In this document: piece after piece, positions 1-64,000 of the stretch
Layout of the letters: each line of letters starts with the position of its first letter
How positions within the stretch are numbered: position 1 is the stretch's first letter
IMG/VR virus record: IMGVR_UViG_3300009285_001861
Direction: 5' to 3' (one strand)
Source: an uncultured virus (IMG/VR IMGVR_UViG_3300009285_001861)
Lineage: Duplodnaviria; Heunggongvirae; Uroviricota; Caudoviricetes
DNA: 64,000 nt
Translations under genes and position numbers: made by a program
Notes under the pieces: model-generated
The model's database searches: none
What the model saw: the letters and a program-made list of their open reading frames with translations, nothing else
Told to the model about the DNA's origin: nothing

Positions 1-62
1 CCAAAGGGGTATCCCTCCTCCCAGACTTCAAGAAAGCCCAGGAAGCCTTCGAGAAGAAGGAT

Positions 63-1079
63 ATGGACCCTATGGCGAAGTTTGGGAAGACCGTTCTGAG
101 CCTGATCTTCCCAACTGATAGGACCACTGGGGATTTTGGGGCGCCAGTACCTGCGGATTGGTACTTGGCCCTTGGAACCGCCAAGCGCAATGCAATCAAT
201 GCCCTCCAGAAGGATGTCCGTGAATTCTTGGACATGCGTCATGGGATCCTCAATTCGGACATGTTCCAATCCGTTTGGATCAGAAGGTTCGAGACCTGGG
301 CCAAACCCCTACGCACCTTGGAAATTGCCAGTGCAGCAACGGATGAAGACCGGATCATCAAACGGGGACCTTTCGAGATCGTCCCGATGCCAGGAGTCCC
401 AGTCTCAAAAATTGAGGGGGCCCTCAAAGCTCTCGATGAGGCAACTGGAAAAATCCAGAGGGTCTTCCCTGAGGTTCTGTATGGTAAGGTACACCTTTCC
501 ACACACCTGAATAGCAAATCAGCGGCTTGGTATACCCCCTCTGGAGATCAGTTCTATGTAAGTGTGAACGCCCAATCTAGGTTTGGGGATTTCCACACAA
601 TAGCTCATGAACTGGGGCACCGGTACCAACACCGGTTCCTCAGCGCAGAGCTGACCCGAGAGTTTTTTGACCTGTCCACCCGCACGGTCTACGAGGAAGT
701 GCTGTTCGACAAGGACTTACGCAATCGGATGGCTGATGAGGTAGTGTCGCTCACCAAGGCCCGCGGACTAGGTAAGCCCATGGTCCCCATGTCCCCAGAA
801 CTGGTCATGTGGTTGAAGTCCCCTGACGGTCCCCGAGAGGCCCGGCAACTCACCACTGAGTTCCTCTCCGGGAAGATCGATGAGAAGGAACTCCACGAAG
901 GCATTGCTGGCAAGAAGGACGTGACCCTCATGACTGGCAAGGTCCTACGGGAACCCATTGCCGTCACACCCTATGGAGCCACCAAATGGACCGAAAACTT
1001 CGCCGAAGCCTTCGCCCATCTGGTCTTAGGAATGCCCCTGCCAAACGAGATTGTTGAATTCATGGCCAAGTTGAAGTAG
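63..1079 (+). CDS. Zincin-like metallopeptidase-domain protein (may extend 5' of the window)
   Basis: HELGH zinc motif plus downstream ENFAEAF motif; 338 aa ORF. Confidence 0.55.
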   Translation: MDPMAKFGKTVLSLIFPTDRTTGDFGAPVPADWYLALGTAKRNAINALQKDVREFLDMRHGILNSDMFQSVWIRRFETWAKPLRTLEIASAATDEDRIIKRGPFEIVPMPGVPVSKIEGALKALDEATGKIQRVFPEVLYGKVHLSTHLNSKSAAWYTPSGDQFYVSVNAQSRFGDFHTIAHELGHRYQHRFLSAELTREFFDLSTRTVYEEVLFDKDLRNRMADEVVSLTKARGLGKPMVPMSPELVMWLKSPDGPREARQLTTEFLSGKIDEKELHEGIAGKKDVTLMTGKVLREPIAVTPYGATKWTENFAEAFAHLVLGMPLPNEIVEFMAKLK

Positions 1080-1168
1080 CCGTTTGATGAGCTGGTGAAT
1101 CCGCTAGTTAGCCAATTGATAGCCCTTCGGTAGAGGCTGCCCATTGACCAAGCCCCACCGGAGGCAAA

Positions 1169-1816
1169 ATGTCAAGAACATGGACCGACACTCAGCTAAT
1201 TCAGGCCGTAACCACGAAGTTTTCCATGTCAGAGGTGCTGAGGGAATTGGGGCTTTACCCCAATAGCAGTAATGCGAAGACTATCCAAACGCATATGGGG
1301 CGCTTAGGGTTAAAGTCCGAGCATTGGGCGGTACACTTCAAGAAATGGTCAGAGGAACAACTCACACGGGCCGTGGCTACCCAATTTACCATGGCCATGG
1401 TCTTAAGGGAATTGGGGTTGTCCCCTGTTGGGGGGAACTACAAGACCATTCGGCAACATATTCTCCGGTTGGGTTTGAGTACCACGCACTGGACAGGACA
1501 GGGACACTTGAAGGGGAAAACCCACTCGTGGTCAGTTAAGATGCCATTGTCAGAGTTATTGGTTGAGAATAGCACCTATGGGACCAACCACCTTAGTAAA
1601 CGTCTTGTCAAAGAGGGAGTACTAAGATATGAATGCTCTGACCCGGACTGCCTTTTGACCACATGGAAGGGGAAGCCAATTTCCTTGCACCTAGACCACA
1701 AGAATGGGGTCCCCACGGACCATCGCCTGGAAAACCTGAGGTTACTGTGCCCCAACTGCCACTCACAGACTCCCACGTACTGTGGAAAAAATATAGGTGG
1801 CCCTACCGGGACTTGA
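1169..1816 (+). CDS. Free-standing HNH homing endonuclease
   Basis: LHLDHKNG...NLRLLCPNCHSQT HNH motif; two N-terminal repeats; 3' end overlaps tRNA-Leu antisense. Confidence 0.9.
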   Translation: MSRTWTDTQLIQAVTTKFSMSEVLRELGLYPNSSNAKTIQTHMGRLGLKSEHWAVHFKKWSEEQLTRAVATQFTMAMVLRELGLSPVGGNYKTIRQHILRLGLSTTHWTGQGHLKGKTHSWSVKMPLSELLVENSTYGTNHLSKRLVKEGVLRYECSDPDCLLTTWKGKPISLHLDHKNGVPTDHRLENLRLLCPNCHSQTPTYCGKNIGGPTGT

Positions 1817-1880
1817 ACCCGGATGCCTCGCGGCCTCCCGTTTTAAGTGGGAGAATGTCTGCCAATTCCATCACAGGGCC
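1798..1880 (-). tRNA. tRNA-Leu(TAA)
   Basis: Cloverleaf with long variable arm; loop CTTAAAA; A31-C39 mismatch. Confidence 0.9.
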
Positions 1881-1884
1881 GTAG

Positions 1885-1966
1885 TGGGTTATAACGGACT
1901 TGAACCGATACCCCTTGCGGGACACCATTTTGAATGGTGCGTGGCTGCCAATTTCACCAATAACCC
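1885..1966 (-). tRNA. tRNA-Leu(CAA)
   Basis: CACCA-TTCAAAA-TGGTG anticodon arm; long variable arm. Confidence 0.9.
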
Positions 1967-2008
1967 AGGAAATCATTGTTGTTTTAGTCTTCACCTACTT
2001 CCAGCTGT

Positions 2009-2093
2009 TGGTGCGAGAAAGGGGACTTGAACCCCTACACCTTGCGGTACCGGATCCTAAGTCCGGCGCGTCTGCCAATTCCGCCATCCTCGC
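2009..2093 (-). tRNA. tRNA-Leu(TAG)
   Basis: CCGGA-CTTAGGA-TCCGG; encoded CCA. Confidence 0.95.
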
Positions 2094-2112
2094 GAAAACA
2101 TTAAAGAAACAG

Positions 2113-2194
2113 TGCATGAGACAGGGATCGAACCTGCACGTCTTTCGACATAGGACTCTCATTCCTACGTGGCTACCAGTTACACCACTCATGC
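2113..2194 (-). tRNA. tRNA-Leu(GAG)
   Basis: TAGGA-ATGAGAG-TCCTA; long variable arm. Confidence 0.88.
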
Positions 2195-2198
2195 AGAG

Positions 2199-2286
2199 TG
2201 GCCGGGAAGGGCATCGAACCCTCACGGGAAGTTACTCCCACTGGCTTCTGAGACCAGCATGTCTTCCAAAATTCCATCACCCGGCC
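2199..2286 (-). tRNA. tRNA-Leu(CAG)
   Basis: CTGGT-CTCAGAA-GCCAG; long variable arm. Confidence 0.9.
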
Positions 2287-2318
2287 AAGCTACCTACTTG
2301 CTGCCGGGGACCTCAGAC

Positions 2319-2408
2319 CTACGCACGAGTGCATAAATCCACCCCGGCACAGCTAAGCAATAGCTCTAGCTTCAGGCTCGGAATGGAGTTGGTTGCACGA
2401 TCGAACAT
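2319..2408 (-). CDS. Putative Leu-sensing leader peptide MFDRATNSIPSLKLELLLSCAGVDLCTRA
   Basis: 29-codon ORF between promoter and Leu tRNAs; Leu codons CTG, CTA, CTA, TTG, CTT, TTA. Confidence 0.75.
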   Translation of the reverse strand: MFDRATNSIPSLKLELLLSCAGVDLCTRA

Positions 2409-2420
2409 GGTGTCCTGTGT

Positions 2421-2449
2421 AGTCTAAAGACGAATTACCGAGGTGTCAA
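2421..2449 (-). promoter_or_regulatory. sigma70-type promoter of Leu tRNA operon
   Basis: TTGACA-N17-TAGACT. Confidence 0.8.
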
Positions 2450-2461
2450 GGGGTGGCTGTA

Positions 2462-3138
2462 CTATTCGATCTCCAGGGCCACCATGAAGTCAGCCAGGGC
2501 CTTCTCAAAGGCTCCCCGGGTGTACGTCTTCTGGGAGTCTGTTCCCCGGCGTCGGGCCTGCTCCATGGCCACGGCTGTTTCGAGCACCACATCTCGGAGG
2601 CCAAGGTTGAACTGGTGCCTTGCGAAGGCCCGCTCCTGTTCGATTAGGGACTGGTCCTTGATCTCCCAAGGACGAGTAATCTCATTCAATGAGCGAAGCC
2701 AGTGACGGGCCGGATCATCGGGCCCTTGTACCTTGCCTGAAGAGAACTTTCGGGACTCTCGGACCCCCACCAAATCGATAGGGATGTCCCGCTTCACATT
2801 CTCGGGCAGCTTGTTTTTGAGTTCCCTCATCCTATCCTCTTGAATTCACGCCAGTGGGCGAGGTCTTCCTTACAGAAAACGTGAACCCCTGAATGCTCAG
2901 CCATCAACCACAGGTACCCATCGTCTTCAGGATCAGTAATCAAAAAGGCGCAGGCGAGAACGAACCTAGAACCGTCCTGGTGTTCGACTGTCGCCCAATG
3001 GTTGAATCGTTTGTCAGTGGCCAACAGCACAGAATTATACACCAATGCCCGTGCATAGGACTTCCTCATTTCCACGCTCATTCCCATCATGGCTAGCAGC
3101 CCAATTTGGGATTTGGATAGACTCCTGGGATTACTCAT
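2462..3138 (-). other. Two hypothetical phage genes (2462-2830, 2827-3138)
   Basis: Tiled ORFs with overlapping start/stop. Confidence 0.6.
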
Positions 3139-3727
3139 CGGGCTGAATCTCCTTCAGGTACTTCTCACAGGCGTCAATGTCCTTTTGCATCTCTTGGGCA
3201 CACGAAGTGTCGCGACTGAGGTTTTTCTGAGCCTTCTCCAGGGAGGTCAGGTCTGCCTGATCCCCTGTGATAACAGCAGAAATCGTGGAAGACCAGAAGG
3301 CGTCTGAGATAGTCTTCTTGTTCTTCTCAATACTCACCAAGGTCTCGGCCAGATCCACCTTGCACTCCTCGATATACTTGGTGAGGCTCTTGGCATAACA
3401 GCCTTTGCACCAGCACGTCCACCAACCCCGAGGGGATTCCAGGATCTCGCCTGGAGCGCCACATTCATCACAGGTACGGGCAGCGACCTCTTCCGCTACC
3501 CGAATGCGCTCCTTGACGCTTGCGGAGGACACGCCAATATACACCCTGAGACCGCCGAATTTTTCCTTCAGCTGGTGTAGGTCCCGGTCCCATCCCAGAG
3601 CAATCATGTCAGCGAACAGCTGATCCACAAGGGGAACCCAGCCATCTCCCACGTAGGCCCTACAACGTGGGTTGGGGATGTTGTACTTCTGGAGGAGGGC
3701 CTCTACCTTGTCGTCCTTGTCATTCAT
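3131..3727 (-). CDS. Conserved phage hypothetical protein (QxKEKFGGLR motif, CxxC)
   Basis: QLKEKFGGLRVY...TCDECGAPG motif familiar from large phages. Confidence 0.65.
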   Translation of the reverse strand: MNDKDDKVEALLQKYNIPNPRCRAYVGDGWVPLVDQLFADMIALGWDRDLHQLKEKFGGLRVYIGVSSASVKERIRVAEEVAARTCDECGAPGEILESPRGWWTCWCKGCYAKSLTKYIEECKVDLAETLVSIEKNKKTISDAFWSSTISAVITGDQADLTSLEKAQKNLSRDTSCAQEMQKDIDACEKYLKEIQPDE

Positions 3728-3733
3728 TCATCG

Positions 3734-4204
3734 CTAACCCTTCAGGGTAGGGGTGAGTATACCCATCACATCGATGACCATGAGTATCATATTGGCCACA
3801 TCGATCCCCTCCCAGGCAATCGCCGCCGGGGAATTACGGAGGGCAACCTCTCCTAGGGTGTTGGGGTTTTCAAAAGCCAGCCGGAACTCTTCCATCTCCT
3901 CTTGGACTCTCTTGAAGAGTTCTACAGGGCTGCATTCCTTCCATCCATCCTTGTGGTCGTTAGCTCGAAGCTTCCGTTCCATCAATTGGGCAAACACCTG
4001 AACTTCAGGTCGTAGGGATCTCCATTGGGATGCATCATGGCCCAATCCCTCTACCGTCTCACCAACCCCACGGAGCAAATTGGCTGCCTCAGTGACCCTA
4101 TTGGCCGTTGTGCTGAGGGGGATTTTGGGGAGGGCAGGAACGGTCTTGTAGACGGCCCAATTCGGGTCACTTTTGGATTTCATGGCCTGATTACTCAATT
4201 TCAA
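3734..4204 (-). CDS. MazG-like nucleotide pyrophosphohydrolase-domain protein
   Basis: EEMEEF...EGIDVAN acidic helical motif. Confidence 0.5.
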   Translation of the reverse strand: MKLSNQAMKSKSDPNWAVYKTVPALPKIPLSTTANRVTEAANLLRGVGETVEGLGHDASQWRSLRPEVQVFAQLMERKLRANDHKDGWKECSPVELFKRVQEEMEEFRLAFENPNTLGEVALRNSPAAIAWEGIDVANMILMVIDVMGILTPTLKG

Positions 4205-4803
4205 GCCCCGCGGCCCGGAACATCGCTAGGCCATCGACAGGCGGAACGCCAGCTTCAAACTGACGCTTCATTTGGGTAACTGCCTTCAACAGTTCCTCAA
4301 TGCTCATGGTGAGCACAGCTTTTCCTAGTTCGGTGACTTCGTCCTGTGGGTGATGACCCACTTGGCCGACTTGAGCCATACCGTTCTTGTGCCGGTATTC
4401 CCATTTTCGGCCATCCACCGCTATCACGAGATGGAGCTGCTGGATTTGGAAGGAATGGGGCTCTTCAATTGGCGGGGTCTTGGCTGTCATTCCCCTTTTA
4501 CCCCAAGCTAGGGATTTTCGAGGGGAACAATCTGGAGATACTCATCCAGGACTTCCCAGTTCCGCTCGTCATTGTTAGGGGGTGGAGCCACGCTAGGCTG
4601 GTCAGGATGCTTCGGGTCCAGGCAATCGTAGCAAAGTCGGGTGCTTCCAACGGTTGGTGAGATCCCACAACCTGTGCAGTAGTCGAAAATGTCTAGAGTT
4701 GGCGCCATGTTCGTGTACCCCCTGATATTGGGTGTACCATCGGGCGAATACCGCCAAGTGTGGCAACCTGGGACACACTGTATCTTTTCTCCTGGAAACG
4801 GGT

Positions 4804-5421
4804 CTACAGGAGTTCTGCCAAGACGGCCGGATCCGTGTAGAGGGACTTCACCCGAGCTATCCAGGCTTGGCTCTTGAGCTTGAACATGTGAGGAGGATAG
4901 CCCTTTTTGAGGGGGGCCCCCTTACAGACAACTCCCTCGAATGTCATTCCAGGTAGGGTTCCGTCCCAGACCGCTTGGGTGAGGTCCTCGGTGACATTCC
5001 CCATGTAGAGCAGCGGAGCTGTTGGAACATGCCCCTCGAAAGTCTTCACAAATTCCTTGGGCCCCATGAAGCCTCTTCGATGGATCGACACGTCAATTAG
5101 GTCTACCCGGTGCCCCGCTTCCTGGTAGTCGTGGACTCCGGCAAACGAAGAGGGGCCCCAGAACTCGAAGAAACAGGTGGCTTCTCGTTCTCGGAGGGAT
5201 TGGAAGAGGGCTGCAAAAGCTGCCTCTTGGGCCTGAATCAGTGGAAGGGCAAGTTTCCCAATAGGATCCGATAGATCCGTGAGACGGGTCCGGGTGCCGA
5301 ATTTCCAGAATCCTTTCTTGGCCGAAAAATCTGCACGCAAATTGCTGCCATCAAGTTTGTCGAAGACGTAGAAGGGGACTCCATGGATGTGGTCCTTGGA
5401 GATCGACGGATATTGTTTCAT
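4804..5421 (-). CDS. ATP-dependent RNA ligase-family nucleotidyltransferase
   Basis: Motif I KLDGSN, FFEFWG, motif IV EGVVCK, motif V FKLK. Confidence 0.75.
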   Translation of the reverse strand: MKQYPSISKDHIHGVPFYVFDKLDGSNLRADFSAKKGFWKFGTRTRLTDLSDPIGKLALPLIQAQEAAFAALFQSLREREATCFFEFWGPSSFAGVHDYQEAGHRVDLIDVSIHRRGFMGPKEFVKTFEGHVPTAPLLYMGNVTEDLTQAVWDGTLPGMTFEGVVCKGAPLKKGYPPHMFKLKSQAWIARVKSLYTDPAVLAELL

Positions 5422-5454
5422 GGCAGCAACCTTACACCTTTGGGTCGATTTTGC

Positions 5455-5481
5455 TAAAGATCCCCTCGCTCATACCGATAG
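5455..5481 (+). promoter_or_regulatory. sigma28 (FliA/WhiG)-like promoter
   Basis: TAAA-N15-ACCGATAG upstream of plus-strand operon 5504-7093. Confidence 0.55.
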
Positions 5482-5503
5482 GGTGTGTAGGAGATCCCTA
5501 GCC

Positions 5504-5701
5504 ATGAACATGACGGAAGAAGAGTACGAGGCGGAATCTGGCAACTACGCCGGGTATTGCCAAGCCTGTGATGACATCACGGCGGATGGGGTGGAGCCCG
5601 ATGCCCAGGGCTACAAGTGCCCCAAGTGTGGGCAGATGCAGGTGATGGGGCTGGAGAATGCCCTGCTGGCAGGCCACATCAATCTGGGAGACGAATCATG
5701 A
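5504..5701 (+). CDS. Small zinc-ribbon protein
   Basis: CQAC...CPKC; AGGAG RBS. Confidence 0.7.
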   Translation: MNMTEEEYEAESGNYAGYCQACDDITADGVEPDAQGYKCPKCGQMQVMGLENALLAGHINLGDES

Positions 5702-6342
5702 AGCCCATCGTTTTCATTACATTTCTTCTCATGGCCTGTGGGCTTCCGGAACTCCGGATCGCGGATTCCGGGACCCCGGAGGATGCCGGTACAGAAACGG
5801 GCCGTGAGGACGCCCAGCTTCCGGGAGACACTCAAGATGCTGCCTCGGAGGTTGCTTCCGAGGATGTGGTAACTCCGGATGTTGTATCCGATGCCCCCCA
5901 GGGAGAGGATGTGACTCCCGATGTGGTGGCCCCTCCGGATGTAGCTCCCCTATGCGGGGTCGAGGGTGGTGCCTGCTGTCATACCAGCCCGGTCTGCGGC
6001 CCGGCCCTCACCTGTGTAAGCGATGGGGCGGGTGGTGCCACCTGCCGTCGAAACACGACCTGCGGGGCAGGGGGTATCAACTATGGCTACCGTGTGGATA
6101 GTGGTACTGCCCAGCCTTGTTGTCCAGGCAACGTCTGCCTTGCGGGGTCCATCTGTATGAACCGCGACCTTTACGGGACCGTGTGCTCTCCTGGGTCATG
6201 TGCCGGAGCATGTTACCTGTGCGGGGGTCTCCAGCAACCTTGCTGTATGGACAACCTGGGTGCCCGGACGTGTGCCCCTGGTTTTACCTGCCATCTGAGC
6301 ACAAACCCGGCTGTTGAGGAGACTGGTTTCTGTCGTCCCTGA
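5698..6342 (+). CDS. Cys-rich putative lipoprotein
   Basis: Signal peptide with lipobox LMAC, acidic DAG/DVVTP linker, repeated CGxxGxxCC modules. Confidence 0.7.
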   Translation: MKPIVFITFLLMACGLPELRIADSGTPEDAGTETGREDAQLPGDTQDAASEVASEDVVTPDVVSDAPQGEDVTPDVVAPPDVAPLCGVEGGACCHTSPVCGPALTCVSDGAGGATCRRNTTCGAGGINYGYRVDSGTAQPCCPGNVCLAGSICMNRDLYGTVCSPGSCAGACYLCGGLQQPCCMDNLGARTCAPGFTCHLSTNPAVEETGFCRP

Positions 6343-6355
6343 AAGGAGCCTCGCC

Positions 6356-7093
6356 ATGCAAGTTGAAATCTCGGCCTACCAGAGCAAGATCCTCAATCAG
6401 GTCATTAGTTCCTTCAGGGGCAGGGGCAGCAAGCCCCCATTTCTGGATTCTCTGGCTTTAGACAGCTTGGGGAGGCTGGACGACACGTTGATGGGACGGG
6501 TCGAACGGCTCTACAGCTCCTCCTCCCAGGAGGTTGGATTCCTGGCGTCGGGGGGGAAGCTCTTCCACCATGAGCACTCACAGTGGTGGTCTGATTGTCA
6601 GCTGGTTACAGCCACCAATGCGGCAATTTTCCTGGGACTACCCACGCTCAGCCCGCACTTGGACTGCAAGGCCTACAAGGCGTGGGTCAGGTACACGGGC
6701 ACCTTGAAGGATGGCACCATCAATGAAGACCGAATTGCCCAGATGCACAGGCATCTTCGCATTCGAGCCGTGCGGGTTCCCTGTACCCTTCCCCGAATCA
6801 AGCAGGAGTTGGCGCGTGGATACCCGGTTGAACTCAGTCTCCAGTGGGAGGACGCTTACGACACTTCTCACAGCGTCCTGGTCGTGGATGTGAAGGGGAA
6901 CAAGATCCAGGCCACGAATTCATGTCACGGTGCCGATGGGTGGGAGGCATGGAGTGCTGTGTTTGCGCGAGCTAAGACCTACGGGACCAATTGCTGCCAT
7001 GATGGCAAGCCTCTCGCCAGAAGCTTTCGACCCATCGGAAAATGCAACAAGGTTAGTGCCCGGTGGCGGGACCGAACTGGATCGGTCGAATGA
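6356..7093 (+). CDS. Putative papain-fold (C39-like) peptidase
   Basis: Q..SDCQLV..NA (Cys) and HSVLVVD (His); AAGGAG RBS. Confidence 0.45.
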   Translation: MQVEISAYQSKILNQVISSFRGRGSKPPFLDSLALDSLGRLDDTLMGRVERLYSSSSQEVGFLASGGKLFHHEHSQWWSDCQLVTATNAAIFLGLPTLSPHLDCKAYKAWVRYTGTLKDGTINEDRIAQMHRHLRIRAVRVPCTLPRIKQELARGYPVELSLQWEDAYDTSHSVLVVDVKGNKIQATNSCHGADGWEAWSAVFARAKTYGTNCCHDGKPLARSFRPIGKCNKVSARWRDRTGSVE

Positions 7094-7116
7094 CCTCTAC
7101 GGTCTCGATTGTCATT

Positions 7117-7518
7117 TCAATCCCCCACTTGAGGATCCTGCCATTGGCCCAACTCATCCTTGATCGTAGATAGCCACTTCGCTGAGATACGGGCATAGGT
7201 TCCAGTCAAGAGTTCCTCAGGGGTGACCCAGACAGCCTCCCCCTCAGGACCGGACTCCAGATCCCCCTCGTGGATGCGGGCCAAGTACACGTAGCACTGG
7301 TATCCATGTCCATCATCCTCCTCAACGTGCAGGCACCGAACCAAGTAGGGGTGCACTCCCACCTCCTCGATGCACTCCCGGATTGCGGTCTCCTCCGGCT
7401 TCTCTCCGGGCTCTGATTTTCCCCCTGGCAGCTCAATGGCCCCGTTGTGCTTCCTGGACCGGATTGCTGCGATCTTCCCGTAACGGATGAGGACCACACA
7501 AGCACTTGTAGGGAGCAT
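7117..7518 (-). CDS. NUDIX hydrolase
   Basis: Nudix box GGKSEPGEKPEETAIRECIEEVG. Confidence 0.92.
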   Translation of the reverse strand: MLPTSACVVLIRYGKIAAIRSRKHNGAIELPGGKSEPGEKPEETAIRECIEEVGVHPYLVRCLHVEEDDGHGYQCYVYLARIHEGDLESGPEGEAVWVTPEELLTGTYARISAKWLSTIKDELGQWQDPQVGD

Positions 7519-9000
7519 CAAAGCACCTTCTTTTTGAAGTCCCAACCCATCCCATCGAAGGTCAGTTCAATCTCTCGGGACCACTGGGCACACCGCCGGT
7601 CATTGTAACTCCTGTAGGTCCCATCGGGTAGCATGGCCCCAAGATCCACCGGGAAGGGGTCAATTGGGGACAGGTTGGCGTCGAAGAAGTTGCGGGCACA
7701 CCCATTAACTTCGCTGATGTCCCCTGCCAGTTTGTCCGCCACTCCACGTGCCCATCTGACAAACAGGTCTCTCTCAATGTCACAGTGCATTTTCCGGTAT
7801 GCCTCACGGGAGGTCTCATCCGCAGTCGCATATGCCCCCTGTAGGTCGGGGCCCACTTCGGTGTAGTCGATGACTGCCTTGGGATCATCGAGGATGTCCG
7901 ATATCCCCAGGGTGTGGATTTGGATCTTGAACCCGGTTCGCACATATTTGCCACCCACAACATCGTAGTAGGGGGCTTTGGCCGGGTCCCGAATCAGAAC
8001 TTGAAGGGAGCCGTCGTAGTAAGCTGGGTCCTTGGAAACAAAAAAGATGTCTTGGTTCCCACAACAGCACTCTTCCTCCCCCGAGGGGTCCTGTTCCTGA
8101 AGTTGACGAACCAGTTCCTTGGTTTTCATCAGCACGGTTCCTTCGCAGTTGTGGGTAGTTCTCGCATCTTGTCAACTCGCTCTGTCAGTACCCGGCGCAT
8201 CTCGCGCCCCTCAGCCAACAGAACCCGCACCGTTTCAGGGGTGAGCGGGGGGGAGTTTTCATCGAGGATGCCCTTGTCAATGAATACGATTTCCCCGGAC
8301 TCATCGGAAATGATCTCATGGGCATGGGGTTTTGCCTGACTGCACGGGGTCTCACAGATTGGGCAGAGGGACTCTGTGGGGGGCTTCACATCCACACCAT
8401 GGGAGCGGCCCCCGTTGGCAGTGTAGTAATCCACATCGAGCTCCTCAAGGGTCTCTGGAGTCGGCGGAAGCTCTGGCCAGGGTGCCAGGACGTCCTCCAT
8501 AGCTGCGACCCGTCCTGGTAGGTCCAGGGCTCGCTGTTGACGGGTGGCGTCCAGATGTAGGTCTCGTGTGGAATTTTCCTCCAAATAGGCCGCGTCCAGA
8601 TTCTCACGCAGCTGTAATTGGGCGTTGGTCTCTGCAACCTCTTGGGTTTGAACAGCCTCAAGTTCCGCAATCCTGGCAAGCAGGACCGTCACGTCCTCAA
8701 CATACCGTTGAGCCGTCACGTTGCACTTGAACAAGGGGCCCTGATACTTGGCTAGGGTTTCCAAGATCGTCGGCTCGGTGGTGCGCTTGCGGGTCATGGT
8801 CTCCTCCTTACTCCCGGGGGCACACCCGGCGGAGCCCACCCATGCCCCTGTTTGATTTCAACATACTTCTTGAGGGCCTCGGCGATGCGAGCTCGTTCGT
8901 GTTGAGTAGGGGGAATCATTGGTCGCAGCTCAAATGCTGCACGAACGACATCATCCATCTCGTCTTCTGTAAGGCCCCAAGCCTCCGCTGGCGTTCTCAT
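7518..9000 (-). other. Three hypothetical genes (7518-8135, ~8129-8797, ~8794-9000)
   Basis: Tiled coupled ORFs. Confidence 0.6.
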
Positions 9001-9743
9001 GGTCCCGGAGCCCACCCATGAATTGCTTCCGCAAGTGCTCGGGTACGTTCAGGGTCCAGGACCCCGAAGTCAGATTCAATACCGGTAGCCACCAAGTAGG
9101 CATCCACGTAGGGCAGATATTGGTGGACATTCTCGGGGGTGACGCCACTGGCCAGGGCCATCGGATGGTTCCCGATAGCCTCTCGGATTGCACGTACTTT
9201 GGATAGCTGGGCGGCAACCCCTGTCCCACGACCTGAGGTGGTCACCACATCCACGAAGCCCATTGCAGCTCTGGCCGTTTCAGCAAGGTCCGCAAGTTCA
9301 ACTTCCGTCTGTGTCTTGAAGGCAGTTCCTCCAAAGTACAGGCCCCCCCAGTTGTGGCGATTCCTGGTCTCAAGGAAGGTACTCCCTGCGGCATACCGTT
9401 CATCCGCAGTTCGATGGTCTACCCCTGCATCATCGGACCAGACTCCATCAATCCCATACAGGGCTGCTAGCCCCACGGCCTCCTCGGGGGTGTACGAAAG
9501 GGCATTGAGGCCCGTCCACATCCCTGGATAGCCTGCCAGGAGGGGGAGCCGTGGCAACAGGTCTCCCATAATGGCCTTAACGGTCATCCCCTGGTTGATC
9601 AGGATGACACCATCCGCCCCTGCCTCAATGGCCACTTCCACGGACGACAATGCCTCTTGGAGGGTAGGCGTGTGAATGACCGGTAGGAAGACCCGGGGGC
9701 GCTTGAAGACCCTCAGGATGGCGTTAGGCTTAAGGGCCTTCAT
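8997..9743 (-). CDS. BtpA/SgcQ-family TIM-barrel protein
   Basis: LPVIH, GADGVILIN, TSGRGTG, LASGVTPENV, LVATGI motifs. Confidence 0.8.
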   Translation of the reverse strand: MKALKPNAILRVFKRPRVFLPVIHTPTLQEALSSVEVAIEAGADGVILINQGMTVKAIMGDLLPRLPLLAGYPGMWTGLNALSYTPEEAVGLAALYGIDGVWSDDAGVDHRTADERYAAGSTFLETRNRHNWGGLYFGGTAFKTQTEVELADLAETARAAMGFVDVVTTSGRGTGVAAQLSKVRAIREAIGNHPMALASGVTPENVHQYLPYVDAYLVATGIESDFGVLDPERTRALAEAIHGWAPGP

Positions 9744-11309
9744 CCTATGACATCCAAACCAGCCGAATAATGGCCGTTTCCACCCCTCACGTCCACTAGC
9801 TTCAGGAATAGACCACCCAGGTCCTTCTGCAAAGATGCCATCAGGTTCTCGTAGGTGATGTTCCACTCATACCACATCAAGTACACAGGCTTCCCATGCT
9901 GGAAGATAACGGTCCCATTACCCTCATTCTCAGGACCCTCCCACCGAAGGTCCCGTGAGGTGATCCCCTTTTCGGACCACAGCTTGGCCCGAGCCTCTTT
10001 GTCTGTGGGGCCCCCATCAATTTCTGCCATCATGTCCCGGTAGGCTAGGTATCCACTAGGCATCACTTGCCCTCGATCTGGTCCGCTACCTTGGTGAACA
10101 TGGCAGCCAGCTCTCGAAGATCAGAGGCATGGACTCCACAATAGTCCCCACCCCTTCCCCCAATCACCATTTCAGTTGAGCCAAGCCCAAAAAACCCGCT
10201 CTCTATGTATATCTCGTGACCTATGGCCCCTTTACGGTCTCGGACCCCGATGGTGGTTCCACTGTTGCAGACGTGGATGTAGTAGGAGCCCAAAATCTTG
10301 TCCTTTTTGTTCATGGTCTTACGATACCTTGGGGTTCTTGAGTTGTTCTCGCTTCAGGTCCAAGAAACGGCGGATCGTAGACATAGTTTGTGGGGGCACC
10401 GTGGCGGCCACCCTAATCAGGGCTTCCTGATATGTGTCATCCTGTAAGCCTTCCATAGTGGCCAGGACATTGACCAGCAGGGCAGAGTAACCCGCACGGG
10501 TCTGATAGTCAGTCTCACTGCCCCTCGCGGACGTTGGGGCGGCCAACAGGAACTCAAGTCTCTCCCTGACCACACCTTGGAGGACCTTTTGACTGGCTGG
10601 GGTGAGCACATCATGGGTAGTCCTCCCCCCCAAGGTGTTCTGGATGCCCTGTAGGACACATTGCTGAATGGAGTAGACCCCACTTGCAATACCAGACTGA
10701 AGGACGGGCAGAAAATCAGTGAGGCGGTCTATTGGGTCTACAATAGAGGCTGCCCGGCGTACTGCTGACCAGATTAAAGTCTCCCGTCCTCGTAGGCGTT
10801 CCAGATCCTCACATACCCACAGGGCTTGACGCAATAGGCCCTGATAGAGTTGCATCCTGGCATAGGGGTCAAATACTTGAGTGGTCTCTGCAATGTACAG
10901 CAGGTGCCTTAACCAAGTATCTTCTGGCTCATCCTCGAAGTCCTTCGAGAGTTCCCGGATCACATATTGAAGGGCTTCCTGGTTCGCGGGATCCGCATCA
11001 AGAATTTCGTCCAGGGCATCGCATTTAGCCTCCGTAGAAGCCTTGGGCTTGTTCAAGACGCCTCCGTAGAAGCCTTGGGCTTGTTCAAGACGGTCCATGG
11101 CATCAGAGAAACTCCCGGTAGCCCTGCTTGTCCAGGACCTTGCAGAGCCGTTGGATCTTGATCTCTGCCCTCTTGTAGTCAGCTTGGACCGCCTTGAGAG
11201 CATCCGGGCTAAGGCTGGCGCCATAGTAGATAAGGGCAGCCTTCAAGTCATCCGTCTTCTTGGCCTGCTTGGAAAACTCAGGGTGGTTCGCGATGTTCTT
11301 GTACCGCAT
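9740..11309 (-). other. Four hypothetical genes (9740-10066, 10063-10314, 10319-11098, ~11103-11309)
   Basis: Tiled ORFs. Confidence 0.6.
11028..11091. repeat. Perfect 32-bp tandem duplication
   Basis: GCCTCCGTAGAAGCCTTGGGCTTGTTCAAGAC x2. Confidence 0.95.
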
Positions 11310-11391
11310 AGAGGACGTTACACCATGAGGGGGCAGCAGAAGGTGGAAAACGAGAACGGGCAGCGGAACCTTTTCGGATCCTGCCCCCAAA

Positions 11392-11465
11392 TGGAGTGAC
11401 TGGCTGGTTACGATCCAGCACTTCCGGGTTCACAGCCCAGCGGGCAACCACTACCCCACAGCCAC
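11392..11465 (-). tRNA. tRNA-His(GTG)
   Basis: CTGGG-CTGTGAA-CCCGG; encoded CCA; no encoded G-1. Confidence 0.85.
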
Positions 11466-11500
11466 AAACAAAGAGCCAGGGATTAACCGCCGGGTGCTCG

Positions 11501-11548
11501 TTACCGGCGGCAGGTCCTATGGGGTCGATGGGGGTTCGTGGTCTTCAT
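11501..11548 (-). CDS. Putative His-sensing internal leader MKTTNPHRPHRTCRR
   Basis: Short ORF directly 5' of tRNA-His; stop inside hairpin CCGCCGG/CCGGCGG. Confidence 0.55.
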   Translation of the reverse strand: MKTTNPHRPHRTCRR

Positions 11549-11568
11549 GGTCGTCTTTCAGAAACACT

Positions 11569-11642
11569 TGGAGAATCCTGTGGAAGTCGAATCCACTTAG
11601 AGAGCTTTGCAGGCTCCTCCCTGGCCGTTCGGGCAAGGATTC
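11569..11642 (-). tRNA. tRNA-Cys(GCA)
   Basis: GAGC-CTGCAAA-GCTC; U73; CCA. Confidence 0.88.
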
Positions 11643-11644
11643 AT

Positions 11645-11729
11645 TGGTGGAGTGTCCGGAAATCGAAGCCGGGCTGGCAGTGCCTCCCGGTTTACAGCCG
11701 GGACCCTTTCCACTCAGGTGCAACACTCC
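11645..11729 (-). tRNA. tRNA-Tyr(GTA)
   Basis: CCCGG-CTGTAAA-CCGGG; variable arm; CCA. Confidence 0.88.
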
Positions 11730-11763
11730 GTATATCGCGAAACTCGGCCGTCAGCCGACGCGA

Positions 11764-11796
11764 TCAATAACAGTGGTGATGCAGATGCTGGTTCAT
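11764..11796 (-). CDS. Putative His/Cys/Tyr-sensing leader peptide MNQHLHHHCY
   Basis: ATG AAC CAG CAT CTG CAT CAC CAC TGT TAT TGA upstream of Tyr-Cys-His tRNAs. Confidence 0.8.
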   Translation of the reverse strand: MNQHLHHHCY

Positions 11797-12103
11797 TTGA
11801 GGCTTGTACCTATACTACGCTTCTAGAGGACGATTAGCCAGGGAAATCGACAGGGGGCTAACGATTGGTCATGGGACCGCTGTAGGAGCACACTGCCCTA
11901 CCTGAGCCCCACCATGCTCTATGAGCTCACGTCGAGCCCAGCAACTTGTCTGGGTGGGCTCACATACCCGCACTTCGGCCCGTTGCAAGACTGTGACGAA
12001 ACACCATAAATGTCTGACCCTCGGTGGTGGCCTATGTGAGACATGATGGTTGTTGGGAAGAGAGGCAAGGAAGAGAAGGAAGCCTGTAAGGAACGTCATA
12101 CCA

Positions 12104-12730
12104 CTACTGTACCAAGAGGTCACACACATTGAAGGGAACCTCATAGTCTGCCATGTGGAAAGGCTTCCTGTTGGCAGGGGGTACGGGATCCAGGACATGC
12201 AGGATACCTCGGCGCCGATTTTGATTGGCATGCCAGACAAACCAAGCATAGTCACTGCTATCTCGATTCGTTCCTGCGAATTGGGGTCGGTCGGGTAGGA
12301 CATACATATCCGGGGCATTGTGGCCCATCAAGTGAAACCGTCCTTTGGTGCTCACGAATGACAGGCGCAGCAACATGACTACGATATTGGCAAGACCCAG
12401 AGATCGTTCAACGAATTGGGGAGCCTTGGAAAACGGTGGGTTCCCAATGACCACATCGAAGGTGCCAAGTTGGGTTTCCAAGAAGTCACCCATGTAGACA
12501 TTGGCCACTAGGGGGCGAAGGGTGGCCTCATGGGTCGGGTCGATCTCCACCGCGGACCAGTGCACATCACTTCGGTTGACAGCTCGAATGATGGCCCCTT
12601 GCCCGGCTGAAGGCTCTAGCCAATTCCCCGGTGGCAGGGAGAGGGCACCTGTTAGGGATTGGACACACCAGGGAGGTGTTGGATAGGTGTCTAGAGAGGT
12701 ACGGTCCCCACCCCTAACAGTCGCCGTCAT
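12104..12730 (-). CDS. Phage DNA amino-methyltransferase
   Basis: YPTP, LEPSAGQG (SAM binding), GNPPF catalytic motif. Confidence 0.88.
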   Translation of the reverse strand: MTATVRGGDRTSLDTYPTPPWCVQSLTGALSLPPGNWLEPSAGQGAIIRAVNRSDVHWSAVEIDPTHEATLRPLVANVYMGDFLETQLGTFDVVIGNPPFSKAPQFVERSLGLANIVVMLLRLSFVSTKGRFHLMGHNAPDMYVLPDRPQFAGTNRDSSDYAWFVWHANQNRRRGILHVLDPVPPANRKPFHMADYEVPFNVCDLLVQ

Positions 12731-12955
12731 CTATCCGTCCTATTGTCATAGTCCTCTAGGTGTTTTCTGGCAATGGGTAGGGTCTCGATGATTTCCCTCT
12801 CTCGGGACTCCTTGGAGGGCTGTTCCCAGGGGATGCCATTCGCTCGGAACATTCGTTCAAAGATGACGTGGTCCGCGTCCACCCACACTTCAGCCATCAT
12901 CCGAACCCGTAGGTCGAACCACTCCTCAGGGGTATAGCCGTTTGCTCCTGACATG

Positions 12956-13267
12956 TCACCAGCCCCGCCTCCGTTTGGATTCTCGGGACCTGATTGTCTC
13001 GCCGGGTTTGACCTTCTGGATGAACTTCCTGGCAGCCAAGAACTTCTCATTGGCCAGGAGTCCCTCAACGCTATCTAGGTTGAGAGCTTCGTTCCTCAGG
13101 TCCCGCTGGGGGAACAGGGCATGAATTTGTTTGTGGCACTCCTTACATATCAGCTCAATCAGGTCCTTGTCCTCACGACGTGTCTTGAGGTGGTGCCTCT
13201 CCAGGACCAGTTGAGGACCCACTCGGTCACAGAGGGGGCAGGGTGTTGTGGGTTGGGTTGAGTTCAT
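12956..13267 (-). CDS. Small HNH-like protein
   Basis: CPLC...HHL...CKECHKQIH. Confidence 0.7.
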   Translation of the reverse strand: MNSTQPTTPCPLCDRVGPQLVLERHHLKTRREDKDLIELICKECHKQIHALFPQRDLRNEALNLDSVEGLLANEKFLAARKFIQKVKPGETIRSRESKRRRGW

Positions 13268-13273
13268 TCTAGG

Positions 13274-13654
13274 TTACTCCCAATCCACATCTTCCACGTC
13301 TTCCTCATTGCTGAATCCAAAGGCCCCGAACTGTCGCTCCCGGGCCTTCCAAGACCAGTCTGGATCCCTTCCACGTCGTGCACTGATCACCATGCATGTC
13401 AAGCAGGCATATCCCTGCCATTCGGGCATACACCCGTAGTCCGCAACAATGAGCACTTTTGTGGTGGGCTTCCCACAGGTGCAAGTAACTTTGCCTTGAT
13501 CCTTACGCCAACAGGCAGACATCTCATCCTGGGTGGGGAATATCTTGGGCCGAGCAAAATCGCTGGTCCCGTCATACTCAAACCAGCCAACCAGCTCCCG
13601 TTCCGGATCTGGCTGGTCCGTATCCAAATAGACGCGTCCGCTTGAATGGCTCAT
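13274..13654 (-). CDS. Hypothetical protein
   Basis: Start moved to MSHSSG because the longer ORF overlaps tRNA-Ala. Confidence 0.55.
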   Translation of the reverse strand: MSHSSGRVYLDTDQPDPERELVGWFEYDGTSDFARPKIFPTQDEMSACWRKDQGKVTCTCGKPTTKVLIVADYGCMPEWQGYACLTCMVISARRGRDPDWSWKARERQFGAFGFSNEEDVEDVDWE

Positions 13655-13684
13655 GGTACCTATGGATTCTGGATCATTTGAGGG

Positions 13685-13757
13685 TGGAGCCAGCGAAATT
13701 CGAATTCGCAACTTCCAGCTTGCAAGGCTAGCACTCTGCCAATTGAGTTATGGCCCC
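13685..13757 (-). tRNA. tRNA-Ala(TGC)
   Basis: G3-U70 pair; loop CTTGCAA. Confidence 0.92.
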
Positions 13758-13780
13758 AAACGAAACGAGAAACGAAACAG

Positions 13781-13855
13781 TCGGGGAGACTGGATTCGAA
13801 CCAGCGACCCTCCGGTTCCAAGCCGGATACTCTAACCAGACTGAGCTACTCCCCG
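13781..13855 (-). tRNA. tRNA-Pro(TGG)
   Basis: CGGGGAG acceptor; loop CTTGGAA. Confidence 0.93.
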
Positions 13856-13905
13856 TGAGTCAAACCTGTTTTCAGTCGCATCCACTGGTTGAGGGTGCAA
13901 CGACG

Positions 13906-14001
13906 TTAGGCTGCGGGCGGGGCGGCTGGACCCACGCACGCCACCACGCAAGCGGCTGTCGCCGCTGGTGCTGTGTTGGTGCTGTGGGTCGAGAGGTTCA
14001 T
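13906..14001 (-). CDS. Putative Ala/Pro-sensing leader MNLSTHSTNTAPAATAACVVACVGPAAPPAA
   Basis: 10 Ala + 4 Pro in 31 codons, between promoter and Pro-Ala tRNAs. Confidence 0.78.
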   Translation of the reverse strand: MNLSTHSTNTAPAATAACVVACVGPAAPPAA

Positions 14002-14010
14002 GGTCCGTTC

Positions 14011-14038
14011 AGTATAGTGACAGGTTATAGGATGTCAA
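14011..14038 (-). promoter_or_regulatory. sigma70-type promoter of Pro-Ala operon
   Basis: TTGACA-N16-TATACT. Confidence 0.78.
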
Positions 14039-14845
14039 GTGGACTCCCCCCTACCTTACCCCCTCTGAGCCCCTCCGTGGAAGAAATCGTCCTTGTCGAA
14101 CGTTCTTTGACAGGGCGGGTGTCTGGGTCTGCCTGCCCCAACTCGATCCTCTCCACCCGAAGATCCCGGGGCTCCACGCCTTCCTGGAGTCCTACGGCCA
14201 ACCGAAGATCCGGGAGGTCCTGTACCGCCTCACCGTGGGTGTGGTAGTTAGCCGGGGTCCTTGTTCGCGGGTCCACGATGGGTGCCCAGATGTCCAGGCC
14301 TTTGCAGTTACAGACGGTGTGCCCACAACGGTGTTCCTGGTGGCCCATGAATCGCCGGATCTGGTACATTATCTTCCCCATCCAATTACACCTTGGCTAA
14401 GATCGTTGGCTAGTTCCAGCCTGGATTCAGGAGACCGGAACCTAGAAGCGTAACGGCGGGATTCCTTGACCGCACTCATGGTGGTCCACCACTCCTGGCC
14501 TGTTTCCACGCACCGGAAACCAAACCGACGGGCGAACACGTCTTCTAGAGGCTCAATTCGGCAACCATCGTGGTTGGTATCCTCATAGGCGGACACCTGT
14601 TCCAGGATCGTATCTAGCATGTCGCTCACATCGGAGTAGGTAGGGTTCCCGGAGCCCGGCTGCCTGTCCTGAACGGACTCGATGACGGGCTCATAGATAC
14701 CGGCCCGGATTTCCAAAGTACGGATGTTGCCATCTCGGCTGAGGGTGAGTTTGGCTGGACCCCCTTCCCGTCCCCTCCCAGGCTCCACATTGGTGATGGC
14801 CCATCCCACCGTAAGGGATGCTAGTGTCTCATGGAAGGTCTTCAT
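14025..14845 (-). other. Two hypothetical genes (14025-14381, 14369-14845)
   Basis: Tiled ORFs. Confidence 0.55.
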
Positions 14846-15002
14846 TAGTTTTCCTTACACGGATGCCGGAATGTCCTACATGCCTCAGCATTGAGAGACT
14901 CGGATACCTTGGCCGGGGTAACCCCTACTACAACGCCCGCAATGGAGTTCACGTTGTAGAAGGGTCCATGCTCTACTTCTACCTGCCGCCACACGACCTT
15001 TT

Positions 15003-15527
15003 TCATCCGAGTCTCCTCAATGCTCCACAGATGACCCTACCCCTGCGTTCAACCAGTTGGAACACCTGTTCGACTTCGGGCATGTAGGAGGCAGTTTTGC
15101 GGTTCTCTTGCCAGCCATCCCGGGTAGGTTTGCCAACTCCAGACATGTCCCCACAATGGACCCAGATGTAAACGGCCCCTCCAGGCTTCACGGCATTGGC
15201 TGCTCGACGCAAAACATCCAGTCGCTCTTCCAGAGTGGGTATGACGTTCAGGACATTGGCGATAGTGGCGGTATCGGCCCCCGCTGTTCTTCCGTGGCTA
15301 TCATCAAGGATTGCCCGAAGGACAGCCCTGTTGTGATCTTCACTTCGATTGCCGGGGTCCCAGACGTAGTTGGTGACCCCGTGTTCGGCCAGATACTCGG
15401 TGGCAATGTCGTACTTGCCCCCGCCGATATCGGCATTCACGTCACCGGGCTTCCAGACACCATGCTCCATAAGGTAGCGGTGCAGCTGGGGGCGGATTGG
15501 GCGGGTAGTCCTAGCAGAGTATGTCAT
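15003..15527 (-). CDS. Class I SAM-dependent methyltransferase
   Basis: DIGGGKYD, DP, ANVLNVI motifs; start MTYSAR overlaps upstream stop. Confidence 0.8.
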   Translation of the reverse strand: MTYSARTTRPIRPQLHRYLMEHGVWKPGDVNADIGGGKYDIATEYLAEHGVTNYVWDPGNRSEDHNRAVLRAILDDSHGRTAGADTATIANVLNVIPTLEERLDVLRRAANAVKPGGAVYIWVHCGDMSGVGKPTRDGWQENRKTASYMPEVEQVFQLVERRGRVICGALRRLG

Positions 15528-16121
15528 TTTCGTAGGTCCCTGTAATGCTCGGTAGCCCAATGAAAAGGGGCCCCTTCCAGGGCATACCTCATCATGTCTG
15601 ACATCTCTTCCTGGCGCTTGAACGCGCACCAATGACATGAGCCAGAAGACATGCCAATCAGGTTCTCTACGATGACCCACAGTGCAGGTTTCCCATCAAT
15701 CGTTGGGTGCTCCTTGTGGCCTGCCTCACAGTAGGACAGCCCATCCTTGTTGAGCGCCAGTATATCGCAGGACCCCACGATGATGTCCCCATACCCAGCC
15801 TCACGGCACCTATGCCTCAATTCGTTTGAGAGTATGGTGAACGCTAGGGATTGGCTCACGATACGATCCTTGGTTCACCGATAGGAACTGTTTCATCCGT
15901 GAAGATACGAGCACCCAGGAACAGAAACTCATCTAGGGTGATGCGTGACGTGAAACTCCAGATGTGTGGGTCCCCATAGAGGCGGAACCAATCTGTTGGG
16001 TTAACAAAAATCGTCATCCCTCCCCGGGGGTAGAAATGATCGATTATCTGGGCTAATTTGTGCGCGGTCAGAGGTTCGGCTAGGGGTCCTGGATCCCCGA
16101 GCTGCCTGTAGTTGGGTTCAA

Positions 16122-16694
16122 TCATGCTATGACCCCCGTAGGACAGGGACTGATGATCTGGTTTCCAAACACCTTGACTCCGGCATCTGCAAGTCGACGC
16201 CCCCATGCCCATTCATAGCCAATTCGTTTGGTATCGCAGAACAGCCCCAGGTCCTCAATAGTTCGGGTTATGGCCGCAAACTCCTCATAGCGGGGGTGAT
16301 CCTTGGCGAGGAAGAGTTCCTTACGGTGAAGGATTGGCTTGTTGGTGTACTTGGAGTAGTCTCGCTCTTTGACCGTTCCTGCCTTCAGGTCCACCGTGTA
16401 GGCATGGTTGATGGCCGGGAAGGCATCCTCGAAAAACGTAGGGTAGCACAGCAAAGAGACCACAGGCTTCCGCTGTGAAAATTTCACGATGTCAATGACC
16501 CTCTCCTGGGAGGCCGGGAGTTGGCGGTCAACAAACCCCATTGCTTGGTCCACAATGTCCCCAAGAGGTCTCCCCTCTTGGGCTGGCCACAAGGCTGAGT
16601 TGTGTAAGTACACGGACTCCCCTACCCGCTTGCCAATGGGGATGGCTTTGATGGTGGCCTTCCACACAGAGTCAGAGGGGACCCGCCTAGTCAT
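16122..16694 (-). CDS. Protein resembling the non-catalytic repeat domain of DNA phosphorothioation-associated putative methyltransferases
   Basis: GKRVGESVYLH, VSLLCYPTFFEDAFP, DYS...PILHRKELF motifs (recognised from memory). Confidence 0.6.
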   Translation of the reverse strand: MTRRVPSDSVWKATIKAIPIGKRVGESVYLHNSALWPAQEGRPLGDIVDQAMGFVDRQLPASQERVIDIVKFSQRKPVVSLLCYPTFFEDAFPAINHAYTVDLKAGTVKERDYSKYTNKPILHRKELFLAKDHPRYEEFAAITRTIEDLGLFCDTKRIGYEWAWGRRLADAGVKVFGNQIISPCPTGVIA

Positions 16695-19693
16695 GGTCGC
16701 TCTCTTTGGGCTGTTCGTAGCCTACCGCCAGCAGTAACTGGTTGGTGGACTCAATGCAGGCGTCACAGGTGCTGGACACCACATCCAGGGCGGCATCCTT
16801 GGACTCGTGGGTGGAAGCTTCTTCCCATGCTCTAATGGCCTCATGGTGTACCTTGGTGTCATCTCGATACCGGAGGACACGCAACTCAATGAGTCTGAGG
16901 CGCATGTTCTCGTCCTGAAGCCTCTCGTTCTCTTGGGCAACATCCTTCAGGTTCTCGTAGTTCAGTTCGAGGACGTGAGCATCAAAAGCCCAGGGGTGGC
17001 GGTCACACTTCCGGGGGTGGGCACCACTGCCACAATGACAGGGGACATCCTTGGCTCCAATGGAGCTCATGTATGCCTGTAATCCAAGGAGCTTGTTCAG
17101 GCTCTCCATTGAGGGGGACGCCTTCAACCCCCGTTGGTATGCCTCATGGAGGGCATCTTTGATGTCTTCCTCGTAGTGCTCTGGTTTCTCAACCAAGATG
17201 TCTCGGGCTTCCTGGAGGGCCCAGTCTTCTCGGTTGGCATATATGTATCGGTCAGTCATCGTAGAACCAGGGCCCCCAGTCCTCTTCGGGCTGTGGTTCG
17301 GGTTGCTTCGTGGTCATGGTTTCCTCGCCTTAATCCGGTCCGCAATTGCATGGGCGGCGACTTCTTTGGCTAGGTTGATTAGGGCAGCTTCCATTGTCGA
17401 GTGGGTTTTGTTCTCACTACAGGCTAGGGCATACTCTGTTGCAATCTCGGCACAGGCCTCTCGTTCCCTGAGACCTTGTGAGCGTATGGCAATGGCGAGA
17501 TTACTGGCCCGTTCTTTCGGGTCGCCGATGTCGGCAATGGCGTTTGCCACCTCGTCGATTAGATCACTCATTGGAGTCTTCCCAAACCTGCTCATAGGGG
17601 GCGAGGGCCTGTTTGCATTTCTGACAGGTAACTTCGCGGTTGTGGCTCAGGGTATAGCCATCCCGACGGTCTGGGTTCATTTCCGAGTGCTTACCACAGG
17701 CAGTGATATAGTGCCCAGTAATGTGATTGGCGGATACTACCGCATGGCTCTTATAGGTATGTCTCCGGCGGCTCCATTGAGTGTTGGTAATCCCACCGAT
17801 GCTGATGGTCAGAAGATGTTTGCATGAGATGGGGCACCATGGGGTTCTGCTGGGATCCGAGTCCACAAATTGGTACTGTGGTTTCTTGGTTCCCTTTGAC
17901 TTGGGGGCACCACTCACCTCAAGGTCCTCACCGGATAGTTCCTTACGAATATCCTCTGCCCCAATCCTACGATCCGCGGTATGGGTGGCTTTTTTGATCC
18001 CATGCCTCTCATGCTGTTTTTCCCGCTGGGACATACAGGAGCCCCAAGAGCTGCCTTTTCTGGCACTGGGTAGGGAGTTGGCCATACTCCCGGTCTTTTT
18101 TCGACGGGCTGCTGTGTCCGTAGCAAACTTGGCACTCATCGTCCCCCCAGCCTATCCCAGAGTCCATCTATGGCCCTCTGGAGTAGGCCCCGTTCCCTAG
18201 TGGCCTCTGCCAGTTGGGTAACCGCCACATCCCGTTCCTTCTCGGCTTTGATGGCAGCCTTCGTGAGAAATTCGGAGTTGGCAACCAGTCTTTTGATGGC
18301 TTCCATGGGAGGGTCTCCATGCTCCAAGAGCTCGGCAACTATTGCCTCACACTCTACCGGGGTGAGGGTGGCGGGGACATTATGGCGGGATAGGACGACC
18401 CGAGGCCTCGCTCGCTCCCATTCGAGAACTGCTATTGCGGCATTGCGGTAATTGCGCGCCATAGAAGGATCCTCTTGGACAAGATCCTCCCACTCAGCGT
18501 CAATTTCTGCTATGCTGTCATGCGCCCCCGTCTGGCACCAATAGCCCCTATAGGCCATCTTCGATGCCTCCATGATCTCTGGGGTACACTTCTGGGCGAG
18601 CTGGGCCCGTTCACGGAGGATGAGTTGGGCAACCCGTGGGGTAGTCTCCCAGCAATGGAACACCTCATTGCGATCTACGTGTAAACAGTCACCTGAGATA
18701 TAGTCATTGATTCGACGTATCCATGACTCCCGGGTCCCCCAAGCAGCTCCAATATTGGCCAGCCAATCGGCAAGGCTCTCAATGGTATCCTCCTGTGGTG
18801 GCTGAGAAACGTAGTTGTGCTTCCCGCCGGGCTCCCCGTCATCCATTCCCCCACTCATTTGATTCCGTCCATTTGATTGGGTAGCTCTTCCATTGGGATG
18901 CCTAGAGATCGGGCCAGGACCACAAATGCACATCCCCATTCGTGGTTTCCCTCTGTGTCAAGGCAGAAGGTACACTGGTAGCTGCCTCCGTCCTGTGAGA
19001 ACTCAAAAGGTGATTCCTTGCAGAGGGCACGCGCAGCCTTCTCGATTCCCTGGAGCCTCTCGGTCTCATCGAAGGACAAGGCACGAGCGGCCTGTTCGAT
19101 TTGCTGTAACCGGTCCAGTTCATTGAGGGCGGCACATATGGTCCTGCCATTGGCGTCCATCTGTTCCATGCTGGGGATTCCACTTGAACGGCTGCCTCCG
19201 TTTTCATCCCCGTAGAGTTCCGCAACAAGTACCGACCCAATGTAGATGGAGGGCGGTTTACCGCGCTCCTCCCCATCGGTGCGGCCATCATCATACGCCG
19301 CCTTCCCTGGGGTTCTGGCATCATTGAGGGCACTCAATTCCTCAAGGGTCATTCAGGGTCCTGCGCGAATGCCTGCCACCAAGCCCAGTGACCTGACACA
19401 ACTCTTAGCAGACACCAAGTGGTGGCTACAAACGAAGTGTATAGGATCACCGAAGTCCACCAGGGGGCGCTACCTGTGGTAATCCCAGCCGCAGCAATCA
19501 GGACAATACTCGTGAGTCCAAGGAGGATGCTCAGGAATATATGAGCCGCGTCCCGTTGGTCTTCTGTCCAGGGCTTGGGGAGCTTTGCCTTCTTGGCCTC
19601 AAGGGCGGTCAGGGCCGCTTGGAGCCTTTGGTTTTCGGCCTCAAGGTTTGGTTTTCGGTAGGGGTAGCCTACAGCTTGTTGTTGAAGCATCAT
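16687..19693 (-). other. Array of ~6 hypothetical genes (16687-17259, 17314-17595, ~17564-18033, ~18136-18858, 18855-19352, 19349-19693 membrane protein)
   Basis: Tiled, mostly coupled ORFs. Confidence 0.55.
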
Positions 19694-19717
19694 ATTTTGT
19701 CCTCATCCACACTCGAT

Positions 19718-21243
19718 TGGAAGAAATCGACCTGGAGTATCCGCTAACGACCTTATGGGTGGTACTATAAGGTATACCCTATGAAGTCGAGGCTTACATT
19801 ACCGGATCCGGAAACCAACTTGGGGAAGTTGGCTCAGTTGGACTTACTCCACAGGGAGTACATCAAGTACCTACAATCGTGTATTGAGAAGATGGTCTCC
19901 GACCGGATTATCAGCCTCGCCCCATCAGCTCGACGGACATACTTCGCTAAATCGGAGTCCCTCTCGTCACAAATCGTCAAGAATGCTCAAATGCAGGCTC
20001 AAGCGATGATGCTTACTTGGGCTTCTGGGGTCTACGGTCGAGTCCTCAAAGGAAAGATCTCCTCGGAGAGAGTCACTGAAAAGAACCCTGATGGCATTTA
20101 CAGTGAATTGGAGGCTATTCAGCTCTACACGATTGGGAAGTACCATCTGACCCACGGAGGGAAATTCGGGAAGGGGTCCATCAGCCAAGAATTGGTTGAC
20201 CTATATTGGTCGTGGATGTGGGATCCCGAGTTGGTGGGAAATCCTCCAACGATCAGTGAACGGTTTCCCATGCAACTCTCGGAGATGACTTGCTCTATCG
20301 AGGAATCCAAGTCCTTACACTTCAAGGGTTGGTGGCTCCGTTTCTCCACCCTCACTCGATACAAAACCGTCGTAATACCACTCAAGGCATCTCCGTTCCT
20401 TCGTAGTCCCAAGGATGTCCAGTTGACGGTCATGGCCCAAAAAACGCCAGTTGGGAGTTGGGTCTTCCAGTTCTCCGAGAAGTCTGAGGACCCTATCTTC
20501 GATGGTTCGGCCGGTAAGTTGGGGGTTGACGTTGGACTGAATGTCTTAGCGGCCACTTCAAGTGGAACCCTTTATGGTCAACGGTTTAAGACCAAGTTCA
20601 ATAGGCTCCACAAACGAGTTCAGTCTATTCGAGCTAACAGGAAACGACAGGGCTTCTTGGAGGACTCCAGGCGTCTTTGGGCCTTGGAGCGAAGGCTCTC
20701 TGGCCAGATCAAGACGGCCACTAATACAATAGCCAATCAGCTAGTTAAGAGCCACCCGAGCACGACCTTCGTGGTTGAGGACTTGGACCTATCGGAAACC
20801 AAAGGGTCGAAGAGGTTTGCCTACCGAGCCCTCCAATTAAGCCTCGAATGCAAAGCAGTCACCGAGAAGGTGAACCCGGCTTACACGAGTCAGGAATGCC
20901 CCTCGTGTCACTATGTCTCCCGGAGTAACCGCAAGGGAGTCAAGTTTGTCTGCCAGAGTTGTGGCAGGAAGAGTCATGCGGATTTCATTGGAGGATCCAA
21001 TCTGCTCGGACGTTCCGAGGACAAACAGATTGGGTTGAAAACCCCAGTGAAATCGGTGAAAGCGATCTTGGAGGAAAGGCACCGCTTGCGGTTCAGATCA
21101 CCAAGATCCCTGTTAGTTGGAGCTCAAACCGATGAGCCCGGAGCTTACTGTGGGGGTATTGATCGAAAGGTCATCACCCGCATAGCTCCAAAACAATCGA
21201 TACCCGTTCGTCCCTCACGGGATGGATGCATATAGATTGTCAA
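19718..21243 (+). mobile_element. Non-autonomous IS200/IS605-like element (TnpB only)
   Basis: Opposite orientation to neighbours; right end TCAA; excision restores the flanking ORF. Confidence 0.55.
19781..21235 (+). CDS. tnpB: TnpB RNA-guided endonuclease
   Basis: RuvC-I GVDVGL, RuvC-II VVEDL, PAYTSQECPSC...CQSCG zinc finger, RuvC-III HAD. Confidence 0.9.
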   Translation: MKSRLTLPDPETNLGKLAQLDLLHREYIKYLQSCIEKMVSDRIISLAPSARRTYFAKSESLSSQIVKNAQMQAQAMMLTWASGVYGRVLKGKISSERVTEKNPDGIYSELEAIQLYTIGKYHLTHGGKFGKGSISQELVDLYWSWMWDPELVGNPPTISERFPMQLSEMTCSIEESKSLHFKGWWLRFSTLTRYKTVVIPLKASPFLRSPKDVQLTVMAQKTPVGSWVFQFSEKSEDPIFDGSAGKLGVDVGLNVLAATSSGTLYGQRFKTKFNRLHKRVQSIRANRKRQGFLEDSRRLWALERRLSGQIKTATNTIANQLVKSHPSTTFVVEDLDLSETKGSKRFAYRALQLSLECKAVTEKVNPAYTSQECPSCHYVSRSNRKGVKFVCQSCGRKSHADFIGGSNLLGRSEDKQIGLKTPVKSVKAILEERHRLRFRSPRSLLVGAQTDEPGAYCGGIDRKVITRIAPKQSIPVRPSRDGCI

Positions 21244-22468
21244 CGGTCCTGTTCCTCACTGCATTGGACAGAGCAATACAGATACCGTCTCAAGACGGGT
21301 TTGCAGCAATAGCCACAGAGATAGTCTTCATTGTGGTCCCACTCCTCAACGAACAGGGGCCGGATGATATCGTAGAACCGGGACAACAACCTATATCGGA
21401 GAGAGGAGTCAGGGTGGTTGGGCATCCTGGGGTCATGTTTGGGCCAGGGTCGGGATCGGAACGCGAAGCTGAGATGGCCAATCATGGTTCTCACGTGAAC
21501 TCCCAACCTTCAATACGGTCCTTGGATTTGGGTCTTGACAATTCCAGGATCTTGGTCAAGGAGGCATCTGAAAGCCTGTAGGCCCCTTCCTTCCAGTGAC
21601 CCAAGCACCCATACAGCAACCTCCCACGGTTATCCCACACAGCATAGCAGCACTCGTAGATGGTCACTGCAATGTAGCCATCTGTGTAGATCAGGGCATG
21701 GGTCTCTTCCCCCATGGGGTTGACATCAAGGTTCTGTGTGGGAGCCACGTCCACCGGGAACTTGTAGTCCGGGTGGTCCGCATGCTCATCTTCCAAGAGG
21801 AGGTTCCCTCTAATGCAACGAACGGGTAGCCCATTGGGGGAGATGACAATCCCACCTTGGGCAATAGCCTTGGCGACAATTACCTCCCAAGTATCATACA
21901 TGTTACTTCTCAGAGACCAGCTGTTCAATGACCCAATTGACGACCCATCCCACTAGCCCAATCAGGACGGACAATCCCCAAACCTGGAGGAATGTGTAGG
22001 GGCCATGAAACGAATGGGGCATTAGCGTGGTCAGGATCATCCAACAGATTAGGGCTGTAAGGGCGGACACCCCTACAATATAAGCCAATATGAGGAGGAT
22101 CATTACGAGACCTGCGAAGATATCAGCCATGGTGCCTAGTCCTCTCGCTTCGACAGAGCCGCACAGGCCACATAGCCCGGAACCCCGTCCACAAATACCA
22201 CCCAATCCTGGTCAGGATAGGGCTGGAAGGGAGTGTCCCTGACCGTCACCTCGCTGGTTACAGGTCCGCCAATCATGGCGTGGTAGTTGGCTAAAGCCCC
22301 GAGTTTGATCCAAGGGGCAGGCTTCTTGACCTTGTGCTTCTTCATGTCCTCTTTACTCTCACGGGCAGGTTTGGGTCCCGCCATTAGGTAGTCCACCAAT
22401 ATCGAGTAGCCGTTGGGGTCGTACAGTTCCAGGGTGAATCCCGGAAGCAACTTCTTGGCAGACTTCAT
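21240..22468 (-). other. Four small hypothetical genes (21240-21506, 21491-21928, ~21903-22130, 22136-22468)
   Basis: Tiled ORFs. Confidence 0.55.
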
Positions 22469-22951
22469 CTAGATGTCCAAAGGAAGTACAAGCGTCTTCG
22501 CCAGATTGCTGTTGGTGAAGCGTTTGTCTGCGGTGACCTCATTCCCAAGCCATGTCGGGATCTCAAAGGTCTCTTGTTCGTGGGTGAGTTCGATCTCGGC
22601 CAGCCACAGGCCAACGTGTGCCCCCGTGAACTGGTCGATCTCCCAGGTATGCTGGCCCACTTGGACTTTGCGACGGACTTTCGTGAGAGACGTGGGGCAC
22701 AGCTTCAGCAGCTCCTCAGCATCTCGGGGTGGGATCTCATACTCGAATTCACTTCGTGTCATAAGCCCAGGCCCCTTGATGGTGATCCATGCCTTGGCGT
22801 GGTCCGTTCCCCCATCGGCAAGTCTTACCCGCACTGCGGGTTTCGATGACAAGTACCCCTGGGCAAAACAGGACCCGCCCGTTTTGGCTTCCGGTGGGAG
22901 CCTGTCAATGTGAACCAGGAACTTGCGCTCAATCTCTTGGGGGATAGTCAC
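22469..22951 (-). CDS. CYTH-domain (triphosphate tunnel) protein
   Basis: EIERKFLV, VRVR, ITIKG, EFEY, KVR, WEID, LAEIEL motifs. Confidence 0.92.
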   Translation of the reverse strand: MTIPQEIERKFLVHIDRLPPEAKTGGSCFAQGYLSSKPAVRVRLADGGTDHAKAWITIKGPGLMTRSEFEYEIPPRDAEELLKLCPTSLTKVRRKVQVGQHTWEIDQFTGAHVGLWLAEIELTHEQETFEIPTWLGNEVTADKRFTNSNLAKTLVLPLDI

Positions 22952-23898
22952 TTGGGGTCTCTATTCTTGTGGCAAACCATGTGCAGAAGTCCCTGGTCCT
23001 CCAAGATACGGAGTTCTTGCTCCTCCCATGTAGGACCGGATTCAACGTACCACTTGAAGGGCTGTGGCTCCTTGGGCCACACCTTTGATTTCTGTGGGGC
23101 CTGGAAGGAGTCATGTAGGAGTAGCATCTTGACAGGATATTGTTTGAGTGTTTCTTGGATGTCCTCAAGCACCTTCTGAAGATGGGCAGGGTCCACCAAT
23201 GGGACCTTCACTGGTTCCTCACGTGCTGTATGGTCCAGGAAGCATATGATTTTGCCCGTGGGGTGTTTCACTTGGACCACCACTTCGCCAGATAGCGAAC
23301 CCCTCTACGCCAAAGGGTGACCTTACCGTACTCCTCTTGGCAGTACCTCTCCAACCGGGCTATCTCCCGTTTGGAGAGAGCCCGGTTGAACACCATGACT
23401 TCGTGGATCTTAATGTCTTGGTGGGTGCTCACCTGGATACCCACTTGGTCAATGTGATGGTTACTAGGCGCCAATAGAATGCTAGTGTATCATGGATACG
23501 AGAACTGAGACTGCGTTTCATTTGAGTCCGCGTTCCCTTGTAGCCAATTCCGTTGACACCGCCAACTTGTATGGGATGACCCGGTCGCAATCCCACCGGT
23601 CTTTCGTCACTGTCGCGGATCCATCAGGATGGACCATCTCCAAGTACCCGGCCGTGTGAAGCACCTGTACTGGAAAATAACGGTCATTCGGAGTTTTTAG
23701 GGGGGTATCTCGATAGATGGCGAGCTCGTAACAACCCGCCCGTTCAATCAGATACACACGAAGATGGTCCCCCCACTCCTCACGAAATGTGTCCCGTAGC
23801 TTCTCAAGGTATCCCTTGAGTTTGTCTGGCCGGTCTGCGTTCTGACCAATGGCCGAGCATAGCAGGCCTATCGTTTGGGCCCAGTTAGCACTCATAGC

Positions 23899-25056
23899 TC
23901 AATGACCATCCTTGGCATCCTTGCGTTCAAGGTAGGCGTCCGAGATGTACTTGAGGATCTTGCGGCCCTGGAAGCCAGATGCCAGCTGCTGGCCCTGATA
24001 GAAGTCCACTCTGGTCTCCGGTTCAGAGGTCACAACCACACCTTCCCGGACATGCTTAGCCCCAGGAAGGGTAGAGGCGCCGTCCCGCAATGCCTGGACA
24101 GATTCCTTGTTGAAGGGACCCCGGTATAGGACCGGGACTGTCTGAAGACCCAGGACCTCGGCCACCTTCTCAATGACCTCCCGTCCCTGGTACCGCCCAT
24201 CAACTAGAACGTCGATGATCCGGACCTGCTGCACATTGGCTTCACAGCCATAGGTCAGATCCTGAATGCCACTTCCAAAAAGCTCGGCGAAGATGATGTA
24301 GTGCTCCGTCATCGGCCATGAGCCATTATCGTTCTGGACTAAAGCACGAACCTTGTCCTCAGGAAGGAACTTGGCAGCCGCCAATGAATAGGCATTGGTT
24401 CCCTTGGGGTCCCTGGCCGTGTTGTGGGTTCCCACCATGTAGGTTGGCGTAGCCACCCCATCGGTGACCATGCCATCAACTACCAGGGCCACCCTGAAGT
24501 TGGTTCCATGAATCTTCTCGGTCACACGCACCGGATCCCCTTCCGCAAACACGTCGGGGAAGTTCTTGGCATTCTCGATGTGGGTGTAGGACTGGAATGC
24601 CCCGGGACACCGGATCATGTCTCCAGACATGTTCGAGGGGATCGGTGGCTCATACCGCTCAATCCCAAGAGCCTCTGTCCAGGTCCCCCAATGTCCCCCA
24701 AGAGGGGCAATCTCCACCCCTGTTTCGCCTGGAAGCATACCGGGCAGGGACTCGGGAACCGGGATCAGAAGACCCTGGCTCAACGCACCCCGGAGGCGGA
24801 TTGTCTTGAGCTTGTGTGCAGGGCGACCATTAGAAAGCTTCTTGGTGGCTTTGTCCTTGAGGAAATCAAAGCTGGGAAGCGACACGTCAAGCAGCGCGTC
24901 AATGGCGATGTAGATGCCCTCTCGGACATCCCCCCACTGTTCCGTCTGGGTCACGCACTGCCAATCCATCCCATCAATTGTGGCGATGGACAGCTTGTCC
25001 GCGTTCGGGTGCTTATTGAGGGTGAATTTGACTTGTCGTGCTAGTTCTGTGGCCAT
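23899..25056 (-). CDS. RNA ligase, DRB0094/Rnl5-type
   Basis: HPNADKL, IRLRGALSQGL N-terminal domain; TEKIHGTN motif I; REGVVV motif IV. Confidence 0.9.
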   Translation of the reverse strand: MATELARQVKFTLNKHPNADKLSIATIDGMDWQCVTQTEQWGDVREGIYIAIDALLDVSLPSFDFLKDKATKKLSNGRPAHKLKTIRLRGALSQGLLIPVPESLPGMLPGETGVEIAPLGGHWGTWTEALGIERYEPPIPSNMSGDMIRCPGAFQSYTHIENAKNFPDVFAEGDPVRVTEKIHGTNFRVALVVDGMVTDGVATPTYMVGTHNTARDPKGTNAYSLAAAKFLPEDKVRALVQNDNGSWPMTEHYIIFAELFGSGIQDLTYGCEANVQQVRIIDVLVDGRYQGREVIEKVAEVLGLQTVPVLYRGPFNKESVQALRDGASTLPGAKHVREGVVVTSEPETRVDFYQGQQLASGFQGRKILKYISDAYLERKDAKDGH

Positions 25057-25073
25057 GATGGGTTACCTTACTC

Positions 25074-25598
25074 TCAGACTGGGGCAGGTTCGGGGGAATA
25101 CAACAGCTCTTCGATCTTCCGGTCAAACCCCTCCCACTTCGGAATCCACACATCAAATCCCCGCTTGATCTGCTTGGCCTTGGCATACGGAAGCAAGAAG
25201 GGGGCATCCTTGTGGTAGTCAATATGCCGGATCTCAATGAAGCCCTTCTTGGCCAAGTTGTTGTGGATCCGCTTCTCCATAGGATGGACTGTTTGGTCCA
25301 GGCGGAAAGGAACAGCCTGCTGGCTGACGGTCCACTCCTGAGCATCCTCGATGGTAGGTTGCGCAATCCCTCTCCAACTCCGTACATGGATCATGGAATC
25401 AATAAGGTGGTGCCGATGCCACCCCACCATCGTGTATAGCAATAGGGCCTGAGGGTGGGTGAGGTTGAACTTAGCCCGGAGTTTGAAGAGGTCATAGCGA
25501 ATCTCCACCTCTTCCCAGGGAGGGTCGAAAGGCGGGAGCTTCTCGTAGGGCAATTGACGCGGTGGATACTTGGCGACGTACTCTTCCCAAAGGGTCAT
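25074..25598 (-). CDS. Hypothetical protein
   Basis: 174-aa ORF in operon. Confidence 0.6.
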   Translation of the reverse strand: MTLWEEYVAKYPPRQLPYEKLPPFDPPWEEVEIRYDLFKLRAKFNLTHPQALLLYTMVGWHRHHLIDSMIHVRSWRGIAQPTIEDAQEWTVSQQAVPFRLDQTVHPMEKRIHNNLAKKGFIEIRHIDYHKDAPFLLPYAKAKQIKRGFDVWIPKWEGFDRKIEELLYSPEPAPV

Positions 25599-25753
25599 GG
25601 TTGGTGTTACTCTTACAGGAGACCCTCCCGTGCCCGCACGATTTTTTTCACGGCTGCCCCGGATATCCCAAACTCCCTACCCACAGCTTCGTAGTTGTAT
25701 AGTTCGAGGTACCGCAACCGTACCGCGTCATGGTTTGATATTGAACCCACATT

Positions 25754-25827
25754 TGGTTCGTGGCGCGGGTATCGATCCCGCCTCTCTAGGGTCAAAGCCT
25801 AGCGTCTTGCCAATGGACCAGCCACGA
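25754..25827 (-). tRNA. tRNA-Gln(TTG)
   Basis: CTAGG-CTTTGAC-CCTAG; CCA. Confidence 0.87.
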
Positions 25828-25831
25828 ATAG

Positions 25832-25902
25832 TTCGCGGGCGTGGAGTCGGACCACGATACGAGGCTTCAGAGACCTCTGCTCGGCCGTTGAGCTACCCGC
25901 GA
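25832..25902 (-). tRNA. tRNA-Gln(CTG)
   Basis: GAGGT-CTCTGAA-GCCTC. Confidence 0.87.
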
Positions 25903-25929
25903 AAAACTAACAGTCAGAACCGGTTAAGG

Positions 25930-26349
25930 TCACTGCTGCTGTTGCTGGGGTTGCTGGCGGGGTTGTAGGGTGACGATCCCTAGCGTAGCGGATTTGGAGT
26001 TCGCACGGTGCCCTGCACCCAACCCCGTAAGGGAGGCATCGGTGCTGCACCAAAGTGGACCAAGGGAATTCATTGAGTGCGCCGGACCTGGATCGAACAG
26101 GTATGTCTCCCTCTTCAGGGGAGTGCATGGACCACCACTGCCACCGACGCGAACGCCAAGGCGCCGCCCGGTAAACTTGTCTGTGGATCCAGTGCTCATA
26201 GTGCGCGAGGCCGGGTACGATCCGGCGACTTCTCGATTATCGGTCGAGTATTCTTCCACTGAATTACCCGCGCATGCTGCGTCAGCTGCCATCGTCGAAG
26301 CGATGGCGCCGGTAATGCACGGGCTAGCAATGTGGAGGGAGGGGTTCAT
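25930..26349 (-). CDS. Leader/read-through ORF spanning tRNA-Ile and tRNA-Phe, ending QPRQQPQQQQQ before Gln tRNAs (internal ATGs at 26199, 26073)
   Basis: 139 open codons starting just after the promoter; Ile x3, Phe, Gln x8 each placed before the cognate tRNA. Confidence 0.7.
   Translation of the reverse strand: MNPSLHIASPCITGAIASTMAADAACAGNSVEEYSTDNREVAGSYPASRTMSTGSTDKFTGRRLGVRVGGSGGPCTPLKRETYLFDPGPAHSMNSLGPLWCSTDASLTGLGAGHRANSKSATLGIVTLQPRQQPQQQQQ
26078..26150 (-). tRNA. tRNA-Phe(GAA)
   Basis: CTCCC-CTGAAGA-GGGAG. Confidence 0.85.
26202..26273 (-). tRNA. tRNA-Ile(GAT)
   Basis: CTCGA-CCGATAA-TCGAG (C33). Confidence 0.85.
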
Positions 26350-26367
26350 GTCAGGTCACTTAGCGGA

Positions 26368-26396
26368 TGTATAGGGACTCTACCGTGGGTTGTCAA
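26368..26396 (-). promoter_or_regulatory. sigma70-type promoter of Ile-Phe-Gln operon
   Basis: TTGACA-N17-TATACA. Confidence 0.72.
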
Positions 26397-26902
26397 GGCT
26401 TGGATTCGGAATCGACAGGAATGGACGCTATGGGATGTTTTTGCAGGATCATCAGGACGGCGGTTTCACCTTCGGCAACCCACACCCAATCGTATTGGTC
26501 GCCATTGAGGGAGCCGTTGATGGCTTCCCGAGCTTGGTCCCAAGACTGATCCAGGATGACCCGGCTCTTCTCTTCACGGCTCTTCCAGGAGGAGGTTTTC
26601 CTCTTGACAAACCTGGAAAGGATAATGTAGGCCGTTCCGTAGGCTACCGCGAACACGATCAATGTGTAGGCGGCGATCCAATTGGGAGAGCCCGTTCCAA
26701 GGATGGTGGTGAGCCAGTTCATGGCGTTCCCTCGCTCGTCAGGGAGTGCCCGGATGTCATGTACCGGTAGGCCCAGCGGAGTCTTTGGACCAGGGGTAGG
26801 CCCCCTTGCTTGCTTGTTAGCTGGAAGTGTCGGTACCCGGCCACCAACATTTTCCAGGCTGAGATTCTTGATGCCATGGTTAGCTTACTCTCCAAACAGT
26901 AG

Positions 26903-26981
26903 TAGGTGGACGGGAATTGAACCCGCACGACCGGGTGGCTTTCAACCTCGCCCCGGCGCTCTATCCAACGAGCATCCACCT
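26903..26981 (-). ncRNA. tRNA-like element lacking a canonical anticodon loop
   Basis: D arm GCTC/GAGC, T arm GCGGG-TTCAATT-CCCGT, 6-bp acceptor; 16-nt insert in anticodon arm. Confidence 0.65.
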
Positions 26982-27495
26982 TGCCACCCCATTGTCACCC
27001 TGGGGGCCGGGCTCGCAAACCGTGTGGGACTCCGTCAATGGGTCAACTCGCAAACCCATTTGACTTAGACCCTTCGGCCTGACACTAAGACTTCGATTCC
27101 TCCCTGGCCTTGTCCGCTAGGTACCTCATTACCGCCCAATCCATGGTGTAGATGGGGTCCCCTTGGGCAGGGCGTTTGTCACAGTCCTCAGGAGGAAGAC
27201 CTGCCTGCATGGCCTCAATGAAGGCCCAGTTCTCATCGGTGTTGGGCATCTTGAAGTCATTGCAGCCATGGTTGCTGAATTGGTCCGCTGCCACATCCAG
27301 CATCTGGCCAACGAGTTCAAGTTCCTTCTTGGTCATGCTACAAGTTACCCCTGGCTCTGACCTTGGGGGAGGAAAAAGCGGGTCACAGGATCCTCCTGCA
27401 TCTCAGGGGGGAAGGGCTCCCACAGGCCCACCCGTGGCTTCGGTCCCCTGCATACTACTTGTACGACACCCGCAAGGTACAGTACCCAGAAAATT

Positions 27496-27570
<75 letters not shown>

Positions 27571-27574
27571 CTAG

Positions 27575-27645
27575 AGCCCGCGAAGGGAGTCGAACCCTCT
27601 CAGGCCTGCTTACGATGCAGGTGCCTTCCCCAAGGCGACACGGGC
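27575..27645 (-). tRNA. tRNA-Thr(CGT)
   Basis: CCTGC-ATCGTAA-GCAGG. Confidence 0.87.
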
Positions 27646-27650
27646 AGGGA

Positions 27651-27723
27651 AGCTGAGGATCCGACTTGAACGGACAACCCCCGCATTACAAGTGCGGTGC
27701 TCTACCAGTTGAGCTACCCCAGC
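27651..27723 (-). tRNA. tRNA-Thr(TGT)
   Basis: CCGCA-CTTGTAA-TGCGG. Confidence 0.92.
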
Positions 27724-27750
27724 AAACTACGATCAGTACAAGGCGCGTGA

Positions 27751-27807
27751 TTAACCCTTTCGGGTCAATCCGGCGGTACGTGTTCGCGTCGTGGTGAAGA
27801 ATCTCAT
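27751..27807 (-). CDS. Putative Thr-sensing leader MRFFTTTRTRTAGLTRKG
   Basis: 6 Thr codons (ACC, ACG, ACG, ACA, ACC, ACC); stop in hairpin GATTGACCC-GAAA-GGGTTAATC. Confidence 0.8.
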   Translation of the reverse strand: MRFFTTTRTRTAGLTRKG

Positions 27808-27828
27808 CGTGGTTACTCTAGAGCGGGC

Positions 27829-27857
27829 AGTATAGGGATTCCAACGGGACCTGTCAA
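27829..27857 (-). promoter_or_regulatory. sigma70-type promoter of Thr operon
   Basis: TTGACA-N17-TATACT. Confidence 0.82.
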
Positions 27858-28299
27858 GTCAGTCAAGTTACCAGGATACAAGATAGGCGGGCCAGTTGTG
27901 AACTTGGGAAGGGGTGCCGCATTTCAAACAGAACTTGCCAAACCATGGCCTCTCTGGATTCAAGTTTAGGCATTTGACCTGATCCAACGAGAGTGGTTCC
28001 AGGCGTTGACTGCGTGTACTGAAGGTATGACCTAGCAGCCAGCACCAAGTTCGTGTGCGTTTTGAGCTAGTAGGTGGGGAGGGGTGGCGATAGGGCATGG
28101 TCTCAGCCGCTTCGGCTGAAGCTCGGGATTTCCTGGCCCGCACGTAGAGCCGCAAGGGCGACCTGCATTTCCTGCTCATCATATGGATTGAACCAGCCTG
28201 TTCGGGCCATATCCTCAAGCTCTGTTTGCCAGAGCGTTCGGGTAGGAGCATCCAAGTTCTCCTCCTCGTCAAGGGCAGCCTGGATTGGTTTCCTGTCTG

Positions 28300-28724
28300 T
28301 TACCATCCGGAGGAACTCGTTCTTGTGCCATCTGGGGTTATGACTTCCAGGTCCACACTCGTGGAGTAGTAGCCATTGGAGGTTCCGTACCAGCGTACGG
28401 TGACGGTACCTTTGGATGTTCCGAAGCGGTAGAATGTCCACTGGTAGCTAGCCGGAGCATCTGTCAAATGGTTCTGACATTTGCATGGGAGCTCTTCGTC
28501 TGAGGAAACCTCTTCGGCCAAGACAAAAGGGGACCCAAGAGAAGATCTTGAACATCACCAATGATGTCCTCAATACCGACTGATTCACAACATCTCTGAC
28601 TGTGGTAGAACCGGAAGGTTGTGCCATCGGTGGACGTGAATAGCATCCCACCATCCAGGCTCTCCCCATCCAGAATGGAGACCATTGTGTGACCAATCAT
28701 TGCGGACAGGATATTGACTTCCAT
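28300..28724 (-). pseudogene. Frameshifted conserved phage gene (YHxQxCCESV...WTFY...RWYGxSNGYYS family)
   Basis: N-half and C-half motifs in different frames; shift near 28535. Confidence 0.65.
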
Positions 28725-28729
28725 TGGCT

Positions 28730-31700
28730 TCACTTCGCTGGCTTGAATCCGGAACACTCACAAGGATCCCCATTAGGGGCAGTAAGAGCATCACAATGCA
28801 GATGACTGAGGAGCCTGTGCCCACAGGTACAAAGGACCATGTTGTCCGGGGGAGTCAAACGGCGAAGGGCCTCCATGACTACATCATCACCCCCACATCG
28901 GCGGTCCTCGTACCTTGATTGACTGTAATGGTCATCGGCACACGCCCTGTCCTTTTTGCGTCGCAATCGGTCTGGCTTTTCTGGGTCGTCCTCCATTGTG
29001 TTACATGCCCACACGGTTGGGCCCCCACCGGAGCTAGCGATGCTGAGTTCCCCACCGCATACCCGACATGGGGGGATGACGGTTGGGGCATACCTCTCTG
29101 TGAGGATTAGGACAAGTTCGTCCAGGGTCCAGTCTGTGACTTCCTTCCCATACAGGGCAGCTCGGGCCTCCCGTTTGCTTTTCGCAGTTGTGGTCATCCG
29201 AATGTTCCTGGTTGGCTATCATTCTCAGACCAGGGGGACTTCCCTGCCCGGATGGCCACCCACTCTTCCTCGGTAGGCTTCCGGAAGGCTCCTTTGGGGT
29301 CAGGCTCAATATCGCAGTCGGTATCGTCGCCCGCACTGCGAATTGGTATGATCACGTAGTAGCCCTCCCAGATTGAAATTCCATGCGGGGCATCGTCGAG
29401 ACAGATCTCGTGGAGCATGCAACCAAAGCTATCAATCATGTACTCCAGGTCCCTACCCGTATACCAGATCACAATTCCATTATAGGTAGAATCCTTGGCG
29501 ATGACTGCCTTGGAATGGCCCTCTAGCTCATTCAAGAGGACTTCTGGGAGTGGGGTCCATGTCCATCCATGGGGTGGGGTCCACCCTTCCTGTATTGCCC
29601 GCTCAATCTCGTCCCGGCTACCAATGGCATTGGCATTGAGATACGTGTTCTTGGTTATGGCCGATTCCATGTCCTGGAAGAGGATCCGGACTTCCCCCAC
29701 CCCGGTATCATCCGATACCAAGACAAGATAGCCTTCCTGGGGGCGCCATGCCCAAATGGGGCCACAGAATACGCGCCCATCCCTCATTCGCACTGTTGTG
29801 TCATGCATGGCTGGGCCCCTTTAGGAGAGCCAGGAATTCATTCCAGTGTTCGTCCTCTTCGCGCTTCCTTTTCTGGGTGTAGCTCTCTCGTTCCCGCCTG
29901 TCCTCCTCCTGGAATTTCTTCTTGAGGGTCGTGATCAGTTCCTTGGGGCCATTGTCGGGAAGCGACTTCACAATTGTGTAGAAGAACAGTACCTCATTGA
30001 GGGCCATGGTGTGGCGATGGGGTTCCGTGGGGACCTCTGGCATTTTGAACTCATGGAGGAGAACCCCATAGGAGTGATGCCCAAAATCAGCCCCGGCTAC
30101 CATGAGAGGCTGCCCGTCCTGTGCAGGTGTAGCCCGGCTCTCGACAAGTCCCTTAACGGGGTGGTGCTGGAGGGTGCTTTCAAACATCCTTTTTCGTTCC
30201 TGGTAGAAGGCTTCCTTATCGGGAACATCTATCTGTATCATGTCCCGGCAGTTTTTGCACCCATAGTGGTACTCAGTGTCTGACTCCCCATTGGGGTCAA
30301 GGGGCTCGAATCCCGGACAGGGCTTCAATGGTGGGGGCAGTTTTCGTCTGGAACTAAACCGGGCTGTGGAGACGATGTGCTGCCAGAAGTCCTCCCGGGC
30401 TTCCTGTTCCTCAATGGCGATGGCGCGGGCCTGAATCTCCGGTGAAGGCCCCCACACGTCAATCTCCCAATAGCCTTTTATTTCGGCAGCCTCATGCTTG
30501 GAGAGTACAGCCTTCATGGCCGCCAGAATACCTTCAGGACGCTTGGCCATTAGCAGCTGGTGCCCCTCATCCTGCTCATACCACTGGAGCATCCGCCAAC
30601 GGCCACCGTGTGGGAAGAAGACTTTCATTGGGTGTCCTAGTAGGAGTTGTAGAACCGGATGATTTTTACACCGGCCGGGAGCTTGGCCATATCAACCTCA
30701 TAGCCAGCCCGACCCTCATCATTCCATTCCTTGAGGCAGTCTTTTCCCAGAACAACCTCTACGCCAGCATCATCTGGTGCTTCCCCGTTGAAGAAGCGAT
30801 CCACTTCGAGGGGTGGTGCTACCCCTGCTACCTTGCACGCATACCACACGTTCTTCATCTTCTTCCAGGTCTCGTCGGCGGGCTTGAACCCTACCACATG
30901 TGTGGACATTCCCATGGCTACAGGGCCGCCCATCCACGCTGATGACGACGCTTACCCAGGCTGCGTCGAACGATCTCCATGCCGATCTGGGCATCGCGAC
31001 CGGCCACCAGCTTGGCTTCGGGCGAGACCACCACAACGGGTGTCACCACAACCACTGGGGGGGCCACCGGGGTGGGAGCTGCCTCCGCGTCGGTCACCAT
31101 GGGTGCTGCCACCATCGTGGTCTGCACGGGTGCCTGGGGGGCCTTCCCACGCTTGGACGCGGGGGTCTTCTTCTCGGGGGCCGTCATTTCCACAACCACA
31201 TGCTTCGTATTCTTGGGGGTAGCCATTTTCAATCTCCTGCTTTCTCTTGGTGGTTGTTACCCCACCGGGTCATATTAGGAAGGCATATTCTTGGGAAACT
31301 TCTCGATGGACCCATCAGGATGACGAACCTCAAGGTCCCCAACCGACCGCAGCTCTTGAAATTCATCCCCCAAGGTCAAGGGGACGTTTCTTGGAAGTTG
31401 GGGCCGGATAGCCCCGAGGATTCCTGTGAGGGCCCGTTTTGAGTCTGCATCGAAGTTCTTGCTGGCATAGTTCGATGCCCAGATGGTCAGGCAGCGCAAC
31501 TCATGAAGGTTGATCTTGAGAGTGAAGTCATCCTCAATGGCCATGGGAACCCCAGTAGTGCCACAAGAAGGACAACAATCCCTAGGGAGATCATCGAACT
31601 CGGCCCGACAGGAAGTGCAACGAATGGCGGCAGACGGCATCTACCGGACCTTGGCCTTCTTACACACGTTGTCCAGGGCGCTCCGGTATCCTAGTGCAAA

Positions 31701-32856
31701 CTCAAGCATTCTCGTGTAGTCCTGCTGGGTCAGCCAGGGAGCACTCCCATCGGTAGACAACTGGACCCCTTCCGACTTAGTCACAAATAGCCGGATGCCC
31801 ATCCCTCCCCCCAAGTAGAACCTGGGGAAGACCGAGTAGGAGGGGAACCTGTCCTGAAAAGACCGGATGAACCCTCCAATTTTGGCCACAGGAATGGTCA
31901 CATCAATAGAGGCCACGTCCAAAGTGGTATGCCAAGTATTGGCCTTGTCATAGGGATCAGTCATGAACTTGGGTTTCCGTGAGCAGGTCCATTGCCGCGT
32001 CGATGTGCTCAATTAAGGTCTCACTCGACGTGCTGTGGTGCCAGTACCCACCAAGCATTCGCTGTACCTCAATCAGTGTTGCTTTGCGGGCTACCAGCTC
32101 ATCCTTGAGGGCTTTGATGGTGGCGCGATCTGCGTTGATGGCCTCCAATAGAATGCTCAAGGAGTTAGCAATGGGGTCCCCACAACCGATTTCCCGCATG
32201 CGCTCCACAGTGGAGTTGTGTTCTTTGGCATGCCTCTTGTGCGCCTCTTCATTGAAAAACTCAATGACCTTTGGCAACTCTGCAATTGTGGCTTCTCGGA
32301 TCTGCTCGCGGGTGTAGGGCTTAGGTTTGCTCATGGGTTCTCTGCCATTTCCAATGCCTTCGTGATGAGTTCAGACTTCACGGACTCCATGCCATCGCAC
32401 AGCTGCCAGGGGTTTTCGGTGCCACCCCCATCAAGCCACCGCATTGCCCCACAGTCAGCACACCACTGCACCCCAGAAGTGGACGAGAGCAACTGGGACC
32501 GACGCTGGATGGGGTGTTTGCAGAGGAGCATGGCCCGCAATGATTCTGTGAGGCTCATGGGGCTACTTCCTCTTCTTAGGGGCTGGGAGGCTCTTCTCGA
32601 CGAACTGCTGGAGTGCCAGATAGGACAGGTCACCGAGTTCGCGGGCCTTCTCAATCTTCGCCCAATGGGCCTCTCGATCTTTGAACTTGGGCAAATCCGT
32701 GTACCGCTTATTCCACTCCAGGATAAGTCGGTCTGACATTTCACGTGCCCGCCAAAGATCATACGAAAGCCTGTGAATCGTCTCAAAAGGCGTTTCTCTG
32801 GCTCCGGTAACGGGATTGTGTTGAAGAGTGGCTTTAGGATGCCCGGTTACGGCCAT
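28730..32856 (-). other. Array of ~10 hypothetical genes (28730-29197, 29194-29808, 29801-30628, ~30637-30909, 30918-31232, 31275-31640, ~31641-31964, 31957-32334, ~32331-32558, 32563-32856)
   Basis: Tiled ORFs, many coupled. Confidence 0.55.
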
Positions 32857-32860
32857 GGAA

Positions 32861-33733
32861 CTACTTCCACCACGTGTCGGTTGGGGTCACGGGAGCCGCT
32901 CGCTTGTGGCGAGTTGCCAGGAACCGGGCCTCAATGATACGGGCTGCCTCCTCCCCTACGTGGGCACCGGGGCAACCATTGCTAATGGGATACCCCTCCA
33001 GGTAGTTGTCGATCTCATCGTAGGAGATGCCCAGCTCGGTCTCGTCAGCCTGTGCGGGGTTGCCGTCCAGGAGGTCCGCTGTGGGGACCTTCAGGTAGAT
33101 GGCCGGGTCTGCCCCAAGTTCCTTGAGGAGTCGGGCACCCTGCCTCTTGGTGAGGCCAGCAAGGGGAAGGATGTCTGCCCCACCGTCACCGAACTTAGTG
33201 AAGAACCCAGTTACGGACTCAGCCGCATGGTCCGTACCAATGACCAGCAGGTTCTTCTGCCCCCCAATAGCATATTGGGCCACCATTCGCATTCGGGCCT
33301 TGATGTTGCCCTTGTGATAGTCGGTCAGGTCTTCCCCCATGGACTTCTGGAAGGTTAGCGTGGCAGAATCCACTGCATCTTTGATGTTGTAGGTGACGGT
33401 CACATCGGGCCGGATGAACTGGAGTGCCCGCTGGGCATCTACTTCATCCTTCTGGGTCCCGTGGGGGAGCCGGACAGCGACGAAAAATGCCTCATAGTCT
33501 TTCGTGGGCCCCTGATAGGCTGGGTGGTCAATGAGGAGGTTGACCGCCATCTGGGCAAGCCTGCCAGCCAGGGACGAGTCCTGGCCTCCGCTGATACCGA
33601 GAACGTACCCCCTGGCCTTCGAGGCCACCAAGTAGTCCCTCAAGAACTGGACTCGCTCCTTGATTTCGGTTGCTGGGTCAATTGTGGGCTTGACCCCGAG
33701 TTCTTGGATGATCCGTGCTTGCATTGTTGTCAT
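32861..33733 (-). CDS. nadE: Ammonia-dependent NAD+ synthetase
   Basis: [44 protein letters not shown] motifs. Confidence 0.95.
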
Positions 33734-34110
33734 GGCGGTACTTACTCCTCTACCTGGAGGATCCGCTGGAACACTGCTTCGATTTCCGCCCGCCCCTCAG
33801 CGTTGGAAATGGGGCCCTTGAACTCGTTCATGAAGTTCCAGACGGCTTCGTGGACCTCCCGCATCGTCATTGGCGGCTGCCACGTAGCCTTGTTGGCCTG
33901 TAGCTCCTCCAAGCAGTCTCGACAGATGTAGAGCTGGTAATGGGTGCCATCTACCTTCAATCTCAACAGGCTGTCGCACAAGATATTGTCGCAACCATCA
34001 CGCTCGCACGCCATAACGCCCATTGTAAGGTCTCCTGGGGAAGTTACTCTCGTGGTAGCCTAAAGGGTGCAGAGCCGTGTTGGCTATTCTGGCTATGCTA
34101 CCCACAGGGT

Positions 34111-34731
34111 ATGAAACTCTGTCAAAAATGTGGTTCCAGAATCCCAGCCCATATCGTGATTGAGGGTAAGAAAAGGAACCTCAAGAACAGGCTGTACTGC
34201 TTTGAATGCTCACCCTTCAAGGCTCACAATACCAAAGTGTTGGCTCCTAGCCCACACTCTCCTACCCCCACCCCCACGGATAAGCGGCGGCATACATCTG
34301 ACCACCAACCAATCCAGCAACTTACCTGTGAACGATGTGCCAGAGTCTACCTCCACAATGTCAAGCATAGATCCGGGCATACTCTCCGTTACTGTAACAG
34401 TTGTATGGTCAACACACGTCGGTTTGAGCGCAAACTCAAGTGTATTGAGTATATGGGAGGTGAGTGCCAGAAGTGTGGGTACTCAAAATGTTCACGAGCC
34501 TTCCATTTCCACCACCTCGACCCCTCTTTGAAGTCCTGGCAAATTAGCGGGGGCCATTGTAGAAAATGGGAGCGAGTCAAAGAGGAGCTTGATAAGTGTG
34601 TTCTCCTATGTTCCAATTGCCACATGGAGCTTGAGGAGGAACTGGAGGTACTCAAGCGAGGCCCACGTACAACAGTTCTCAATGCCCTAAAAAAAGCGAT
34701 CTCTGAAAAAAGTGGGCACACTGGAACTTGA
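34111..34731 (+). CDS. Free-standing HNH homing endonuclease
   Basis: GGECQKCGY...FHHLDP...ELDKCVLLCSNCHME; 3' end overlaps tRNA-Ile antisense. Confidence 0.9.
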   Translation: MKLCQKCGSRIPAHIVIEGKKRNLKNRLYCFECSPFKAHNTKVLAPSPHSPTPTPTDKRRHTSDHQPIQQLTCERCARVYLHNVKHRSGHTLRYCNSCMVNTRRFERKLKCIEYMGGECQKCGYSKCSRAFHFHHLDPSLKSWQISGGHCRKWERVKEELDKCVLLCSNCHMELEEELEVLKRGPRTTVLNALKKAISEKSGHTGT

Positions 34732-34998
34732 ATCCAGGACCTTCCGCTTATCTTCCTACTCCCAATTTCGTGGGCCGGGGCTCCCCGTTGTAGGCTGGAC
34801 TATATCTTCACCATCTCAGGTGCCTGGGTATCTAGTCTCTACGGCGCTCTCCCTTTTCGGAAGTTCCCTCGGTATTGTCTCCAGCATGACCCGCTGAGAG
34901 TTCCACCGATATCCCCAGATCCACCTACAGGATTCACGTTCCCCTGTAGGGCTCATACACTAAGGCGGATGCTCTGACCAAAACTGAGCTATGTGCCC
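34713..34998 (-). tRNA. tRNA-Ile(TAT) interrupted by a group I intron
   Basis: Exons 34962-34998 and 34713-34751 join to TCCGC-CTTATAA-GCGGA. Confidence 0.82.
34752..34961 (-). ncRNA. Group I self-splicing intron (210 nt, no ORF)
   Basis: Core elements CCGTAGAGACTA and GAAGATATAGTCC; terminal G; P1 CUU^A/UGAG with U-G at the 5' splice site. Confidence 0.88.
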
Positions 34999-35017
34999 GA
35001 ATTAAGCTAAGAAATCG

Positions 35018-35096
35018 CGCTCCGGGTGGGGCTCGAACCCACATATAGAGACCTCTTAGAAGGAGGTTGCCTGACTTCCAATTAGGCTACCGGAGC
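35018..35096 (-). tRNA. tRNA-Arg(TCT)
   Basis: ACCTC-CTTCTAA-GAGGT. Confidence 0.88.
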
Positions 35097-35103
35097 AAAG
35101 TAC

Positions 35104-35517
35104 TCAGACAGATATTCGTCTGAGCCTAGTGCCGGTAGCGGTAACCGAAACCGCGGTGTGCTCCTTATGAGAGAGCAACCCGCCCTGTGTACCGGCATTC
35201 AGCAATGCATCGGTGCACATTCGATTTGAGGTACGAGTAGAGAGGTTCGAACTCCCGACGCGCGGGGCGTAGGCCCGCCGCTCTTCCGCTGAGCTATACT
35301 CGCGTACAAAACCTTGCTGCCCACCGCACGGGTGAGCGGGTCGCACGACGAGACCAGCAGTTGAGGTGTAGTGATTCATGGTGCATGCAGAGAGAATCGA
35401 ACTCTCATTTCGCAGATTAAGAGTCTGGCGACCTGCCGTTGGCCCATGCATGCGTGTTTGCTCCCGAGGTTTTCCCTCGGGGCAACGCTTGAGCATGGAT
35501 GTGGTCAGGTGGTTCAT
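35104..35517 (-). CDS. Leader/read-through ORF spanning tRNA-Lys, Val and CAT, ending AGG CTC AGA CGA ATA before Arg(TCT)/Ile(TAT)
   Basis: 137 open codons from the promoter-proximal ATG; cognate codons in each spacer; internal ATG at 35379. Confidence 0.72.
   Translation of the reverse strand: MNHLTTSMLKRCPEGKPREQTRMHGPTAGRQTLNLRNESSILSACTMNHYTSTAGLVVRPAHPCGGQQGFVREYSSAEERRAYAPRVGSSNLSTRTSNRMCTDALLNAGTQGGLLSHKEHTAVSVTATGTRLRRISV
35130..35196 (-). tRNA. Short tRNA with CAT anticodon (Met or Ile2), reduced D arm
   Basis: 7-bp acceptor, GCTCT-CTCATAA-GGAGC, T arm GCGGT/ACCGC; 67 nt. Confidence 0.65.
35232..35303 (-). tRNA. tRNA-Val(TAC)
   Basis: GCGGG-CCTACGC-CCCGC (C33); A73. Confidence 0.8.
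35379..35453 (-). tRNA. tRNA-Lys(CTT)
   Basis: CAGA-CTCTTAA-TCTG; CCA. Confidence 0.87.
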
Positions 35518-35531
35518 GGGGGTGATCGCAG

Positions 35532-35560
35532 AGTATGGTACGGAATCTATAGGCTGTCAA
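35532..35560 (-). promoter_or_regulatory. sigma70-type promoter of Lys-Val-CAT-Arg-Ile operon
   Basis: TTGACA-N17-CATACT. Confidence 0.75.
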
Positions 35561-35630
35561 TTGCCTGCTTGGTTGTTGTCTCTATCTTACGCTCGTGGGG
35601 GCTGGGTTGGGGAGGAAATCGACCAGGGAC

Positions 35631-38600
35631 CTACTGAAACTGGTGGGCCAACCAACCGAGGAGCAGGCTTAGAGTAGATGTAAAAGCTCCCAGCACAAGG
35701 ATTTCAATCACCCTCTCGGTGGAACCTCGCTCTCGCTGCTCTTTGGTGGTATTGGGCGTTGGATGCATCATCCCAGCAAGGAGGAGTATCCCATAGGCTA
35801 CGGGCATGCTGAGTGGTCTCACCCCAAATTGAGGCACCGCAAACCACCCCCACAGGACGGTCATGACCCAACTGTTCCACAGGGCCAGAGGAACCCCAAT
35901 CACCAACCCTAGGAGGGGTGCCATGCAACCAGATTCCTTGTCGTCAGAACTCATTGATATCTCCTAAATTGGCGCTCTTCACTCTGTCTTTGACCGCTTC
36001 CCGGAGACCAAACCTGTTACCTCCAAGTAGTCCGAGTAACAGTAATCACACATAGCCTTACCATTTATGATGTTTTCATTCCCAGGGGTGCCACCTCGCA
36101 GGCCATGACAGACCTCGCAGGCGTCCTGCCTCATCTCCTGGGACTTTTTCACTCGCTTCGCTGTTAGAGCCGCTTCCAACTGTCCCAGGACCTTGTGTTC
36201 CATATCCTGGAGGAGGACCCCAGCTAGGTAGAGGGCATCATGATCTGGACTTGGCAGGGAATTGACCATCTTCCAGAACTTCTTGGACTTGGGTCCTGAG
36301 TAGTGTTTGTGAATCAACACTGGCTTCTTCTTCTTCTTGGTCATGGTTCTTGTCCTGTTAGCCCAGGTGAGGGGTCAACTGGCTTCGTTGGTTTCGATGG
36401 CTCCCAATCTGGGGCGACCCACACATAGCCCGTCTTACGGCCGAAGTTGTGGGTGTCTACGCCTTCTTCAGGGAAAAGGTCGCGCTGGAGGAGGAAGCTG
36501 TCTCGCTTGGTGGGCCAGGACCCGTTTTCAACCTGAAACCCGAGAGCACATACCTCCTTGATGGTCTTACCAATCAGGTCTTCAATCTTCATCCCCCGAT
36601 CTTCACATTGCTCAGCTAGGGTCATCATCCCCGTAGCCCCGCGAAGGACTAGAATGGCACGAACCCGTCGCTCGATTTCAGCGAACGTCTCCTCGGGAGT
36701 TGATGTGGTGGTAATAGAGTCTGTGATTGCCCAGTCACTTCCGTCAGCTCGGTAGGTCCAATGGTGCGAATGCCGGACGGCTTCCACGGAAGGTCCCCCC
36801 TGTGGAAAGAAGGCAACCCAGCAGGTGTCAAGGTCGTGCCAATTCAGTGCCATCTCAATCCCCTAGTTGCTGTGGTGCTTGCTCTTGGCCTTGCTGGTCG
36901 GGGCCTTGTTCCGCGCTTCGCGGCGAAGATGCCAGGACTTGTGCATTTGCGTCCATCCGGCGACATCCATGAACTCATAGTCATAGCGTTCCCCGACTGG
37001 CCGGTACCACCAGCCCCCAGCATCGGTAGCTAGGTCTCCAAGGAGCTTCATGGCATCTACGAAGTCGGAGTCACAGTCACAATCGGGTCCGTGGTCTTCC
37101 TTGTCGGTAGCAATTTCCCACAGGTCGAACTCCGTAAACCCCTCCTCATCCTCACTCAGGATGAGGACAGCGGTGATGATTTCGTGCTTGAGGAGGCGCT
37201 TGGCGTAATCCTGGATCTTCTCTTCGTTGGTCATCTGGTTCCTTTTTGGGCCTCTCGCTCATGGTCCGTCCCGAGTTGAAGTTGGTGCCTCAACTCAATG
37301 AATCGCTTGATGGCCAAGGTGGGGTTGTCAAAGATCTCTTCAGAGTCTTTCACGAGATGGTCCCCAGTGGCGAACCGCCCATCCTCCAGAGATCGGAGGT
37401 AGAGGCATCCCGTCCCACACATCCCAATATCATACCCAATGTCCAGCTCAAGTACCCGAGCAAGGGCGGTGACTTCATCTTCATGAGTGACCGGTTTACT
37501 TGGCATGGATCACCGAGACCGGCATGGCATTGGACCATACCCACATGCTTCGCAGTTCACATTGTGGCCCATATCTGCCTGCTGGTTACCGCAATCAGGA
37601 CATGTAGCCCAGAACTCATTGTTCTCGAAGGTCACCCCATCCGGGAGATCCTCGTCACAATCTCGTCCCTGCACGTTGACTACCCGTACCTTGTGCCTTG
37701 TCATACGGGCTCCAGCTTCTGGGCGATATCAATGTTGCGCGTAGCCATGGCTACTTTACCCTTCTCTTTAGGACTTCTATGGCGCTTTCGATGCCATCTA
37801 CGCGACCGTGCAGGAACCTCAGGGCATCCTCTCGATAGTTGTCCCTGACAGCATCATCCGCTGCATGAACTGCATTGGCCAGGAGTTCCTCCAACTCGGT
37901 GATCCCTCCCCGGGAGTCCCACCGGGTCGCTACCTCATTGAGGAAGGATGAGATCCTCCCTCGTGCATAGAAAGGATCAAGGGCAGTGCCTCTGAGGCGC
38001 TCTGCAAGGTCTGGCCGGTGAGCGACCAAAACATTGAAGTACACTTGCCCGGGGCGTTGCTCTGGATGTGCCTCAGCATAGGCCATTGCGGTGGCAATGT
38101 ATTCATCGTAGGTCATTGGTTGTCATTGCTGCAAGGGGTCAAGTTGCTTGGAAATGTTGCTGAGAAGTTGGATCATGGCACTGAGGTTGGTGGCCCCGTA
38201 TCCTATGGCGAGGAGCTTGTGGCTCTCCCACGACAAAGGAATCTCCAGAAAAGCATAGCTGCCCTGACCGGAAGGTAATACCCTCAGCGTGGCATTCCTG
38301 TCCAGCTTGCGTCCCAGCCGGACAATCAACTGCTTGGTTAGGTCAATGCTTCGTGCCATGATGCCCCTCAGCCCGTATGGTCCATGCCGTTTGCGATGAG
38401 AATGCTTGCAGCCTTTTTGCTGATCTTGATGAGCTCCTGTGAGCTATCCGCATGCATAACATTCAGGAAGGGGCCCTTGGGCCATCCCGCACCCATGGCA
38501 ACCTGGATACATTGGGGACGCTTGGTCTTGGTTGGGATTTTGGTCATGGCTTGGTTACACTCTTCTTGGTGAGTTTGGCAGAACCCTCCCTGAACCCATA

Positions 38601-40225
38601 CGCCTTCTCTCCTGAAACAACTCGGCGGATCCAGGAGGCTGCCACCTTCACAGGTACCACGAAGTCTTCCTTCGGGCGATTCTTGGCAGCTTTGGTGGCT
38701 TCCGTCAAAGTGTACCGACCGGCCAGATCAAAGTTGGTCGTGTACCCAGCGCTATTGGGACGCCACCATCGGACTAGCTCATAGGGCTCTGCCTCATGGG
38801 GTCCCTGGTTCATGATGAGATACTCATCAGGGTCGGCGAGGATATGGGCCAATTCCGCATGAAGCTCCATGATTGCTTCATTGAGGGCTGGGATGTCCCC
38901 CAAGTCTTTGGCCTTGGTAGCCTTGACCTCGTATTGACGCAGTACCTTTGTGACAGCTGATTCAGGGGCCTTGGTCATCATCTGTTGCATCACCGCAATG
39001 ACCGGTTGGGTATCCTTTTTTCGTTCCGTCATGTTGGCGGCTTTCGCGTTGAGGCAGGAGATGGTGACTCTTCCTCTTCTGGGGCCAAGATGGCTGGGTA
39101 AGCAGTCTTGTGATCCTCGGCCAGCTTCTCTAATTTGGGTACCAGGACCTTGAGGATTTCCTTCCCAAGGGACTGTAGGGCGATGGCCTCTTCGTGCTTC
39201 CCCTGGCGGAACAGGTCTACGGCCTTCGCGTCAAGATAGGAGGCAGTTACCTGGACCCCTTGGGCCTGCCCGTCCAGCCAATTCTGGGTGCACAGGTTGT
39301 CGTAGGAGTAACGGTGGACAAACTTCTCATCCCTCAATATCATATCACGGCTCATGGGTTGGTTCCCTCGTAACCCACCCGTCCCGTGAGGTCGGGGGAC
39401 CGATATGGTACTCCAGGTACTTGGCGCTTGAACAGACAGGCTCTGTAGCCCTCCTTGACCATCTCCCACCCTTCTGCGCCAAGCTTGTTCAACCACTCCA
39501 CTGCCAGTGGGTCCGTGATATCACATGTGTAGGTGCTGGTCATGGTCTTCGCCTTACCGAAAAGGACATCCTCCTGGTAGGTCGTTGTACCCAAGGGCTT
39601 TTTTTCTGCCTTGTATTGCCACTGGATCATCTCAAATTACCCCTTTGCTGCCAACCAGGGCTTTGGTAATGCTGCCAGCCAGGGCCCTGACCCTCGCCAT
39701 GCCCTCGTCATATTCCTGCTCGGCCCGCCTCGCTTCCTCGTCGGATTCCGAATGGGGAGGCTGTTGCAACCCACCTAGAAGCATGATAGCTTCGTTCAAT
39801 TGAGCCCGAAGGCGTTGTGCACTCTGTGCAGACTCCGCCCCGTTCCCCATGAAAAGAATCCGATCGAACAGGGGGCCGCTCGGGGGGAGTGGTGCAGGCT
39901 CCGCCTCACGATCACCGGCTGGACAAGGGCACCGGCCCGAGCCCCGGCCCGAGCCCCTACCAGTGTCCCGTATGCCAGTGCCCCGGCACTCAGGACATTT
40001 GGTTTGGCGCATGCTCGGGGGCACTTCGCCATCGACACCATAAGTAGCGTTCTCTATCGCGCGTTCGCGTATGTATTCAAGCGGGTGCTTCCCTACACCA
40101 GCCCATGCCCCCTGGTGTCGCTCGATGATGTACGTAAGTTGCTTGATCTTGACCGTCGCCGCCTCCAATGCTGCAAGGTCATCGGCCACGTCACGGACAA
40201 ATAGCGCGCGTTCTGTGCGGTTCAT
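35631..40225 (-). other. Array of ~13 small hypothetical genes (includes membrane protein 35631-35954 and zinc-ribbon 37510-37704)
   Basis: Tiled minus-strand ORFs. Confidence 0.55.
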
Positions 40226-40340
40226 GGGGCATCACCAATTGTATTGTGCATCTCGTTGGACATGTCCAAGTTACTCCTCGGAGCTAGGAATCGGGCTGAA
40301 AAAAGGAACTCTAGATTCTCGATATGTTTCGCTAACTTAG

Positions 40341-40426
40341 AGGATGCGGCTCGATTCGAACGAGCGGGAGATTTTACCTCCGGTGGGGTTCAAATCCACT
40401 GCCTTAGACCACTCGGCCACGCATCC
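40341..40426 (-). tRNA. tRNA-Ser(TGA)
   Basis: Long variable arm; GTGGA-TTTGAAC-CCCAC (A31-C39). Confidence 0.85.
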
Positions 40427-40430
40427 CTAG

Positions 40431-40519
40431 CAGTCGAGAGAGGATTCGAACCTCCGGTGCCCCTTTCGAGGCACACCGGTTTTCCAAACCGGCCGCATAA
40501 ACCACTCGCGCACCCGACT
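40431..40519 (-). tRNA. tRNA-Ser(GGA)
   Basis: CCGGT-TTGGAAA-ACCGG; long variable arm. Confidence 0.9.
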
Positions 40520-40523
40520 AGAC

Positions 40524-41243
40524 TTACTTTGATGTCACTTTCTCATACACTGACGTGAACTTCCTCCCGTGTTTTGAAATTGCGTAGTCCAGATACTCTT
40601 GGATGGATCCCTTGTCGATGACTTTTAGGGGTACGGGGCACTGATCGATCTTGGCTCTCTCCTTCTTGGTCCAAATACCTTTGATCTCAACTAGACTACC
40701 CCCCACAATGAAGTCCGGGTAGTACTTATGTGTCCTACCTTCGTACTCATACTCGTAGCTAACCCTATTCCGTTCGATTGGGACACCATGGTCAATACAG
40801 TGGATGACGAACGCCAGCTCCCAACTACTATCACACCAATATCCCTTATACCAGCCATTCAGACCATGCCCACTCCCCTGCTTGTACCCGGAAGTCCGTA
40901 TCTTATCGAACCTCTCCCGATATTCCTGCTTCGTCTCATCAGATTGGGAAGCCCACCACTTTTTATGGTCTTGTTGGGAGGCACGTTTGGCCAGTATTGC
41001 TTTCTTTTCCGCAGCTCCGACTGCCCCGTACATTTCCTCGTATGTTTTGCCGGTTTGCCAGGGGGTAAACCCTGGGTAGAACCCTCTTCTCCCCCCCTTG
41101 TGGGTTGGCTTACCTTTTTTCTTGGTCGAGTCCCTCTCTCGTTTCCCCGGACAACTGTTTGGGCTTGGGGAACAACACCACTTCCCAGAAGACTTGAATT
41201 GAATACTGGCCTCTTGATCACATCCGAATTCACACTTTGGCAT
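40524..41243 (-). CDS. Putative homing endonuclease (PD-(D/E)xK/TnsA-like domain) inserted in the Ser tRNA cluster
   Basis: DSSWEL...YYPDF...VEIKG motif; N-terminal Cys-rich and basic DNA-binding segment. Confidence 0.75.
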   Translation of the reverse strand: MPKCEFGCDQEASIQFKSSGKWCCSPSPNSCPGKRERDSTKKKGKPTHKGGRRGFYPGFTPWQTGKTYEEMYGAVGAAEKKAILAKRASQQDHKKWWASQSDETKQEYRERFDKIRTSGYKQGSGHGLNGWYKGYWCDSSWELAFVIHCIDHGVPIERNRVSYEYEYEGRTHKYYPDFIVGGSLVEIKGIWTKKERAKIDQCPVPLKVIDKGSIQEYLDYAISKHGRKFTSVYEKVTSK

Positions 41244-41296
41244 ACATTGCGTATGCTATAGGCAAACTAGGTTGGTGCTATTGACCAGTCTCTAGA

Positions 41297-41381
41297 AGGC
41301 TAAGACAAGATTCGAACTTGCGGCACCCGAAGGTGCGGCGGCTTTCGAAGCCACTGGGTTAAGCCTCTCCCCCACTTAGCC
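41297..41381 (-). tRNA. tRNA-Ser(CGA)
   Basis: GTGGC-TTCGAAA-GCCGC; long variable arm. Confidence 0.87.
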
Positions 41382-41406
41382 GGTCTCTCTATCTTGCAAG
41401 CGATCC

Positions 41407-41574
41407 TTAGGATCGCGAGACTGAGAGACTACTACTCCACCACGTAGACGTGTGTCCTACGCAGCGGGTCGAGTGGGATTCAAACCCACGGACGCTTTTC
41501 AGCGCCTCCACGTTAGCAGTGTGGTGCCTTAGGTCTCTCGGCCACCGACCCAGAGTTGTTTCGAGAAGAGTCAC
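41407..41574 (-). CDS. Putative Ser-sensing leader ORF reading through tRNA-Ser(GCT), ending TSTWWSSSLSVSRS
   Basis: TCT, AGT x3, TCA, TCG, TCC in spacer; stop TAA in loop of GCGATCC/GGATCGC hairpin; GTG start uncertain. Confidence 0.55.
   Translation of the reverse strand: MTLLETTLGRWPRDLRHHTANVEALKSVRGFESHSTRCVGHTSTWWSSSLSVSRS
41465..41551 (-). tRNA. tRNA-Ser(GCT)
   Basis: CCACA-CTGCTAA-CGTGG (A31-C39); long variable arm. Confidence 0.87.
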
Positions 41575-41991
41575 GGTGTATATTACCCTGTTAGGAGTCC
41601 TGTTGATAGACAAATCAGCGGGGTTGGAAGTTTTCCTCCAGGGCCACGCGATCCTGCATCATTTTGGTCGTGTACTCCCGCAACTCTGGGGGAGGGGGGG
41701 TGGTGACTGTCCAGGCCCAGACCGGACCGATCTTCCCGTACAGACCCCCGTCGCATCGGCTCAGGTAATCCTGGATGCGTACTTCCATGTCGGGGGATTC
41801 CCGAGGTTCCTGGGAGAATGCCTGGACCAGGGTCAGAGCCTGGACCCACACCCCGTACTCCCAGGACCACTGCAACTCCTCCATCTTGGCATGTTTGTAT
41901 TTGGAGCGGCTGCCCCGAAGCTTCACCATGATTTCCGCGGCTTCCGCGGGGTAGTCCCTGAGAACTCGGGCCAAATCAAAATCCAGGAGTT

Positions 41992-42513
41992 TCATTTGCG
42001 TGCCTTCACGGCAAGTTTCCGGAGGGCCGTGTAGATGTTGGGCTGAAGAATCGAGTGTGGGGCTGATTTTCCAGTCTTCCATCGGGTAACGGTGGGCCGA
42101 CTGACCCCAACCAGCTTGGCAAAATCAGCATCCGTGGTCTGGGTGATTTTCAGACCCAGTTGGACCGCAGTTTGGAAGTCGAACCTTGGCAGGTCATATA
42201 TGGCCACATATATTGCCAGGGTGGGCTTGAGGCTAAGTGCAAACGTGACCACCATTGCCTCGATGTATTCCTCCAGCTCAATCCGTTCACGGAGGAACCC
42301 CAGCACCATCAATGCAGCTGGGGGCACCACCACACCACGTTTCCACCGTCTGACATTAGGGAGGCTAGCGTCGAAAACCTTGGCGGCATCCTCATCCTTA
42401 AGGCAAAGGAAATCGCAGCCCCGTGTGAAAAGGTCTGTAAACTCCTCCACGGTTGGGTTATGGAGAGCCCCCAGTAGCAGGTTTCTCTCCCTCAAATGGT
42501 TGTCCAGACTCAT
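41992..42513 (-). CDS. Tandem XRE-type HTH protein
   Basis: Two repeats: AAKVFDASLPNVRRWKRG and FAKLVGVSRPTVTRWKTGKSAP. Confidence 0.75.
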   Translation of the reverse strand: MSLDNHLRERNLLLGALHNPTVEEFTDLFTRGCDFLCLKDEDAAKVFDASLPNVRRWKRGVVVPPAALMVLGFLRERIELEEYIEAMVVTFALSLKPTLAIYVAIYDLPRFDFQTAVQLGLKITQTTDADFAKLVGVSRPTVTRWKTGKSAPHSILQPNIYTALRKLAVKARK

Positions 42514-43120
42514 ATCCCGATTCACAAGAACACCTGTGTTTCTGGTTCCGGGGGGTCCGGCGGAATGGGCGGGAGACCCGCGATTTCTCGCATTCGGCCG
42601 AGGATCTGGTTGTCCAAGTAGCGGAGTCTTTCCTCCACAAGGGCATCCATGAGGATGTCGAGCACCCCAGGTATGTACCACTGAAACATGTATCCTGGGT
42701 CCGCACTCCAGGTGTAGGCAGTCGCCGTTGTGTAGTCGAAGTTGGCTGGGATAGCAACATACACTGCCTTGTCAGGAATCCTCGCGTCAACATCGAACCC
42801 AAACTCGTAGGCCCTCATCTGGCCCACGGTCCAGCCTTCAGGGTGGGGCCACCCGTACCACGCTGCCTGGAGTCCAATACTCCACGTCATTGCTTATTAT
42901 CCACAGGAGGCATGATTTCCCAATCGTCGCACTCAAGCTCTTTGAGGCTGAATGAGGTGGGGCACCTGACGGTCCCGTTGTACCCCAACCGACCAGCTCG
43001 GAAGAACCAGCCATCTGCGTCGTAACCAATATTGTCATCTTCAACATAATGCCTGCTGGGACGATAAATGGTTTTGCCCGCACGAAGGGCTGGAATGAGA
43101 TCGTTGATTTTTGCCATTGA

Positions 43121-43864
43121 CTACCTCTCGATCTCCAACAGAAATGGGGTTGGGTCCAGGAGGACCTTCGGACGCGCCTCTCCCTTACCCCACCACACGG
43201 CAGTTTTGGTCTCGGGTCCGTACAGTTCCAGGTGCAGCATCGTTGTGGGGAGTCCCTTGTCTTCCTTGAGCACCCGGGTTACCCAACCGATGATGTCTCC
43301 CGCCCGAACCCTTACTTCTTCCGGGAAGCCTCCCTTGCCACGTCGGTCGTAGAGATGACACATGTACTGGTTGGGCTTCACCTCACCGTAGAGGACCACT
43401 CCGGAGGCTCCCTTGACGAGAACCGCCTGGGTGTCCTGCCACCAGGGGGAATCGGCTTCCGGGCCTGTGAAGGGCTCTATGGCCACAACCATCCCATCCT
43501 CCACCGCATGTACCTCCTGGCCATCTTGGCAGTACAGGTCCACACCTGTGTGGGTGTCATACTTACGGGGGGCCCCAAAGGCACCAGGATGGTCCCCCAC
43601 AGGGATGTCTTGGAGGGGTGTGCCAGGAAGAGGCCAACACCAGTTCATTTGGGGTGACTCTGCAACCATTTTCCAAGGTGGTTGAACAACCAATATCCGA
43701 AATGGGACGTATCCCTCTGGAACCCAGCCTCGATTCCCTTTTGGACAAGTCGATACCCATCGTCTGGATGGATCTTCAGGAATCTCATCGTCCGAGACCC
43801 CCTCCAAAGGATCCGGACTCGGAGTGTCTGTCCAAACGAAGAAGGGGTCATCGGAAAAAGACAC
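43121..43864 (-). CDS. M23-family metallopeptidase
   Basis: HTGVDL and LHLEL motifs; GTG start after promoter/RBS. Confidence 0.85.
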   Translation of the reverse strand: MSFSDDPFFVWTDTPSPDPLEGVSDDEIPEDPSRRWVSTCPKGNRGWVPEGYVPFRILVVQPPWKMVAESPQMNWCWPLPGTPLQDIPVGDHPGAFGAPRKYDTHTGVDLYCQDGQEVHAVEDGMVVAIEPFTGPEADSPWWQDTQAVLVKGASGVVLYGEVKPNQYMCHLYDRRGKGGFPEEVRVRAGDIIGWVTRVLKEDKGLPTTMLHLELYGPETKTAVWWGKGEARPKVLLDPTPFLLEIER

Positions 43865-43877
43865 TGTCCTCAATACC

Positions 43878-43904
43878 CTATCGGTACGGGAAGGCAACCT
43901 TTTA
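43878..43904 (-). promoter_or_regulatory. sigma28-like promoter
   Basis: TAAA-N15-ACCGATAG-GGTATTGAGG. Confidence 0.6.
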
Positions 43905-44420
43905 GAGAAATCGGTCCCTGGTCAAGAGGAAATCGAACAGCATCTGTTCAACCTCGCAGAATTGCTTGCCATGTGGGGAGCCCCCAAGCCACTCCTCATG
44001 GTGGATGTGGTGGGCAGTTTCGTGGATGATGGTGACGACAGGGGCTTCCTGGGGGGCGTAGATGACCCGTCCTTGATACAGGCCCCCGCACCAGCTTCTA
44101 TCCAGGCGGCGAACTTCCTTGATGATTTTGGTACCTACGGCCCGGCAGAGCATTGCAGAGAAGTCCGCGGATTCCTGAAATGAGTGCAGCCGCCAATCCT
44201 TACCGAGCTTCCGCCATTTCTTGGTAAACACCACTTCCAGTGCCCTACAGGCAGCATACTCCTGCTCAACGGCCTCTTGGGCAGCCGTGATCGCCATGTG
44301 CCCTGGGGGAAGCTCCCGACGAGCAACCTGTGCCCATTCCAGGGGTGACTGAGCTGGTGTTCGGGTGGTGGCCAACATATTACAGGTCGCTTGGTCCAAT
44401 GCTGGTTGTCGCCAGCCCAC
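43902..44420 (-). CDS. SprT-like zinc metalloprotease-domain protein
   Basis: IIHETAHH...HGKQF. Confidence 0.6.
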   Translation of the reverse strand: MGWRQPALDQATCNMLATTRTPAQSPLEWAQVARRELPPGHMAITAAQEAVEQEYAACRALEVVFTKKWRKLGKDWRLHSFQESADFSAMLCRAVGTKIIKEVRRLDRSWCGGLYQGRVIYAPQEAPVVTIIHETAHHIHHEEWLGGSPHGKQFCEVEQMLFDFLLTRDRFL

Positions 44421-44778
44421 AACTACACACGGCTTCTTGTATGCACAACTTGGTGACCGGGGGATCCCAGATGTCTCGCTTCGGGTAGCCGTTGATCTTC
44501 TGCATCCATCCCCGGTAGGTCATCACCAGTCTGCGGATGACCTCCATGGTGTTGCCCAAGGATCCCGGGTCACAGGCGAGAACCTCAACAACCTCGTAGT
44601 CGTCGCTCACGCTACCGGCGAAGAATCCGGCACTTCCGTTCGTTGTGACGAAGTTCGGGCACACGACCCCGTAGTCCTCCCAGAACATCACCGTGTAGAT
44701 CCGATCGAACCCCTTTTCCCGGAACCGGAAGACTTCGATCTCTCTGTCATGCTTCATGTCTATCCATCCTCAATACCC

Positions 44779-44805
44779 CTATCGGCACGAGAGGGCTACT
44801 TTTTA
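44779..44805 (-). promoter_or_regulatory. sigma28-like promoter
   Basis: TAAA-N15-GCCGATAG before ORF 44380-44757. Confidence 0.65.
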
Positions 44806-45285
44806 CGTCTTCACACCCAGCAACCAGAGGTCCGCGGTCTCCTTGGTTCGGAACATAGCCCACACCCGGCCCGCGTCCACGCACCACCATCCGTCGAGAG
44901 CATGCCGACTGTCTCGTGGGTTAGGGATGTATGACCTACGAAGGGACGAACACTCCTGAAGCCGGTAGGGGGGAGTTAGGTCATCCCCCAGCTCATGGTT
45001 GAAGAACTTTTGGGCGACCGGCTGGAACTTGGGTTGCCCCACGTACCATGCCTCATAGTCCTGGCTGGTCAGCTTGACCGGGGCCGGGAGAGCAGGACCC
45101 GTCCGCATCTCCTTGAGGGCTGCGGGGAGGGCTCCGAACTCGAACTCCGCCGACCCCATGTAGTCGAACCGAAACACCCCATCAATGAGGCCCCGTGCGG
45201 GGGACCGTTCCCCCACAGGACGAAGCTCTACCCGCTGGACCAGATGCAATCGGCTGATGTCTTCCATGCTCATCGTCCTTTTCAA
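44803..45285 (-). CDS. Conserved phage hypothetical protein
   Basis: FDYMGSAEFEFGALP motif. Confidence 0.65.
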   Translation of the reverse strand: MKRTMSMEDISRLHLVQRVELRPVGERSPARGLIDGVFRFDYMGSAEFEFGALPAALKEMRTGPALPAPVKLTSQDYEAWYVGQPKFQPVAQKFFNHELGDDLTPPYRLQECSSLRRSYIPNPRDSRHALDGWWCVDAGRVWAMFRTKETADLWLLGVKT

Positions 45286-45917
45286 GAAATCGTCAATAAA
45301 TCGGTAACGTCTACCACACCACTGGCCGGGTGGGAACCGACAAACACCACAGGCTCGATGGGTTTTCCACCGAGCAGGAACCCCGAAATGTTGAGTGGCT
45401 GCACCACATTGGGGATCCCACTGGACCGAACGCGATCCCTCAGCTGCATGAGAAGCTGTCCCAAGATGTTGACCCCGTTGAGGGCTTCCATTCCGCTGAC
45501 AGGTTTTGCTCCCCAGAAGGCATCCTTCAATGAAAACTCCACGATGTCCATGTTACCTGTGGACTCCAGCAAACCCACGAAAGTGCTGGGGTTCTGCACA
45601 AGCTTCACACACAAACACCACATCATGAAAGGCACCCGTACATCATCCCAATCCGACCGGGACTGGCCCTCGTTGATGTGAGCCTTGGCACACCACTTGG
45701 CAGACATGGGGCTCTTGTGGTCGATGATTTCCTGTTGGACTTCGGGCAGATGGGGGAACCGCAGGGCCTGATAGAGAGCCTCTGTGGTCCGAATGCTGAT
45801 CCCATTCACGACCAAGGGATACCCGCCCGCCATGTTGGACAGACCCCCGAAGGCCTCTTTGGTCTTACGGAAGACAGCACACTGGGAGGGGATGTAGGTG
45901 GTGGGTTCCAGGTTCAT
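45282..45917 (-). CDS. NADAR-family protein
   Basis: FGGLSNM, TTEALYQA, SPMSAK, DWDDVR, IVEFS..DAFWG, GVNILGQLLMQLR. Confidence 0.9.
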   Translation of the reverse strand: MNLEPTTYIPSQCAVFRKTKEAFGGLSNMAGGYPLVVNGISIRTTEALYQALRFPHLPEVQQEIIDHKSPMSAKWCAKAHINEGQSRSDWDDVRVPFMMWCLCVKLVQNPSTFVGLLESTGNMDIVEFSLKDAFWGAKPVSGMEALNGVNILGQLLMQLRDRVRSSGIPNVVQPLNISGFLLGGKPIEPVVFVGSHPASGVVDVTDLLTIS

Positions 45918-45933
45918 GATCTGTCCTCAATAC

Positions 45934-46017
45934 CTATCGGCACGGTGGAACCAATTTTTAGGGGAATCGGTCCCCGGGGCATTTTTCACTAAAAGTTACC
46001 CCCCTCCGTGCCGATAG
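45934..46017. promoter_or_regulatory. Divergent pair of sigma28-like promoters (45934-45960 minus; 45990-46017 plus)
   Basis: TAAA-N15-GCCGATAG and TAAA-N16-GCCGATAG back to back at a strand switch. Confidence 0.7.
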
Positions 46018-46629
46018 AGGGTAAGGAATACGACATGAGATCCGCCTTGATCGGCCAAGCTTACTACATCTTCGTTGCCGCCCGACTGGCCCGACGACAG
46101 CTGCCAGGGTACTACCTCACTGAAGAGGAGGCGGAGAGTGTGCGCAGCCGTACCCCCAACGCCTACATTAGCAGTATTCATGTGGTCAGCTACGACAATG
46201 GGAGGACCTTCCACCGGATCACCGTTGCGGGGGAGTCCGAGCAGGCCCTGGTAATCAACCGGGAAACGGCCCCCGTTGTGACTCCCACCTACATCACGCA
46301 GGATGGAATCTGGTAATGGATTGTGGGCTAGACCAATCGATCGATGAGGACCGGTGGGTAAAAGAGAACCCAGTGTATTGTCCTGTCCCATGGTGCAACG
46401 CCCACAAAATGAGGCGTTTTCGTTGTGGGGATGCTGAAGGGGACTTCGTGGGCATCCATGTGGCCAGAATGGCCTATGTGGGACGCTTCACTGCCATTGA
46501 GAAGCGGCGGGCAAAGGATTTCCGGGAAGGTGGGGTAACCAATCCCGAGTTGAGTGCTGGGATGGTTCGCATGCTCCAGGACTGGGTCGATGTCGGGTTA
46601 CTTCCCGGTCGCAAAGGTAGGAGGAAGGT

Positions 46630-47043
46630 ATGAAGATCACCGTTGTGGCCCCCAATGAGCCCGACAGACTTGGACCCTCGGTCCCACCTTTTCGATACCA
46701 TCTGGACGCTGTTGTGGCCTACATGTTGGCACATGGGCGCCCAAGAATCCGTCTGGTCCAATTCTCTGAGACGGTGTATTGGGCTGTTGAGGGCAGCCAT
46801 CGGCTTGCCGCTGCCCAGGAACTTGGGCTAATCCCCGAGTTTGTGGTGATGACCGGAAAATTCCTTACTTCTCAAGAATACGGGAATGACTATAACGCTT
46901 GGGGGGAAGACCACTTAGTGACCCCCAAGGAGTTTATCTTCAATGTAGGCCGTCCCAGTGGCAGGTCCTACGAATTCGATGCCTCTGTTCTTGTTGCCAG
47001 ATCCCCAAAGACCTGTAGTGGAGCCGAAGCCCCATGCCAGTGA
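46630..47043 (+). CDS. ParB/sulfiredoxin-like domain protein
   Basis: AVEGSHRLAAAQELG. Confidence 0.55.
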   Translation: MKITVVAPNEPDRLGPSVPPFRYHLDAVVAYMLAHGRPRIRLVQFSETVYWAVEGSHRLAAAQELGLIPEFVVMTGKFLTSQEYGNDYNAWGEDHLVTPKEFIFNVGRPSGRSYEFDASVLVARSPKTCSGAEAPCQ

Positions 47044-47750
47044 AGTGCTACGTCCCTAGCTGTTCCTCACCGGCAGGCCCCGGGATGGGCCCTTGGGTGC
47101 CCTTCTGTGCCAAGCACTGGTTCGCCTGCCCCTGGGAAGTCCGGGAGCCCCTGTTCCGCTTCTACCGGGCACCACCTGCCAGCAAAGAGGATGATTGGGA
47201 GAACCCCTTGCAGGATTCTTGGGTGGGTGCAGTAATGACTGCCCTTGTTGAGCTTGGCGTCAAGATACGGATCCTTCTATTGGACATCGATGGGGTCCTA
47301 AATTCCCACGGACATTGGGCCCGCCGTAGCCCAGAGCTACGGGCCATTGAAGAAGCCAGCGTGATCCGGGGCGGTACCGACCCAGCCTGTATGGCGCATC
47401 TCAATGAGATCGTGTCCAGGACCAGTTGCTTGGTTGTTCTCAGCAGCACAATCCGAAGGTTCGAGACCTTGGAAGACCTCCAGAGTCACTTCAACCAATA
47501 TGGGTTCGTGGGGACGTTATTGGACCGCACCCCCTACATCAACGAGAGCCGGTGTAGGGGGCGGGAAATTGACATGTGGTTGAAGGCCCATCCCGAGGTG
47601 GCATCTTTTGCCATCTTGGACGATGAGGGGGACATGGATCCCCACCTGGACAAGTGGGTCAAGACCAGCATGCACAAGGAGGGACTGGAACGGGGGCATA
47701 TCGAGAGGGTATGTACCCTACTTGGAGTTCCCGCCGTTCCCGTCAAGTAG
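47034..47750 (+). CDS. HAD-domain protein (Swiss Army Knife RNA-repair type)
   Basis: LDIDGVLN, VLSST, RGREI..WL, FAILDD. Confidence 0.85.
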   Translation: MPVKCYVPSCSSPAGPGMGPWVPFCAKHWFACPWEVREPLFRFYRAPPASKEDDWENPLQDSWVGAVMTALVELGVKIRILLLDIDGVLNSHGHWARRSPELRAIEEASVIRGGTDPACMAHLNEIVSRTSCLVVLSSTIRRFETLEDLQSHFNQYGFVGTLLDRTPYINESRCRGREIDMWLKAHPEVASFAILDDEGDMDPHLDKWVKTSMHKEGLERGHIERVCTLLGVPAVPVK

Positions 47751-48108
47751 GCCTTAACGCAGGTGGGCGTGGGATGGGATATGAGGGGCGTTCAATAACC
47801 CGACAAGGAGCCACGGTCCTTATGGGGGGACCATTCTCATGTCGCTCAATCTGCTGGCGACCACACCGCAAGCAATAGCTCACGGCCAGGGACTTGATTG
47901 GGATGAGCATGACAGTAACTGTGTCCTCGATGCCAGGGCTATCTTCATTCAGGTGTATCTGAGGCTCGCGCTGTTCCCTCTCCACCGGAGCCACCGTACA
48001 CAACTGACCTGATTCAACCTTAGGACGCATTGAGTTCCCGTGTGGCCGGAACTTAACCGTCAGCCCAGCCTTGAGGTCCGCAATGTATAGCGTTGCCCAT
48101 CCCATGGC

Positions 48109-48918
48109 CTATACCCGTACATGGCGATCATTTCGCCTCCCCACACGTCTAGATTTGATTCCCGGTCTTACCTGGGAGGAGGGGGCCAGTCGCGTCACAT
48201 ATCGAAGCTGATTCTTGTTCTCGGAGACAAACTGAAACGCATCTGCATAGTGCTCCATTTCCTCGTCTTGTCGGAGTTCCTCGATGGCCCGACGAATCCT
48301 GTGTCTAACGAAACCCTGGGAGACGTTCAGCCCATGGATGGCATTCAACTGCCGGGCTACCTCTGTCTGGCAGGTTGTCTCATACAATAGAGCCAGAATC
48401 CACCCGTCTATTGGGTCCTTGAAAAATCCCCCGAGCTTTTCCTTGTCCTTCAGAGAAAGTTTGGGGACCTGTATGGCGTACTCAAGTCGTTCAAGTGCCC
48501 TAAAGAGTCGGTAATGGATTGAGGGTTGGGAGATGCCGAAGTATTCGGCCATGGCCGCTTGCTTGACCGGCTGGAAGAAGTACATGTCAATCATCTCCGC
48601 CTCATCCTGAGGAATGAGCTTCAGAGCTTTCTTGACCTTCTGCCACAGTTCCCGGTCCCCCGTATTGGCCGGTAGGTAACCGGCTTGGGACATGAGGGCT
48701 CGAATGATGGGGTTTCCAGGGATCCCGAGGAACTCCCCCCAATCCTCCCATTGTCCCTTGTATGCCTCCTCTGGTTTGATTGGCATATCCTTTAGGGCAC
48801 CGGAACGGACAAGACCCTGATAGGTGTTTCGATGGGATAGCTTGACGGATAGGACAATCCGTTTGGCCTTAGAGTAAGAGATGAACTTCTTTTTTGGCAC
48901 AGGGGATGTTACCCTCAT
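48109..48918 (-). CDS. DNA-binding regulator with two sigma70 region-4-like HTHs and an N-terminal integrase-repeat-like unit
   Basis: QAAMAEYFGISQPSIHYRLFRALERL; second VSQGFVRHR; PIKPEEAYKGQWEDWGEFLG. Confidence 0.65.
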   Translation of the reverse strand: MRVTSPVPKKKFISYSKAKRIVLSVKLSHRNTYQGLVRSGALKDMPIKPEEAYKGQWEDWGEFLGIPGNPIIRALMSQAGYLPANTGDRELWQKVKKALKLIPQDEAEMIDMYFFQPVKQAAMAEYFGISQPSIHYRLFRALERLEYAIQVPKLSLKDKEKLGGFFKDPIDGWILALLYETTCQTEVARQLNAIHGLNVSQGFVRHRIRRAIEELRQDEEMEHYADAFQFVSENKNQLRYVTRLAPSSQVRPGIKSRRVGRRNDRHVRV

Positions 48919-48921
48919 TTG

Positions 48922-48992
48922 AGCGGCGTGCGAAACTCGAATTCGCTTCTCCGGGTTGGAAGCCCGGGGCCCAGCCTATAGACCAACGCCGC
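48922..48992 (-). tRNA. tRNA-Gly(TCC)
   Basis: CCGGG-CTTCCAA-CCCGG; U73. Confidence 0.88.
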
Positions 48993-49004
48993 AAGAAAAC
49001 AGAG

Positions 49005-49076
49005 AGCGGGAGAGGGAGCTCGAATCCCCGACCTGTGCGATGGCGACGCACCGCTCTACCACTGAGCTACTCCCGC
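49005..49076 (-). tRNA. tRNA-Gly(GCC)
   Basis: GTGCG-TCGCCAT-CGCAC (C33); U73. Confidence 0.88.
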
Positions 49077-49138
49077 ATATTGGTACGCGCGCTCCGCGCT
49101 GCGGTACCTTCGGGATGTTGTCGTTCTGTGGTTTTCAT
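49067..49138 (-). CDS. Putative internal leader MKTTERQHPEGTAARSARTNMRE before Gly tRNAs
   Basis: Single GGT codon in a hairpin arm pairing with the tRNA 5' end; stop inside the tRNA. Confidence 0.45.
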   Translation of the reverse strand: MKTTERQHPEGTAARSARTNMRE

Positions 49139-49156
49139 CGTTTCGTCTTTCGTTTG

Positions 49157-49231
49157 CGTGTACGACAGGGATCGAACCTGTGACCTTGGGCTTCGGAGGC
49201 CCCTGCTCTAATCCAACTGAGCTACGCACAC
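49157..49231 (-). tRNA. tRNA-Arg(CCG)
   Basis: GGGC-CTCCGAA-GCCC. Confidence 0.9.
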
Positions 49232-49233
49232 AT

Positions 49234-49309
49234 TGGCGCGTCTGAGAGGACTTGAACCTCTAACACCTGCATTCGTAGTGCAGTGCTCTATCCATTGAGC
49301 TACAGACGC
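49234..49309 (-). tRNA. tRNA-Arg(ACG)
   Basis: CTGCA-CTACGAA-TGCAG; CCA. Confidence 0.93.
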
Positions 49310-49341
49310 ATGTACAGCTGCGTTTGGGCCAACTACCTGTC

Positions 49342-49417
49342 TGGCATCCCTGGCTAGACTCGAACTAGCGTCCTGTCCTTAGGAGGAACCCGCTCTGTCC
49401 AGTTGAGCTACAGGGAC
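49342..49417 (-). tRNA. tRNA-Arg(CCT)
   Basis: Loop CTCCTAA; CCA. Confidence 0.88.
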
Positions 49418-49423
49418 GGACAA

Positions 49424-49534
49424 TCAGGTGGTTGGCCTAATACGCCGTCGTCGCTGCACACGCCCGCAACCTCGCGCCAGCGTTCCGCCGTCACGTCCGT
49501 GGGTTGTCGTCTTGGTGTACATCGAGAAGCTCAT
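49424..49534 (-). CDS. Putative Arg/Gly-sensing leader MSFSMYTKTTTHGRDGGTLARGCGRVQRRRRIRPTT
   Basis: 8 Arg (CGT, CGA, CGG, AGG) + 5 Gly codons in 36. Confidence 0.78.
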   Translation of the reverse strand: MSFSMYTKTTTHGRDGGTLARGCGRVQRRRRIRPTT

Positions 49535-49553
49535 GGTGAGTAGTTGAGAGTAT

Positions 49554-49582
49554 AGCTTAGCTATTGCGTTCAGTGGTGTCAA
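49554..49582 (-). promoter_or_regulatory. sigma70-type promoter of Arg-Gly operon
   Basis: TTGACA-N17-TAAGCT. Confidence 0.72.
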
Positions 49583-50795
49583 GGGTCGGTAGGTTGATTT
49601 GTCTTCCGAGACCGATACTTCTCTCGGAGCATAACGAGGCGAACGGCCCCCTCTGCGGTATCCGCACAGTCCTCTACACCGGTCTGGATGTGACGGGCCC
49701 AGAAATCATTGCAGCACCCGGGGTCACACTTCGATACCTCGAATCCTGGGTGGTCATCCATGACCCGCTGCATCTCAATCTCTTCCAAAGTGGCTTGGTC
49801 TTGAGCGGCTGCGGCGTCGGCAATCACCTTCTCTAGCCGCTGGACTTCCAGGGTTAGGCGGGTGATCTCAGCACGAGCATCCTGAAGTCGTTGTGCGGAA
49901 CTACTCACATCGTATTGCACTCGTTCTGCGGCCAGCTCATTCCCAAGTACTGCACGTTGTCGAGCCTCTGCATCTCGTTCCGACGTGCGGGTTTGGACCT
50001 CTTCGGTCAGACGAGCAACTTCAGCCTCAGCTTTCTTGGCACGGGCCACCATCCGTTCAAGCTGACAATGCTCGCACATGATTCGAGCCCCACATTGATC
50101 ACAGGGGCTACAACAGGCGTGGTCATGCATGATGATGCCACCGCTGGGACCACCATGGCAAATACAATGACAGATGGTTGCTTCGGGGTGGCTACATTTG
50201 GGCAGGATAAGGTCCATTGCCACAACCCCCTATACGAACATCGCTAGTGAGTCGTTCCCACTATCGAACCTCACCCCACAGCGAACCAGCGTCAGCACGT
50301 CGGCCTCGGTGGCCACTGCCCCCAGGGCATCAATGTCCACCGCGAGCCAGATTTCGTCATGCTCCGCACAAGGAATCATGTCTTTTGTTCCTGGCACGAG
50401 CTGGTCGAGCAATAGGAACGCACACAGGTCTGGGCGAGTGCTGAGCTTGTTTTCAACATGCTCGAACTTGAACAACTCGTAGTTGTAGTCCTCGTCGCTC
50501 AGACGCCGGAACTCGTTTCGGATGTCCACTACGCACTTACCTGGGCCTGAACTGCCACTCGACGATACACGGGGGTGTTGGCGAGAATGTCATCCTTGCA
50601 GACAACATAGATACGGTCTGGCGGGTTGCCCACAATCTCTGAGGGGATCTCCTCAGTGCGGATCGCCTTGAAGCGGACGATCCCCTCCGAAGTGATCTGA
50701 TAGCCCTGTCCGTTGTGGTCGGACACTTCCCAGATGGTCTGCTGGGTGTCCTGGTCAAAAGAAGCGCGGAGGAGCTGAAGGTCGTTCTGGTTCAT
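49579..50795 (-). other. Three hypothetical genes (49579-50223 coiled coil, 50230-50529, 50529-50795)
   Basis: Tiled ORFs. Confidence 0.6.
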
Positions 50796-50834
50796 TTTGG
50801 GTCGATTCCATTCAATGGGGTTTGAGAGAACATA

Positions 50835-50915
50835 CTGAGGAGGGCAGGAAGCCTATTTTTTCCAATCCCTCTTGCGAGGGAGTTATTGTAGAAGGAAGGC
50901 TTCCTATGGCCTCAG
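50835..50915 (-). ncRNA. Structured RNA repeat, copy 3
   Basis: CTGAGG-CCAT-AGGAAGCCT-TCCTTCTA...AGGCTTCCT-GCCCTCC-TCAG. Confidence 0.7.
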
Positions 50916-50929
50916 CGAGAATTGGTGGG

Positions 50930-51130
50930 CTAGGCAGCCGTGGGAGCTTCAGGAGCAGCTGCCGGTGCGGCCACTGCGACCTTGAGGTTTGCATACCCCT
51001 GGTACTGACTCGTCAGGGCCTGTGTGGCCTGTGCCTTGGTGGTCTCATCCGTGGATTCAGTTGCGATCTGCTTGAGGGTTGCTTCCAGGTGCTGGATGCG
51101 ACGGGCCTGATTTACCTTCGATGCACTCAT
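50930..51130 (-). CDS. Small hypothetical protein between RNA repeats
   Basis: 66-aa ORF MSASKV... Confidence 0.55.
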   Translation of the reverse strand: MSASKVNQARRIQHLEATLKQIATESTDETTKAQATQALTSQYQGYANLKVAVAAPAAAPEAPTAA

Positions 51131-51183
51131 TGTCTTGGTACCTTGGGTTAGATGGTCAATTGGTTGCTGGTTACGGGAAAACG

Positions 51184-51258
51184 TCCGGGATGGCGAGGAG
51201 GCTAATTTTGCAATTCTCCCTTGCGGGAGATTAGAAGGAAGCCACCTCATGGCCCGGA
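51184..51258 (-). ncRNA. Structured RNA repeat, copy 2
   Basis: TCCGGG-CCAT-GAGGTGGCT-TCCTTCTA...AGCCTCCTC-GCCATCC-CGGA. Confidence 0.7.
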
Positions 51259-51268
51259 AACAAACATA

Positions 51269-51332
51269 GCGCGGAAGGCGTGGGGTCTAGTTCGTGAAAT
51301 GAGTTTAGAAGGAAGACCCTACATGGCCGCGC
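51269..51332 (-). ncRNA. Structured RNA repeat, copy 1
   Basis: GCGCGG-CCAT-GTAGGGTCT-TCCTTCTA...AGACCCCAC-GCCTTCC-GCGC. Confidence 0.7.
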
Positions 51333-51340
51333 CGATTATC

Positions 51341-53593
51341 TTACGCTGGAATCAACTCCAGGAGGTTGTCTATCGAATAGACCTTCGTGAAGACAGTATC
51401 CACTGTGGGCTTCTGCAACCCGATGTACACACTGTACACGTCTTTACTCTTGCTGGCGGGTCTCTGGCTGAGCAAATCGACCAGATACTGTACCGTGAGG
51501 TACTTTCGGTCTACCATTGCCTTGGCGAGGAGACCAGCACTGACCCGATTTTGTTCAACCCGATTGAAATTGGCCATCCCCTTCATGTACAGGTGAAGCC
51601 ACTTCCCGACCCATTCCCCGCGGTCATTGCGCATGAACACCAGCGGGAGAGCAATCTGTCCCTTGCCACGAAGGTCTGACTTCACGCGAACCGTGCTGGC
51701 CTCAAAAGGCTTCCCCTTCTGTTCCTTGGTGCGCTCCATGAAGCCAAAGAATGCCTCTTCTGCCTCATCATAGCTATTACCCGAGAACACATTGACCTGA
51801 GGGACAATGTATTGGCAGTCGGCCTTCTCAAGGTCCACGTCAATGAACTCTGAAGCTCCATTGGGGGCACTGGTAATGTCCCCGCTATGGGTCATAAACC
51901 CTCCGAACCCACCACGGAGGTCGGTCCAGGAGCACTGACTCAGGGCCTGGAAACTCTTGTCCAGGGTGAACACGCTCAGATCATAGTCCGTACGCTCGGT
52001 AGCTTCCTTCCAGTAGACAAAGAATCGCAGGAGCCCCCTGGGGACTGGCATCACTGAACCACGGGGCAGGATCCCAAACCCATCGGACTTGTTCTTCTCA
52101 GACAGCGGGAGCGCAATTCCGAGAGCTGCGGTCTCCACAAACAGGCTAGTGACATCCGGGAGACGACGTAGGATCTCCGCGTCAAAAATACGGTTGAATG
52201 CCTCCACGGTATCCTGGCTGAGGGGCTGGCGGTCCTCTGCCTCCACCCAGGCCTTGCCCTTGCTGTTGGTGAAGATACGAACGGTTCCTGCCACAATGCG
52301 GTTCTGGAGGTGTTCCCGCACAGACAGGATCACCCGACCGGAGACCTTCTCGATCACATCCCGGACCTTGAGCAGTAGGTATCCCGTAGGCATGCCTTCA
52401 TGCGGACCGGACTCCACGTCCGAAGCCACAACCAGCAATCGATCCAGGTTCCGGAACAGCATCCCGGGAGCCGTTGCCAAAAGGTCAATGGCCCCAAACA
52501 CATCCTTCTTGGATAGTGCCAGTTCCACTTTGCCAGCCAGCGAGGCAGCCTTCTTGTCTCCACGGGCCACCGCAAAAACATCCCTACCTGGGCCCTTGAA
52601 CTCGTGGGGGTGGACTCGTTCCCCAAGGCGCTTCCACACCTCGGCATGCTTGTTGACATCGGCAAGCTTCCACTCGGCATTCTGAACCACCTCATCGAGG
52701 GCACGCATCAGGTTACGCCGAATGGGGCGGCTCATTGACTTGAACTTCGTGGGCTTTTCCAGGGTCTCATCACCCCCAGAGATGATGCAGGCTAGACGGA
52801 GGACATCGATCACCGTGTCTACCAAGATGGACTGGTTGTTCTCAATGCGAGCCTTGTTGATGATGGCCCGGTTCTCACGAATTGGAATGCTAACCGGTTG
52901 CTCCTCGTATAGACAGAGCTGTGCCACATCCTTGAGCAAGGCCCTGTCACCGTCACTCAGGGGCACCTTGGAGCCAGCAAGCATGTGGTACAGGGTAACA
53001 GACTCCTCCAACAGGGACCCGCCCAAATGGAGCACTGTGAGCTTCCTGACCGAATCTGGGATGAATTCTTCCTGGTTTGCTACCATTTCCTCATAGGAAT
53101 GGAGGTACCTCCCGTAACCGGGGAGGCTCAAGAGATTGACATACTCTTGGTACCCAACAGGGAACTTGGCGGTATGCCCTGCAAACAATGCCTCATAGGA
53201 GCGGATGTCTTGGACGCCTAGACCCTTCTGGTTGAGTCTTGCGTCTACAAGGCAGGCCATCCAAAATTCCTTGGTGTCAGGAACGTTCTCGGGGAAGTTC
53301 TTGAAGTAGACGTTGTGTTTGACATGATCCCCAACCATCTCCTGAGCAATCGTGAGAAGCTGGGCAGACATCCCCACAACGTCTTCCGTCCGCTGGGACG
53401 CAAGGTACGTGAACAAATCTCCGGAAAGCTTGAAGCCAATGGAGATCAGGGCACAGTCGAGCTGGCGAGTGATGGCTGCCCCCACCAGTTGATTGGTCCC
53501 ACTTGTGAGGATGGCAAAAGCCGGAACCCGCTTGGTACGGGTGACAATTGTCTTGAATTGATCAACACCTGACGGTGACTTGGTGGTGGGCAT
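51341..53593 (-). CDS. 750-aa protein with helical N-terminal region and C-terminal TerD-like domain
   Basis: WKRLGERVHPHE, PGMLFRNLDRLL; C-terminal DYDLS...HSGDITSAPNGASEFIDVDL. Confidence 0.7.
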   Translation of the reverse strand: MPTTKSPSGVDQFKTIVTRTKRVPAFAILTSGTNQLVGAAITRQLDCALISIGFKLSGDLFTYLASQRTEDVVGMSAQLLTIAQEMVGDHVKHNVYFKNFPENVPDTKEFWMACLVDARLNQKGLGVQDIRSYEALFAGHTAKFPVGYQEYVNLLSLPGYGRYLHSYEEMVANQEEFIPDSVRKLTVLHLGGSLLEESVTLYHMLAGSKVPLSDGDRALLKDVAQLCLYEEQPVSIPIRENRAIINKARIENNQSILVDTVIDVLRLACIISGGDETLEKPTKFKSMSRPIRRNLMRALDEVVQNAEWKLADVNKHAEVWKRLGERVHPHEFKGPGRDVFAVARGDKKAASLAGKVELALSKKDVFGAIDLLATAPGMLFRNLDRLLVVASDVESGPHEGMPTGYLLLKVRDVIEKVSGRVILSVREHLQNRIVAGTVRIFTNSKGKAWVEAEDRQPLSQDTVEAFNRIFDAEILRRLPDVTSLFVETAALGIALPLSEKNKSDGFGILPRGSVMPVPRGLLRFFVYWKEATERTDYDLSVFTLDKSFQALSQCSWTDLRGGFGGFMTHSGDITSAPNGASEFIDVDLEKADCQYIVPQVNVFSGNSYDEAEEAFFGFMERTKEQKGKPFEASTVRVKSDLRGKGQIALPLVFMRNDRGEWVGKWLHLYMKGMANFNRVEQNRVSAGLLAKAMVDRKYLTVQYLVDLLSQRPASKSKDVYSVYIGLQKPTVDTVFTKVYSIDNLLELIPA

Positions 53594-53638
53594 GACCTGT
53601 TTACACTTTCGGTTGCATCTTGGATGGGAAATCGTACC

Positions 53639-54631
53639 CTAGTGAGTTGACTTCACGACCGACCGGATTGCTGCATAGTATTGGCCCAGCATGGTCTTGA
53701 ACTTACCTGAGGCATCCAACTTGGCCTGGATGGTGGCGAACATGTTGTCGTAGTTGAAGGCGTAGTCCCGATAGGCAGTCAGGAGGCGCTCCGGCTCCAT
53801 GGAGTCCTGATCCCTGCCATCCATCACATGAACCCCCATTCCCTCGGGGACCATCCCTGGAACCCCACCACTAAAGGCATACAGGACAGGGAGTCCACAG
53901 CTCAATGCCTGGGGGACCGTCTTGGGAGCAGCATCCCTGTAAGTCAGGTTGAGGAATCCATGGCACCTATTTAGCCACTCGGCTATGCTCTTGGGGTCTT
54001 CGAGATACCCAATAGGGCGCACATTCTTGGGTAGGTGCCCGAGAACTGTGGGGCAGGTTCCAATGAGCAGGATGTCCACTTCTGGAACCAGTCTGGCAAA
54101 CCCGAGAACCGAGCCCAGTCGCTTCTCGGAACGTGCCCAATTCGAGGCACAAGCGGCGAAAGTGAAGCGTCGCTCAAAACGCCTACTCTCCGTATTCTGG
54201 TAGTTGAAGACCTTGGGGTCCACCCAATGGTGGATGACCTGATGGGACTTCAGGGTCCCAATATGGTTATCTGCGCAGCCATTCAAGTTGCAGCGGCAAC
54301 TAAAAGTCTCCATGCTGTAGTCGGAGATGAAGATGACCTCATCAGACTGTTTGGCAGCTTCCACATAGGGGACATTGCGCTCCCGCAACCCGTCCTGCCA
54401 GAACATCCCGTCCATCCGTTTCACACGGGGGGCGTTTAGCTCAAGGGCATGCTTTGGGTAGATGTCATTGGTGAAGATGACCTGAGCCCTCTTGGGGTCC
54501 TCCACCCACATGCAATCGTAGGCATCGGCGTTTTCCCTCAGGTACCGGACCACGTCATTCTCGATGGGGCCCCCGTTGCCACGGTGCTCGGGACGCTCGG
54601 ACGAGTTGGAACAATCGTAGATGGTCAACAT
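53639..54631 (-). CDS. GT-B glycosyltransferase (family 4-like)
   Basis: VIFISDYS, EKR, DAAPKTVPQALSCGLPVL..SGGVP. Confidence 0.8.
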   Translation of the reverse strand: MLTIYDCSNSSERPEHRGNGGPIENDVVRYLRENADAYDCMWVEDPKRAQVIFTNDIYPKHALELNAPRVKRMDGMFWQDGLRERNVPYVEAAKQSDEVIFISDYSMETFSCRCNLNGCADNHIGTLKSHQVIHHWVDPKVFNYQNTESRRFERRFTFAACASNWARSEKRLGSVLGFARLVPEVDILLIGTCPTVLGHLPKNVRPIGYLEDPKSIAEWLNRCHGFLNLTYRDAAPKTVPQALSCGLPVLYAFSGGVPGMVPEGMGVHVMDGRDQDSMEPERLLTAYRDYAFNYDNMFATIQAKLDASGKFKTMLGQYYAAIRSVVKSTH

Positions 54632-54634
54632 TGG

Positions 54635-55615
54635 TCAAACTCCAATTACGGGCAGACGAATCCGCTTGGTGGGTGCCTCAGAGGCAGGGGTTTCCTCATA
54701 GTCGGGAGCCATAAGTTCCCTGAACTTGTTGAGAAAATCAATGCACACATCTAGGCAGTTGCGACTACAGATGGGGTCCGCATGAATGTCATGGCCCTTC
54801 AGCCAATTGATGCGTTCCTCCCGCATCTGTGGGCTCACCCGGCCGATGGGTTCCCCCTGCTCTCGCATGTAGATGACACACGGGAAGTGGAAGGGGCCCG
54901 CAACCACACAATCGTCCCAAGCAAGGTGGCAGCGGTTCGCATCCCCTGCTTGGAGGCCACGGACATTCCGACCCGCCTTGAGGTTGTTGACCCGATACTT
55001 GAGAATCGGGTGTGCGTCCAGGATCTCTTCAGGGATACCCAACACACCCTCCAGGGTTTCATTAAACTGGGCGGCCGAGATGATTCGGATGTCCGCCACC
55101 CCAAGGTTGTGGGCAAACAGAACCGTATCCTTCAGCTGGGCGAGGTTGTCCTGGTTCAGGACCACCCCCACGGTCACGTAGGTCTTGGAGGACAGGTACC
55201 GAATGCTCTCCACGATCCGGTCGAATTTTCCCTTGACCCCAGCCATCTTGTCGGCATCTTCAGCGCAACAAGCGTCCAGGGATACCGAGAAGTCATTGGC
55301 CCCTGCCGCCAGGAGCTTGTCGTACAGGGACTGCGGTGCTGACCCGTTCGTGGAGATGGCAATACGTTCCACCCCACGGGCCTTGCAGTAGGCGACCAGT
55401 TCTACCAGCCCCTTGTAGACGGTTGGCTCACCACCCGAGAACCGGACGTTCTTGAGCCCATGGGGCTCCCCTGCCTTGGACTCGATCTGGTCGTAGTTGA
55501 AGGATGCCTTGCGGTCACCGTCCACAAATGACGCATACACGCCATGTTCGGTGGCCAGGGTGGCAAGAGAATGGGCAAGCAGGTATTCTTGAACGAGCAA
55601 CTTGGAGGGGTTCAT
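54635..55615 (-). CDS. Radical SAM-fold protein lacking CxxxCxxC; apparent chimeric N-terminus
   Basis: FSGGEPT, ISTNG, SVSLD and C-terminal Cys cluster present; cluster-binding triad absent. Confidence 0.7.
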   Translation of the reverse strand: MNPSKLLVQEYLLAHSLATLATEHGVYASFVDGDRKASFNYDQIESKAGEPHGLKNVRFSGGEPTVYKGLVELVAYCKARGVERIAISTNGSAPQSLYDKLLAAGANDFSVSLDACCAEDADKMAGVKGKFDRIVESIRYLSSKTYVTVGVVLNQDNLAQLKDTVLFAHNLGVADIRIISAAQFNETLEGVLGIPEEILDAHPILKYRVNNLKAGRNVRGLQAGDANRCHLAWDDCVVAGPFHFPCVIYMREQGEPIGRVSPQMREERINWLKGHDIHADPICSRNCLDVCIDFLNKFRELMAPDYEETPASEAPTKRIRLPVIGV

Positions 55616-56445
55616 GGTCTTGTTACGCCTTGGGGGAAGGAAGTGAGAATGGCATGTTCTCCTCGTTGTCGTTCTGCTTTGCAATGGCTGCACGCAGTTC
55701 GGGCTCGAAGTGGTCCCCCCGCCATGAATTCACCCCGAAGGCCACCCCTTCCGTGTCCAGGTGATCTACGGCCAGCACCGCACAGCATCCCTGCTCGTCG
55801 AAGACCGTGGCGATGAACTCCCGTCCCTCAACATCCTTCCCGCCCAGGAAGCGCACGGCGTAGAAGGGGGCACCACCAACCCCGTTGCGATGTCTTACGA
55901 TCTCGTGAACCTTGGCTACAACATTCTTCATGGTTTCCTCACAACGCTTTCGTGACCAGTCCGGCGTGATACATTGTCATGGCTGCATCGAGTGCCTTCC
56001 CAGCTGCCTCGTGAGCCGTCATGAGGGAACGGAACCGCTCCCGCCTCACATCACTGATCACCATGCCTTCGACGGCATCCTCGGCAATCACGAACGCACA
56101 CGCCGCAAGCGCCTCACGCGCATCCCGCCACGTCTTCTTGACCATTTCATACTCGATTTCAGTCATGGGATTCACCTTCCAGCTTGTTCGGATTCAGCGA
56201 GCTTCTCACATCTCCCAGGCATGGCCAGGACCCTCGGCCCAACCGCGATCCTCCAGCGGACAGGGGCCACCCCCAGGAAAGCCATGGCCAGGGGCATCAC
56301 ACATCGAGCAACAGCGCGGCTCTTCGTAGCGTGCCTCCAGGGCATCCATGACACGATCCACCTCGGGATCCATGCAGCGACCGTCCTGGTGGCCGTAGTC
56401 AACCGCTTCTTGAGAGTGAACCATGGGGAACCTGCCTTCAATACC

Positions 56446-56472
56446 CTATCGGCACGAGAACCCAACTTTTTA
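56446..56472 (-). promoter_or_regulatory. sigma28-like promoter
   Basis: TAAA-N15-GCCGATAG before ORF 56206-56424. Confidence 0.65.
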
Positions 56473-57521
56473 GGGAAATCGGTCAAGGGCCCCTACCTAG
56501 CCCCCAGTCTATCGAGCCGGGCATGCTCCTGTGACATCGCTTCCCGAAGGGCGTCTGCATATTTATCAAACCTAGCATGCTCAATAAAAGCGGTGACAGG
56601 CCTCAGGGACCCAACAGCCCCCTTCCAGCACACAAGCCACGGGCAACGATTGTCTGCATATCGCTTGCCAGTGTCGGTTCCGTCGAAGGTGATCGAAAAG
56701 TCCCCAAAAGCCACACGGCCCCCGTTGCCTATGACCATACTTGCGGGGGGTGCTTTTTCCCATACTTCTGGCTGGCAGCAAGGGGCTGCGTACGTGCAGA
56801 GGAGCTTGCGTTTGCGACTCATGTGGTACCAGCCGAACCCACACCTGTAGGCTCATCCATCATCGTGAGCGTTGTCCCGCCACTACAGGAAACGACGCAC
56901 CAGATCCTCCCCTGGGGGGCAGGTTCATGTAGTGCTCTCGCCACGTTGGGGTTGACCTCCGCAAGGAACCGGGCGCATTCCTGGCGGCTCATGGTCAAGA
57001 TGAGGGTGGGCCGCTTGCCCCCACGTTCAATTTGGGCAAGGTCCTGGGGGGCTGATGGCATCTGCTGGGCAGCAACCGCCGCTAAAGCTTGGCCAATCAG
57101 ATCGTTTGCATCTACGATCAGGACCACGGAATCCGCAGAGGGCTTCGCTCGAAGCCACCCTAATAACCTCGCCAATTCCTTGTTGTACTTGAACAGGTGA
57201 AACCGATCCCGCAAGGAGGAGTCTACACCACCCTGCCGCCGTCGTTCCTTCCGGTTCATGCCCGCACCTGATGGCTTGGCACGACATACGAGGTACCATC
57301 CCATTCGCTGTATTCCTCAGCGGCTGCAATCACTCGCACACATTTGTTGATCGCCCATGCGATGCTCCCCACAGTTTCCTGGTCGCTGCCCTCCCCGAGG
57401 GCCGTGCGGCAGATGTGCACCTGTTCGAGGTCGCCAGCCGTAGTTGCTTCGGTCAAGAGTTGGCGGATTTGGCCGGATGTGACGGTCGCGGTCGTTGTGG
57501 TCATGTCGTATCCTCTACCCC

Positions 57522-57548
57522 CTATCGGCACGGCAAGGCTACTTTTTA
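57522..57548 (-). promoter_or_regulatory. sigma28-like promoter
   Basis: TAAA-N15-GCCGATAG before ORF 57256-57504. Confidence 0.65.
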
Positions 57549-58240
57549 GTGAAAACGGCAGCCTCCACGAACCCACACCCCTCACACTCAACCACAGATG
57601 CCCCGTCGAACCGCGGGCTGTTCTGGTAGGGCATCCTGGCCCGGCTGTCACACTCGGGGCATCGCAGGCACCCGTACTGGTTAGCCTCCAGGTTGTCCAT
57701 GTCCACCACCCCCGAGTCCCGGGTGACTTGGGGGGTGACTTGAGGGGTCGCTGCCTCAATGGCACGGACAATTCCCCGACGAAGTCTGCATCCCTGACAT
57801 GAGGGGTCGTCACCCCCCAGGTGGTAGTCGTAGTGGCGGTGGAGGCCACACTCAACCAGGGTGTTGGCGATGTCGAATGGGTTGTTGTTAGCCATGACTT
57901 TGAACTTCGTGGGAGAACTTGGCATCCCCCGGTAGGATTGGTCGAAGTCTGGCCTCCGTTTCCCAGATATCCCTACAGAAGAACAAGCAGGTCGTGTAGT
58001 CCTGGTCCTCGTGGACCACAGGCACCCGACAAAGACGTGTTGGTGCTGTCATGTGCTGGGTTACTCTCTTGAGGAGTGCAAGTTCGCTTCCTTCCAGGTC
58101 CCCCTGTGGCCCAATTCTAGCCATTCGAGGTATGCCTTGGCCTCATTTTCTCTCAACAGATCTGGAAAATAAGCAATGAAGGCTGCCCCATGGGGAGGTT
58201 CATGATGGGATGACCACGATTCCACTGACTGCAAAAGACA

Positions 58241-58311
58241 CGTCCCTGGCCAGAATTGAACTGGCATCCGAAGAGTGAGGATCTTCGATCCGACCATTAG
58301 AAGACAGGGAC
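58241..58311 (-). tRNA. tRNA-Glu(CTC)
   Basis: GAAGA-TCCTCAC-TCTTC (C33). Confidence 0.85.
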
Positions 58312-58315
58312 CTAG

Positions 58316-58388
58316 CACCCCCAACGGAATTCGAATCCGTGTTACCACCGTGACAGGATGGCGTCCTAGACCACTGAACGATAGGGGT
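58316..58388 (-). tRNA. tRNA-Asp(GTC)
   Basis: CCATC-CTGTCAC-GGTGG; G73. Confidence 0.9.
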
Positions 58389-58403
58389 ATATCACCTTAA
58401 AGG

Positions 58404-58483
58404 TGGTGCCTGTGGGGGGATTTGAACCCCAAAACCTTTGCAGAGTGAAAATCTGCTGTCCTAACCAACTAGACGACACAGGC
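58404..58483 (-). tRNA. tRNA-Glu(TTC)
   Basis: GCAGA-TTTTCAC-TCTGC; CCA. Confidence 0.9.
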
Positions 58484-58514
58484 AGGCAACGAGACGGAAA
58501 CCGATATACGCACC

Positions 58515-58571
58515 TTATGTGCGTTCGGAATCCGATTCGCGCTCTCGCTCTGATGTCGTGTAGGAGTTCAT
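58515..58571 (-). CDS. Putative Glu/Asp-sensing leader MNSYTTSERERESDSERT
   Basis: GAG, GAG, GAA, GAT, GAA; stop at apex of ACGCAC/GTGCGT hairpin. Confidence 0.78.
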   Translation of the reverse strand: MNSYTTSERERESDSERT

Positions 58572-58589
58572 GGTCGTAGTCTAGGCGAC

Positions 58590-58617
58590 AGTATAGGGAG
58601 GAAAACGAAGCTGTCAA
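58590..58617 (-). promoter_or_regulatory. sigma70-type promoter of Glu-Asp-Glu operon
   Basis: TTGACA-N16-TATACT. Confidence 0.78.
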
Positions 58618-59352
58618 GGGGCTGTCAGGGGCCACAACACTGGGCTGTGGCGCAAGGCAATGTAATGCCAGTTCTCAAGCCAACTCCGGTGGATAGGGAT
58701 CCTCGACCGGGTCCAGCCATCCATCACGTACACCCAAGGTTGCCAAGAATGCCTGCCCTTGGGGAACACCGCCAACATCATCCCGTTCTTGGCACAGTGG
58801 GAGTCTTCCAGGGAATCTTTGACGACCTGTCTGGCCCTCTTGGATGTCCTGACTCGCTTGAAGGTCGGAGATGAGTCCCCGCCGGGATCGAACATGATGA
58901 GGTACATGCTAGGGCTCGATATTGACGGAGGCGTCTAGATGGGTTGGGGAGGGGATTGTGGGTCTCCGCTGATTGCATGTGGCTAGTCCCATCGCAAGGG
59001 GCAACACAATTCCTCCAATGAAGGCCACCCAAATACCAACTTTGGTTAGTCTCTTCACACGCTGCCCCAAGGCATCGTTGCTCCGAATGGCCTCTTTGAG
59101 AGTTCCTGATAGGTCCAGGAGGCACGCCTGAGTGTCCTGTAGGACCTGTTTCGTTTCTGTTGCGATTTGTACCTGTGCAGCCAACTTCCCAACCTCTCCA
59201 GTCGATAGATTGCCTGCTGCTTGTTTTAGGATCTCCTCAGGGGAAAGCAGCTTGCCCGATGTGGGGTTGGTGAACTGATCAATAATAGAACGTCCCATTT
59301 GGAATCCGGGGTGTGGGTCGGACCACTAGCTTGGCTATTAACCCGACAGGGT

Positions 59353-60438
59353 ATGTTCCCACTATACACCCCTGAAGCGTTCCAGGCAGCAAAATCTTTC
59401 ACCTTACTACCCCTGAAGTGTCAACAGTGCCCCACCACCATCTATCGGACCAAGAAGGCTCTTAAGTACGCAATCCTGAAAGGCAAGGAGAAATTCTTTT
59501 GCCCCAAGTGCCTTCCCCAATCCCAGGTGTCATCCATCGAGGTAGCCTGCCTGACTTGCGGGGTCAAGTTCTTGAAGCGGGCATCCCAATGTAAGAAAAC
59601 CCCCAATCACTTTTGTAGTCGGTCCTGTGCAGTGAAGACCAACAATGTCAAGACCCCCAAGAGGAAGGTTGAGGGCTCCTGTCGAACCTGTCAGAAGCCT
59701 ACACATACCAAAGACCGGTATTGCTCGGATTCCTGTAAGGAGGTGGCCCGTCAAATCTGGGAGGCGGAACGGGAGCTAGAGTGGCAGAAGCCCCCCGTCA
59801 AGGTCAAGGGACCCCGTAAGCCTAGGGCGAGTAGTGGATACAAGAAGATTGGAAGGTCCCCAGCACAAAAGCGGGAGGACGGGAAGGCAGGGGTTGTGGC
59901 CTGGAGGCAACGCACCAAGCTCAAAGCCATTGAGTACAAGGGAGGATGCTGCCAAACATGCGGGTACCGGAAATGTGTATGGGCTCTCTCTTTCCACCAT
60001 GTGGACCCCTCACAGAAGGACTTTGGCATTGGTGGTCGGAATCTTAAGTCCTGGGCCCGTATTCAGGTGGAGTTGGACAAGTGTGTCCTAATTTGTAGTA
60101 ACTGTCATGCAGAAGTCCATGATGCCCTGGACAGCACCCCTGATGCTAAGGCCCATTGGAGGAAACGCCTCAAGATTAAGGCCATTGAGTACAAAGGAGG
60201 TCATTGTTGCCTTTGCGGGTACCACAACTGCAACAGGGCATTGAGTTTTCACCATTTGGACCCGTCCCAAAAGGACTTCAACATCTCCAGGGTTAGTAGA
60301 ACCTGGGAAAGCATACAACCGGAGTTGGATAAGTGTGTCCTACTCTGCATGAACTGCCATGGGGAAGTTCATGCTGGCACTGCTATTTTAGACTCGATGG
60401 TAGACCGTACTGGAATCGAACCAGTTTCTACGGGTTAA
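59353..60438 (+). CDS. Free-standing homing endonuclease with two tandem HNH domains
   Basis: Two copies of KAIEYKGG.C..CGY...LSFHH.DPSQKDF...ELDKCVL.C.NCH.EVH; N-terminal FCSRSC/YCSDSC zinc fingers. Confidence 0.9.
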   Translation: MFPLYTPEAFQAAKSFTLLPLKCQQCPTTIYRTKKALKYAILKGKEKFFCPKCLPQSQVSSIEVACLTCGVKFLKRASQCKKTPNHFCSRSCAVKTNNVKTPKRKVEGSCRTCQKPTHTKDRYCSDSCKEVARQIWEAERELEWQKPPVKVKGPRKPRASSGYKKIGRSPAQKREDGKAGVVAWRQRTKLKAIEYKGGCCQTCGYRKCVWALSFHHVDPSQKDFGIGGRNLKSWARIQVELDKCVLICSNCHAEVHDALDSTPDAKAHWRKRLKIKAIEYKGGHCCLCGYHNCNRALSFHHLDPSQKDFNISRVSRTWESIQPELDKCVLLCMNCHGEVHAGTAILDSMVDRTGIEPVSTG

Positions 60439-60472
60439 AAGCCACGCTGCCCAACCAATAGGCCAACGGTCC
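60398..60472 (-). tRNA. tRNA-Lys(TTT)
   Basis: Loop CTTTTAA; bulged anticodon stem; CCA. Confidence 0.82.
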
Positions 60473-60523
60473 TCAATTGGAGGCGTCGGCGGGTTTGAGT
60501 CGAAGTGAGAAGGAAAACGTCAT
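60473..60523 (-). CDS. Putative internal leader MTFSFSLRLKPADASN before tRNA-Lys(TTT)
   Basis: GAGGT RBS; AAA codon within CTCAA/TTGAG stem; stop abuts tRNA +1. Confidence 0.5.
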   Translation of the reverse strand: MTFSFSLRLKPADASN

Positions 60524-60534
60524 TTGGACCTCAG

Positions 60535-60608
60535 CTCCGTGGGCAGGGATCGCACCTGCTCAATAGGCAGTTTAACAAACTGCTGCCGTCCTATTTGGCT
60601 ACCACGGA
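60535..60608 (-). tRNA. tRNA-Asn(GTT)
   Basis: GCAGT-TTGTTAA-ACTGC; G73; atypical T loop TGCGATC. Confidence 0.85.
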
Positions 60609-60633
60609 AAACACGAATGCACGGCTGCCAACG

Positions 60634-60684
60634 CTAGGCGTTGGCGTTCCGATTCAGTGTTCCAGGTTTCAAGAGGGCGTACAT
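60634..60684 (-). CDS. Putative Asn/Lys-sensing leader MYALLKPGTLNRNANA
   Basis: AAA, AAT, AAC, AAC; stop at apex of GCCAACGC/GCGTTGGC hairpin. Confidence 0.72.
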   Translation of the reverse strand: MYALLKPGTLNRNANA

Positions 60685-60917
60685 TGGCTTGGTCTCTGTG
60701 GGAGTCTATAGGGGATCTAGTGGGCTGCGATTAGGCTCCCCAGGTTGGTCAAGCTTACGCCTTCGTTGCCGCTCTGCGATCCGGTTCGTCATTCTTGCAG
60801 ACGAAAGCTCACGCAGCGGAGCAAGGAATTACCAAACTGGGGAACGATTAGAAGGTTGACTCGGAGATGCAGGATTACGTAGGGAGGTACATGAACGACA
60901 ACAACCCGAGCCAACCT

Positions 60918-60996
60918 TGGTAACGGGAGCAGGATTTGAACCTGCGATCTCCAGCGTATGAAGCTGGCGGGTTGAACCAGACTACCCCATCCCGCA
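60918..60996 (-). tRNA. tRNA-Met(CAT), initiator-like
   Basis: U1xU72 mismatch, purine11-pyrimidine24, CCAGC-TTCATAC-GCTGG; lacks the three G-C pairs. Confidence 0.82.
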
Positions 60997-61137
60997 ATAA
61001 GTCCGGGGATTGTGGCCCTGGTTGGACCCGCAACCCCGGTCCCAACGATGACTGCCCATCGTTGGACCCCTGCCCGACCTGTAGCCTCCTGTGAAGCTAC
61101 CTTGAGTAATCAGTTCAAGTGCCGGACCGATCAATTC

Positions 61138-61165
61138 ATCTTACGCACCAGGAGAGACTTGTCGA
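61138..61165 (-). promoter_or_regulatory. Possible sigma70-type promoter of fMet-Asn-Lys operon
   Basis: TCGACA-N16-TAAGAT. Confidence 0.5.
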
Positions 61166-61421
61166 GAAGAAATCTACTGGGGGTGCGATTTGCCCTACTT
61201 GCCCTACTTCTTGTACCAAGCGAAGAACCCTGCCCCTACCCCGAAGAACAGAATGAGAGTCAGGAAGGCGTAAAGGCCATGGTAGTCACAGTCTGTGACC
61301 CCGCTTCCGTTGCCCACGGGGTGGCACACCATGGGCATGTATGCCGCACCACAGAGCCCTGCCACGCAGACCAGCAGGCACAGGCAGAAGATGGCAAACA
61401 AAAACTTCAGCATGGTTGTTC

Positions 61422-61940
61422 TTACACCCCAAGCCCGATTTGGGCCAAGCTTTTTTCTCCACAAATCCCACAGGGGCGACGGGCAAGTTTCCCGTTGACG
61501 AGACCCACGGCCATGTGGGTGCCCCCACATTCCAGGCACCCATGGTGTCTCCAGGTCAGGTGCATTTTGTCCTGTACCATGGGATCCGTGAAAAGATGTT
61601 CCGATGCCTCATCGTGAACCTCGGCACTCAAGAATCCAAAATCCAGCACTGCTCGCCTCAATAAATCACGCCCAATATGTTGGCGACGGTATCTTGGGTC
61701 CACGAACACGTGGCAGCACATGTATTGGGCCTTGAAGTCCCCCTCCTCCGGTGGCTCGAAGGCAAGCAGCCAACCAAGGATCTCGTCCCTGTTCCAATCC
61801 CAGCAAATAAGGGCGTACCCAACCTTGGCTTGGGTGAGCCACTGTCGCATCAAGCTCCCACCGGGATTGGTCAGCGCCTCCAGCCTCTCAAGGAGCGAGG
61901 CTGATTCCCGCACCTTGCGGAGTGTGTGGACTTCGATCAT
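61422..61940 (-). CDS. GNAT-family acetyltransferase
   Basis: HVFVDPRYRRQHIGRDLL acetyl-CoA motif. Confidence 0.8.
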   Translation of the reverse strand: MIEVHTLRKVRESASLLERLEALTNPGGSLMRQWLTQAKVGYALICWDWNRDEILGWLLAFEPPEEGDFKAQYMCCHVFVDPRYRRQHIGRDLLRRAVLDFGFLSAEVHDEASEHLFTDPMVQDKMHLTWRHHGCLECGGTHMAVGLVNGKLARRPCGICGEKSLAQIGLGV

Positions 61941-62757
61941 CGGGCCTTCTTCAGCCGCTCAATCAGGGCATCAGCCCGAAGTCGCAGTGTCACAGGCAGC
62001 CACTTCACGTGTTCCCACTTCATCCAACTGGAAGAGGTGTTAATGTCCTCCTGAAGCATTTTGGCAGCGGAAGCATATCCTGTCCCATGCTTATCGATTT
62101 CCGTCCCAAGGGACTCTACGGTGTCAGTTTCCCAGGAAGCCCGCGTTTCCGCTGTGACTTCCGTTGTAACTTCCAGGGTGCCCTCGACTGGGACGCACTC
62201 CTCATCGAAGCCGTCGAAGCTGAAGTCTTCGTGGTACAGGATGGCCTCCGCCGCACCACAGATACTCCCCTCGAAGCCCCCGGTCTCCTTGATGACAACG
62301 GAGTTCGGATGCTCCGTCGTGTCAAAGTGGACCTCAAACGCCCCATCTGATTCGTCAAACTGGACCTTGAGGACATCACCTGGACTGAGCACAATTGTTG
62401 GCATGTTCAATATTCTCCTGTGTACCTTGGTTACGCTTACTTGACCCTCATTGCCTTCTCGATCAACACGTCACCGTAGCCTGCTACGGCCAGGGCATCC
62501 GACTCATCCCAGGGCAGCTCATAGTACACGGCTTTGCACTGTTTGCAACCGCGACGCATCCTAGCCCGGTGTGGTACAATGCCCCACAAGCGTTTCCACC
62601 AAGACGGTTCGTAAGCCGGTTCATAGGTATCAGACGGCCCCTGTGGAACCATCTTCCCCATGCTCAACATCATCGTCGGATCAGCGGTGTAGGTGCCACA
62701 CTTCCGGCACGGCATCGAGGGTGACCTGTACGGGGGCAGTGGCTCTTTTGTGTTCAT
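61937..62757 (-). other. Two hypothetical genes (61937-62410, 62437-62757)
   Basis: Tiled ORFs. Confidence 0.55.
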
Positions 62758-63746
62758 CGAGTTGGACCTTTCATAAGTAACTCGTCCATCTGGATCAAGA
62801 CCTGCCCATCCTTGAGCCCTTCCACCCAGCCAGTAGGGATAGCCTCCAGGCCCAGATAGGTGCCCAACAGGGCGCCTGTGATGGCTGCCCGGGTGTCCGT
62901 GTCCCCCCCACCCCTCACGGCCATCCTAACCCCCTCAGCGAAGTCATCTTCGTGGGCCATGGCGCAGTAGACCGCTGAAACCACTGTCTGGGCAGCGTTA
63001 CCCCGTCGACCCAGAAGGCCGATGGCTTCTGGGGTGGGGGTGTTGAGGTCGAAGAGATCAAAAGCCATTCGGAGTAGCTTGGTGACATTGGTTGAATCGG
63101 GGCCCCCGAAACTCCGGCTATCTAGGATGGCCAGTACCTCTTGAAGTGTTCCCGCCACAGTCCACCTGTGGGATGAAAGCCCAGCTACCAGCATGGCGAT
63201 CACCGAACTTGCTGTGATTGCTTCGATGTGGTCATGGGTGATCGTGGCGTCCAATCGGGCCACATGGTGCATCACCAGCGGGTTTTCGTTACGGTAGAAG
63301 AGCCCAAGGGGGGCTACCCGCATGGCAGTGCCATTGCCCACAGCGTTGGGGTTGTCGAAGGTCTTGCCTGACCGGTCCCAAGGGACACCATCCCGCACTG
63401 CCCGGAGGGCATCGCGTGTGGATCCTCCCATCCCACATGGTTCCCCTTGGGCCCATATGAGGTAGCCATTTGCGGCATCCACTGGGTCATACTTGCCACA
63501 AGCCATGAGGGATTTGGCCAGTGCCATGGCCATCCCGGTGTCATCTGTCCAGCACCCTGCTGGGAGACTGGGCATGGGGACCTTACCATCGAGGGTGTGT
63601 GTTAGCCGGTCCGGCCAGGACCCAGCCACATAGTTGCCGTCCCAGGTGGCGAGACGGGGGTCCACTCTGTCGCTGAAGTGCTCGAAGGGCATCCCCAAAG
63701 CATCCCCTACCGCGAGTCCGACCATTGTTGCTGGTGCTGATTTCAT
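62754..63746 (-). CDS. ADP-ribosylglycohydrolase (DraG/ARH family)
   Basis: GLAVGDALG, WTDDT, GNGTAMR, ITH, GGDTDT. Confidence 0.93.
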   Translation of the reverse strand: MKSAPATMVGLAVGDALGMPFEHFSDRVDPRLATWDGNYVAGSWPDRLTHTLDGKVPMPSLPAGCWTDDTGMAMALAKSLMACGKYDPVDAANGYLIWAQGEPCGMGGSTRDALRAVRDGVPWDRSGKTFDNPNAVGNGTAMRVAPLGLFYRNENPLVMHHVARLDATITHDHIEAITASSVIAMLVAGLSSHRWTVAGTLQEVLAILDSRSFGGPDSTNVTKLLRMAFDLFDLNTPTPEAIGLLGRRGNAAQTVVSAVYCAMAHEDDFAEGVRMAVRGGGDTDTRAAITGALLGTYLGLEAIPTGWVEGLKDGQVLIQMDELLMKGPTR

Positions 63747-64000
63747 GTTGCCAAGTCCCTCCCCATTCCCCAGAAAATACCAGCGTCCACTGGGAGTCTT
63801 CCGCTGGCACTCAATCGTTCCCACATCCTGGCAACCATTGCCCGTCCTCGCGTCTTCCCTACCCCACGTCCCCGTTCCAGCACAACCCACCATTGGGCAA
63901 GTGGCATGGCGCCCTTCTTCTTGTTGCAGGAGTGGCACAGGACCATGAAATTCGAGGGGTCATTAGGCCCGCTTTGGCAGCTGGGCACAATGTGGTCAAT
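63743..64000 (-). CDS. HNH endonuclease, partial (runs off window)
   Basis: IDHIVP...NFMVLCHSCNKKKG. Confidence 0.8.
   Translation of the reverse strand: MDHIVPSCQSGPNDPSNFMVLCHSCNKKKGAMPLAQWWVVLERGRGVGKTRGRAMVARMWERLSASGRLPVDAGIFWGMGRDLAT

Follow-up and report, generated by a model that had tools for sequence, protein, structure and literature searches.

The tRNA output of an uncultured phage appears to be gated by leader open reading frames (ORFs) that are sensed by the ribosome, as a variant of leader-peptide attenuation; we put the probability of this reading at about 0.55. In the proposed scheme, each amino-acid-sorted tRNA operon would be transcribed from its own strong host-type promoter and would open with a short translated leader ORF, behind a minimal 5′ untranslated region. 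At its end, the leader would carry codons read by the downstream tRNAs, and these codons would double as the 5′ arm of a hairpin, with the stop codon at the hairpin tip and an untranslated 3′ arm reaching the first tRNA. When cognate charged tRNAs are abundant, the ribosome would pass the leader fast and the hairpin would close; when they are scarce, the ribosome would linger on the 5′ arm, the hairpin would stay open, and downstream tRNA output would rise. The leader would act as a ribosome-based gauge, and the tRNA product would feed back on its own sensor.

Arrangement of the tRNA genes and their promoters

The window, which is the whole stretch of 64,000 nucleotides analysed, lies within a phage genome of 485,040 bp and contains 36 tRNA genes that are supported by search tools, throughout on the minus strand, where the original prediction had placed its 37. 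ARAGORN reported 34 tRNA genes in the window, every one on the minus strand, and when introns were allowed it added a tRNA-Ile(tat) interrupted by a 210-nt insert; Rfam placed an extra tRNA with the anticodon loop GUU (Asn) at 60535-60608 and identified 60401-60472 as tRNA-Lys(UUU). The 37th candidate, a CAT tRNA near 35100-35229, was seen by eye only, has a short D arm and gave no Rfam match at E <= 1. The genes are grouped by amino acid, as predicted: 13 adjacent pairs among the 36 genes share an amino acid, against a shuffle mean of 1.67, and at least 13 such pairs occurred in 0 of 200,000 shuffles. Because the mean tRNA identity is 62% within and 57% between amino acids, the isoacceptors are not recent duplicates. 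Long open frames cross the tRNA clusters on the antisense strand as well.

Seven clusters are headed by a near-consensus promoter, TTGACA-N16/17-TAnAcT (Table 1), and motif scans recovered all seven that had been predicted. The pattern TTGAC[AT]-N16-18-TA[TGC]A[CA][TA] has six copies in the 485-kb genome, both strands included, five of which are cluster heads, and a relaxed pattern has 14 genomic matches, six of them cluster heads; in an independent promoter scan, the Thr and Pro/Ala heads ranked at the top. A second promoter-like motif is present in three copies in the genome, each upstream of a tRNA cluster. In 7/7 promoter-headed clusters, no other ATG separates the -10 element from the leader start, which lies 9-21 nt downstream of that element, the transcription start being placed from promoter spacing alone. 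No Shine-Dalgarno sequence was found upstream of any leader ORF, and a GGAG-like word accompanies 95 of 308 phage genes, which indicates weak use of Shine-Dalgarno sequences generally. The first 30 nt from the leader ATG contain less G (4.8 against 7.5 in 308 long ORFs; P = 2e-5) and more C (10.9 against 8.6 in the same ORFs; P = 5e-4), and such G-poor, C-rich beginnings fit an unstructured, Shine-Dalgarno-independent start.

Table 1. Parts of the tRNA operons in the window. All features are on the minus strand; fractions are cognate residues per residues counted.
Operon	Feature	Position	Basis or remark
Leu	Sigma-70-type promoter TTGACA-N17-TAGACT	2421..2449	Genome-wide motif scans; -10 to ATG, 12 nt
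Leu	Leader ORF, 29 codons, 6 Leu in 5 different codons	2319..2408	P = 0.037
Leu	tRNA-Leu x5 (cag, gag, tag, caa, taa)	1796..2286	ARAGORN, Rfam
Tyr/Cys/His	Second promoter-like motif GTCGATTTC-N-GCGTAGTAT, operon head	11802..11851	Genome-wide motif scan
Tyr/Cys/His	His/Cys/Tyr leader ORF, 10 codons, MNQHLHHHCY	11764..11796	6/9, P = 5e-6
Tyr/Cys/His	tRNA-Tyr, tRNA-Cys, tRNA-His	11392..11729	ARAGORN
Tyr/Cys/His	Internal mini-ORF ahead of tRNA-His, 15 codons, 2 His	11501-11548	
Pro/Ala	Promoter TTGACA-N16-TATACT	14011..14038	Consensus matches 11/12
Pro/Ala	Ala/Pro leader ORF, 31 codons	13906..14001	14/30, P = 2.5e-5; stop within last hairpin loop
Pro/Ala	tRNA-Pro(tgg), tRNA-Ala(tgc)	13682..13855	ARAGORN, Rfam
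Ile/Phe/Gln	Promoter TTGACA-N17-TATACA	26368..26396	Genome-wide motif scan
Ile/Phe/Gln	Head ORF, 3 Ile/24, no stop before tRNA-Ile	26274..26349	P = 0.09, weak
Ile/Phe/Gln	Internal Gln-tail ORF	25930..26073	8/46, P = 2.4e-4
Ile/Phe/Gln	tRNA-Ile(gat), tRNA-Phe(gaa), tRNA-Gln(ctg), tRNA-Gln(ttg)	25754..26273	ARAGORN, Rfam
Thr	Promoter TTGACA-N17-TATACT	27829..27857	Consensus matches 11/12
Thr	Leader ORF, 18 codons, 6 Thr (ACC, ACG, ACA)	27751..27807	6/17, P = 7.6e-4; fold z = -2.98
Thr	tRNA-Thr x3 (tgt, cgt, ggt)	27496..27723	ARAGORN, Rfam
Lys/Val/Arg/Ile	Promoter TTGACA-N17-CATACT	35532..35560	Relaxed motif scan
Lys/Val/Arg/Ile	Second-motif copy	35574-35623	Genome-wide motif scan
Lys/Val/Arg/Ile	Head ORF, 2 Lys/20, runs into tRNA-Lys	35454..35517	P = 0.24, weak case
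Lys/Val/Arg/Ile	tRNA-Lys(ctt), tRNA-Val(tac), possible CAT tRNA (by eye), tRNA-Arg(tct), tRNA-Ile(tat) with 210-nt insert	34712..35453	
Ser	Ser-rich frame, 7 Ser/17, five different Ser codons	41407..41463	P = 7e-5; stop is the hairpin loop itself
Ser	tRNA-Ser x4 in two pairs, 239-codon endonuclease-like ORF between pairs	40340..41551	
Arg/Gly	Promoter TTGACA-N17-TAAGCT	49554..49582	Relaxed motif scan
Arg/Gly	Leader ORF, 36 codons	49424..49534	13/35, P = 8e-4
Arg/Gly	tRNA-Arg(cct, acg, ccg), tRNA-Gly(gcc, tcc)	48921..49417	ARAGORN, Rfam
Glu/Asp	Promoter TTGACA-N16-TATACT	58590..58617	Genome-wide motif scans
Glu/Asp	Leader ORF, 18 codons	58515..58571	5/17, P = 0.03; stop within hairpin loop; fold z = -2.5
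Glu/Asp	tRNA-Glu(ttc), tRNA-Asp(gtc), tRNA-Glu(ctc)	58241..58483	ARAGORN, Rfam
Met/Asn/Lys	Asn/Lys leader ORF, 16 codons, 3 Asn and 1 Lys (AAA)	60634..60684	P = 0.03; stop within hairpin loop
Met/Asn/Lys	tRNA-Met(cat), tRNA-Asn(gtt), tRNA-Lys(ttt)	60398..60996	ARAGORN, Rfam
Met/Asn/Lys	Second-motif copy upstream of tRNA-Met	61128-61177	Genome-wide motif scan

Codon content of the leader ORFs

All ten head ORFs of the original prediction are present where it placed them, and together they contain 61 cognate residues among 202, where permutation gives 23.0 on average; when leader/tRNA assignments were shuffled, the comparison proposed with that prediction, at least 61 was reached in 4 of 3,628,800 assignments. 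The ATG frame gives this count. Counts are 29 and 22 in the other two sense frames and 23, 33 and 24 on the antisense strand, and 0 of 20,000 shuffles in the frame test reached 61. Of 31 tRNAs, 28 can read at least one codon of the leader that belongs to them (mean 14.4; at least 28 in 40 of 3,628,800 permutations), and in eight units this holds for 27/27 tRNAs. The Leu leader offers a readable codon to 5/5 Leu tRNAs, and the Arg/Gly leader, from which AGA is absent, has codons for 5/5 tRNAs of its operon. Synonymous-codon diversity in the leaders is marginally high (37 against 33.3, P = 0.045), and the cognate codons cluster at the end of the leader ORF, within the hairpin arm.

Measured for each ORF against the phage's own amino-acid usage, with a cut-off of P<0.05, the predicted enrichment stood for 8/10 ORFs and failed for those at 25930-26349 (Ile/Phe/Gln, P = 0.74) and 35104-35517 (Lys/Val/Met/Arg/Ile, P = 0.70), which are frames of 137-139 codons through tRNA genes. 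In the former, enrichment is local, in the internal ORF that starts 4 nt past tRNA-Phe and whose Gln run lies at its end, directly ahead of two tRNA-Gln genes. The predicted Ser ORF has a GTG start at 41574, reads through tRNA-Ser(gct) and contains 10 Ser among 54 residues (P = 3e-3); its signal is located in the 17-residue tail past this tRNA, a Ser-rich frame between tRNA-Ser(gct) and tRNA-Ser(cga) for which the spacer contains no in-frame start codon. The Lys/Val/Arg/Ile unit is a weak example of a matched leader, and tRNA-Met has no leader with matching codons.

Codon-matched upstream ORFs are rare at 164 other phage loci (347 tRNAs): 7 of the 11 best-scoring upstream ORFs from the window and these loci belong to the window, and P<0.01 is reached by 4 of 24 window ORFs against 4 of 520 elsewhere. 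That the pattern arose by chance or from sequence composition in short ORFs beside tRNA genes, in keeping with the two long ORFs that lack enrichment and with the open antisense frames, is rejected by the permutation, frame, shuffle and outside-locus controls and is hardly credible. The codon runs could also act as untranslated RNA that binds cognate anticodons in a T-box-like or sponge-like manner, and the leaders are indeed enriched in triplets able to pair with the downstream anticodons. The enrichment is, however, confined to the ATG-to-stop frame (61 against 29 and 22); Rfam at its gathering score found only tRNAs in the whole window, with no T-box and no leader family, and permissive scans of two clusters revealed no T-box either, so that this explanation is very improbable.

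It is also rather unlikely that the frames are translated without being gauges, for example to load the transcript with ribosomes that would protect or couple it, using codons that the operon supplies. Strong promoters, starts at the first ATG and a low G content just after it would suit efficient translation of this kind, but the phage-encoded tRNAs cover nearly all amino acids and any codon would therefore be supplied, which leaves an operon-specific composition such as four His in nine residues unexplained. The way cognate codons gather in the hairpin arm, towards the end of the ORF, likewise argues against such a role.

Leader folds and the controlled step

Eleven of the 12 leaders fold better than their own shuffles (mean z about -1.8). 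Among 11 leaders, 9 have their stop codon at most 6 nt away from the loop of the last hairpin, where 2.7 would be expected (P = 7e-5, with the 6-nt criterion picked after viewing the folds), and other stop-like triplets lie that close to the loop in 5 of 34 cases; the distance is 5 nt in the Leu leader and 3 nt in the internal Gln-tail ORF. The sensor half of the original prediction of leader attenuation is supported by the codon match, its restriction to the ATG frame, the start at the first ATG past the promoter and the stop at the hairpin tip; its effector half, as classical attenuation, is not supported. A U tract (at least 5 U in the 9 nt past the last helix) was found in 0/12 leaders, a terminator scan detected none between any leader and its tRNA, terminator-like sites are not enriched (22 against 15.1 +/- 3.8 in shuffles), and a search of the leaders for an alternative antiterminator or a mutually exclusive second fold found none.

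We infer that the leaders are translated and that ribosomes stall on them, as well as the direction of control and the controlled step. Depletion of host tRNAs, for example by anticodon nucleases, would be the trigger according to the original prediction. As to the controlled step, processing seems to us less probable than control of whether RNA polymerase passes a stop or pause hairpin that is U-poor and non-canonical, because every leader contains codons for the whole tRNA group and not for its first member alone. A ribosome that moves fast to a stop at the tip would open the hairpin too, and discrimination would need a timing element, of which none is visible.

The same sensor might instead gate maturation, which we consider unlikely: the closed hairpin would bury 20-30 nt 5′ of the first tRNA and hinder RNase P or RNase E, and a ribosome lingering on the 5′ arm would free this flank, after which the precursor would be processed. 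Such a step agrees with the position of the stop in the hairpin and with the 0/12 helices followed by a U tract, and the geometry would be analogous to that of hairpin-melting translational attenuators. A gap of 0-6 nt separates the 3′ arm of the hairpin from the tRNA in 15 of 16 leaders or spacers, although this adjacency is weakly above chance (11.5 expected). Moreover, the hairpin touches the first tRNA of a group only, yet the leaders hold codons read solely by later ones; the Leu leader has TTA, TTG, CTA and CTT though the first tRNA reads CTG, and same-amino-acid tRNAs lie 2-5 nt apart without a gate of their own.

Comparison with known regulatory leaders

T-box riboswitches are untranslated, present a single specifier codon and control synthetase or biosynthesis genes. 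The phage leaders resemble them in that tRNA status would be sensed by codon-anticodon recognition in a 5′ leader, and differ from them in that the signal is frame-specific and no Rfam T-box match exists. In attenuation of the ermC/cat type, a hairpin hides the ribosome-binding site of the resistance gene and the stall is drug-dependent. By analogy, the phage leader ORF overlaps the 5′ arm of the hairpin and ribosome dwell would set how long the hairpin is open; unlike in ermC/cat, the phage hairpin lies directly next to a tRNA, and tRNA supply would determine the stall.

Leader-peptide transcription attenuators include trpL, hisL, leuL, thrL, pheL and ilvL, of which those of thr and ilv are multivalent, and the E. 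coli pheST leader. As in these systems, a short ORF in the 5′ leader of the phage operons contains candidate regulatory codons that match what the operon provides, structured RNA follows the ORF, and one leader serves an operon that spans several amino acids, as do the multivalent leaders. The phage leaders differ in that tRNA genes would be regulated, so that the sensed molecule would be the product itself; in that they have no U-tract terminator (0/12) and no antiterminator was found; in that a single hairpin has the end of the ORF at its tip; in their very short 5′ untranslated region, which has no Shine-Dalgarno sequence; and in that no Rfam leader family matches them. Attenuators of amino-acid operons with leader peptides are treated in PMC1183508 and PMC3082878, and our literature search gave no account of codon-matched leader ORFs that gate tRNA output.

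A study of mycobacteria describes leaderless polycysteine short ORFs as cysteine-responsive attenuators (bioRxiv 10.1101/834739). According to that study, these ORFs control cysteine-related protein genes, unlike the phage leaders, whose transcription starts are placed by promoter spacing; in both cases the ORF would begin the transcript or lie close to its 5′ end, lacks a Shine-Dalgarno sequence, is rich in one amino acid and controls, or in the phage would control, the genes downstream.

Amino acid-sorted tRNA genes and leader ORFs

The tRNA genes in the window, which spans bases 27366-91365 of the 485,040-bp virus record, are located on the minus strand throughout. ARAGORN called 34 of them and, when introns were allowed, one more, tRNA-Ile(tat), whose insert harbors a weak match to a group I intron below the Rfam gathering score (Table). 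At gathering score, Rfam gave 31 matches in the window, every one a tRNA, among 33 tRNA matches genome-wide; an extra Rfam tRNA reads Asn codons by alignment. Thus, 36 of the 37 genes in the original prediction are backed by tools, whereas the 37th, a CAT tRNA-like sequence with a 7-bp acceptor-stem, a normal T-arm and a shortened D-arm, was drawn by eye alone, and was neither called by ARAGORN nor matched by Rfam at E ≤ 1. Two further tRNAs were called by ARAGORN outside the window, one of which, the suppressor tRNA, is not preceded by a leader ORF.

Table. Positions of features in the window and, where prefixed G000:C1, in the whole 485-kb genome.
Feature	Position	Strand	Source	Remarks
HNH endonuclease ORF	1169-1816	+		Overlaps 3′ end of Leu cluster, opposite strand
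Spacer module before tRNA-His	11466-11568	-
Second upstream motif, GT[CA]GATTTC, ~29 nt, GCGTA[AG][GT]AT	11802-11851, 35574-35623, 61128-61177	-	Motif scan
IS605 OrfB/TnpB-like gene	19781-21235	+	Pfam	Strand opposite to tRNAs
RNA ligase	23899-25056	-	Pfam	~700 nt 3′ of Gln tRNAs
tRNA-Ile(tat)	34712-34998	-	ARAGORN, introns allowed	210-nt insert in anticodon loop
Weak group I intron match	34784-34972		Rfam	23.3 bits, E = 0.0015
CAT tRNA-like sequence	~35100-35229	-	By eye
Endonuclease-I-like ORF	40524-41243	-		Divides four tRNA-Ser genes into two pairs
Sigma-70 family protein	48109-48918	-	Pfam	Region 4 domains; start 3 nt past tRNA-Gly(tcc)
Spacer module before tRNA-Gly(gcc)	49077-49155	-
tRNA-Lys	60401-60472		Rfam alignment	Anticodon loop UUU
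Extra tRNA, Asn	60535-60608		Rfam alignment	Anticodon loop GUU
Suppressor tRNA	G000:C1:222464-222540	-	ARAGORN	Anticodon tta, reads TAA
Second tRNA-Arg(cct)	G000:C1:224217-224291		ARAGORN

The predicted grouping of these genes by amino acid is borne out by the 13 adjacent pairs with the same amino acid among the 36 tRNAs, as compared with a mean of 1.67 in shuffled orders, none of which reached 13 in 200,000 trials. Recent tandem duplication is not supported as the source of this sorting, with isoacceptors being on average 62% identical and tRNAs for different amino acids 57%.

Short ORFs with a start and a stop codon are present in the 5′ leaders of the clusters, and all ten predicted ORFs were found in place; nine leaders, together with two ORFs in intra-cluster spacers, end before the tRNA. 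For example, MNQHLHHHCY precedes tRNA-Tyr, tRNA-Cys and tRNA-His, MRFFTTTRTRTAGLTRKG precedes three tRNA-Thr genes, MNSYTTSERERESDSERT precedes tRNA-Glu, tRNA-Asp and tRNA-Glu, and an ORF with the C-terminal sequence QPRQQPQQQQQ lies directly 5′ of two tRNA-Gln genes. Enrichment in cognate residues holds for eight of the ten (P < 0.05 against the amino-acid usage of the phage), but not for the Ile/Phe/Gln (P = 0.74) and Lys/Val/Met/Arg/Ile (P = 0.70) ORFs, which are frames of 137-139 codons traversing tRNA genes. Because frames of similar length occur antisense to tRNA clusters, the length of these two frames is unremarkable and was given no weight. Local enrichment is found in the Gln tail of the Ile/Phe/Gln frame (8/46, P = 2.4e-4) and in the Ser tail of the Ser ORF (7/17, P = 7e-5).

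The matching of leaders to tRNAs is specific to both the operon and the reading frame. In an objective set, consisting of the first ATG ORF 5′ of each cluster (ten in all), truncated where the tRNA begins and with weak ORFs kept, 61 of 202 residues are cognate; when the leaders were reassigned among the clusters, the mean over all 3,628,800 arrangements was 23.0, and only four reached 61. Fewer residues are cognate in the two remaining sense frames (29 and 22) and in the three antisense frames (23, 33 and 24), and mononucleotide shuffles of the leaders gave a mean of 33.7, with none of 20,000 reaching 61. Under strict wobble rules, 28 of 31 tRNAs can read one or more codons of their own leader (mean 14.4 in permutations, of which 40 of 3,628,800 reach 28), and this holds for all 27 tRNAs in eight of the units. 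The six Leu codons of the Leu leader are CTG, CTA, CTA, TTG, CTT and TTA, and its tRNAs carry the anticodons cag, tag, caa, gag and taa. Synonymous diversity is marginally above that expected from genome codon usage (37 as compared with 33.3, a value reached in 4,533 of 100,000 draws).

Within clusters, spacers of at least 50 nt fall at changes of amino-acid group, and in six of the seven an ATG mini-ORF begins 0-21 nt past the preceding tRNA. Internal leaders may have spread by duplication, because one module, GAAAGACGA...ATGAARACCAC, occurs both in the spacer that precedes tRNA-His and in the one that precedes tRNA-Gly(gcc), and the mini-ORFs of both spacers start with MKTT.

Promoters, start codons and terminal hairpins

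The promoters at the cluster heads are strong and nearly exclusive to these operons. Seven clusters (Leu, Pro/Ala, Ile/Phe/Gln, Thr, Lys/Val/Arg/Ile, Arg/Gly and Glu/Asp) carry TTGACA, a spacer of 16-17 nt and a -10 element resembling TAnAcT. When both strands of the genome (485 kb) were scanned, a strict version of this motif matched six sites, five of which are cluster heads, and a relaxed version matched 14, including six heads. In an independent consensus scan of 11000-28500, the Thr and Pro/Ala heads ranked highest, each with 11 of 12 matches; promoter-like sites as a whole are not enriched in this region (12, as compared with 9.5 ± 2.6 in shuffles). As originally predicted, the leaders lie close behind these seven promoters, starting in every case at the first ATG past the -10 element, at a spacing of 9-21 nt. 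The second motif in the Table, of which the genome contains only three copies, lies 5′ of the Tyr/Cys/His, Lys and Met units, and may be a promoter of another sigma factor or the site of a regulator.

If transcription starts ~7 nt past the -10 element, the 5′ untranslated regions would be ~2-14 nt long. In this respect the leaders would resemble the leaderless polycysteine ORFs of mycobacteria (10.1101/834739). No leader is preceded by a Shine-Dalgarno sequence, and the genes of this phage are generally low in such sequences, with a GGAG-like word at -20 to -4 in 95 of 308 and C at -1 in 46%. Relative to 308 long ORFs of the phage, the first 30 nt past the leader ATG are poor in G (4.8 vs 7.5, P = 2e-5) and rich in C (10.9 vs 8.6, P = 5e-4), and ATGAAY opens seven leaders or spacer ORFs.

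The leaders form stable folds, 11 of 12 being more stable than dinucleotide shuffles (z from -3.25 to +0.34, mean ~-1.8), and the minimum-energy and centroid folds contain one dominant terminal hairpin with no mutually exclusive second fold among them. The stop codon is situated at the tip of this hairpin: by a limit of 6 nt, chosen once the folds had been seen, it is adjacent to the 3′-most loop in nine of the 11 leaders that end before the tRNA (expected 2.7; Poisson-binomial P = 7e-5), and within the loop in five. Control stop-like triplets of the same leaders are that near the loop in 5 of 34 cases. Because the stop codon lies near the tip, the cognate codons are mostly within the 5′ arm of the last hairpin, and the 3′ arm is untranslated. 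The distance between the end of the 3′ arm and the tRNA is 0-6 nt in 15 of the 16 leaders and spacers, which is only weakly above chance (11.5 expected). Base-pairing between the leader and the tRNA acceptor strand was considered but did not withstand its controls: the acceptor-stem is disrupted by 8 of 12 native pairs, as compared with 49% of swapped pairs and 50% of shuffled leaders.

Canonical termination signals are absent from the leaders. None of the 12 has 5 or more U within 9 nt past the last helix, and a terminator scan found no site between any leader and its tRNA. Terminator-like sites are not in excess in the region as a whole (22 vs 15.1 ± 3.8), and their absence from the leaders may therefore reflect the termination style of the system rather than the lack of a stop. 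No Rfam leader family was matched in the window at gathering score, or in two clusters at E ≤ 1.

Possible control of tRNA output by leader translation

Leader-peptide attenuation is a textbook mode of control of amino-acid biosynthesis. The sensor of the phage leaders would work in the same way as that of the trpL/hisL/leuL/thrL class, including its multivalent leaders; unlike that class, the phage leaders have no intrinsic terminator and, because this feature was looked for and found absent, their membership of the trpL/hisL class is not established. As in attenuators of the ermC/cat type, the leader ORF extends into the 5′ arm of a hairpin, but the phage 3′ arm enters a tRNA gene, whereas the ermC/cat hairpin masks the site at which ribosomes bind a protein gene farther downstream. 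The leaders also differ from T-box riboswitches, the covariance model of which (specifier loop and T-box bulge) had no match at gathering score across the 64-kb window, nor in two clusters at E ≤ 1. A full-text literature search returned no description of leader ORFs controlling tRNA genes, and neither "leader" nor "attenuat" occurs in the main text of a general huge-phage paper (PMC7162821).

Our main reading, to which we assign a probability of roughly 55%, is that translation of the leader senses the supply of cognate tRNA and gates the output of the tRNA genes downstream. The leader ORFs would be translated from very short 5′ untranslated regions, the decoding speed at the last codons would set the dwell time of the ribosome on the 5′ arm, and a hairpin held open in this way would lead to more tRNA output. 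We lean to read-through by RNA polymerase of a non-canonical stop or pause as the controlled step, because the leaders carry codons that only later tRNAs of the group can read, and because one gate per amino-acid group, together with mini-ORFs at group changes, fits polarity better than processing of each tRNA. In a rival reading, which we hold to be clearly less probable, the gate would instead decide whether RNase P or RNase E can reach the 5′ flank of the leading tRNA; such an arrangement matches the geometry of the hairpin and the lack of U tracts.

Gating by leader translation can be extended, tentatively and at slightly less than even odds, to about ten separate amino acid-specific feedback loops, in each of which the host ribosome would use a leaderless-like test ORF to gauge one charged tRNA family, and exactly that family would be topped up by the phage, in answer to a mismatch in codon usage or to defences by which the host depletes or cleaves particular tRNAs. 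The predicted effector, an ORF whose end coincides with the tip of a hairpin that is poor in U and abuts the first tRNA, would be of a kind not yet described. If this is true, the control loop closes directly, the molecule sensed being the molecule made, and large phages dose each tRNA family on demand rather than merely dumping tRNAs into the cell; the finding would bear on the question of why phages encode tRNAs in the first place, whether for codon bias, for replacement of degraded host tRNAs or for escape from tRNA-targeting defences. A stop codon at the loop without a canonical terminator may likewise indicate an effector step not yet described. What stands out is the resolution, with about ten amino acid-specific units in a single genome, and the sorted layout provides ten natural parallel test cases, each unit being shorter than 250 nt.

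Occurrence in other phages and neighboring genes

A survey of ATG ORFs of 6-60 codons within 200 nt 5′ of tRNAs covered the window and 164 other loci (2.37 Mb, 381 tRNAs, 536 ORFs), and seven of its 11 best-scoring ORFs, representing six distinct leaders, came from the window. When ORFs from 245 sources were scored against the first downstream tRNA, 4 of 24 in the window and 4 of 520 elsewhere reached P < 0.01. A possible independent instance of the same device was found in a 182-kb viral contig with a G+C content of 45% (L253:760-883, +), in which TTGCCA-N16-TATAAT is followed after 2 nt by an ATG ORF directly 5′ of tRNA-Thr(tgt); 10 of its first 40 residues are Thr, eight of them encoded by ACA or ACG. 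Nothing alike accompanies the other 16 tRNAs of that locus. In a viral contig with a G+C content of 64% (L261:6000-7263, +), a 37-codon ORF with a Shine-Dalgarno sequence, containing 9 Glu and 4 Asp, is followed by a hairpin 5′ of tRNA-Glu(ttc). Adjoining tRNA spacers of the same locus contain two small ORFs that are rich in Cys and homologous to each other.

When viral contigs were scanned with one protein at a time, the RNA ligase or the sigma factor, no close relative of the phage emerged. In the protein database, four relatives of the RNA ligase (P0002-P0005) are 83, 65, 61 and 57% identical. A tblastn search of a phage collection with two proteins yielded no match above 60% identity other than the phage genome itself. 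In its "distant" mode, blastn matched other sequences over tRNA-sized stretches only. Profile scans reached at best 47-50% identity in metagenome contigs, ≤35% in viral contigs and ≤36% in genomes, and no codon-matched leader was seen among the resulting loci. A scan of viral contigs for the promoter plus ATGAAC gave 119 loci, two of which contain tRNAs (L060 and L126), with those of L060 lying 5′ of the motif. The 484-kb uncultured phage LR756508.1 has 28 Rfam tRNA matches and no leader pattern.

The window is 100% identical to a 485,034-bp "uncultured phage" record, and its G+C content ranges from 52 to 59% along its length. No RNA sequencing run with the phage was found among 13 entries from five studies. 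In a comparison of contigs from four sequencing runs with 11300-28000, the 40 of 155 differences that were listed fall at 13818, within tRNA-Pro, and at 20545-23302, and none of these 40 lies in a leader. Neither terminase family PF03237 nor PF17289 had a match anywhere in the genome; Pfam matches in the window include, besides those credited to Pfam in the Table, NAD synthase, a radical SAM enzyme, ADP-ribosylglycohydrolase and HNH endonuclease.

The sigma-70 family gene probably shares a transcript with the Arg/Gly tRNA operon, initiated from a host-type promoter. Homologues of the RNA ligase elsewhere are accompanied by tRNA genes in 18 of 79 metagenome loci, and such frequent adjacency in other phage contigs would fit a role in tRNA repair. 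The HNH and endonuclease-I-like ORFs look like insertions of homing endonucleases. The IS605 OrfB/TnpB-like stretch has diverged copies in sequencing-run contigs, with the differences clustered at 20545-21197.

Follow-up and report, generated by a model that had tools for sequence, protein, structure and literature searches.

Putative leader peptides written in the codons of the downstream tRNAs precede the tRNA operons of an uncultured jumbo phage

Nearly every tRNA cluster in the window (the whole stretch of 64,000 nucleotides analyzed here, from an uncultured jumbo phage) is preceded by a sigma70-like promoter, followed ca. 10-20 nt on by a start codon and an open reading frame (ORF) rich in codons for the amino acids of that cluster. 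The explanation that we favor, with a probability of about 0.68, is a ribosome-mediated feedback in which slow decoding of the leader codons switches on the matching tRNA operon; the phage would then probably make a tRNA set only when ribosomes slow on the matching codons. The feature is real, conserved and statistically strong, and its function is putative. The evidence comes from sequence and statistics, and comprises the promoters, the ORFs, their in-frame cognate codons, the coverage of the operon anticodons, conservation, and a leader-spacer hairpin.

It has long been asked why phages carry tRNAs (PMC10264068, PMC11025619), and a leader that names its tRNAs codon by codon would imply that demand governs supply. 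A 250-nt reporter would allow direct tests of the competing ideas, namely codon compensation, amino-acid starvation, and replacement after host tRNA cleavage. Leader-peptide control itself is known; what is new here is its apparent application to viral tRNA operons with an anticodon-level design. Such a design would take ribosome-mediated attenuation beyond enzymes, to tRNA genes, and beyond cells, to viruses; it would also offer natural in vivo sensors of single-isoacceptor availability.

The Leu operon and its leader

The window is contained in a single contig of 485,040 bp (55% GC) and carries 36 tRNA genes, on the minus strand throughout and sorted largely by amino acid; 34 were called at the default score, and the Trp and Asn genes were gained with a lower threshold. 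The clusters are Leu (five genes), Tyr-Cys-His, Pro-Ala, Ile-Phe-Trp-Gln (two Gln genes), Thr (three), Lys-Val-Arg, Ser (four), Arg-Gly (three and two), Glu-Asp-Glu, Asn-Lys and Met. The parts of the Leu operon are listed below.

2421..2449, minus strand: sigma70-type promoter-like site (-35 at 2449-2444, -10 at 2426-2421; 10/12 consensus, 17-nt spacer)
2319..2408, minus strand: Leu leader ORF of 29 codons, with six Leu codons and all five Leu anticodons covered
2342..2349, minus strand: segment B, within ORF codons 20-23; 5' arm of an 8-bp helix
2302..2309, minus strand: segment C, in the spacer; its alternative partners in folding models are B and the 5' end of tRNA-Leu(CAG)
2287..2318, minus strand: 32-nt spacer, by folding the 3' arm of a long ORF-to-spacer hairpin, without a U tract
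2198..2286, minus strand: tRNA-Leu(CAG) (tRNA call and Rfam RF00005, as for the next four)
2112..2194, minus strand: tRNA-Leu(GAG)
2009..2093, minus strand: tRNA-Leu(TAG)
1884..1966, minus strand: tRNA-Leu(CAA)
1796..1880, minus strand: tRNA-Leu(TAA)

As the original prediction had it, the ORF at 2408-2319 contains the Leu codons CTG (codon 12), CTA (14), CTA (16), TTG (17), CTT (18) and TTA (25), and for each of the five tRNAs named in that prediction the leader contains one or more strictly pairing codons. TTA and CTA had also been expected to be rare; this holds for TTA (2.5% of the Leu codons of the phage), but CTA, at 10%, is only moderately so. The inverted repeat proposed between leader and spacer was recovered as 8 bp (2349-2342 with 2309-2302, 15 nt before the first tRNA) and forms the core of a longer helix. 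A perfect 8-bp inverted repeat arose by chance in 154 of 2000 shuffles, and the z-score of the whole hairpin was -1.7, -2.05 or -3.5, according to the boundaries chosen; the 8-bp pairing is real, yet it is weak evidence taken singly, and its role in the output is putative. When leaders of other amino acids were tested against the Leu spacer, its own ORF was the best partner (quantile 0.031). Segment B is similar to the 5' acceptor strand of tRNA-Leu(CAG), and the specificity of segment C for its own tRNA was not above controls (quantile 0.17). For the presence of five classes among six Leu codons, p was 0.019 when the null was the coding usage of the phage, 0.074 when it was the third-base composition of the leader and 0.092 for uniform usage, and the Leu leader alone is therefore only suggestive.

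Contigs of run X11, possibly the source sample, agree with 1700-2610 at every position, and run X14, which belongs to a different study, contributes a 151-nt contig identical to 2200-2350; the Leu-operon sequence is thus not an assembly error. A short related contig in run X13 has four differences over 2230-2363. In the two RNA runs compared, the best share of the words of the stretch was 0.04. A clade-free scan for a promoter plus tRNA-Leu yielded 55 loci, 45 of them distinct and nine with tRNA-Leu as the first called tRNA. A Leu-rich ORF was present at only one of nine unrelated phage loci in which tRNA-Leu comes first after the promoter (L299, 6/28 codons), and such leaders are uncommon among phage tRNA-Leu loci generally. 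No diverged homologue of the exact Leu-only operon was found either in the phage collection, which gave only an identical record, or in the metagenome scan, with two identical copies among 55 loci, and for this reason conservation of the Leu codons was tested on the Pro-Arg-Leu leaders of relatives.

Leaders of the other tRNA operons

The other leaders found in the window are as follows.

11764..11796, minus strand: leader of the Tyr-Cys-His operon; 6/9 post-start codons are His, Cys or Tyr
11501..11548, minus strand: second, internal leader before tRNA-His, with two His codons; left out of the statistics
13906..14001, minus strand: leader of the Pro-Ala operon; Ala or Pro at 14/30 codons
25930..26349, minus strand: 139-codon leader, in frame through tRNA-Ile, -Phe and -Trp, with a cognate codon in the spacer before each
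27751..27807, minus strand: leader of the three-gene Thr operon; six Thr codons, all three anticodons covered
35104..35517, minus strand: 137-codon leader, in frame through tRNA-Lys(CTT) and tRNA-Val(TAC)
41407..41574, minus strand: GTG-started leader through tRNA-Ser(GCT); seven Ser codons outside the tRNA, four Ser anticodons covered
49424..49534, minus strand: leader of the operon with three Arg and two Gly genes; 8/8 Arg codons read by operon tRNAs, no AGA
58515..58571, minus strand: leader of the Glu-Asp-Glu operon
60634..60684, minus strand: leader of the Asn-Lys operon
60523-60473, minus strand: second mini-ORF of the Asn-Lys operon, with one AAA codon

Sigma70-type sites similar to that of the Leu operon lie upstream of most of these leaders, and their Shine-Dalgarno signals are weak. 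The Tyr-Cys-His leader presents its codons in the reverse of the tRNA order. In the 139-codon leader a run of Gln codons precedes the two tRNA-Gln genes, and the 137-codon leader ends in AGG, AGA and ATA codons before tRNA-Arg(TCT). The Arg-Gly leader holds a GGG codon though tRNA-Gly(CCC) is absent.

Codon statistics across the genome

A blind test took as input nothing but the 150 nt upstream of each operon start, without any choice of promoter or ORF, and permuted the amino-acid labels. For this phage it yielded a z of 4.9 (p <= 5e-5), and the operon's own amino acids ranked first at 7/12 operon starts; the remaining five were Met, two Ser blocks, and two operons with their control codons in the internal spacers of read-through ORFs. 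Cognate triplets were concentrated in the ATG frame, both in this phage (65, vs 27 and 25 in the other frames) and over 32 leaders (328, vs 129 and 126), which argues for translation.

Coverage was scored as the presence of a strictly pairing leader codon for each operon anticodon, given the codon number of that amino acid, in 32 leaders of six records, ten of them in this phage. Here all 28 informative anticodons were covered, compared to 21.8-23.1 expected under three nulls (p of 1e-4, 6e-4 and 1.7e-3); coverage was 23/23 without Leu (p 0.003-0.017), 18/18 without the three read-through leaders, and 131/133 in the six records combined. These counts refer to leaders and operon ends picked by the analyst (promoter plus start codon, some by eye), with the CAT-anticodon tRNAs of relatives G006 and G033 counted as AUA readers by assumption. 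Omitted were the Met, second His, internal Gly and internal Lys ORFs of this phage and the His-Phe, Thr-Asp-Val, Ile-Met and Ile-Tyr blocks of G006; the leader of the last has a Tyr but no Ile codon although tRNA-Ile(AAT) follows, and would be a miss. In the converse test, 24/47 leader codons of this phage are read by the operon vs ca. 20 expected (p 0.10-0.16). Restriction to the operon's anticodons was significant in G006 (24/32, p <= 0.0004) and G034 (22/34, p <= 0.012), and not significant in G000, G033 or G007. The leaders cover their own anticodons completely but not exclusively.

Relatives

The phage capsid protein has a weak match to PF05065 and shares 48% identity with its counterpart in Tunturiibacter phage Tunturi_5 and 37% with that of Bacillus phage G; viral contigs contain 490 relatives of it, the best 80 of the 490 at 89-100% identity. 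The tRNA regions of relatives were reached via the capsid protein, an RNA ligase and a Glu-leader motif, whose scan gave 80 loci, five of them with tRNAs. Five relatives with capsid proteins 89-92% identical, namely G006 (619 kb), G007, G008, G033 (497 kb; apparently the same phage as G035) and G034, differ in operon composition, and their leaders match their own composition. Coverage in the five was 25/25, 15/15, 7/7, 30/31 and 26/27 (103/105 in total), with G007 and G008 not significant under all nulls. The original prediction would have been refuted by a lack of conservation of Leu codon diversity in homologues; the codon design passes this test, with coverage holding both in the other operons of the phage and in its relatives. 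The leaders are homologous, and the relatives are for that reason not independent tests.

The blind test was positive in G006 (z = 3.7), G033 (3.1), G034 (2.7) and G007 (2.4), as well as in G003, G028 and G029. It was null in nine records (G001, G005, G009, G011, G023, G024, G026, G027 and G030), and G008 and G010 had too few units for it. Among the records without the signal, G001, G005, G009, G011 and G024 are close relatives, G001 and G005 carrying one large tRNA array; the phage group therefore does not need leader control, and the feature is patchy within it.

Differences in operon content are accompanied by differences in leader codons. The Pro-Arg-Leu leader of G033, whose operon has tRNA-Leu(CAA) and (TAA), includes TTG and TTA (TTR at 4/10 Leu codons), and TTR accounts for 0/22 Leu codons in G006, G008 and G034, whose operons are without tRNA-Leu(CAA)/(TAA). 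The Ser-Arg-Gly-Ala leader contains GGG in G007 and G034, which have tRNA-Gly(CCC), and not in G006 or G033. Leaders of Arg(TCT) operons contain AGA, which the other Arg leader of this phage lacks. ATA, which makes up 3-6% of Ile codons in these records, precedes tRNA-Ile(TAT) in G034 and CAT-anticodon tRNAs in G006 and G033. This natural covariation supports the matching of codons to operon content.

G027, a distant and AT-rich relative whose capsid protein is 52% identical, has its Phe-Ser-Cys, Lys and Met-Thr blocks preceded by leaders and, after these, by GC hairpins with U runs; a terminator scan was positive at one of the three sites, the other two, with larger loops, being visible by eye. 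G030 likewise has leaders and then GC hairpins with U runs before its tRNA blocks. All three Ser codons of the G027 Phe-Ser-Cys leader are AGY, matching tRNA-Ser(GCT), and only 5/12 tRNAs of the Lys block are matched by its leader under strict pairing.

RNA structure and the output step

The spacer and the 3' half of the ORF are predicted to form a long hairpin, which in 29 of the 32 leaders exceeds shuffles in stability (mean z of the leader-spacer fold -2.8; Leu -3.5). Spacers pair better with their own ORF than with others (10/27 in the top decile, Fisher p 0.002), Leu being top-ranked. Four Glu leaders keep an invariant 11-bp ORF-to-spacer helix across a variable loop, with a shared segment, and three Pro-Arg-Leu leaders keep two helices; compensatory change in these helices was little, the alignments being too shallow for covariation. 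An intrinsic terminator (GC hairpin and U tract) was not found in the Leu leader, and in this phage U runs lie upstream of some other first tRNAs, but of internal tRNAs as well. The first 40 nt of most leaders have more C than G, and the region is structured.

When a ribosome was masked in the Leu model on codons 12-16 or 25, the acceptor stem of the tRNA formed; with no ribosome, or with one at the stop codon or on codons 17-18, it was captured. The predicted folding switch is attractive but not clean, as a ribosome stalled at codons 17-18 leads to the tRNA-capturing fold that is also seen with one at the stop. Across leaders, pairing of the leader into the first tRNA was not above shuffles overall, and complementarity of the spacer to its own tRNA was not specific compared to foreign tRNAs (Fisher p 0.43 and 0.77). 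As a general output, sequestration of the first tRNA was rejected, since it failed both the shuffle and the foreign-tRNA controls.

The reading frame of three leaders of this phage continues across tRNA genes, and each such tRNA is preceded by a spacer that contains its cognate codons. Among ATG frames entering a tRNA, those of the leader-bearing records carried the tRNA's own amino acid 43 times vs 20 expected (33 frames, p 0.0002); in five control records the count was 41 vs 33.6 (40 frames, p 0.12). This enrichment suggests that ribosomes may act directly on the pre-tRNA at read-through sites. Read-through alone is unremarkable, since 43/108 tRNA-gene frames lack a stop.

Proposed mechanism and alternative explanations

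In the proposed feedback, host RNA polymerase would start at the sigma70-type promoter of each tRNA operon, and a ribosome would translate the short leader written in codons of the downstream tRNAs. On a codon slowed by a scarce, cleaved or uncharged tRNA it would linger, and thereby alter the leader-spacer pairing so that the operon is expressed; fast translation, or none, would shut the operon down. Having a codon for every operon anticodon, the leader would serve as an OR gate and answer the loss of a single isoacceptor; for the same reason, amino-acid starvation would trip it too. We infer leader translation, the direction of the response and a polar output, the last because leaders also cover tRNAs several kb downstream (in G033, past the EF-Tu gene). 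The polar output would most likely be premature transcription termination, Rho- or hairpin-dependent here and intrinsic in the AT-rich relative. Genes for the RNA polymerase beta subunit, Rho and RNase III were each found in 0/5 phage records (this phage and relatives), so that host factors would carry out the output; a CCA-adding-type enzyme is encoded in 4/5 and absent from this phage.

Four other explanations were weighed, the strongest of them, although unlikely, being attenuation at the amino-acid level with codon hedging. Here starvation or generally slow translation would be sensed, synonymous codons would cover whichever isoacceptor uncharges first in a given host, and loss of a single isoacceptor would not be the selected signal. 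According to selective-charging theory the sensitive codon depends on the host tRNA pool (PMC1183508), and the host clues for these phages are conflicting: Myxococcota names appear among the best named matches of the G033 EF-Tu and Bacillota names among the matches of the NAD synthetase of this phage, which are different phyla, and the capsid matches fell in eight unrelated genome bins and were uninformative as to host. Hedging would also accommodate the 23/47 leader codons of this phage that no operon tRNA reads by strict pairing. It predicts, however, all synonymous classes regardless of the operon, whereas TTR, GGG, AGA and ATA track operon content and codon precision is significant in G006 and G034; moreover, known amino-acid attenuators favor one codon in tandem (PMC1183508), and an extra tRNA would presumably help little against a lack of amino acid. 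The sensing of isoacceptors rather than of the amino acid, as originally predicted, agrees with a codon design that tracks operon content but is putative, since a leader with all codons would also answer amino-acid starvation and leader codons extend beyond those the operon reads. A variant of the favored explanation, with the same sensor and a post-transcriptional output, appears less probable still. In it the position of the ribosome would decide between folding of the first tRNA with RNase P cutting, and its misfolding or being run over, with degradation. The Leu model, in which segment C has B and the tRNA 5' strand as alternative partners and the acceptor stem reforms when the ribosome stalls at codons 12-16 or 25, would fit such an output, as would the helices that in most of this phage's leaders stop at the tRNA 5' boundary or close to it, the three leaders in frame through tRNA genes and the excess of own amino acids in ATG frames entering tRNAs. 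It is weakened by the two controls that revealed no special spacer-tRNA or leader-tRNA pairing and by the frequency of stop-free tRNA-gene frames, and the distal tRNAs, whose codons are also in the leader, would not easily be controlled in this way.

An explanation without translation, in which the leader originates from tRNA sequence or base-pairs with the anticodons themselves, T-box-like or in cis, is very improbable. The codon order often reverses the tRNA order (negative rank correlation in 18/29 leaders), as nested pairing requires, and the weak Shine-Dalgarno signals would be in keeping with it; the signal, however, is confined to the ATG frame, Rfam gave no T-box or other match, and in the Leu leader the order is not reversed (rho +0.7). 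An A after the cognate triplet, which would pair with U33, is depleted (49/328 vs 152/626), and extended codon-anticodon pairing was rejected. Chance, or a non-functional relic, is the least credible explanation of all. The Leu case taken alone (p 0.02-0.09) and the absence of the signal from several relatives would allow for it, but it is largely refuted by the genome-wide permutation, and both the conservation in five other records with different operon layouts and the single Leu-rich ORF among nine unrelated loci speak against it.

Within the favored ribosome-mediated feedback, production of tRNA should relieve a loss of tRNA more directly than a lack of amino acid. Hosts cleave single tRNA species, and a supply of phage tRNA rescues infection in a promoter-dependent manner (PMC11555353). 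PMC11555353, PMC10264068 and PMC7824862, together with the RNA ligases and RtcB encoded in the phage genome, suggest a putative role against tRNA-cleaving host defenses. One tentative scenario, to which we give somewhat less than even odds, is a closed-loop surveillance of host decoding: about ten translated probes would jointly test every anticodon that the phage can supply, each switching on its replacement set when one isoacceptor is removed by an anticodon nuclease or by infection-driven decay, and in this GC-rich lineage without an intrinsic terminator they would act partly via translation through tRNA genes.

Comparison with known systems

The classical leader-peptide attenuators of E. 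coli and Salmonella (leuL, thrL, ilvL, hisL, trpL, pheL) likewise combine a promoter, a short ORF of cognate codons and alternative RNA pairing, and multivalent leaders exist among them (thr, ilv). In the phage, by contrast, the targets are viral tRNA genes rather than enzymes, and about ten operons form a regulon. As in the classical case, a promoter-proximal ORF is enriched in codons for the amino acid served. Candidates for mutually exclusive helices are B:C vs C:tRNA in the Leu model and the shared segment of the Glu leaders, with negative tRNA-pairing controls and little covariation. Classical attenuators use a U-tract terminator, whereas none was found between the Leu leader and the first gene. 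The control codons, instead of being biased to one starvation-sensitive isoacceptor in tandem, are spread over all anticodon classes; the Salmonella leu attenuator has three CUA codons, and the logic of such sensors is described in the same source (PMC1183508). By the terminator criterion the phage system falls outside the classical attenuator family, but its mode of action is probably similar.

Through the pheM-pheST attenuator of E. coli, charged-tRNA supply likewise feeds back on a gene of the translation machinery. Attenuators of leuS and trpS have been predicted in Streptomyces (PMC1262725). These control synthetases, for one amino acid each, whereas the product in the phage is the tRNA itself. 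The actinobacterial cys leaders, the LEU element and the Rho-dependent tnaC type (PMC1262725) also have an ORF of cognate codons without an intrinsic terminator. In the LEU element a run of Leu codons pairs with the 5' signal of the downstream gene, and the ilvB and leuA leaders of Actinobacteria did not respond to changes of their cognate codons (PMC1262725). Such terminator-less leaders precede mRNAs and some are codon-insensitive, whereas in the phage a pre-tRNA lies downstream, with no ribosome-binding site to hide. Rfam returned no match to Leu_leader or the LEU element, and the downstream genes are tRNAs, not leuA. Of the tnaC-type features, most leaders start with more C than G yet are structured, and no Rho was found in the phage. 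T-box riboswitches likewise sense the charging of one tRNA through a codon; the phage leaders differ in having no T-box fold and in carrying many codons, in a reading frame, per leader. Only tRNA was matched by Rfam in the window, with nothing at E <= 10 in 2280-2470, T-box included.

In a literature search mostly outside subscription journals and without supplements, no paper on leader-peptide control of tRNA genes was found. The words 'leader' and 'attenuat' have no occurrence in the main texts of PMC7162821, PMC7824862, PMC11555353 and PMC13015707, leader control of tRNA genes is not mentioned in the available sections of PMC11025619, and neither are phages in those of PMC2965389. A phage counterpart is the use of tRNAs in counter-defense: a T5-like tRNA-Tyr acts against retron-Eco7 and tRNA-Lys against PrrC (PMC11555353), and the replacement by phage tRNAs of host tRNAs lost to nucleases has been put forward as a hypothesis (PMC10264068). 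This phage shares with such systems its RNA ligases and RtcB. The counter-defense supply described to date, in the part of PMC11555353 drawn on here, uses a strong promoter, whereas in this phage the supply looks demand-gated.

Leader-like elements and unusual tRNAs in the window

The leader of the Ser operon covers the two Ser anticodons distal to an endonuclease-like ORF, despite the interruption of the operon by this ORF. A tRNA-like element whose anticodon loop reads CAT lies in a leader that also contains an ATA codon. These features, together with a tRNA of unusual loop size, are located as follows:

40527-41243, minus strand: endonuclease-like ORF (PF05367, weak match)
~35120-35200, minus strand: the CAT-loop tRNA-like element, flanked by tRNA-Val and tRNA-Arg(TCT)
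60398-60472, minus strand: tRNA with 8-nt anticodon loop

The CAT-loop element received no call from ARAGORN or Rfam; its fold shows acceptor-, anticodon- and T-like stems. Because of the ATA codon in the same leader, the element may be an AUA-reading tRNA-Ile or a relic of one. The tRNA with the 8-nt loop is probably Lys(TTT), and upstream of it lies a mini-ORF containing a single AAA codon; look-alikes of this mini-ORF precede tRNA-Lys(TTT) in G001 and G005, phage records otherwise devoid of leaders. Upstream of tRNA-Met(CAT), an ATG-containing hairpin was observed (61059-60982, minus strand), the ATG frame of which continues into the tRNA; control is possibly exerted here through the initiation rate. 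Outside the window, a low-score tRNA call has a stop-reading anticodon (TTA; G000:C1:222464-222540, minus strand).

Leu operon surroundings and other genes

An HNH endonuclease ORF convergent with the Leu operon overlaps, at its 3' end, the 3' end of the opposite-strand tRNA-Leu(TAA). Two spacers of the operon share an identical 8-nt word, before tRNA-Leu(CAG) (2302-2287, minus strand) and before tRNA-Leu(CAA) (~2001-1990, minus strand). In an unrelated viral contig (L299), a promoter is followed by a 28-codon ORF with 6 Leu and then by tRNA-Leu(TAA). A set of genes for RNA repair is also present in the phage, comprising RNA ligases, a HAD phosphatase, RtcB and a 2'-5' ligase.

1169-1816, plus strand: HNH endonuclease ORF (PF13392, weak match)
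4807-5421, 23902-25056, 47034-47747, L006:5865-7028 and L013:10514-12004: RNA repair genes, taken together
32864-33733: NAD synthetase
48112-48918: sigma70 region-4 protein

tRNA regions of other records

The blind permutation test of amino-acid labels was positive in G028 (L231-L233, p 0.001), G029 (L225-L226, p 0.017) and G003 (L102, p 0.009); no obvious promoter-leader units were seen at these loci, and no capsid homologue was found in G028. G001, G003 and G005 (L101, L102, L103) each carry one large tRNA array, in the spacers of which a conserved ~20-nt motif is repeated within hairpins, an element different in kind from the leaders.

In the leader-bearing relatives G006, G033 and G034 (L374, L375, L376), an EF-Tu gene lies amid Pro-Arg-Leu-Tyr tRNA genes, and an ORF ends within the Ala tRNAs of G033 (L240 ~4800-4935); this end presumably resembles ribosomal protein L7/L12. 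Both genes may be co-regulated with the surrounding tRNA genes.

Upstream of tRNA blocks in the AT-rich records G027 and G030, classical-looking attenuators were found, composed of leader, hairpin and U run:

L222 15435-15650 and 1726-1930, minus strand: classical-looking attenuators
L137 7290-7475, plus strand: classical-looking attenuator
L224 9370-9550, plus strand: classical-looking attenuator

What the first reader, a model, noticed from the sequence alone, without database searches (positions are those of the whole stretch)
2280..60670. Leader hairpins sequester the 5' acceptor strand of the next tRNA, suggesting control at folding/processing rather than termination
Seen by manual pairing: the cognate codons sit in or next to a 5' arm whose partner reaches or includes tRNA position +1. 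Ile: CCCGTGCAT/ATGCGCGGG (entire acceptor 5' strand). Lys(CTT): CATGC/GCATG. Pro: CGTGGGTC/GACTCACG. Asn: GGAACAC/GTGTTTTCC. Val: CTCG-TCGTGC/GTACG-CGAG. Gly: CCCG..GGTAC/GTACC..CGGG. Phe: ACCG/CGGT. Gln: CCCGC/GCGGG. Leu: AAGCTA/TAGCTT abutting +1. Stop codons often sit at the hairpin apex (Asn, Glu, Ser, Thr). Most hairpins lack a long U tract, so they are not typical intrinsic terminators. Inference: a ribosome stalled on hungry codons masks the 5' arm, letting the cloverleaf form for RNase P cleavage; otherwise the precursor is misfolded and degraded.
Basis: partly seen in the sequence, partly recalled or inferred. Interest (0 to 1): 0.9.

Follow-up and report, generated by a model that had tools for sequence, protein, structure and literature searches.

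The report
Ribosome-sensing leaders before phage tRNA genes
In a 485-kb groundwater phage, most groups of tRNA genes are preceded by a tiny gene packed with the codons those tRNAs read, ending in a hairpin predicted to bury the start of the first tRNA; this looks like an undescribed supply-on-demand switch for tRNAs, but how it works is still open.

Summary
The window is part of an uncultured 485-kb phage. It holds 35 tRNA genes, all on the minus strand and grouped by amino acid. Most groups follow a short ORF enriched in codons for the downstream tRNAs: 10 of 18 leaders at P<0.05, and 0 of 20,000 permutations reach the observed score. Four of the genome's six consensus sigma-70 promoters sit just upstream of such ORFs.

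The hairpins are real. Eight of 19 have z<=-2, and the stop codon lies within 6 nt of a hairpin loop in 10 of 12.

Capture of the tRNA 5' acceptor strand by its own leader is predicted in 13 of 19 minimum-energy folds. It exceeds swapped leaders (0.54 vs 0.32, p=0.0004) and six other tRNA arrays (0.07-0.33). Plain complementarity to acceptor bases 1-7 is not above background (p=0.31). The best codon-enriched leaders (Thr, Gln, Ser, Asn) leave the acceptor free.

A ribosome-gated block on tRNA 5' maturation or folding is the best reading (about 0.4). Cluster-wide (polar) control is not excluded. No relatives, RNA data or publication were found.

The parts
2421..2449 (-). Promoter-like site TTGACA-17-TAGACT before the Leu leader
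2319..2408 (-). Leu leader ORF MFDRATNSIPSLKLELLLSCAGVDLCTRA*, with 6 Leu codons (CTG CTA CTA TTG CTT TTA)
2287..2366 (-). Long Leu leader hairpin. The 5' arm holds CTA TTG CTT TTA, the stop lies 5 nt 3' of the loop, and the 3' arm abuts tRNA +1. In the full fold bases 2368-2376 pair with acceptor bases 1-7.
1796..2286 (-). Five tRNA-Leu genes (cag, gag, tag, caa, taa)
11764..11796 (-). Tyr/Cys/His leader ORF MNQHLHHHCY*
   Evidence: 6 of 9 codons cognate, P=4.6e-6
11734..11764 (-). Hairpin that starts at the last base of the stop codon and ends 4 nt before tRNA-Tyr
11569..11729 (-). tRNA-Tyr and tRNA-Cys
11501..11548 (-). Internal His leader ORF MKTTNPHRPHRTCRR*. Its stop opens the loop of hairpin 11486-11511.
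11392..11465 (-). tRNA-His
14011..14038 (-). Promoter-like site TTGACA-16-TATACT (11 of 12)
13906..14001 (-). Pro/Ala leader ORF (14 of 30 codons are Pro or Ala), inside the structured domain 13862-13999
13682..13855 (-). tRNA-Pro and tRNA-Ala
26368..26396 (-). TTGACA-17-TATACA before the Ile leader (read by eye)
26274..26349 (-). Ile leader with an ORF start MNPSLHIASPCITGAI... and no stop before the tRNA. CCCGTGCAT (26315-26323) pairs with ATGCGCGGG (26267-26275), which is -2 to +7 of tRNA-Ile. This is the strongest acceptor capture.
26201..26273 (-). tRNA-Ile
26077..26199 (-). Short Phe leader (MSTGSTDKF...) and tRNA-Phe. The hairpin runs into acceptor bases 1-6.
25930..26073 (-). Gln leader ORF ending QPRQQPQQQQQ*. 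Hairpin 25905-25943 has the CAA/CAG run as its 5' arm.
25754..25902 (-). Two tRNA-Gln genes (ctg, ttg)
27829..27857 (-). Promoter-like site TTGACA-17-TATACT (11 of 12)
27751..27807 (-). Thr leader ORF MRFFTTTRTRTAGLTRKG*
27725..27790 (-). Thr leader hairpin (z = -3.5). Thr codons lie in the 5' arm, the loop is GAAA, and the hairpin ends 1 nt before the tRNA.
27496..27723 (-). Three tRNA-Thr genes
35532..35560 (-). Promoter-like site TTGACA-17-CATACT
35379..35517 (-). Lys leader (MNHLTTSMLKRCPEGKPREQT..., hairpin 35459-35484) and tRNA-Lys(ctt)
35230..35379 (-). Val leader and tRNA-Val. The ATG is made of the last A of tRNA-Lys plus TG (MNHYTSTAGLVV...).
35017..35220 (-). Arg(tct) leader ORF ending TRLRRISV*, hairpin 35102-35125 with AGG/AGA/CGA in the 5' arm, and tRNA-Arg(tct)
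41297..41551 (-). tRNA-Ser(gct); a Ser-rich frame ..TSTWWSSSLSVSRS* with no canonical start in the spacer; hairpin 41383-41429 whose triloop is the stop TAA; tRNA-Ser(cga)
49424..49534 (-). Arg/Gly leader ORF (13 of 35 codons are Arg or Gly; RRRR run) with hairpin 49419-49446
48921..49417 (-). Three tRNA-Arg genes, an internal Gly leader (49077-49138, hairpin 49082-49108) and two tRNA-Gly genes
58590..58617 (-). Promoter-like site TTGACA-16-TATACT (11 of 12)
58515..58571 (-). Glu/Asp leader ORF MNSYTTSERERESDSERT*
58486..58542 (-). Glu leader hairpin with the stop TAA in the loop. In the full fold bases 58547-58555 pair with acceptor bases 1-7.
58241..58483 (-). tRNA-Glu, tRNA-Asp, tRNA-Glu
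60535..60684 (-). Asn leader ORF MYALLKPGTLNRNANA* (60634-60684), hairpin 60609-60662 with TAG at the apex, and tRNA-Asn (found by Rfam only)
60398..60523 (-). Short ORF MTFSFSLRLKPADASN* and a tRNA with the odd anticodon loop (ttta)
60918..61044 (-). Hairpin 60998-61044 and tRNA-Met. No cognate enrichment.

Best explanation
Each tRNA group carries its own translation-sensing leader. A strong sigma-70-type promoter, or the 3' end of the preceding tRNA, is followed after a very short 5' stretch by a small ORF. The second half of that ORF is loaded with codons read by the downstream tRNAs. The codon run forms the 5' arm of a hairpin, the ORF stops at or next to the apex, and the 3' arm runs to within 0-6 nt of the first tRNA.

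When cognate tRNA is plentiful, the ribosome runs through, terminates and leaves. The hairpin closes and buries the single-stranded 5' flank that RNase P needs. In about half of the modules the leader also captures the tRNA's 5' acceptor strand before its 3' partner has been transcribed.

When a cognate tRNA is short, the ribosome dwells on the hungry codons and holds the 5' arm open. The flank and acceptor strand are then free, the cloverleaf folds and the 5' end is cut. The outcome is negative feedback on tRNA supply, read out after transcription.

Shown: the ORFs and their codon bias, the promoters, the hairpins, the stop-at-apex geometry, and the predicted occlusion and its excess over controls. 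Inferred: that the ORFs are translated, that ribosomes stall, that the host RNase P is sensitive to the structure, and the direction of the effect.
For: Codon bias:
- 10 of 18 leaders at P<0.05, and 0 of 20,000 permutations of the amino-acid sets reach the observed score.
- In an automatic scan of 244 tRNA upstream regions from about 100 loci, six of the seven best scores came from this phage (five window rows plus the same Arg/Gly leader re-listed via L152); the seventh is the C-terminus of a long protein in L135.

Promoters:
- 4 of only 6 TTGACA-N16-18-TANANT sites in 485 kb sit just before leader ORFs.
- The best promoter-like scores in bases 1-60000 are these sites.

Start context: C at -1/-2 matches the genome's own gene starts.

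Hairpins:
- Mean z is -1.37, and 8 of 19 have z <= -2.
- The stop codon lies within 6 nt of a loop in 10 of 12 leaders, P=0.006.

Occlusion of the 5' flank:
- P_open(-7..-1) is <= 0.04 in 14 of 18 leaders. It rises to >= 0.6 with a ribosome on a cognate codon in 10 of those 14.
- A ribosome on codon 4 leaves 12 of the 14 closed.
- The window median is 0.002 against 0.118 for 88 flanks of other tRNA arrays, p=0.005.

Acceptor capture:
- Predicted in 13 of 19 minimum-energy folds.
- Native 0.54 vs swapped 0.32, p=0.0004. With the tRNA truncated to 27 nt, 0.75 vs 0.58, p=0.0005.
- Absent in six control arrays.

Precedent and timing:
- A designed sequestor hairpin that masks the 7-nt leader switches RNase P cleavage in E. 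coli in vitro and in vivo (PMC7897497; abstract, introduction and passages read).
- Inference: a single hairpin with the stop codon at its apex is closed only after the ribosome has left. That suits a slow post-transcriptional read-out better than a decision taken while RNA polymerase passes.
Against: - A gate at the first tRNA does not explain why leaders carry codons for all tRNAs of a cluster, distal ones included (His x4 before Tyr; Gly x6 before Arg).
- Neighbouring tRNAs are 2-5 nt apart and would be cut independently.
- Plain complementarity to acceptor bases 1-7 is not above swapped leaders (p=0.31). Total interaction energy is not either (p=0.13).
- The energy gains over independent folding are small, 0 to -9 kcal/mol. 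ViennaRNA ignores tRNA tertiary structure.
- Shuffled leaders close their 3' ends about as often, and high-GC control loci also have low P_open, 0.014-0.047.
- Cognate codon positions free the acceptor barely better than other codons.
- The leaders with the clearest codon bias (Thr, Gln, Ser, Asn) show no acceptor capture. Most leaders with strong capture (Ile, Phe, Lys, Val, Gly) have no codon bias and no stop before the tRNA; Leu and Glu are exceptions that have both.
- No relatives were found, so there is no covariation. There are no RNA data.
Confidence: 0.4

Rival explanations
1. The same leader ORFs act on transcription of the whole unit (polar control). One version is that the hairpin is a terminator or pause signal that works without a U tract in this host. 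Another is that the C-rich, G-poor 5' part of the leader is a Rho loading site: a ribosome stalled on hungry codons blocks Rho's path, while a ribosome that finishes and leaves clears it. All tRNAs of the cluster, and the genes behind them, would rise and fall together.
For: - Leaders hold codons for every amino acid of their cluster, including distal groups that have a second leader of their own (His, Gly). All 27 of 27 isoacceptors in 8 modules are covered.
- Internal leaders form a nested series of gates, as polar control would predict.
- The first 33 nt after ATG are C-rich and G-poor compared with 258 ordinary ORF starts (0.159 vs 0.047, p=0.003).
- Canonical terminators are not enriched anywhere in this DNA, so the missing U tract says little.
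- Some leaders end in T runs (Gln, His, Thr, Val, Asn).
- Protein genes follow the tRNAs directly on the same strand; the sigma-like gene starts 2 nt after tRNA-Gly.
- Recalled, not tested: all classical cognate-codon leader peptides (trp, his, leu, thr, phe, ilv, pheM) act on transcription.
Against: - No terminator-like site lies between any leader ORF and its tRNA in bases 1-60000.
- No mutually exclusive antiterminator/terminator pair is evident; there is one hairpin with the stop at its apex.
- Inference: both a stalled and a terminating ribosome keep that hairpin open while the polymerase passes, so a simple terminator could not tell the two states apart.
- The C-rich stretch is only about 30-40 nt, short for a Rho site (recalled).
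- Full isoacceptor coverage is expected by chance given the amino-acid counts (product P=0.12).
- Two of four multi-group clusters lack the distal codons: the Ile leader has no Phe or Gln, and the Lys leader has no Val.
Confidence: 0.25
2. The leader ORFs do sense the tRNAs, but the hairpins serve another purpose. They could be an RNase III or RNase E processing or stability site, a device to release ribosomes before they run into the tRNA, or a block to re-initiation. The predicted contact with the tRNA 5' end would then be a side effect of placing a strong hairpin next to a G-rich acceptor strand.
For: - The hairpins are long and imperfect (about 25-40 paired positions for Leu, Thr, Glu, Ser). 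By recall, that looks more like nuclease substrates than like terminators.
- Specific complementarity is concentrated within the leader itself (target -15..0, p=0.0006) and fades into the tRNA.
- Swapped leaders also pair with truncated tRNAs at 0.55-0.68.
- T-rich spacers between tRNAs look like nuclease sites.
Against: - Native leaders still beat swapped ones for acceptor pairing. Other tRNA arrays do not show this.
- The proximal flank is more closed than in 88 control flanks.
- No direction of regulation follows from this reading.
Confidence: 0.15
3. There is no regulation. The short ORFs and hairpins are by-products, for example of the composition of promoter-proximal DNA or of module duplication, and the predicted pairings are artefacts of thermodynamic folding.
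For: - 8 of 18 leaders show no codon bias.
- The phenomenon was found in this one genome only.
- No conservation or expression data could be obtained.
- Several leaders share N-termini (MN..., MKTT...), which suggests duplication.
Against: - The match between codon content and downstream tRNAs is far beyond permutation (0 of 20,000; sum Z 43 vs 1.1 +/- 5.6, maximum 33.5).
- MNQHLHHHCY* stands before Tyr-Cys-His, and QQPQQQQQ* before two tRNA-Gln genes.
- The genome's best promoters are placed there.
- The stop-at-apex regularity holds.
- Leaders are not remnants of tRNA 3' halves (native 11.3 vs swapped 11.3, p=0.57).
Confidence: 0.1

Closest known systems
Leader-peptide transcription attenuators of amino-acid operons (trpL, hisL, leuL, thrL, pheL, ilvL) and of pheST (pheM) (recalled from textbook knowledge; Rfam has models for several)
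   Same: Both have a short ORF right after the promoter with a run of codons for the amino acid concerned, placed in the 5' arm of a hairpin with the stop near the loop, like segment 1:2 of trp. Ribosome dwell time is the sensed quantity. pheM already links this logic to the translation apparatus.
   Different: - The controlled genes are the tRNAs themselves, so the sensor reads its own product.
- There is no U-tract terminator and no evident antiterminator.
- What follows the hairpin is the tRNA, 0-6 nt away.
- No Rfam leader family matches even at E<=1.
cat/cmlA- and erm-type translational attenuation (recalled)
   Same: The 5' arm of a leader-ORF hairpin is melted by a stalled ribosome, which exposes a functional site just downstream. 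The read-out is post-transcriptional and depends on a persistent state.
   Different: There the hidden site is the ribosome-binding site of a resistance gene and the stall is caused by a drug. Here the hidden site would be the 5' flank or acceptor strand of a tRNA, and the stall would be caused by lack of the cognate tRNA.
Synthetic RNase P riboswitch (Ender et al., Nucleic Acids Res 2021, PMC7897497; abstract, introduction and passages read)
   Same: A sequestor hairpin masks the single-stranded 7-nt 5' leader of a pre-tRNA and so blocks RNase P. Opening the hairpin allows maturation, in E. coli and in vitro.
   Different: That device is man-made and opened by theophylline binding to an aptamer. 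The authors state that direct riboswitch control of cleavage-site access had not been demonstrated. Here the opener would be a ribosome, and in some modules the acceptor strand itself is also predicted to be captured.
T-box riboswitches (recalled)
   Same: They sense a specific tRNA through its codon-anticodon relation and control genes of the translation apparatus.
   Different: A T-box binds uncharged tRNA directly to a specifier codon in a structured RNA and needs no translation. No T-box match was found. Here the codons are multiple and in frame between a start and a stop.

Membership tests
Leader-peptide transcription attenuator (trp/his/leu/thr/phe type) | Short ORF close to the promoter with a run of regulatory codons | tested here: met
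   10 of 18 leaders are enriched at P<0.05, and 0 of 20,000 permutations reach the score. Promoters.
Leader-peptide transcription attenuator (trp/his/leu/thr/phe type) | Intrinsic terminator (G+C-rich hairpin plus U tract) between the leader and the regulated genes | tested here: not met
   No terminator-like site lies between any leader ORF and its tRNA in bases 1-60000. The last bases before the tRNAs hold at most short T runs. Bases 60001-64000 were not scanned by the tool.
Leader-peptide transcription attenuator (trp/his/leu/thr/phe type) | Mutually exclusive antiterminator and terminator structures | tested here: inconclusive
   Minimum-energy folds show one dominant 3' hairpin per leader. 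Alternative folds under a ribosome mask were scored only for flank opening, not searched for antiterminators.
Leader-peptide transcription attenuator (trp/his/leu/thr/phe type) | Match to a curated leader RNA family | tested here: not met
   Rfam at gathering score and at E<=1 gives tRNA matches and a few weak unrelated hits, and no leader family.
cat/erm-type translational attenuation | Leader ORF overlaps the 5' arm of a hairpin that hides a downstream functional site | tested here: met
   Cognate codons lie in or next to the 5' arm and the stop is within 6 nt of a loop in 10 of 12 leaders. The flank is predicted closed in 14 of 18.
cat/erm-type translational attenuation | The hidden site is the ribosome-binding site of the regulated gene | tested here: not met
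   A tRNA gene starts 0-6 nt after the hairpin in 17 of 19 leaders.
RNase P gate by a sequestor hairpin (so far only synthetic) | The 7 nt before the cleavage site are base-paired in the off state and free in the on state | tested here: met
   This is a prediction only. P_open is <= 0.04 in 14 of 18 leaders and >= 0.6 in 10 of those 14 with a ribosome on a cognate codon. The window median is lower than for 88 control flanks.
RNase P gate by a sequestor hairpin (so far only synthetic) | RNase P cleavage actually depends on the state of the hairpin | not testable with these tools
   This needs in vitro cleavage or in vivo precursor-to-mature ratios.
T-box riboswitch | Specifier loop, T-box sequence and stem I architecture | tested here: not met
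   No T-box match at E<=1.
Rho-dependent attenuation (tna- or mgt-like) | C-rich, G-poor unstructured loading site of about 70-80 nt upstream of the regulated genes | tested here: inconclusive
   The first 33 nt after ATG are C-rich and G-poor (p=0.003), but the stretch is short and is followed by the hairpin. Dependence on Rho cannot be tested here.

The most novel reading that the evidence does not exclude
A phage gives each tRNA family its own demand-driven feedback loop. A ribosome reading a tiny ORF made of that family's codons operates a hairpin that controls access of RNase P to the nascent tRNA and the folding of that tRNA. This would be the first natural case of leader-peptide control of tRNA genes and of regulated RNase P access. 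It would let the phage top up exactly those tRNAs that the host lacks or that host defences destroy.
Probability: 0.3. Interest if true: 0.9.

Novelty: new variant of a known kind. Interest (0 to 1): 0.8.

Why it matters
Phage tRNA genes are usually treated as constitutive cargo that fits codon usage or replaces tRNAs lost to host shut-off or anticodon nucleases.

Here roughly a dozen separate modules appear to couple the output of each tRNA family to how well its own codons are being decoded. That is a direct product-sensing loop not reported for any tRNA gene in five literature searches or in the huge-phage survey (no occurrence of 'leader' or 'attenuat').

If the read-out is RNase P access or tRNA folding, it would be a natural counterpart of a device so far only engineered (PMC7897497), and a new layer of gene control for stable RNAs. 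If the read-out is transcriptional, it would be a terminator-less form of attenuation.

Either way the modules are compact, self-contained sensors of individual tRNA pools. They are directly testable in a laboratory host and could serve as reporters of codon-specific translation stress.

Tried and rejected
Search for relatives, wanted for covariation:
- blastn and tblastn against 50,697 phage records found only the same record, plus tRNA-Glu fragments or distant proteins.
- Three single-protein scans of IMG/VR found nothing.
- The 750-aa TerD-like neighbour has no relative above 55% identity among 5.8 billion proteins.
- Alignment-based scans gave 27 viral and 80 metagenome loci. Many carry tRNA arrays, but none has cognate-codon leaders.
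Only one hit, L038, lies before tRNAs, and it shows no codon bias.
- The HHCY* pattern gave 86 hits, none beside a tRNA.
- Terminase Pfam models found nothing in the genome.

Expression:
- No RNA holder is listed among 13 groundwater, soil and freshwater runs.
- Contigs of 4 runs laid on bases 25700-45699 are identical in the leaders, so there are no natural variants to exploit.

Rejected ideas:
- Leaders as remnants of tRNA 3' halves.
- Isoacceptor-level design of codon choice: coverage is 27 of 27 but expected by chance, P=0.12.
- A recoded genetic code: the standard code already gives about 133,000 aa in ORFs of 200 aa or more.
- 'Hairpin abuts +1' as a statistical signal.

Other points:
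- A crude 10-codon-window score did not separate the window from other arrays and was replaced by the ORF-based scan.
- A recount gives 10 of 18.

Full report
WHAT THE WINDOW IS

Bases 48000-62000 are 100% identical to LR745208.1, an unannotated 'uncultured phage' of 485 kb. The whole record was laid as G000. I recall that such LR74 records come from the 2020 survey of huge phages, but I did not verify this.

ARAGORN finds 34 tRNA genes in the window, all on the minus strand. Rfam adds a tRNA-Asn at 60535-60608. Only two more tRNAs lie elsewhere in the genome, and neither has a leader.

The tRNAs are grouped by amino acid: Leu x5; Tyr-Cys-His; Pro-Ala; Ile-Phe-Gln-Gln; Thr x3; Lys-Val-Arg; Ser x4; Arg x3-Gly x2; Glu-Asp-Glu; Met, Asn and an odd tRNA. 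The groups are separated by 1-12 kb of small genes. These include an RNA ligase, an RNA-repair HAD protein, NAD synthase, a sigma-70 region 4 protein and a TnpB-like gene.

THE LARGER PATTERN BEHIND THE FINDING

Reading the DNA upstream of each tRNA shows short ORFs rich in the codons of the tRNAs that follow:
- MNQHLHHHCY* before Tyr-Cys-His.
- ..SLKLELLLS..DL..* before five tRNA-Leu.
- MRFFTTTRTRTAGLTRKG* before three tRNA-Thr.
- MNSYTTSERERESDSERT* before Glu-Asp-Glu.
- A 31-codon ORF with 10 Ala and 4 Pro before Pro-Ala.
- ..GRDGGTLARGCGRVQRRRRIRPTT* before Arg x3-Gly x2.
- ..QPRQQPQQQQQ* before two tRNA-Gln.
- ..TSTWWSSSLSVSRS* before tRNA-Ser.
- ..NRNANA* before tRNA-Asn.

Against the amino-acid usage of 256 long ORFs of the genome, 10 of 18 leaders are enriched at P<0.05. 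Eight are not: Ile, Phe, Lys, Val, Arg-tct, internal Gly, Lys-ttt and Met. When the amino-acid sets are permuted among leaders, 0 of 20,000 permutations reach the observed score (43.4; permuted mean 1.1, sd 5.6, maximum 33.5).

An automatic scan of 244 tRNA upstream regions in about 100 loci of other phages and bacteria placed this phage's leaders in six of the seven top ranks: five window rows plus one duplicate via L152, which is the same contig. The seventh is the C-terminus of a long protein. By eye, the arrays in L125, L135, L142, L147 and L148 have nothing comparable.

Only six TTGACA-N16-18-TANANT sites exist in the 485 kb. Four of them stand 9-21 nt before leader start codons. The highest promoter-like scores in bases 1-60000 are at the Pro/Ala, Thr, Glu, Leu and Lys leaders.

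The 5' untranslated stretches are very short, and there is mostly no Shine-Dalgarno sequence. Genes of this phage in general have only a weak one and prefer C at -1/-2, as the leaders do.

Internal leaders start 1-20 nt after the preceding tRNA. The Val leader's ATG uses the terminal A of tRNA-Lys (by eye).

CHECKING THE OBSERVATION ITSELF

The nine listed pairings are present in the sequence. In the minimum-energy fold of leader plus tRNA, six are used (Ile, Lys, Val, Gly, Phe, Leu) and three are not (Pro, Gln; Asn stops at -1).

Leaders alone fold more stably than dinucleotide shuffles, with mean z of -1.37 and z <= -2 in 8 of 19. Their 3'-most helix ends 0-6 nt from the tRNA in 17 of 19, but shuffles do that about as often.

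The stop codon lies in a hairpin loop in 5 of 12 leaders that have a stop (P=0.052) and within 6 nt of one in 10 of 12 (P=0.006). For Thr it is 5 nt 3' of the loop.

IS THE ACCEPTOR STRAND SEQUESTERED MORE THAN CHANCE WOULD GIVE?

By partition-function folding, yes:
- The mean probability that tRNA bases 1-7 pair with the leader is at least 0.68 in 11 of 19 modules.
- In 10 of 19 modules at most 15% of 60 shuffled leaders reach the native value.
- Across all 19 x 19 leader/tRNA combinations, native pairs average 0.54 and swapped pairs 0.32, permutation p=0.0004.
- With the tRNA cut to 10, 27 or 45 nt, to mimic the time before the 3' acceptor strand exists, native exceeds swapped with p=0.004, 0.0005 and 0.0002.
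- In the minimum-energy fold, 13 of 19 modules have at least 4 of 7 acceptor bases paired to the leader. The leader partner often contains or touches a cognate codon: CTG for Leu, CAC CAC for Tyr, CAT for His, AAG for Lys, GTC for Val, GAG for Glu.
- As a control, six other tRNA arrays (7-16 tRNAs each, flanks up to 85 nt) give native values of 0.07-0.33. There native is never above swapped, p=0.10-0.98.

By simpler measures, no:
- The best duplex between leader and tRNA bases 1-7 is no better for native than for swapped pairs (p=0.31). For bases 1-9 p=0.16, and for bases 1-12 p=0.044.
- The overall interaction free energy is -3.4 against -2.8 kcal/mol, p=0.13.
- When the target window slides from the leader's own last 15 bases into the tRNA, specificity falls from p=0.0006 to p=0.11.
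- The gain of the joint fold over independent folds is 0 to -9 kcal/mol. That is of the order of what tRNA tertiary structure, which the model ignores, can contribute (recalled).

Only Ile is convincing on its own: CCCGTGCAT pairs with ATGCGCGGG at -16.9 kcal/mol, better than all 18 other leaders.

The modules fall largely into two kinds:
- Those with clear codon bias and a stop at the apex. Thr, Gln, Ser and Asn show no acceptor capture. Leu, Glu, Tyr, Pro and His show capture.
- Those without codon bias, whose ORF runs into the tRNA (Ile, Phe, Lys, Val, internal Gly). These show capture.

OCCLUSION OF THE RNase P FLANK

I used the criterion of the synthetic RNase P riboswitch, namely that all seven bases before the cleavage site are unpaired (PMC7897497).
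- Free leaders have P_open <= 0.04 in 14 of 18.
- A ribosome footprint (-18 to +11 around the A-site codon) on a cognate codon raises P_open to >= 0.6 in 10 of those 14.
- A footprint on codon 4 leaves 12 of the 14 closed.
- A terminating ribosome also opens several of them.
- The window's median P_open is 0.002, against 0.118 for 88 flanks of other arrays (p=0.005). High-GC arrays are also low, at 0.014-0.047.
- Footprints on cognate codons free the acceptor only slightly better than footprints on other codons. Leader pairing is 0.14 vs 0.23, p=0.027. Acceptor stem formation is 0.68 vs 0.63, p=0.52. Flank unpaired is 0.60 vs 0.54, p=0.13.

HOW IT MOST LIKELY WORKS

The well-supported core is a set of translated sensors of cognate-tRNA availability. 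The output step is open.

I favour a post-transcriptional gate on 5' maturation and folding of the adjacent tRNA (confidence 0.4), for these reasons:
- The hairpin sits where a sequestor hairpin is known to block RNase P.
- The ORF stops at the apex, so the 3' arm is never covered by the ribosome and becomes the free 5' flank when the 5' arm is held.
- The occlusion and acceptor capture exceed the controls.
- By inference, a lone hairpin that both stalled and terminating ribosomes keep open while the polymerase passes cannot serve as a simple terminator. It can, however, be read out slowly after the ribosome has left.

The main objection is that the leaders sense every tRNA of their cluster, including distal groups behind a second leader (His x4; Gly x6). 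That calls for cluster-wide control.

Polar control therefore stays as the main rival (0.25). One attractive form is Rho loading on the C-rich, G-poor 5' part of the leader, blocked by a stalled ribosome. The absence of U tracts does not argue against termination in this system, because canonical terminator-like sites are not enriched anywhere in the window.

The remaining readings are another role for the hairpins (0.15) and no regulation at all (0.1).

COMPARISON WITH KNOWN SYSTEMS

The logic is that of leader-peptide attenuation (trp, his, leu, thr, phe, ilv; pheM for pheST; all recalled). The defining terminator is absent, however, and no Rfam leader or T-box family matches.

The geometry is that of cat/erm-type translational attenuation (recalled), with a tRNA 5' end in place of a ribosome-binding site.

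The proposed output matches the engineered RNase P riboswitch, whose authors note that direct riboswitch control of cleavage-site access had not been demonstrated.

Five full-text searches found no report of leader-peptide control of tRNA genes. The huge-phage survey does not contain the words 'leader' or 'attenuat' (passages only, supplements not seen).

LIMITS

- No relatives were found, so there is no covariation.
- The population is clonal.
- No RNA data are available.
- All structure statements are ViennaRNA predictions at 37 C.
- The ribosome footprint is a simple mask.
- tRNA ends are ARAGORN's.
- Controls used flanks of at most 85 nt, whereas leaders are 28-171 nt.
- The host is unknown.

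Noticed in passing
window 60535-60608 (-): A tRNA-Asn (anticodon GTT by eye) is found by Rfam (48.6 bits) but missed by ARAGORN. It has its own Asn-rich leader.
   Followed up: partly
window 60398-60472 (-); genome G000:C1:222464-222540 (-): ARAGORN gives one tRNA a four-base anticodon (ttta). Elsewhere in the genome it calls a suppressor-type tRNA with anticodon tta, which would read TAA. The standard code already gives dense long ORFs, and TAA is the rarest stop (70 of 347), so recoding is not evident.
   Followed up: partly
window 23899-25056 (-) and 47034-47750 (+): An RNA ligase (PF09414 plus PHA02142 OB fold) and a 'Swiss Army Knife RNA repair' HAD-domain protein lie among the tRNA clusters. 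This suggests tRNA repair alongside tRNA supply.
   Followed up: no
window 19781-21235 (+): IS605 OrfB / Cas12f1-like TNB domain protein (TnpB-like) on the opposite strand.
   Followed up: no
window 40524-41243 (-): A 239-aa ORF with a weak endonuclease I-like match (E=1.2e-4, below the Pfam cut-off) splits the four tRNA-Ser genes into two pairs. It is possibly a mobile endonuclease insertion.
   Followed up: no
window 51341-53593 (-); loci L125-L151, L153-L231: The 750-aa protein belongs to a widespread family that some sources name TerD family or stress response SCP2 (best non-self hits 48-55% identity). In many viral contigs its gene lies within 10 kb of a tRNA array on the same strand.
   Followed up: partly
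window 11466-11548 and 49077-49155 (-): The internal His and Gly leaders share a start region, GAAAGACGA..ATGAA(G/A)ACCAC(G/A)GAAC (peptides MKTT...). Seven other leaders start MN (AAC or AAT): Tyr, Pro, Ile, Lys, Glu after promoters or promoter-like sites, and Val and Gln inside clusters. The leaders therefore look like two families of duplicated modules (by eye).
   Followed up: no
window, spacers between tRNAs (e.g. 2195-2197, 27571-27573, 25828-25830, 40427-40429, 58312-58314): tRNAs without an encoded CCA are followed by C plus TAG, TAT, TAC or TCT and then the next tRNA. Longer spacers are T-rich (Pro-Ala, Leu gag-tag, Gly-Gly). This may bear on the order of processing (by eye).
   Followed up: no
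window 41407-41574 (-): A frame starting at a GTG just after the promoter-like TAATAT stays open through the whole tRNA-Ser(gct) gene and ends at the TAA in the apex of the Ser leader hairpin. By my own estimate, 29 stop-free codons have a chance of about 0.25, so this may mean nothing. The Ser leader has no canonical start of its own in the spacer (by eye).
   Followed up: no
window 48109-48918 (-): A protein with sigma-70 region 4 starts 2 nt after tRNA-Gly(tcc), so protein genes are probably co-transcribed with the tRNA clusters.
   Followed up: no
window 34784-34972 (-): Weak group I intron match (23.3 bits, E=0.1, far below the gathering score) just downstream of tRNA-Arg(tct).
   Followed up: no
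locus L038:1065-1242 (-): In an unrelated low-GC viral contig, a consensus TTGACA-17-TATACT promoter and a 20-codon ORF starting MN, with a hairpin, end 3 nt before tRNA-Thr and tRNA-Ala. Only 2 Thr codons are present, so there is no codon bias.
   Followed up: partly
window 61100-61130 (-): Upstream of tRNA-Met, a promoter-like TCGACA-16-TAAGAT is followed at once by the minimal ORF ATG AAT TGA (MN*) (by eye).
   Followed up: no

Follow-up and report, generated by a model that had tools for sequence, protein, structure and literature searches.

Leader frames naming their own tRNAs precede most tRNA units of an uncultured phage

Introduction

In trpL and hisL the cognate codons stand at the base of a hairpin, TnaC senses free tryptophan via its nascent peptide, and some tRNA genes of Firmicutes are under T-box control. 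The published mechanism nearest to the arrangement described here is, from the part of the source consulted, the mycobacterial polycysteine leaderless sORF, a “ribulon” in which a hidden ribosome-binding site becomes accessible once the ribosome stalls (bioRxiv 10.1101/834739). As for phage tRNAs, T5-like phages overexpress them from a strong promoter, and the terms “leader” and “attenuat” are absent from the two papers concerned (PMC11555353, PMC10264068). We found no description of codon-sensing leaders for tRNA genes in the literature searched, subscription journals being mostly outside it.

Here we describe such leaders in a phage whose virus record is a single one of 485,040 bases (called G000). 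The analysis centres on a stretch of 64,000 nucleotides inside it, hereafter the window, in which what is probably a control logic otherwise known for amino-acid genes stands before tRNA genes. The leader feature is genuine, recurs systematically and has been conserved in one clade.

Results

The Tyr/Cys/His unit

An earlier note, made from the letters alone, had proposed that a ten-codon leader heads the tRNA-Tyr, tRNA-Cys and tRNA-His genes, with six codons out of ten naming these amino acids. All its coordinates are confirmed, and the unit reads as follows:

11812..11851, minus strand: promoter candidate, with the box GTCGATTT (11851-11844), a weak -35 TGGCTA (11840-11835), 17 nt, and the -10 TAGTAT (11817-11812)
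11764..11796, minus strand: leader 1, MNQHLHHHCY then stop, ATG at 11796 and TGA at 11766-11764
11734..11764, minus strand: predicted hairpin, from the stop codon to 4 nt short of tRNA-Tyr
11645..11729, minus strand: tRNA-Tyr(GTA) with an atypical T-stem (ARAGORN; below the Rfam gathering score)
11569..11642, minus strand: tRNA-Cys(GCA) with U73 (ARAGORN; below the Rfam gathering score)
11501..11548, minus strand: leader 2, MKTTNPHRPHRTCRR then stop, with two His codons, ending 35 nt before tRNA-His
11486..11511, minus strand: predicted GC hairpin that follows the two His codons of the second leader
11392..11465, minus strand: tRNA-His(GTG), without encoded G-1 and with U73 (ARAGORN; passes the Rfam gathering threshold)

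The cognate codons of leader 1 are four His, one Cys and one Tyr, a density that chance would rarely give: P(at least 6 of 9) = 1.2e-5. When compared with all ATG mini-ORFs of 8-40 codons in the whole genome (7,686), leader 1 has the highest His/Cys/Tyr fraction, and by binomial tail 2/7,686 are equally extreme. The second mini-ORF, put forward in the same note as a further layer of control, does carry its two His codons in front of tRNA-His; taken alone it is not significant (P = 0.059; 324/7,686 mini-ORFs). The hairpin noted between leader 1 and tRNA-Tyr is likewise present as a pairing, ATCGCG (11764-11759) with CGCGAT (11739-11734) closing around an inner 6-bp stem, while its region is no more stable than shuffles (z 0.11; z -1.23).

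Most relatives have a tRNA-His with G-1 and C73, unlike that of the phage. A tRNA-His guanylyltransferase of the Thg1 family is encoded at G000:C1:93544-93939, about 2 kb past the window end, and because this phage enzyme could add G-1, the gene is not necessarily dead despite lacking G-1 and having U73. The next gene after tRNA-His contains an exact tandem duplication of 32 nt (11028-11091); this length is not a multiple of three, and the duplication may represent a frame shift or an assembly artefact.

Leaders across the window

ARAGORN detects 36 tRNAs in the genome, 34 of them in the window, to which Rfam adds one tRNA-Asn (60608-60532), detected by Rfam only. The 35 tRNAs of the window were grouped into 20 units, and the leader of each was defined by a fixed rule, as the first ATG to open a frame that extends to 60 nt or less from the tRNA. 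This rule yields leaders for 17 of the 20 units. Their match to their own tRNAs scores 37.0, as compared with a permutation mean of 0.2 (sd 4.9, maximum 29.8), a score reached in none of 200,000 permutations. The rule misses three Ser units, which have no ATG, and scores below zero are found for Met, for a nested Gly leader and for Arg-tct. The principal leaders are:

2319..2408, minus strand: leader with six Leu codons (all five anticodons covered) before five tRNA-Leu; TTGACA promoter at 2449
13906..14001, minus strand: leader with Pro/Ala at 14 of 30 codons, before tRNA-Pro and tRNA-Ala; promoter at 14038
25930..26349, minus strand: 139-codon leader frame running through tRNA-Ile and tRNA-Phe, with a Gln run 27 nt before two tRNA-Gln
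27751..27807, minus strand: leader MRFFTTTRTRTAGLTRKG then stop, before three tRNA-Thr; promoter at 27857
35104..35517, minus strand: 137-codon leader frame running through tRNA-Lys(ctt) and tRNA-Val, with AGG/AGA codons 7 nt before tRNA-Arg(tct)
41407..41574, minus strand: GTG-started 55-codon frame running through tRNA-Ser(gct) into a run of seven Ser, all four Ser anticodons covered
49424..49534, minus strand: leader with Arg/Gly at 13 of 35 codons, before three tRNA-Arg and two tRNA-Gly; nested Gly leader at 49138
58515..58571, minus strand: leader MNSYTTSERERESDSERT then stop, before tRNA-Glu, tRNA-Asp and tRNA-Glu; promoter at 58617
60634..60684, minus strand: leader (three Asn, Lys AAA) before tRNA-Asn and tRNA-Lys(ttt); nested Lys(ttt) leader at 60523

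The Ser operon offers a test outside the rule: a GTG placed 5 nt behind a TAATAT box opens its 55-codon Ser frame, and the folding model pairs the Ser codons with the 5' strand of the tRNA-Ser that follows, in the same geometry as in the units picked by the rule. When units are assigned by hand, 31 of 32 have cognate codons, and 114 of these 137 codons are read by the anticodons of their own operon. The match extends to isoacceptors, with AAG before Lys-ctt, AAA before Lys-ttt, AGA before Arg-tct, GGT before Gly-gcc and GGG before Gly-tcc; several checkpoints nevertheless consist of one codon only.

Two layouts can be distinguished. Leaders that end at a stop codon name several tRNAs, and in all three G000 operons that combine a stop-ended first leader with a nested second one, the nested tRNA is among those named by the first leader (His x4, Gly x5, Lys AAA), which suggests a control of the whole transcript. 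In the other layout the frame continues through tRNA genes, most extensively in the sister phage G005, where one frame of 277 codons crosses six tRNAs and ends in a Gln run. The four internal ATGs that the rule picks in two read-through operons of G000 (26349 and 35517) all lie in the frame of the first ATG, and at five G005 checkpoints an own ATG is absent and the cognate codon is in the through frame. We considered whether frames crossing tRNAs are beyond chance by themselves and rejected it: 7 of 11 leaderless relatives have frames that cross 2-4 tRNAs.

Three other tRNAs call for a remark. The one that ARAGORN reports with the anticodon “ttta” (60398-60472) looks like a tRNA-Lys(TTT) with a bulged anticodon stem, AAA being present in its leader. 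The region 60918-61080 contains a tRNA-Met(cat) with an unpaired 1:72 and, upstream, an ATG buried in a 10-bp hairpin; speculatively, this ATG could sense the initiator tRNA at the start codon. Outside the main region (G000:C1:222464-222540) ARAGORN finds a tRNA with the anticodon TTA, possibly an ochre suppressor.

Genome and host

The 2.8 kb of G000 that were tested are identical to LR745208.1, an unannotated uncultured phage, and the genome has terminase and portal matches as well as genes for tRNA repair and maturation. These are RNA ligases, a HAD repair domain, RtcB and a nucleotidyltransferase (window 4807-5421, 23902-25056 and 47034-47747; L009:10865-12028; L020:16404-17573), which together suggest a kit for the repair and maturation of tRNAs. 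Searches for a phage RNase P RNA and a phage tmRNA found neither. Endonuclease-like genes lie beside the Leu cluster (1169-1813) and inside the Ser operon (40527-41243), with weak matches to HNH and phage endonuclease I; homologues of the former adjoin tRNAs in G005. An IS605/TnpB-like (Cas12f-related) ORF occupies 19781-21232 on the plus strand.

Concerning the host, a GroEL search of genomes gave no relative. A Cys-rich lipoprotein-like ORF (5617-6342) has an Atlas look-alike in Myxococcota clusters (0.88, a lead only) and no further database homologue within the length range searched; the lead toward a Myxococcota host is weak.

Relatives and conservation

Portal searches recovered 11 loci, then 78, and a tree of the portal proteins places G000, with moderate support (85/86), as the sister of G005-G010. 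By permutation the leader-tRNA match is positive in G005 (6/20,000) and weakly so in G010 (539/20,000). It is negative in the other 15 of 17 relatives with enough tRNAs (at least 1,391 of 20,000), several relatives being covered only around their strongest tRNA hits and G015, G016 and G017 being set aside for having too few tRNAs.

Homologues of the leaders for Leu, Thr, Ile, Val, Lys and Phe can be recognised in G005. When 10 leader pairs were aligned as DNA without regard to frame, the alignments fell mostly in frame. For the 7 pairs with a score of at least 25, identity by codon position within the in-frame blocks is 68, 64 and 53 of 96, the third position being lower (P = 0.017). The codon differences in these blocks are 17 synonymous and 48 non-synonymous; the core of the Thr leader has five synonymous changes in nine codons. 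Beyond the cognate codons the leader peptides show no conservation.

No homologue of the Tyr/Cys/His leader was found: tRNA-His and tRNA-Tyr are absent from the G005 and G010 fragments, and the tRNA-Cys of G005 has no Cys codon ahead. An exact 24-nt search of metagenomes returned only 2 exact copies, a motif search with the Tyr/Cys tRNAs returned G005, G010 and one unrelated phage with no match in cellular genomes, and searches with the neighbouring genes yielded at most 2 distant loci. G011 and G012, both closely related, have one tRNA each, a tRNA-Tyr in G012, and no leader before it.

Some observations on the relatives deserve mention in their own right. The tRNA-Cys(gca) of G005 and G010 (L067 and L193) has a long variable arm and a D-arm in common with the tRNA-Tyr of the window (11645-11729), which suggests a switch of anticodon from Tyr to Cys. 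Between tRNA-Cys and tRNA-Asn of G010 (L193) lies a decayed tRNA-Asn remnant that retains its old checkpoint; after it come a new Asn leader and another tRNA-Asn, so that the leader was rebuilt when the tRNA was replaced. In the unrelated phage G054 (L319), short ORFs overlap two similar U-tract terminators before both tRNA blocks and are possibly terminator-type leaders. In leaderless relatives, the spacers before the Cys, Trp, Glu and Asp tRNAs (L064-L066) show a recurring motif, then a hairpin.

Promoters and translation starts

The earlier note had seen no clear sigma70 promoter before leader 1. A consensus scanner indeed finds none, yet the stretch 11851-11812 holds a candidate. Its -35 matches at 3/6 positions only, as compared with 10-11/12 for the promoters of sister leaders. 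We retain it, weak -35 included, because in G005 and G010 the same upstream box lies 3 nt ahead of TTGACA or a near match. The genome (485 kb) has three occurrences of this motif class, GTCGATTT or GTAGATTT with a -10 box 26 nt further on, and all three stand in front of tRNA units, that of Tyr included.

More generally, 6 of the 16 best sigma-70 matches of the genome head tRNA leaders, and the distance from -10 box to ATG is 9-21 nt, which with the presumed transcription starts leaves little room upstream of the ATG (a predicted 5' UTR of about 9 nt for the Tyr unit). The leaders, that of Tyr among them, are without clear Shine-Dalgarno (for Leu there is an AGGA 4 nt upstream), whereas such a site is present in 55 of 153 long ORFs. 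A search for the pattern of promoter plus start gave 120 viral loci, 5 of them with a tRNA within 400 nt, and an evident cognate leader in none.

Terminators, folding and pairing

The resemblance to hisL proposed in the earlier note concerns the sensor and does not extend to the output: in neither G000 nor G005 is there an intrinsic-terminator-like site on the way from a leader to its tRNA. Mutually exclusive terminator and antiterminator structures were not found either, and the alternative pairings that were found involve the tRNA itself. At its gathering threshold Rfam gives for the window only tRNA matches (31) and no T-box, riboswitch or other cis-regulatory family.

In the predicted structures the cognate codons stand at the base of an irregular stem that reaches the 5' end of the tRNA. 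Their pairing with positions -8..+8 of the tRNA exceeds that of shifted labels (59/20,000, a lenient control), and they pair more with their own tRNA than with others (69/100,000); this latter result holds for G000 alone (153) and fails for G005 alone (24,862). The Tyr and His units rank 15th and 25th of 31 for this duplex. Leaderless relatives keep the 5' strand of the tRNA free (0.41 versus 0.64 in shuffles, 83 spacers). In the leader clade its burial equals that of shuffles (0.69 versus 0.67, 31 units, P = 0.16), G000 alone burying it more (0.76 versus 0.65, P = 0.003), and the anti-tRNA pairing of the Tyr unit is no better than chance (0.65 versus 0.66). In silico, real leaders disrupt the acceptor stem in 13 of 16 units; shuffled leaders are nearly as disruptive, with 9.2 expected, for which we demoted the idea that the naked leader destroys the cloverleaf. 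Folding of the whole three-tRNA precursor did not recover the cloverleafs. On balance the folding results favour the pairing moderately over the set of units and weakly for that of Tyr.

A stalled ribosome covers 5-9 nt beyond the A-site. In the naked model of the Tyr unit, the codons His6 to Cys9 pair with -2..+11 of tRNA-Tyr, extending the hairpin. When the leader is masked up to ATG+19..+35 the acceptor stem scores at least 0.8, and at most 0.4 with masks to +36..+58. With the above coverage the modelled unit would be on for stalls at His and Cys, borderline at Tyr10 and off at the stop codon. The modelled switch is not uniform: at His10 of leader 2 it comes out as off, and opening is poor for Val, Gly and Lys-ttt.

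Discussion

Taken as a set, the leaders are very probably a ribosome-based sensor of tRNA supply. The claim of the earlier note that a codon-sensing leader with a nested second one heads these tRNA genes is strongly supported by the genome-wide match, by the Ser operon that escaped the rule and by the in-frame homologues of the sister phages. Each phage tRNA is probably produced mainly when ribosomes stall for lack of it.

How the sensor would act can be proposed as follows. A sigma-70-type promoter, of which the motifs are seen, would start the transcript a few bases before a start codon devoid of Shine-Dalgarno, and a ribosome would translate the leader toward the predicted stem that ends at the tRNA. 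As long as charged His-, Cys- and Tyr-tRNAs are plentiful, the ribosome would finish and depart, the leader or the melted arm of the hairpin would pair with the 5' end of the tRNA, and the precursor, uncut, would decay. If a tRNA becomes scarce, by starvation or by cleavage by a host defence nuclease, the ribosome stalled on the cognate codon would cover the blocking strand, so that the cloverleaf could fold and host RNase P free the tRNA. The RNase P protein binds the single-stranded 5' leader, in the consulted part of the source (PMC8447495), so burying this region could gate maturation. Later tRNAs would be gated by a nested leader, like His here, or by the same frame running on through the upstream tRNA gene, such frames being observed. 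The serial checkpoints of the 277-codon frame of G005 fit a release tRNA by tRNA better than a single decision of termination. We hold this full model, sensor modules that supply each tRNA on demand with maturation as the controlled step, to be about equally likely right or wrong.

A further step is more tentative, and we put it somewhat short of even: pre-tRNAs might double as mRNAs, with serial checkpoints where unneeded tRNA genes are translated through and only the tRNA of the stalled codon is released for RNase P.

The same sensor might instead have a transcriptional output, tnaC-like or by a pause hairpin: the finished leader would expose a C-rich Rho site, with termination near the first tRNA, and a stall would block it. 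We consider this, the chief alternative, rather unlikely, in spite of several favourable traits. The first 30 nt of the leaders contain 39% C and 17% G, the hairpins come after the cognate codons, and the stop-type first leaders of G000 name the nested tRNA downstream in every case. Rho has been proposed for terminator-less Cys leaders of Actinobacteria (PMC1262725, in the part consulted). On the other hand, the Tyr leader offers only about 40 nt before its hairpin, which is short for Rho; the stop-ended Thr and Arg-tct checkpoints of G005 precede units that they do not name, no promoter being found between; and read-through frames would shield the RNA when the tRNA is plentiful, a sign opposite to the one required unless termination is confined to the last checkpoint.

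The leaders could also be translated for another purpose, the ribosome traffic protecting or chaperoning the precursor, or acting on the hairpin as a brake for a graded tuning; the sign might even be reversed, giving a positive feedback. The single-codon checkpoints and the modelled switch, inconsistent between units, go in this direction, as does the finding that in the model a stall near the hairpin base can melt the hairpin and close the tRNA (Tyr10, His10). A chaperone, however, requires no cognate codons, yet the match reaches the isoacceptor level, and a reversed sign would cut the supply when it is needed; we regard this whole group of explanations as quite unlikely.

It is very unlikely that the frames are untranslated relics or chance, i.e. 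captured coding scraps or a composition bias beside tRNA genes. The lack of clear Shine-Dalgarno sites and the absence from 15 of 17 tested relatives would agree with it; against it stand the permutations and the Ser operon, the in-frame conservation with synonymous changes, particularly in the Thr leader, and the placement of leaders right behind the best promoters of the genome. Finally, classical intrinsic attenuation of the hisL type, with terminators too degenerate for the scan, is hardly credible: it has for it the cognate codons at the hairpin base and 4-6 U after a few hairpins (Gln, Arg-tct), but no leader gave a terminator-like call, the Tyr hairpin is followed by ATAC and then the tRNA, and the clade does possess an ordinary terminator: the G005 array closes with a stem of 13 bp and a U tract.

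Sensors that name the codons of their own tRNA imply that this phage uses its tRNAs to replace, on demand, species that have been depleted or cleaved. Each leader could readily serve to report the tRNA running short during infection. If the more tentative reading with serial checkpoints is true, it would provide a feedback isoacceptor by isoacceptor over almost the whole tRNA set, without protein regulator or terminator. If maturation is gated, translation would directly control tRNA processing, and tRNA genes would be read as coding sequence; neither was found in the literature searched. The leader modules span 60-170 nt and lend themselves to tests in laboratory bacteria.

Among known systems, hisL, trpL, the multivalent thrL and ilvL, and pheM-pheST have, like the phage leaders, a short 5' ORF rich in cognate codons, and the attenuators of this type share with them several amino acids per leader, codons at the base of a hairpin and a report on charged-tRNA supply (PMC1262725, in the part consulted). 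The phage leaders differ in targeting tRNA genes, in having no U-tract terminator and no clear Shine-Dalgarno, in their repeated checkpoints and in the frames that, in some cases, run through tRNA genes. Without terminator, and with tRNAs instead of biosynthesis or synthetase genes as targets, they fall outside the hisL class. The tnaC leader, mentioned in the same source (PMC1262725), resembles them by its lack of intrinsic terminator and its C-rich leader, and there a stall turns expression on; by contrast the phage peptides are not conserved beyond cognate codons, and the use of Rho in the phage is hypothetical. With the tRNA clusters by which other phages counter tRNA-cleaving defences (PMC11555353 and PMC10264068, in the parts consulted) G000 shares a large tRNA set, strong sigma-70-type promoters and tRNA repair and maturation genes nearby.

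The Cys ribulon, as far as the consulted part of its report goes, resembles the phage system by an ORF without clear Shine-Dalgarno, presumably first in the phage transcripts, by having no terminator and many independent loci built alike, and, if our model is right, by a stalled ribosome that blocks the duplex hiding a downstream site. In the ribulon, which responds to one amino acid, what lies hidden is the ribosome-binding site of a gene for a protein; in the phage the proposed site is the 5' end of a tRNA and nearly all amino acids are concerned. What is new here is at least a variant of leader-peptide control, and it would be a new kind of control if the gating of maturation and the translation through tRNA genes were confirmed.
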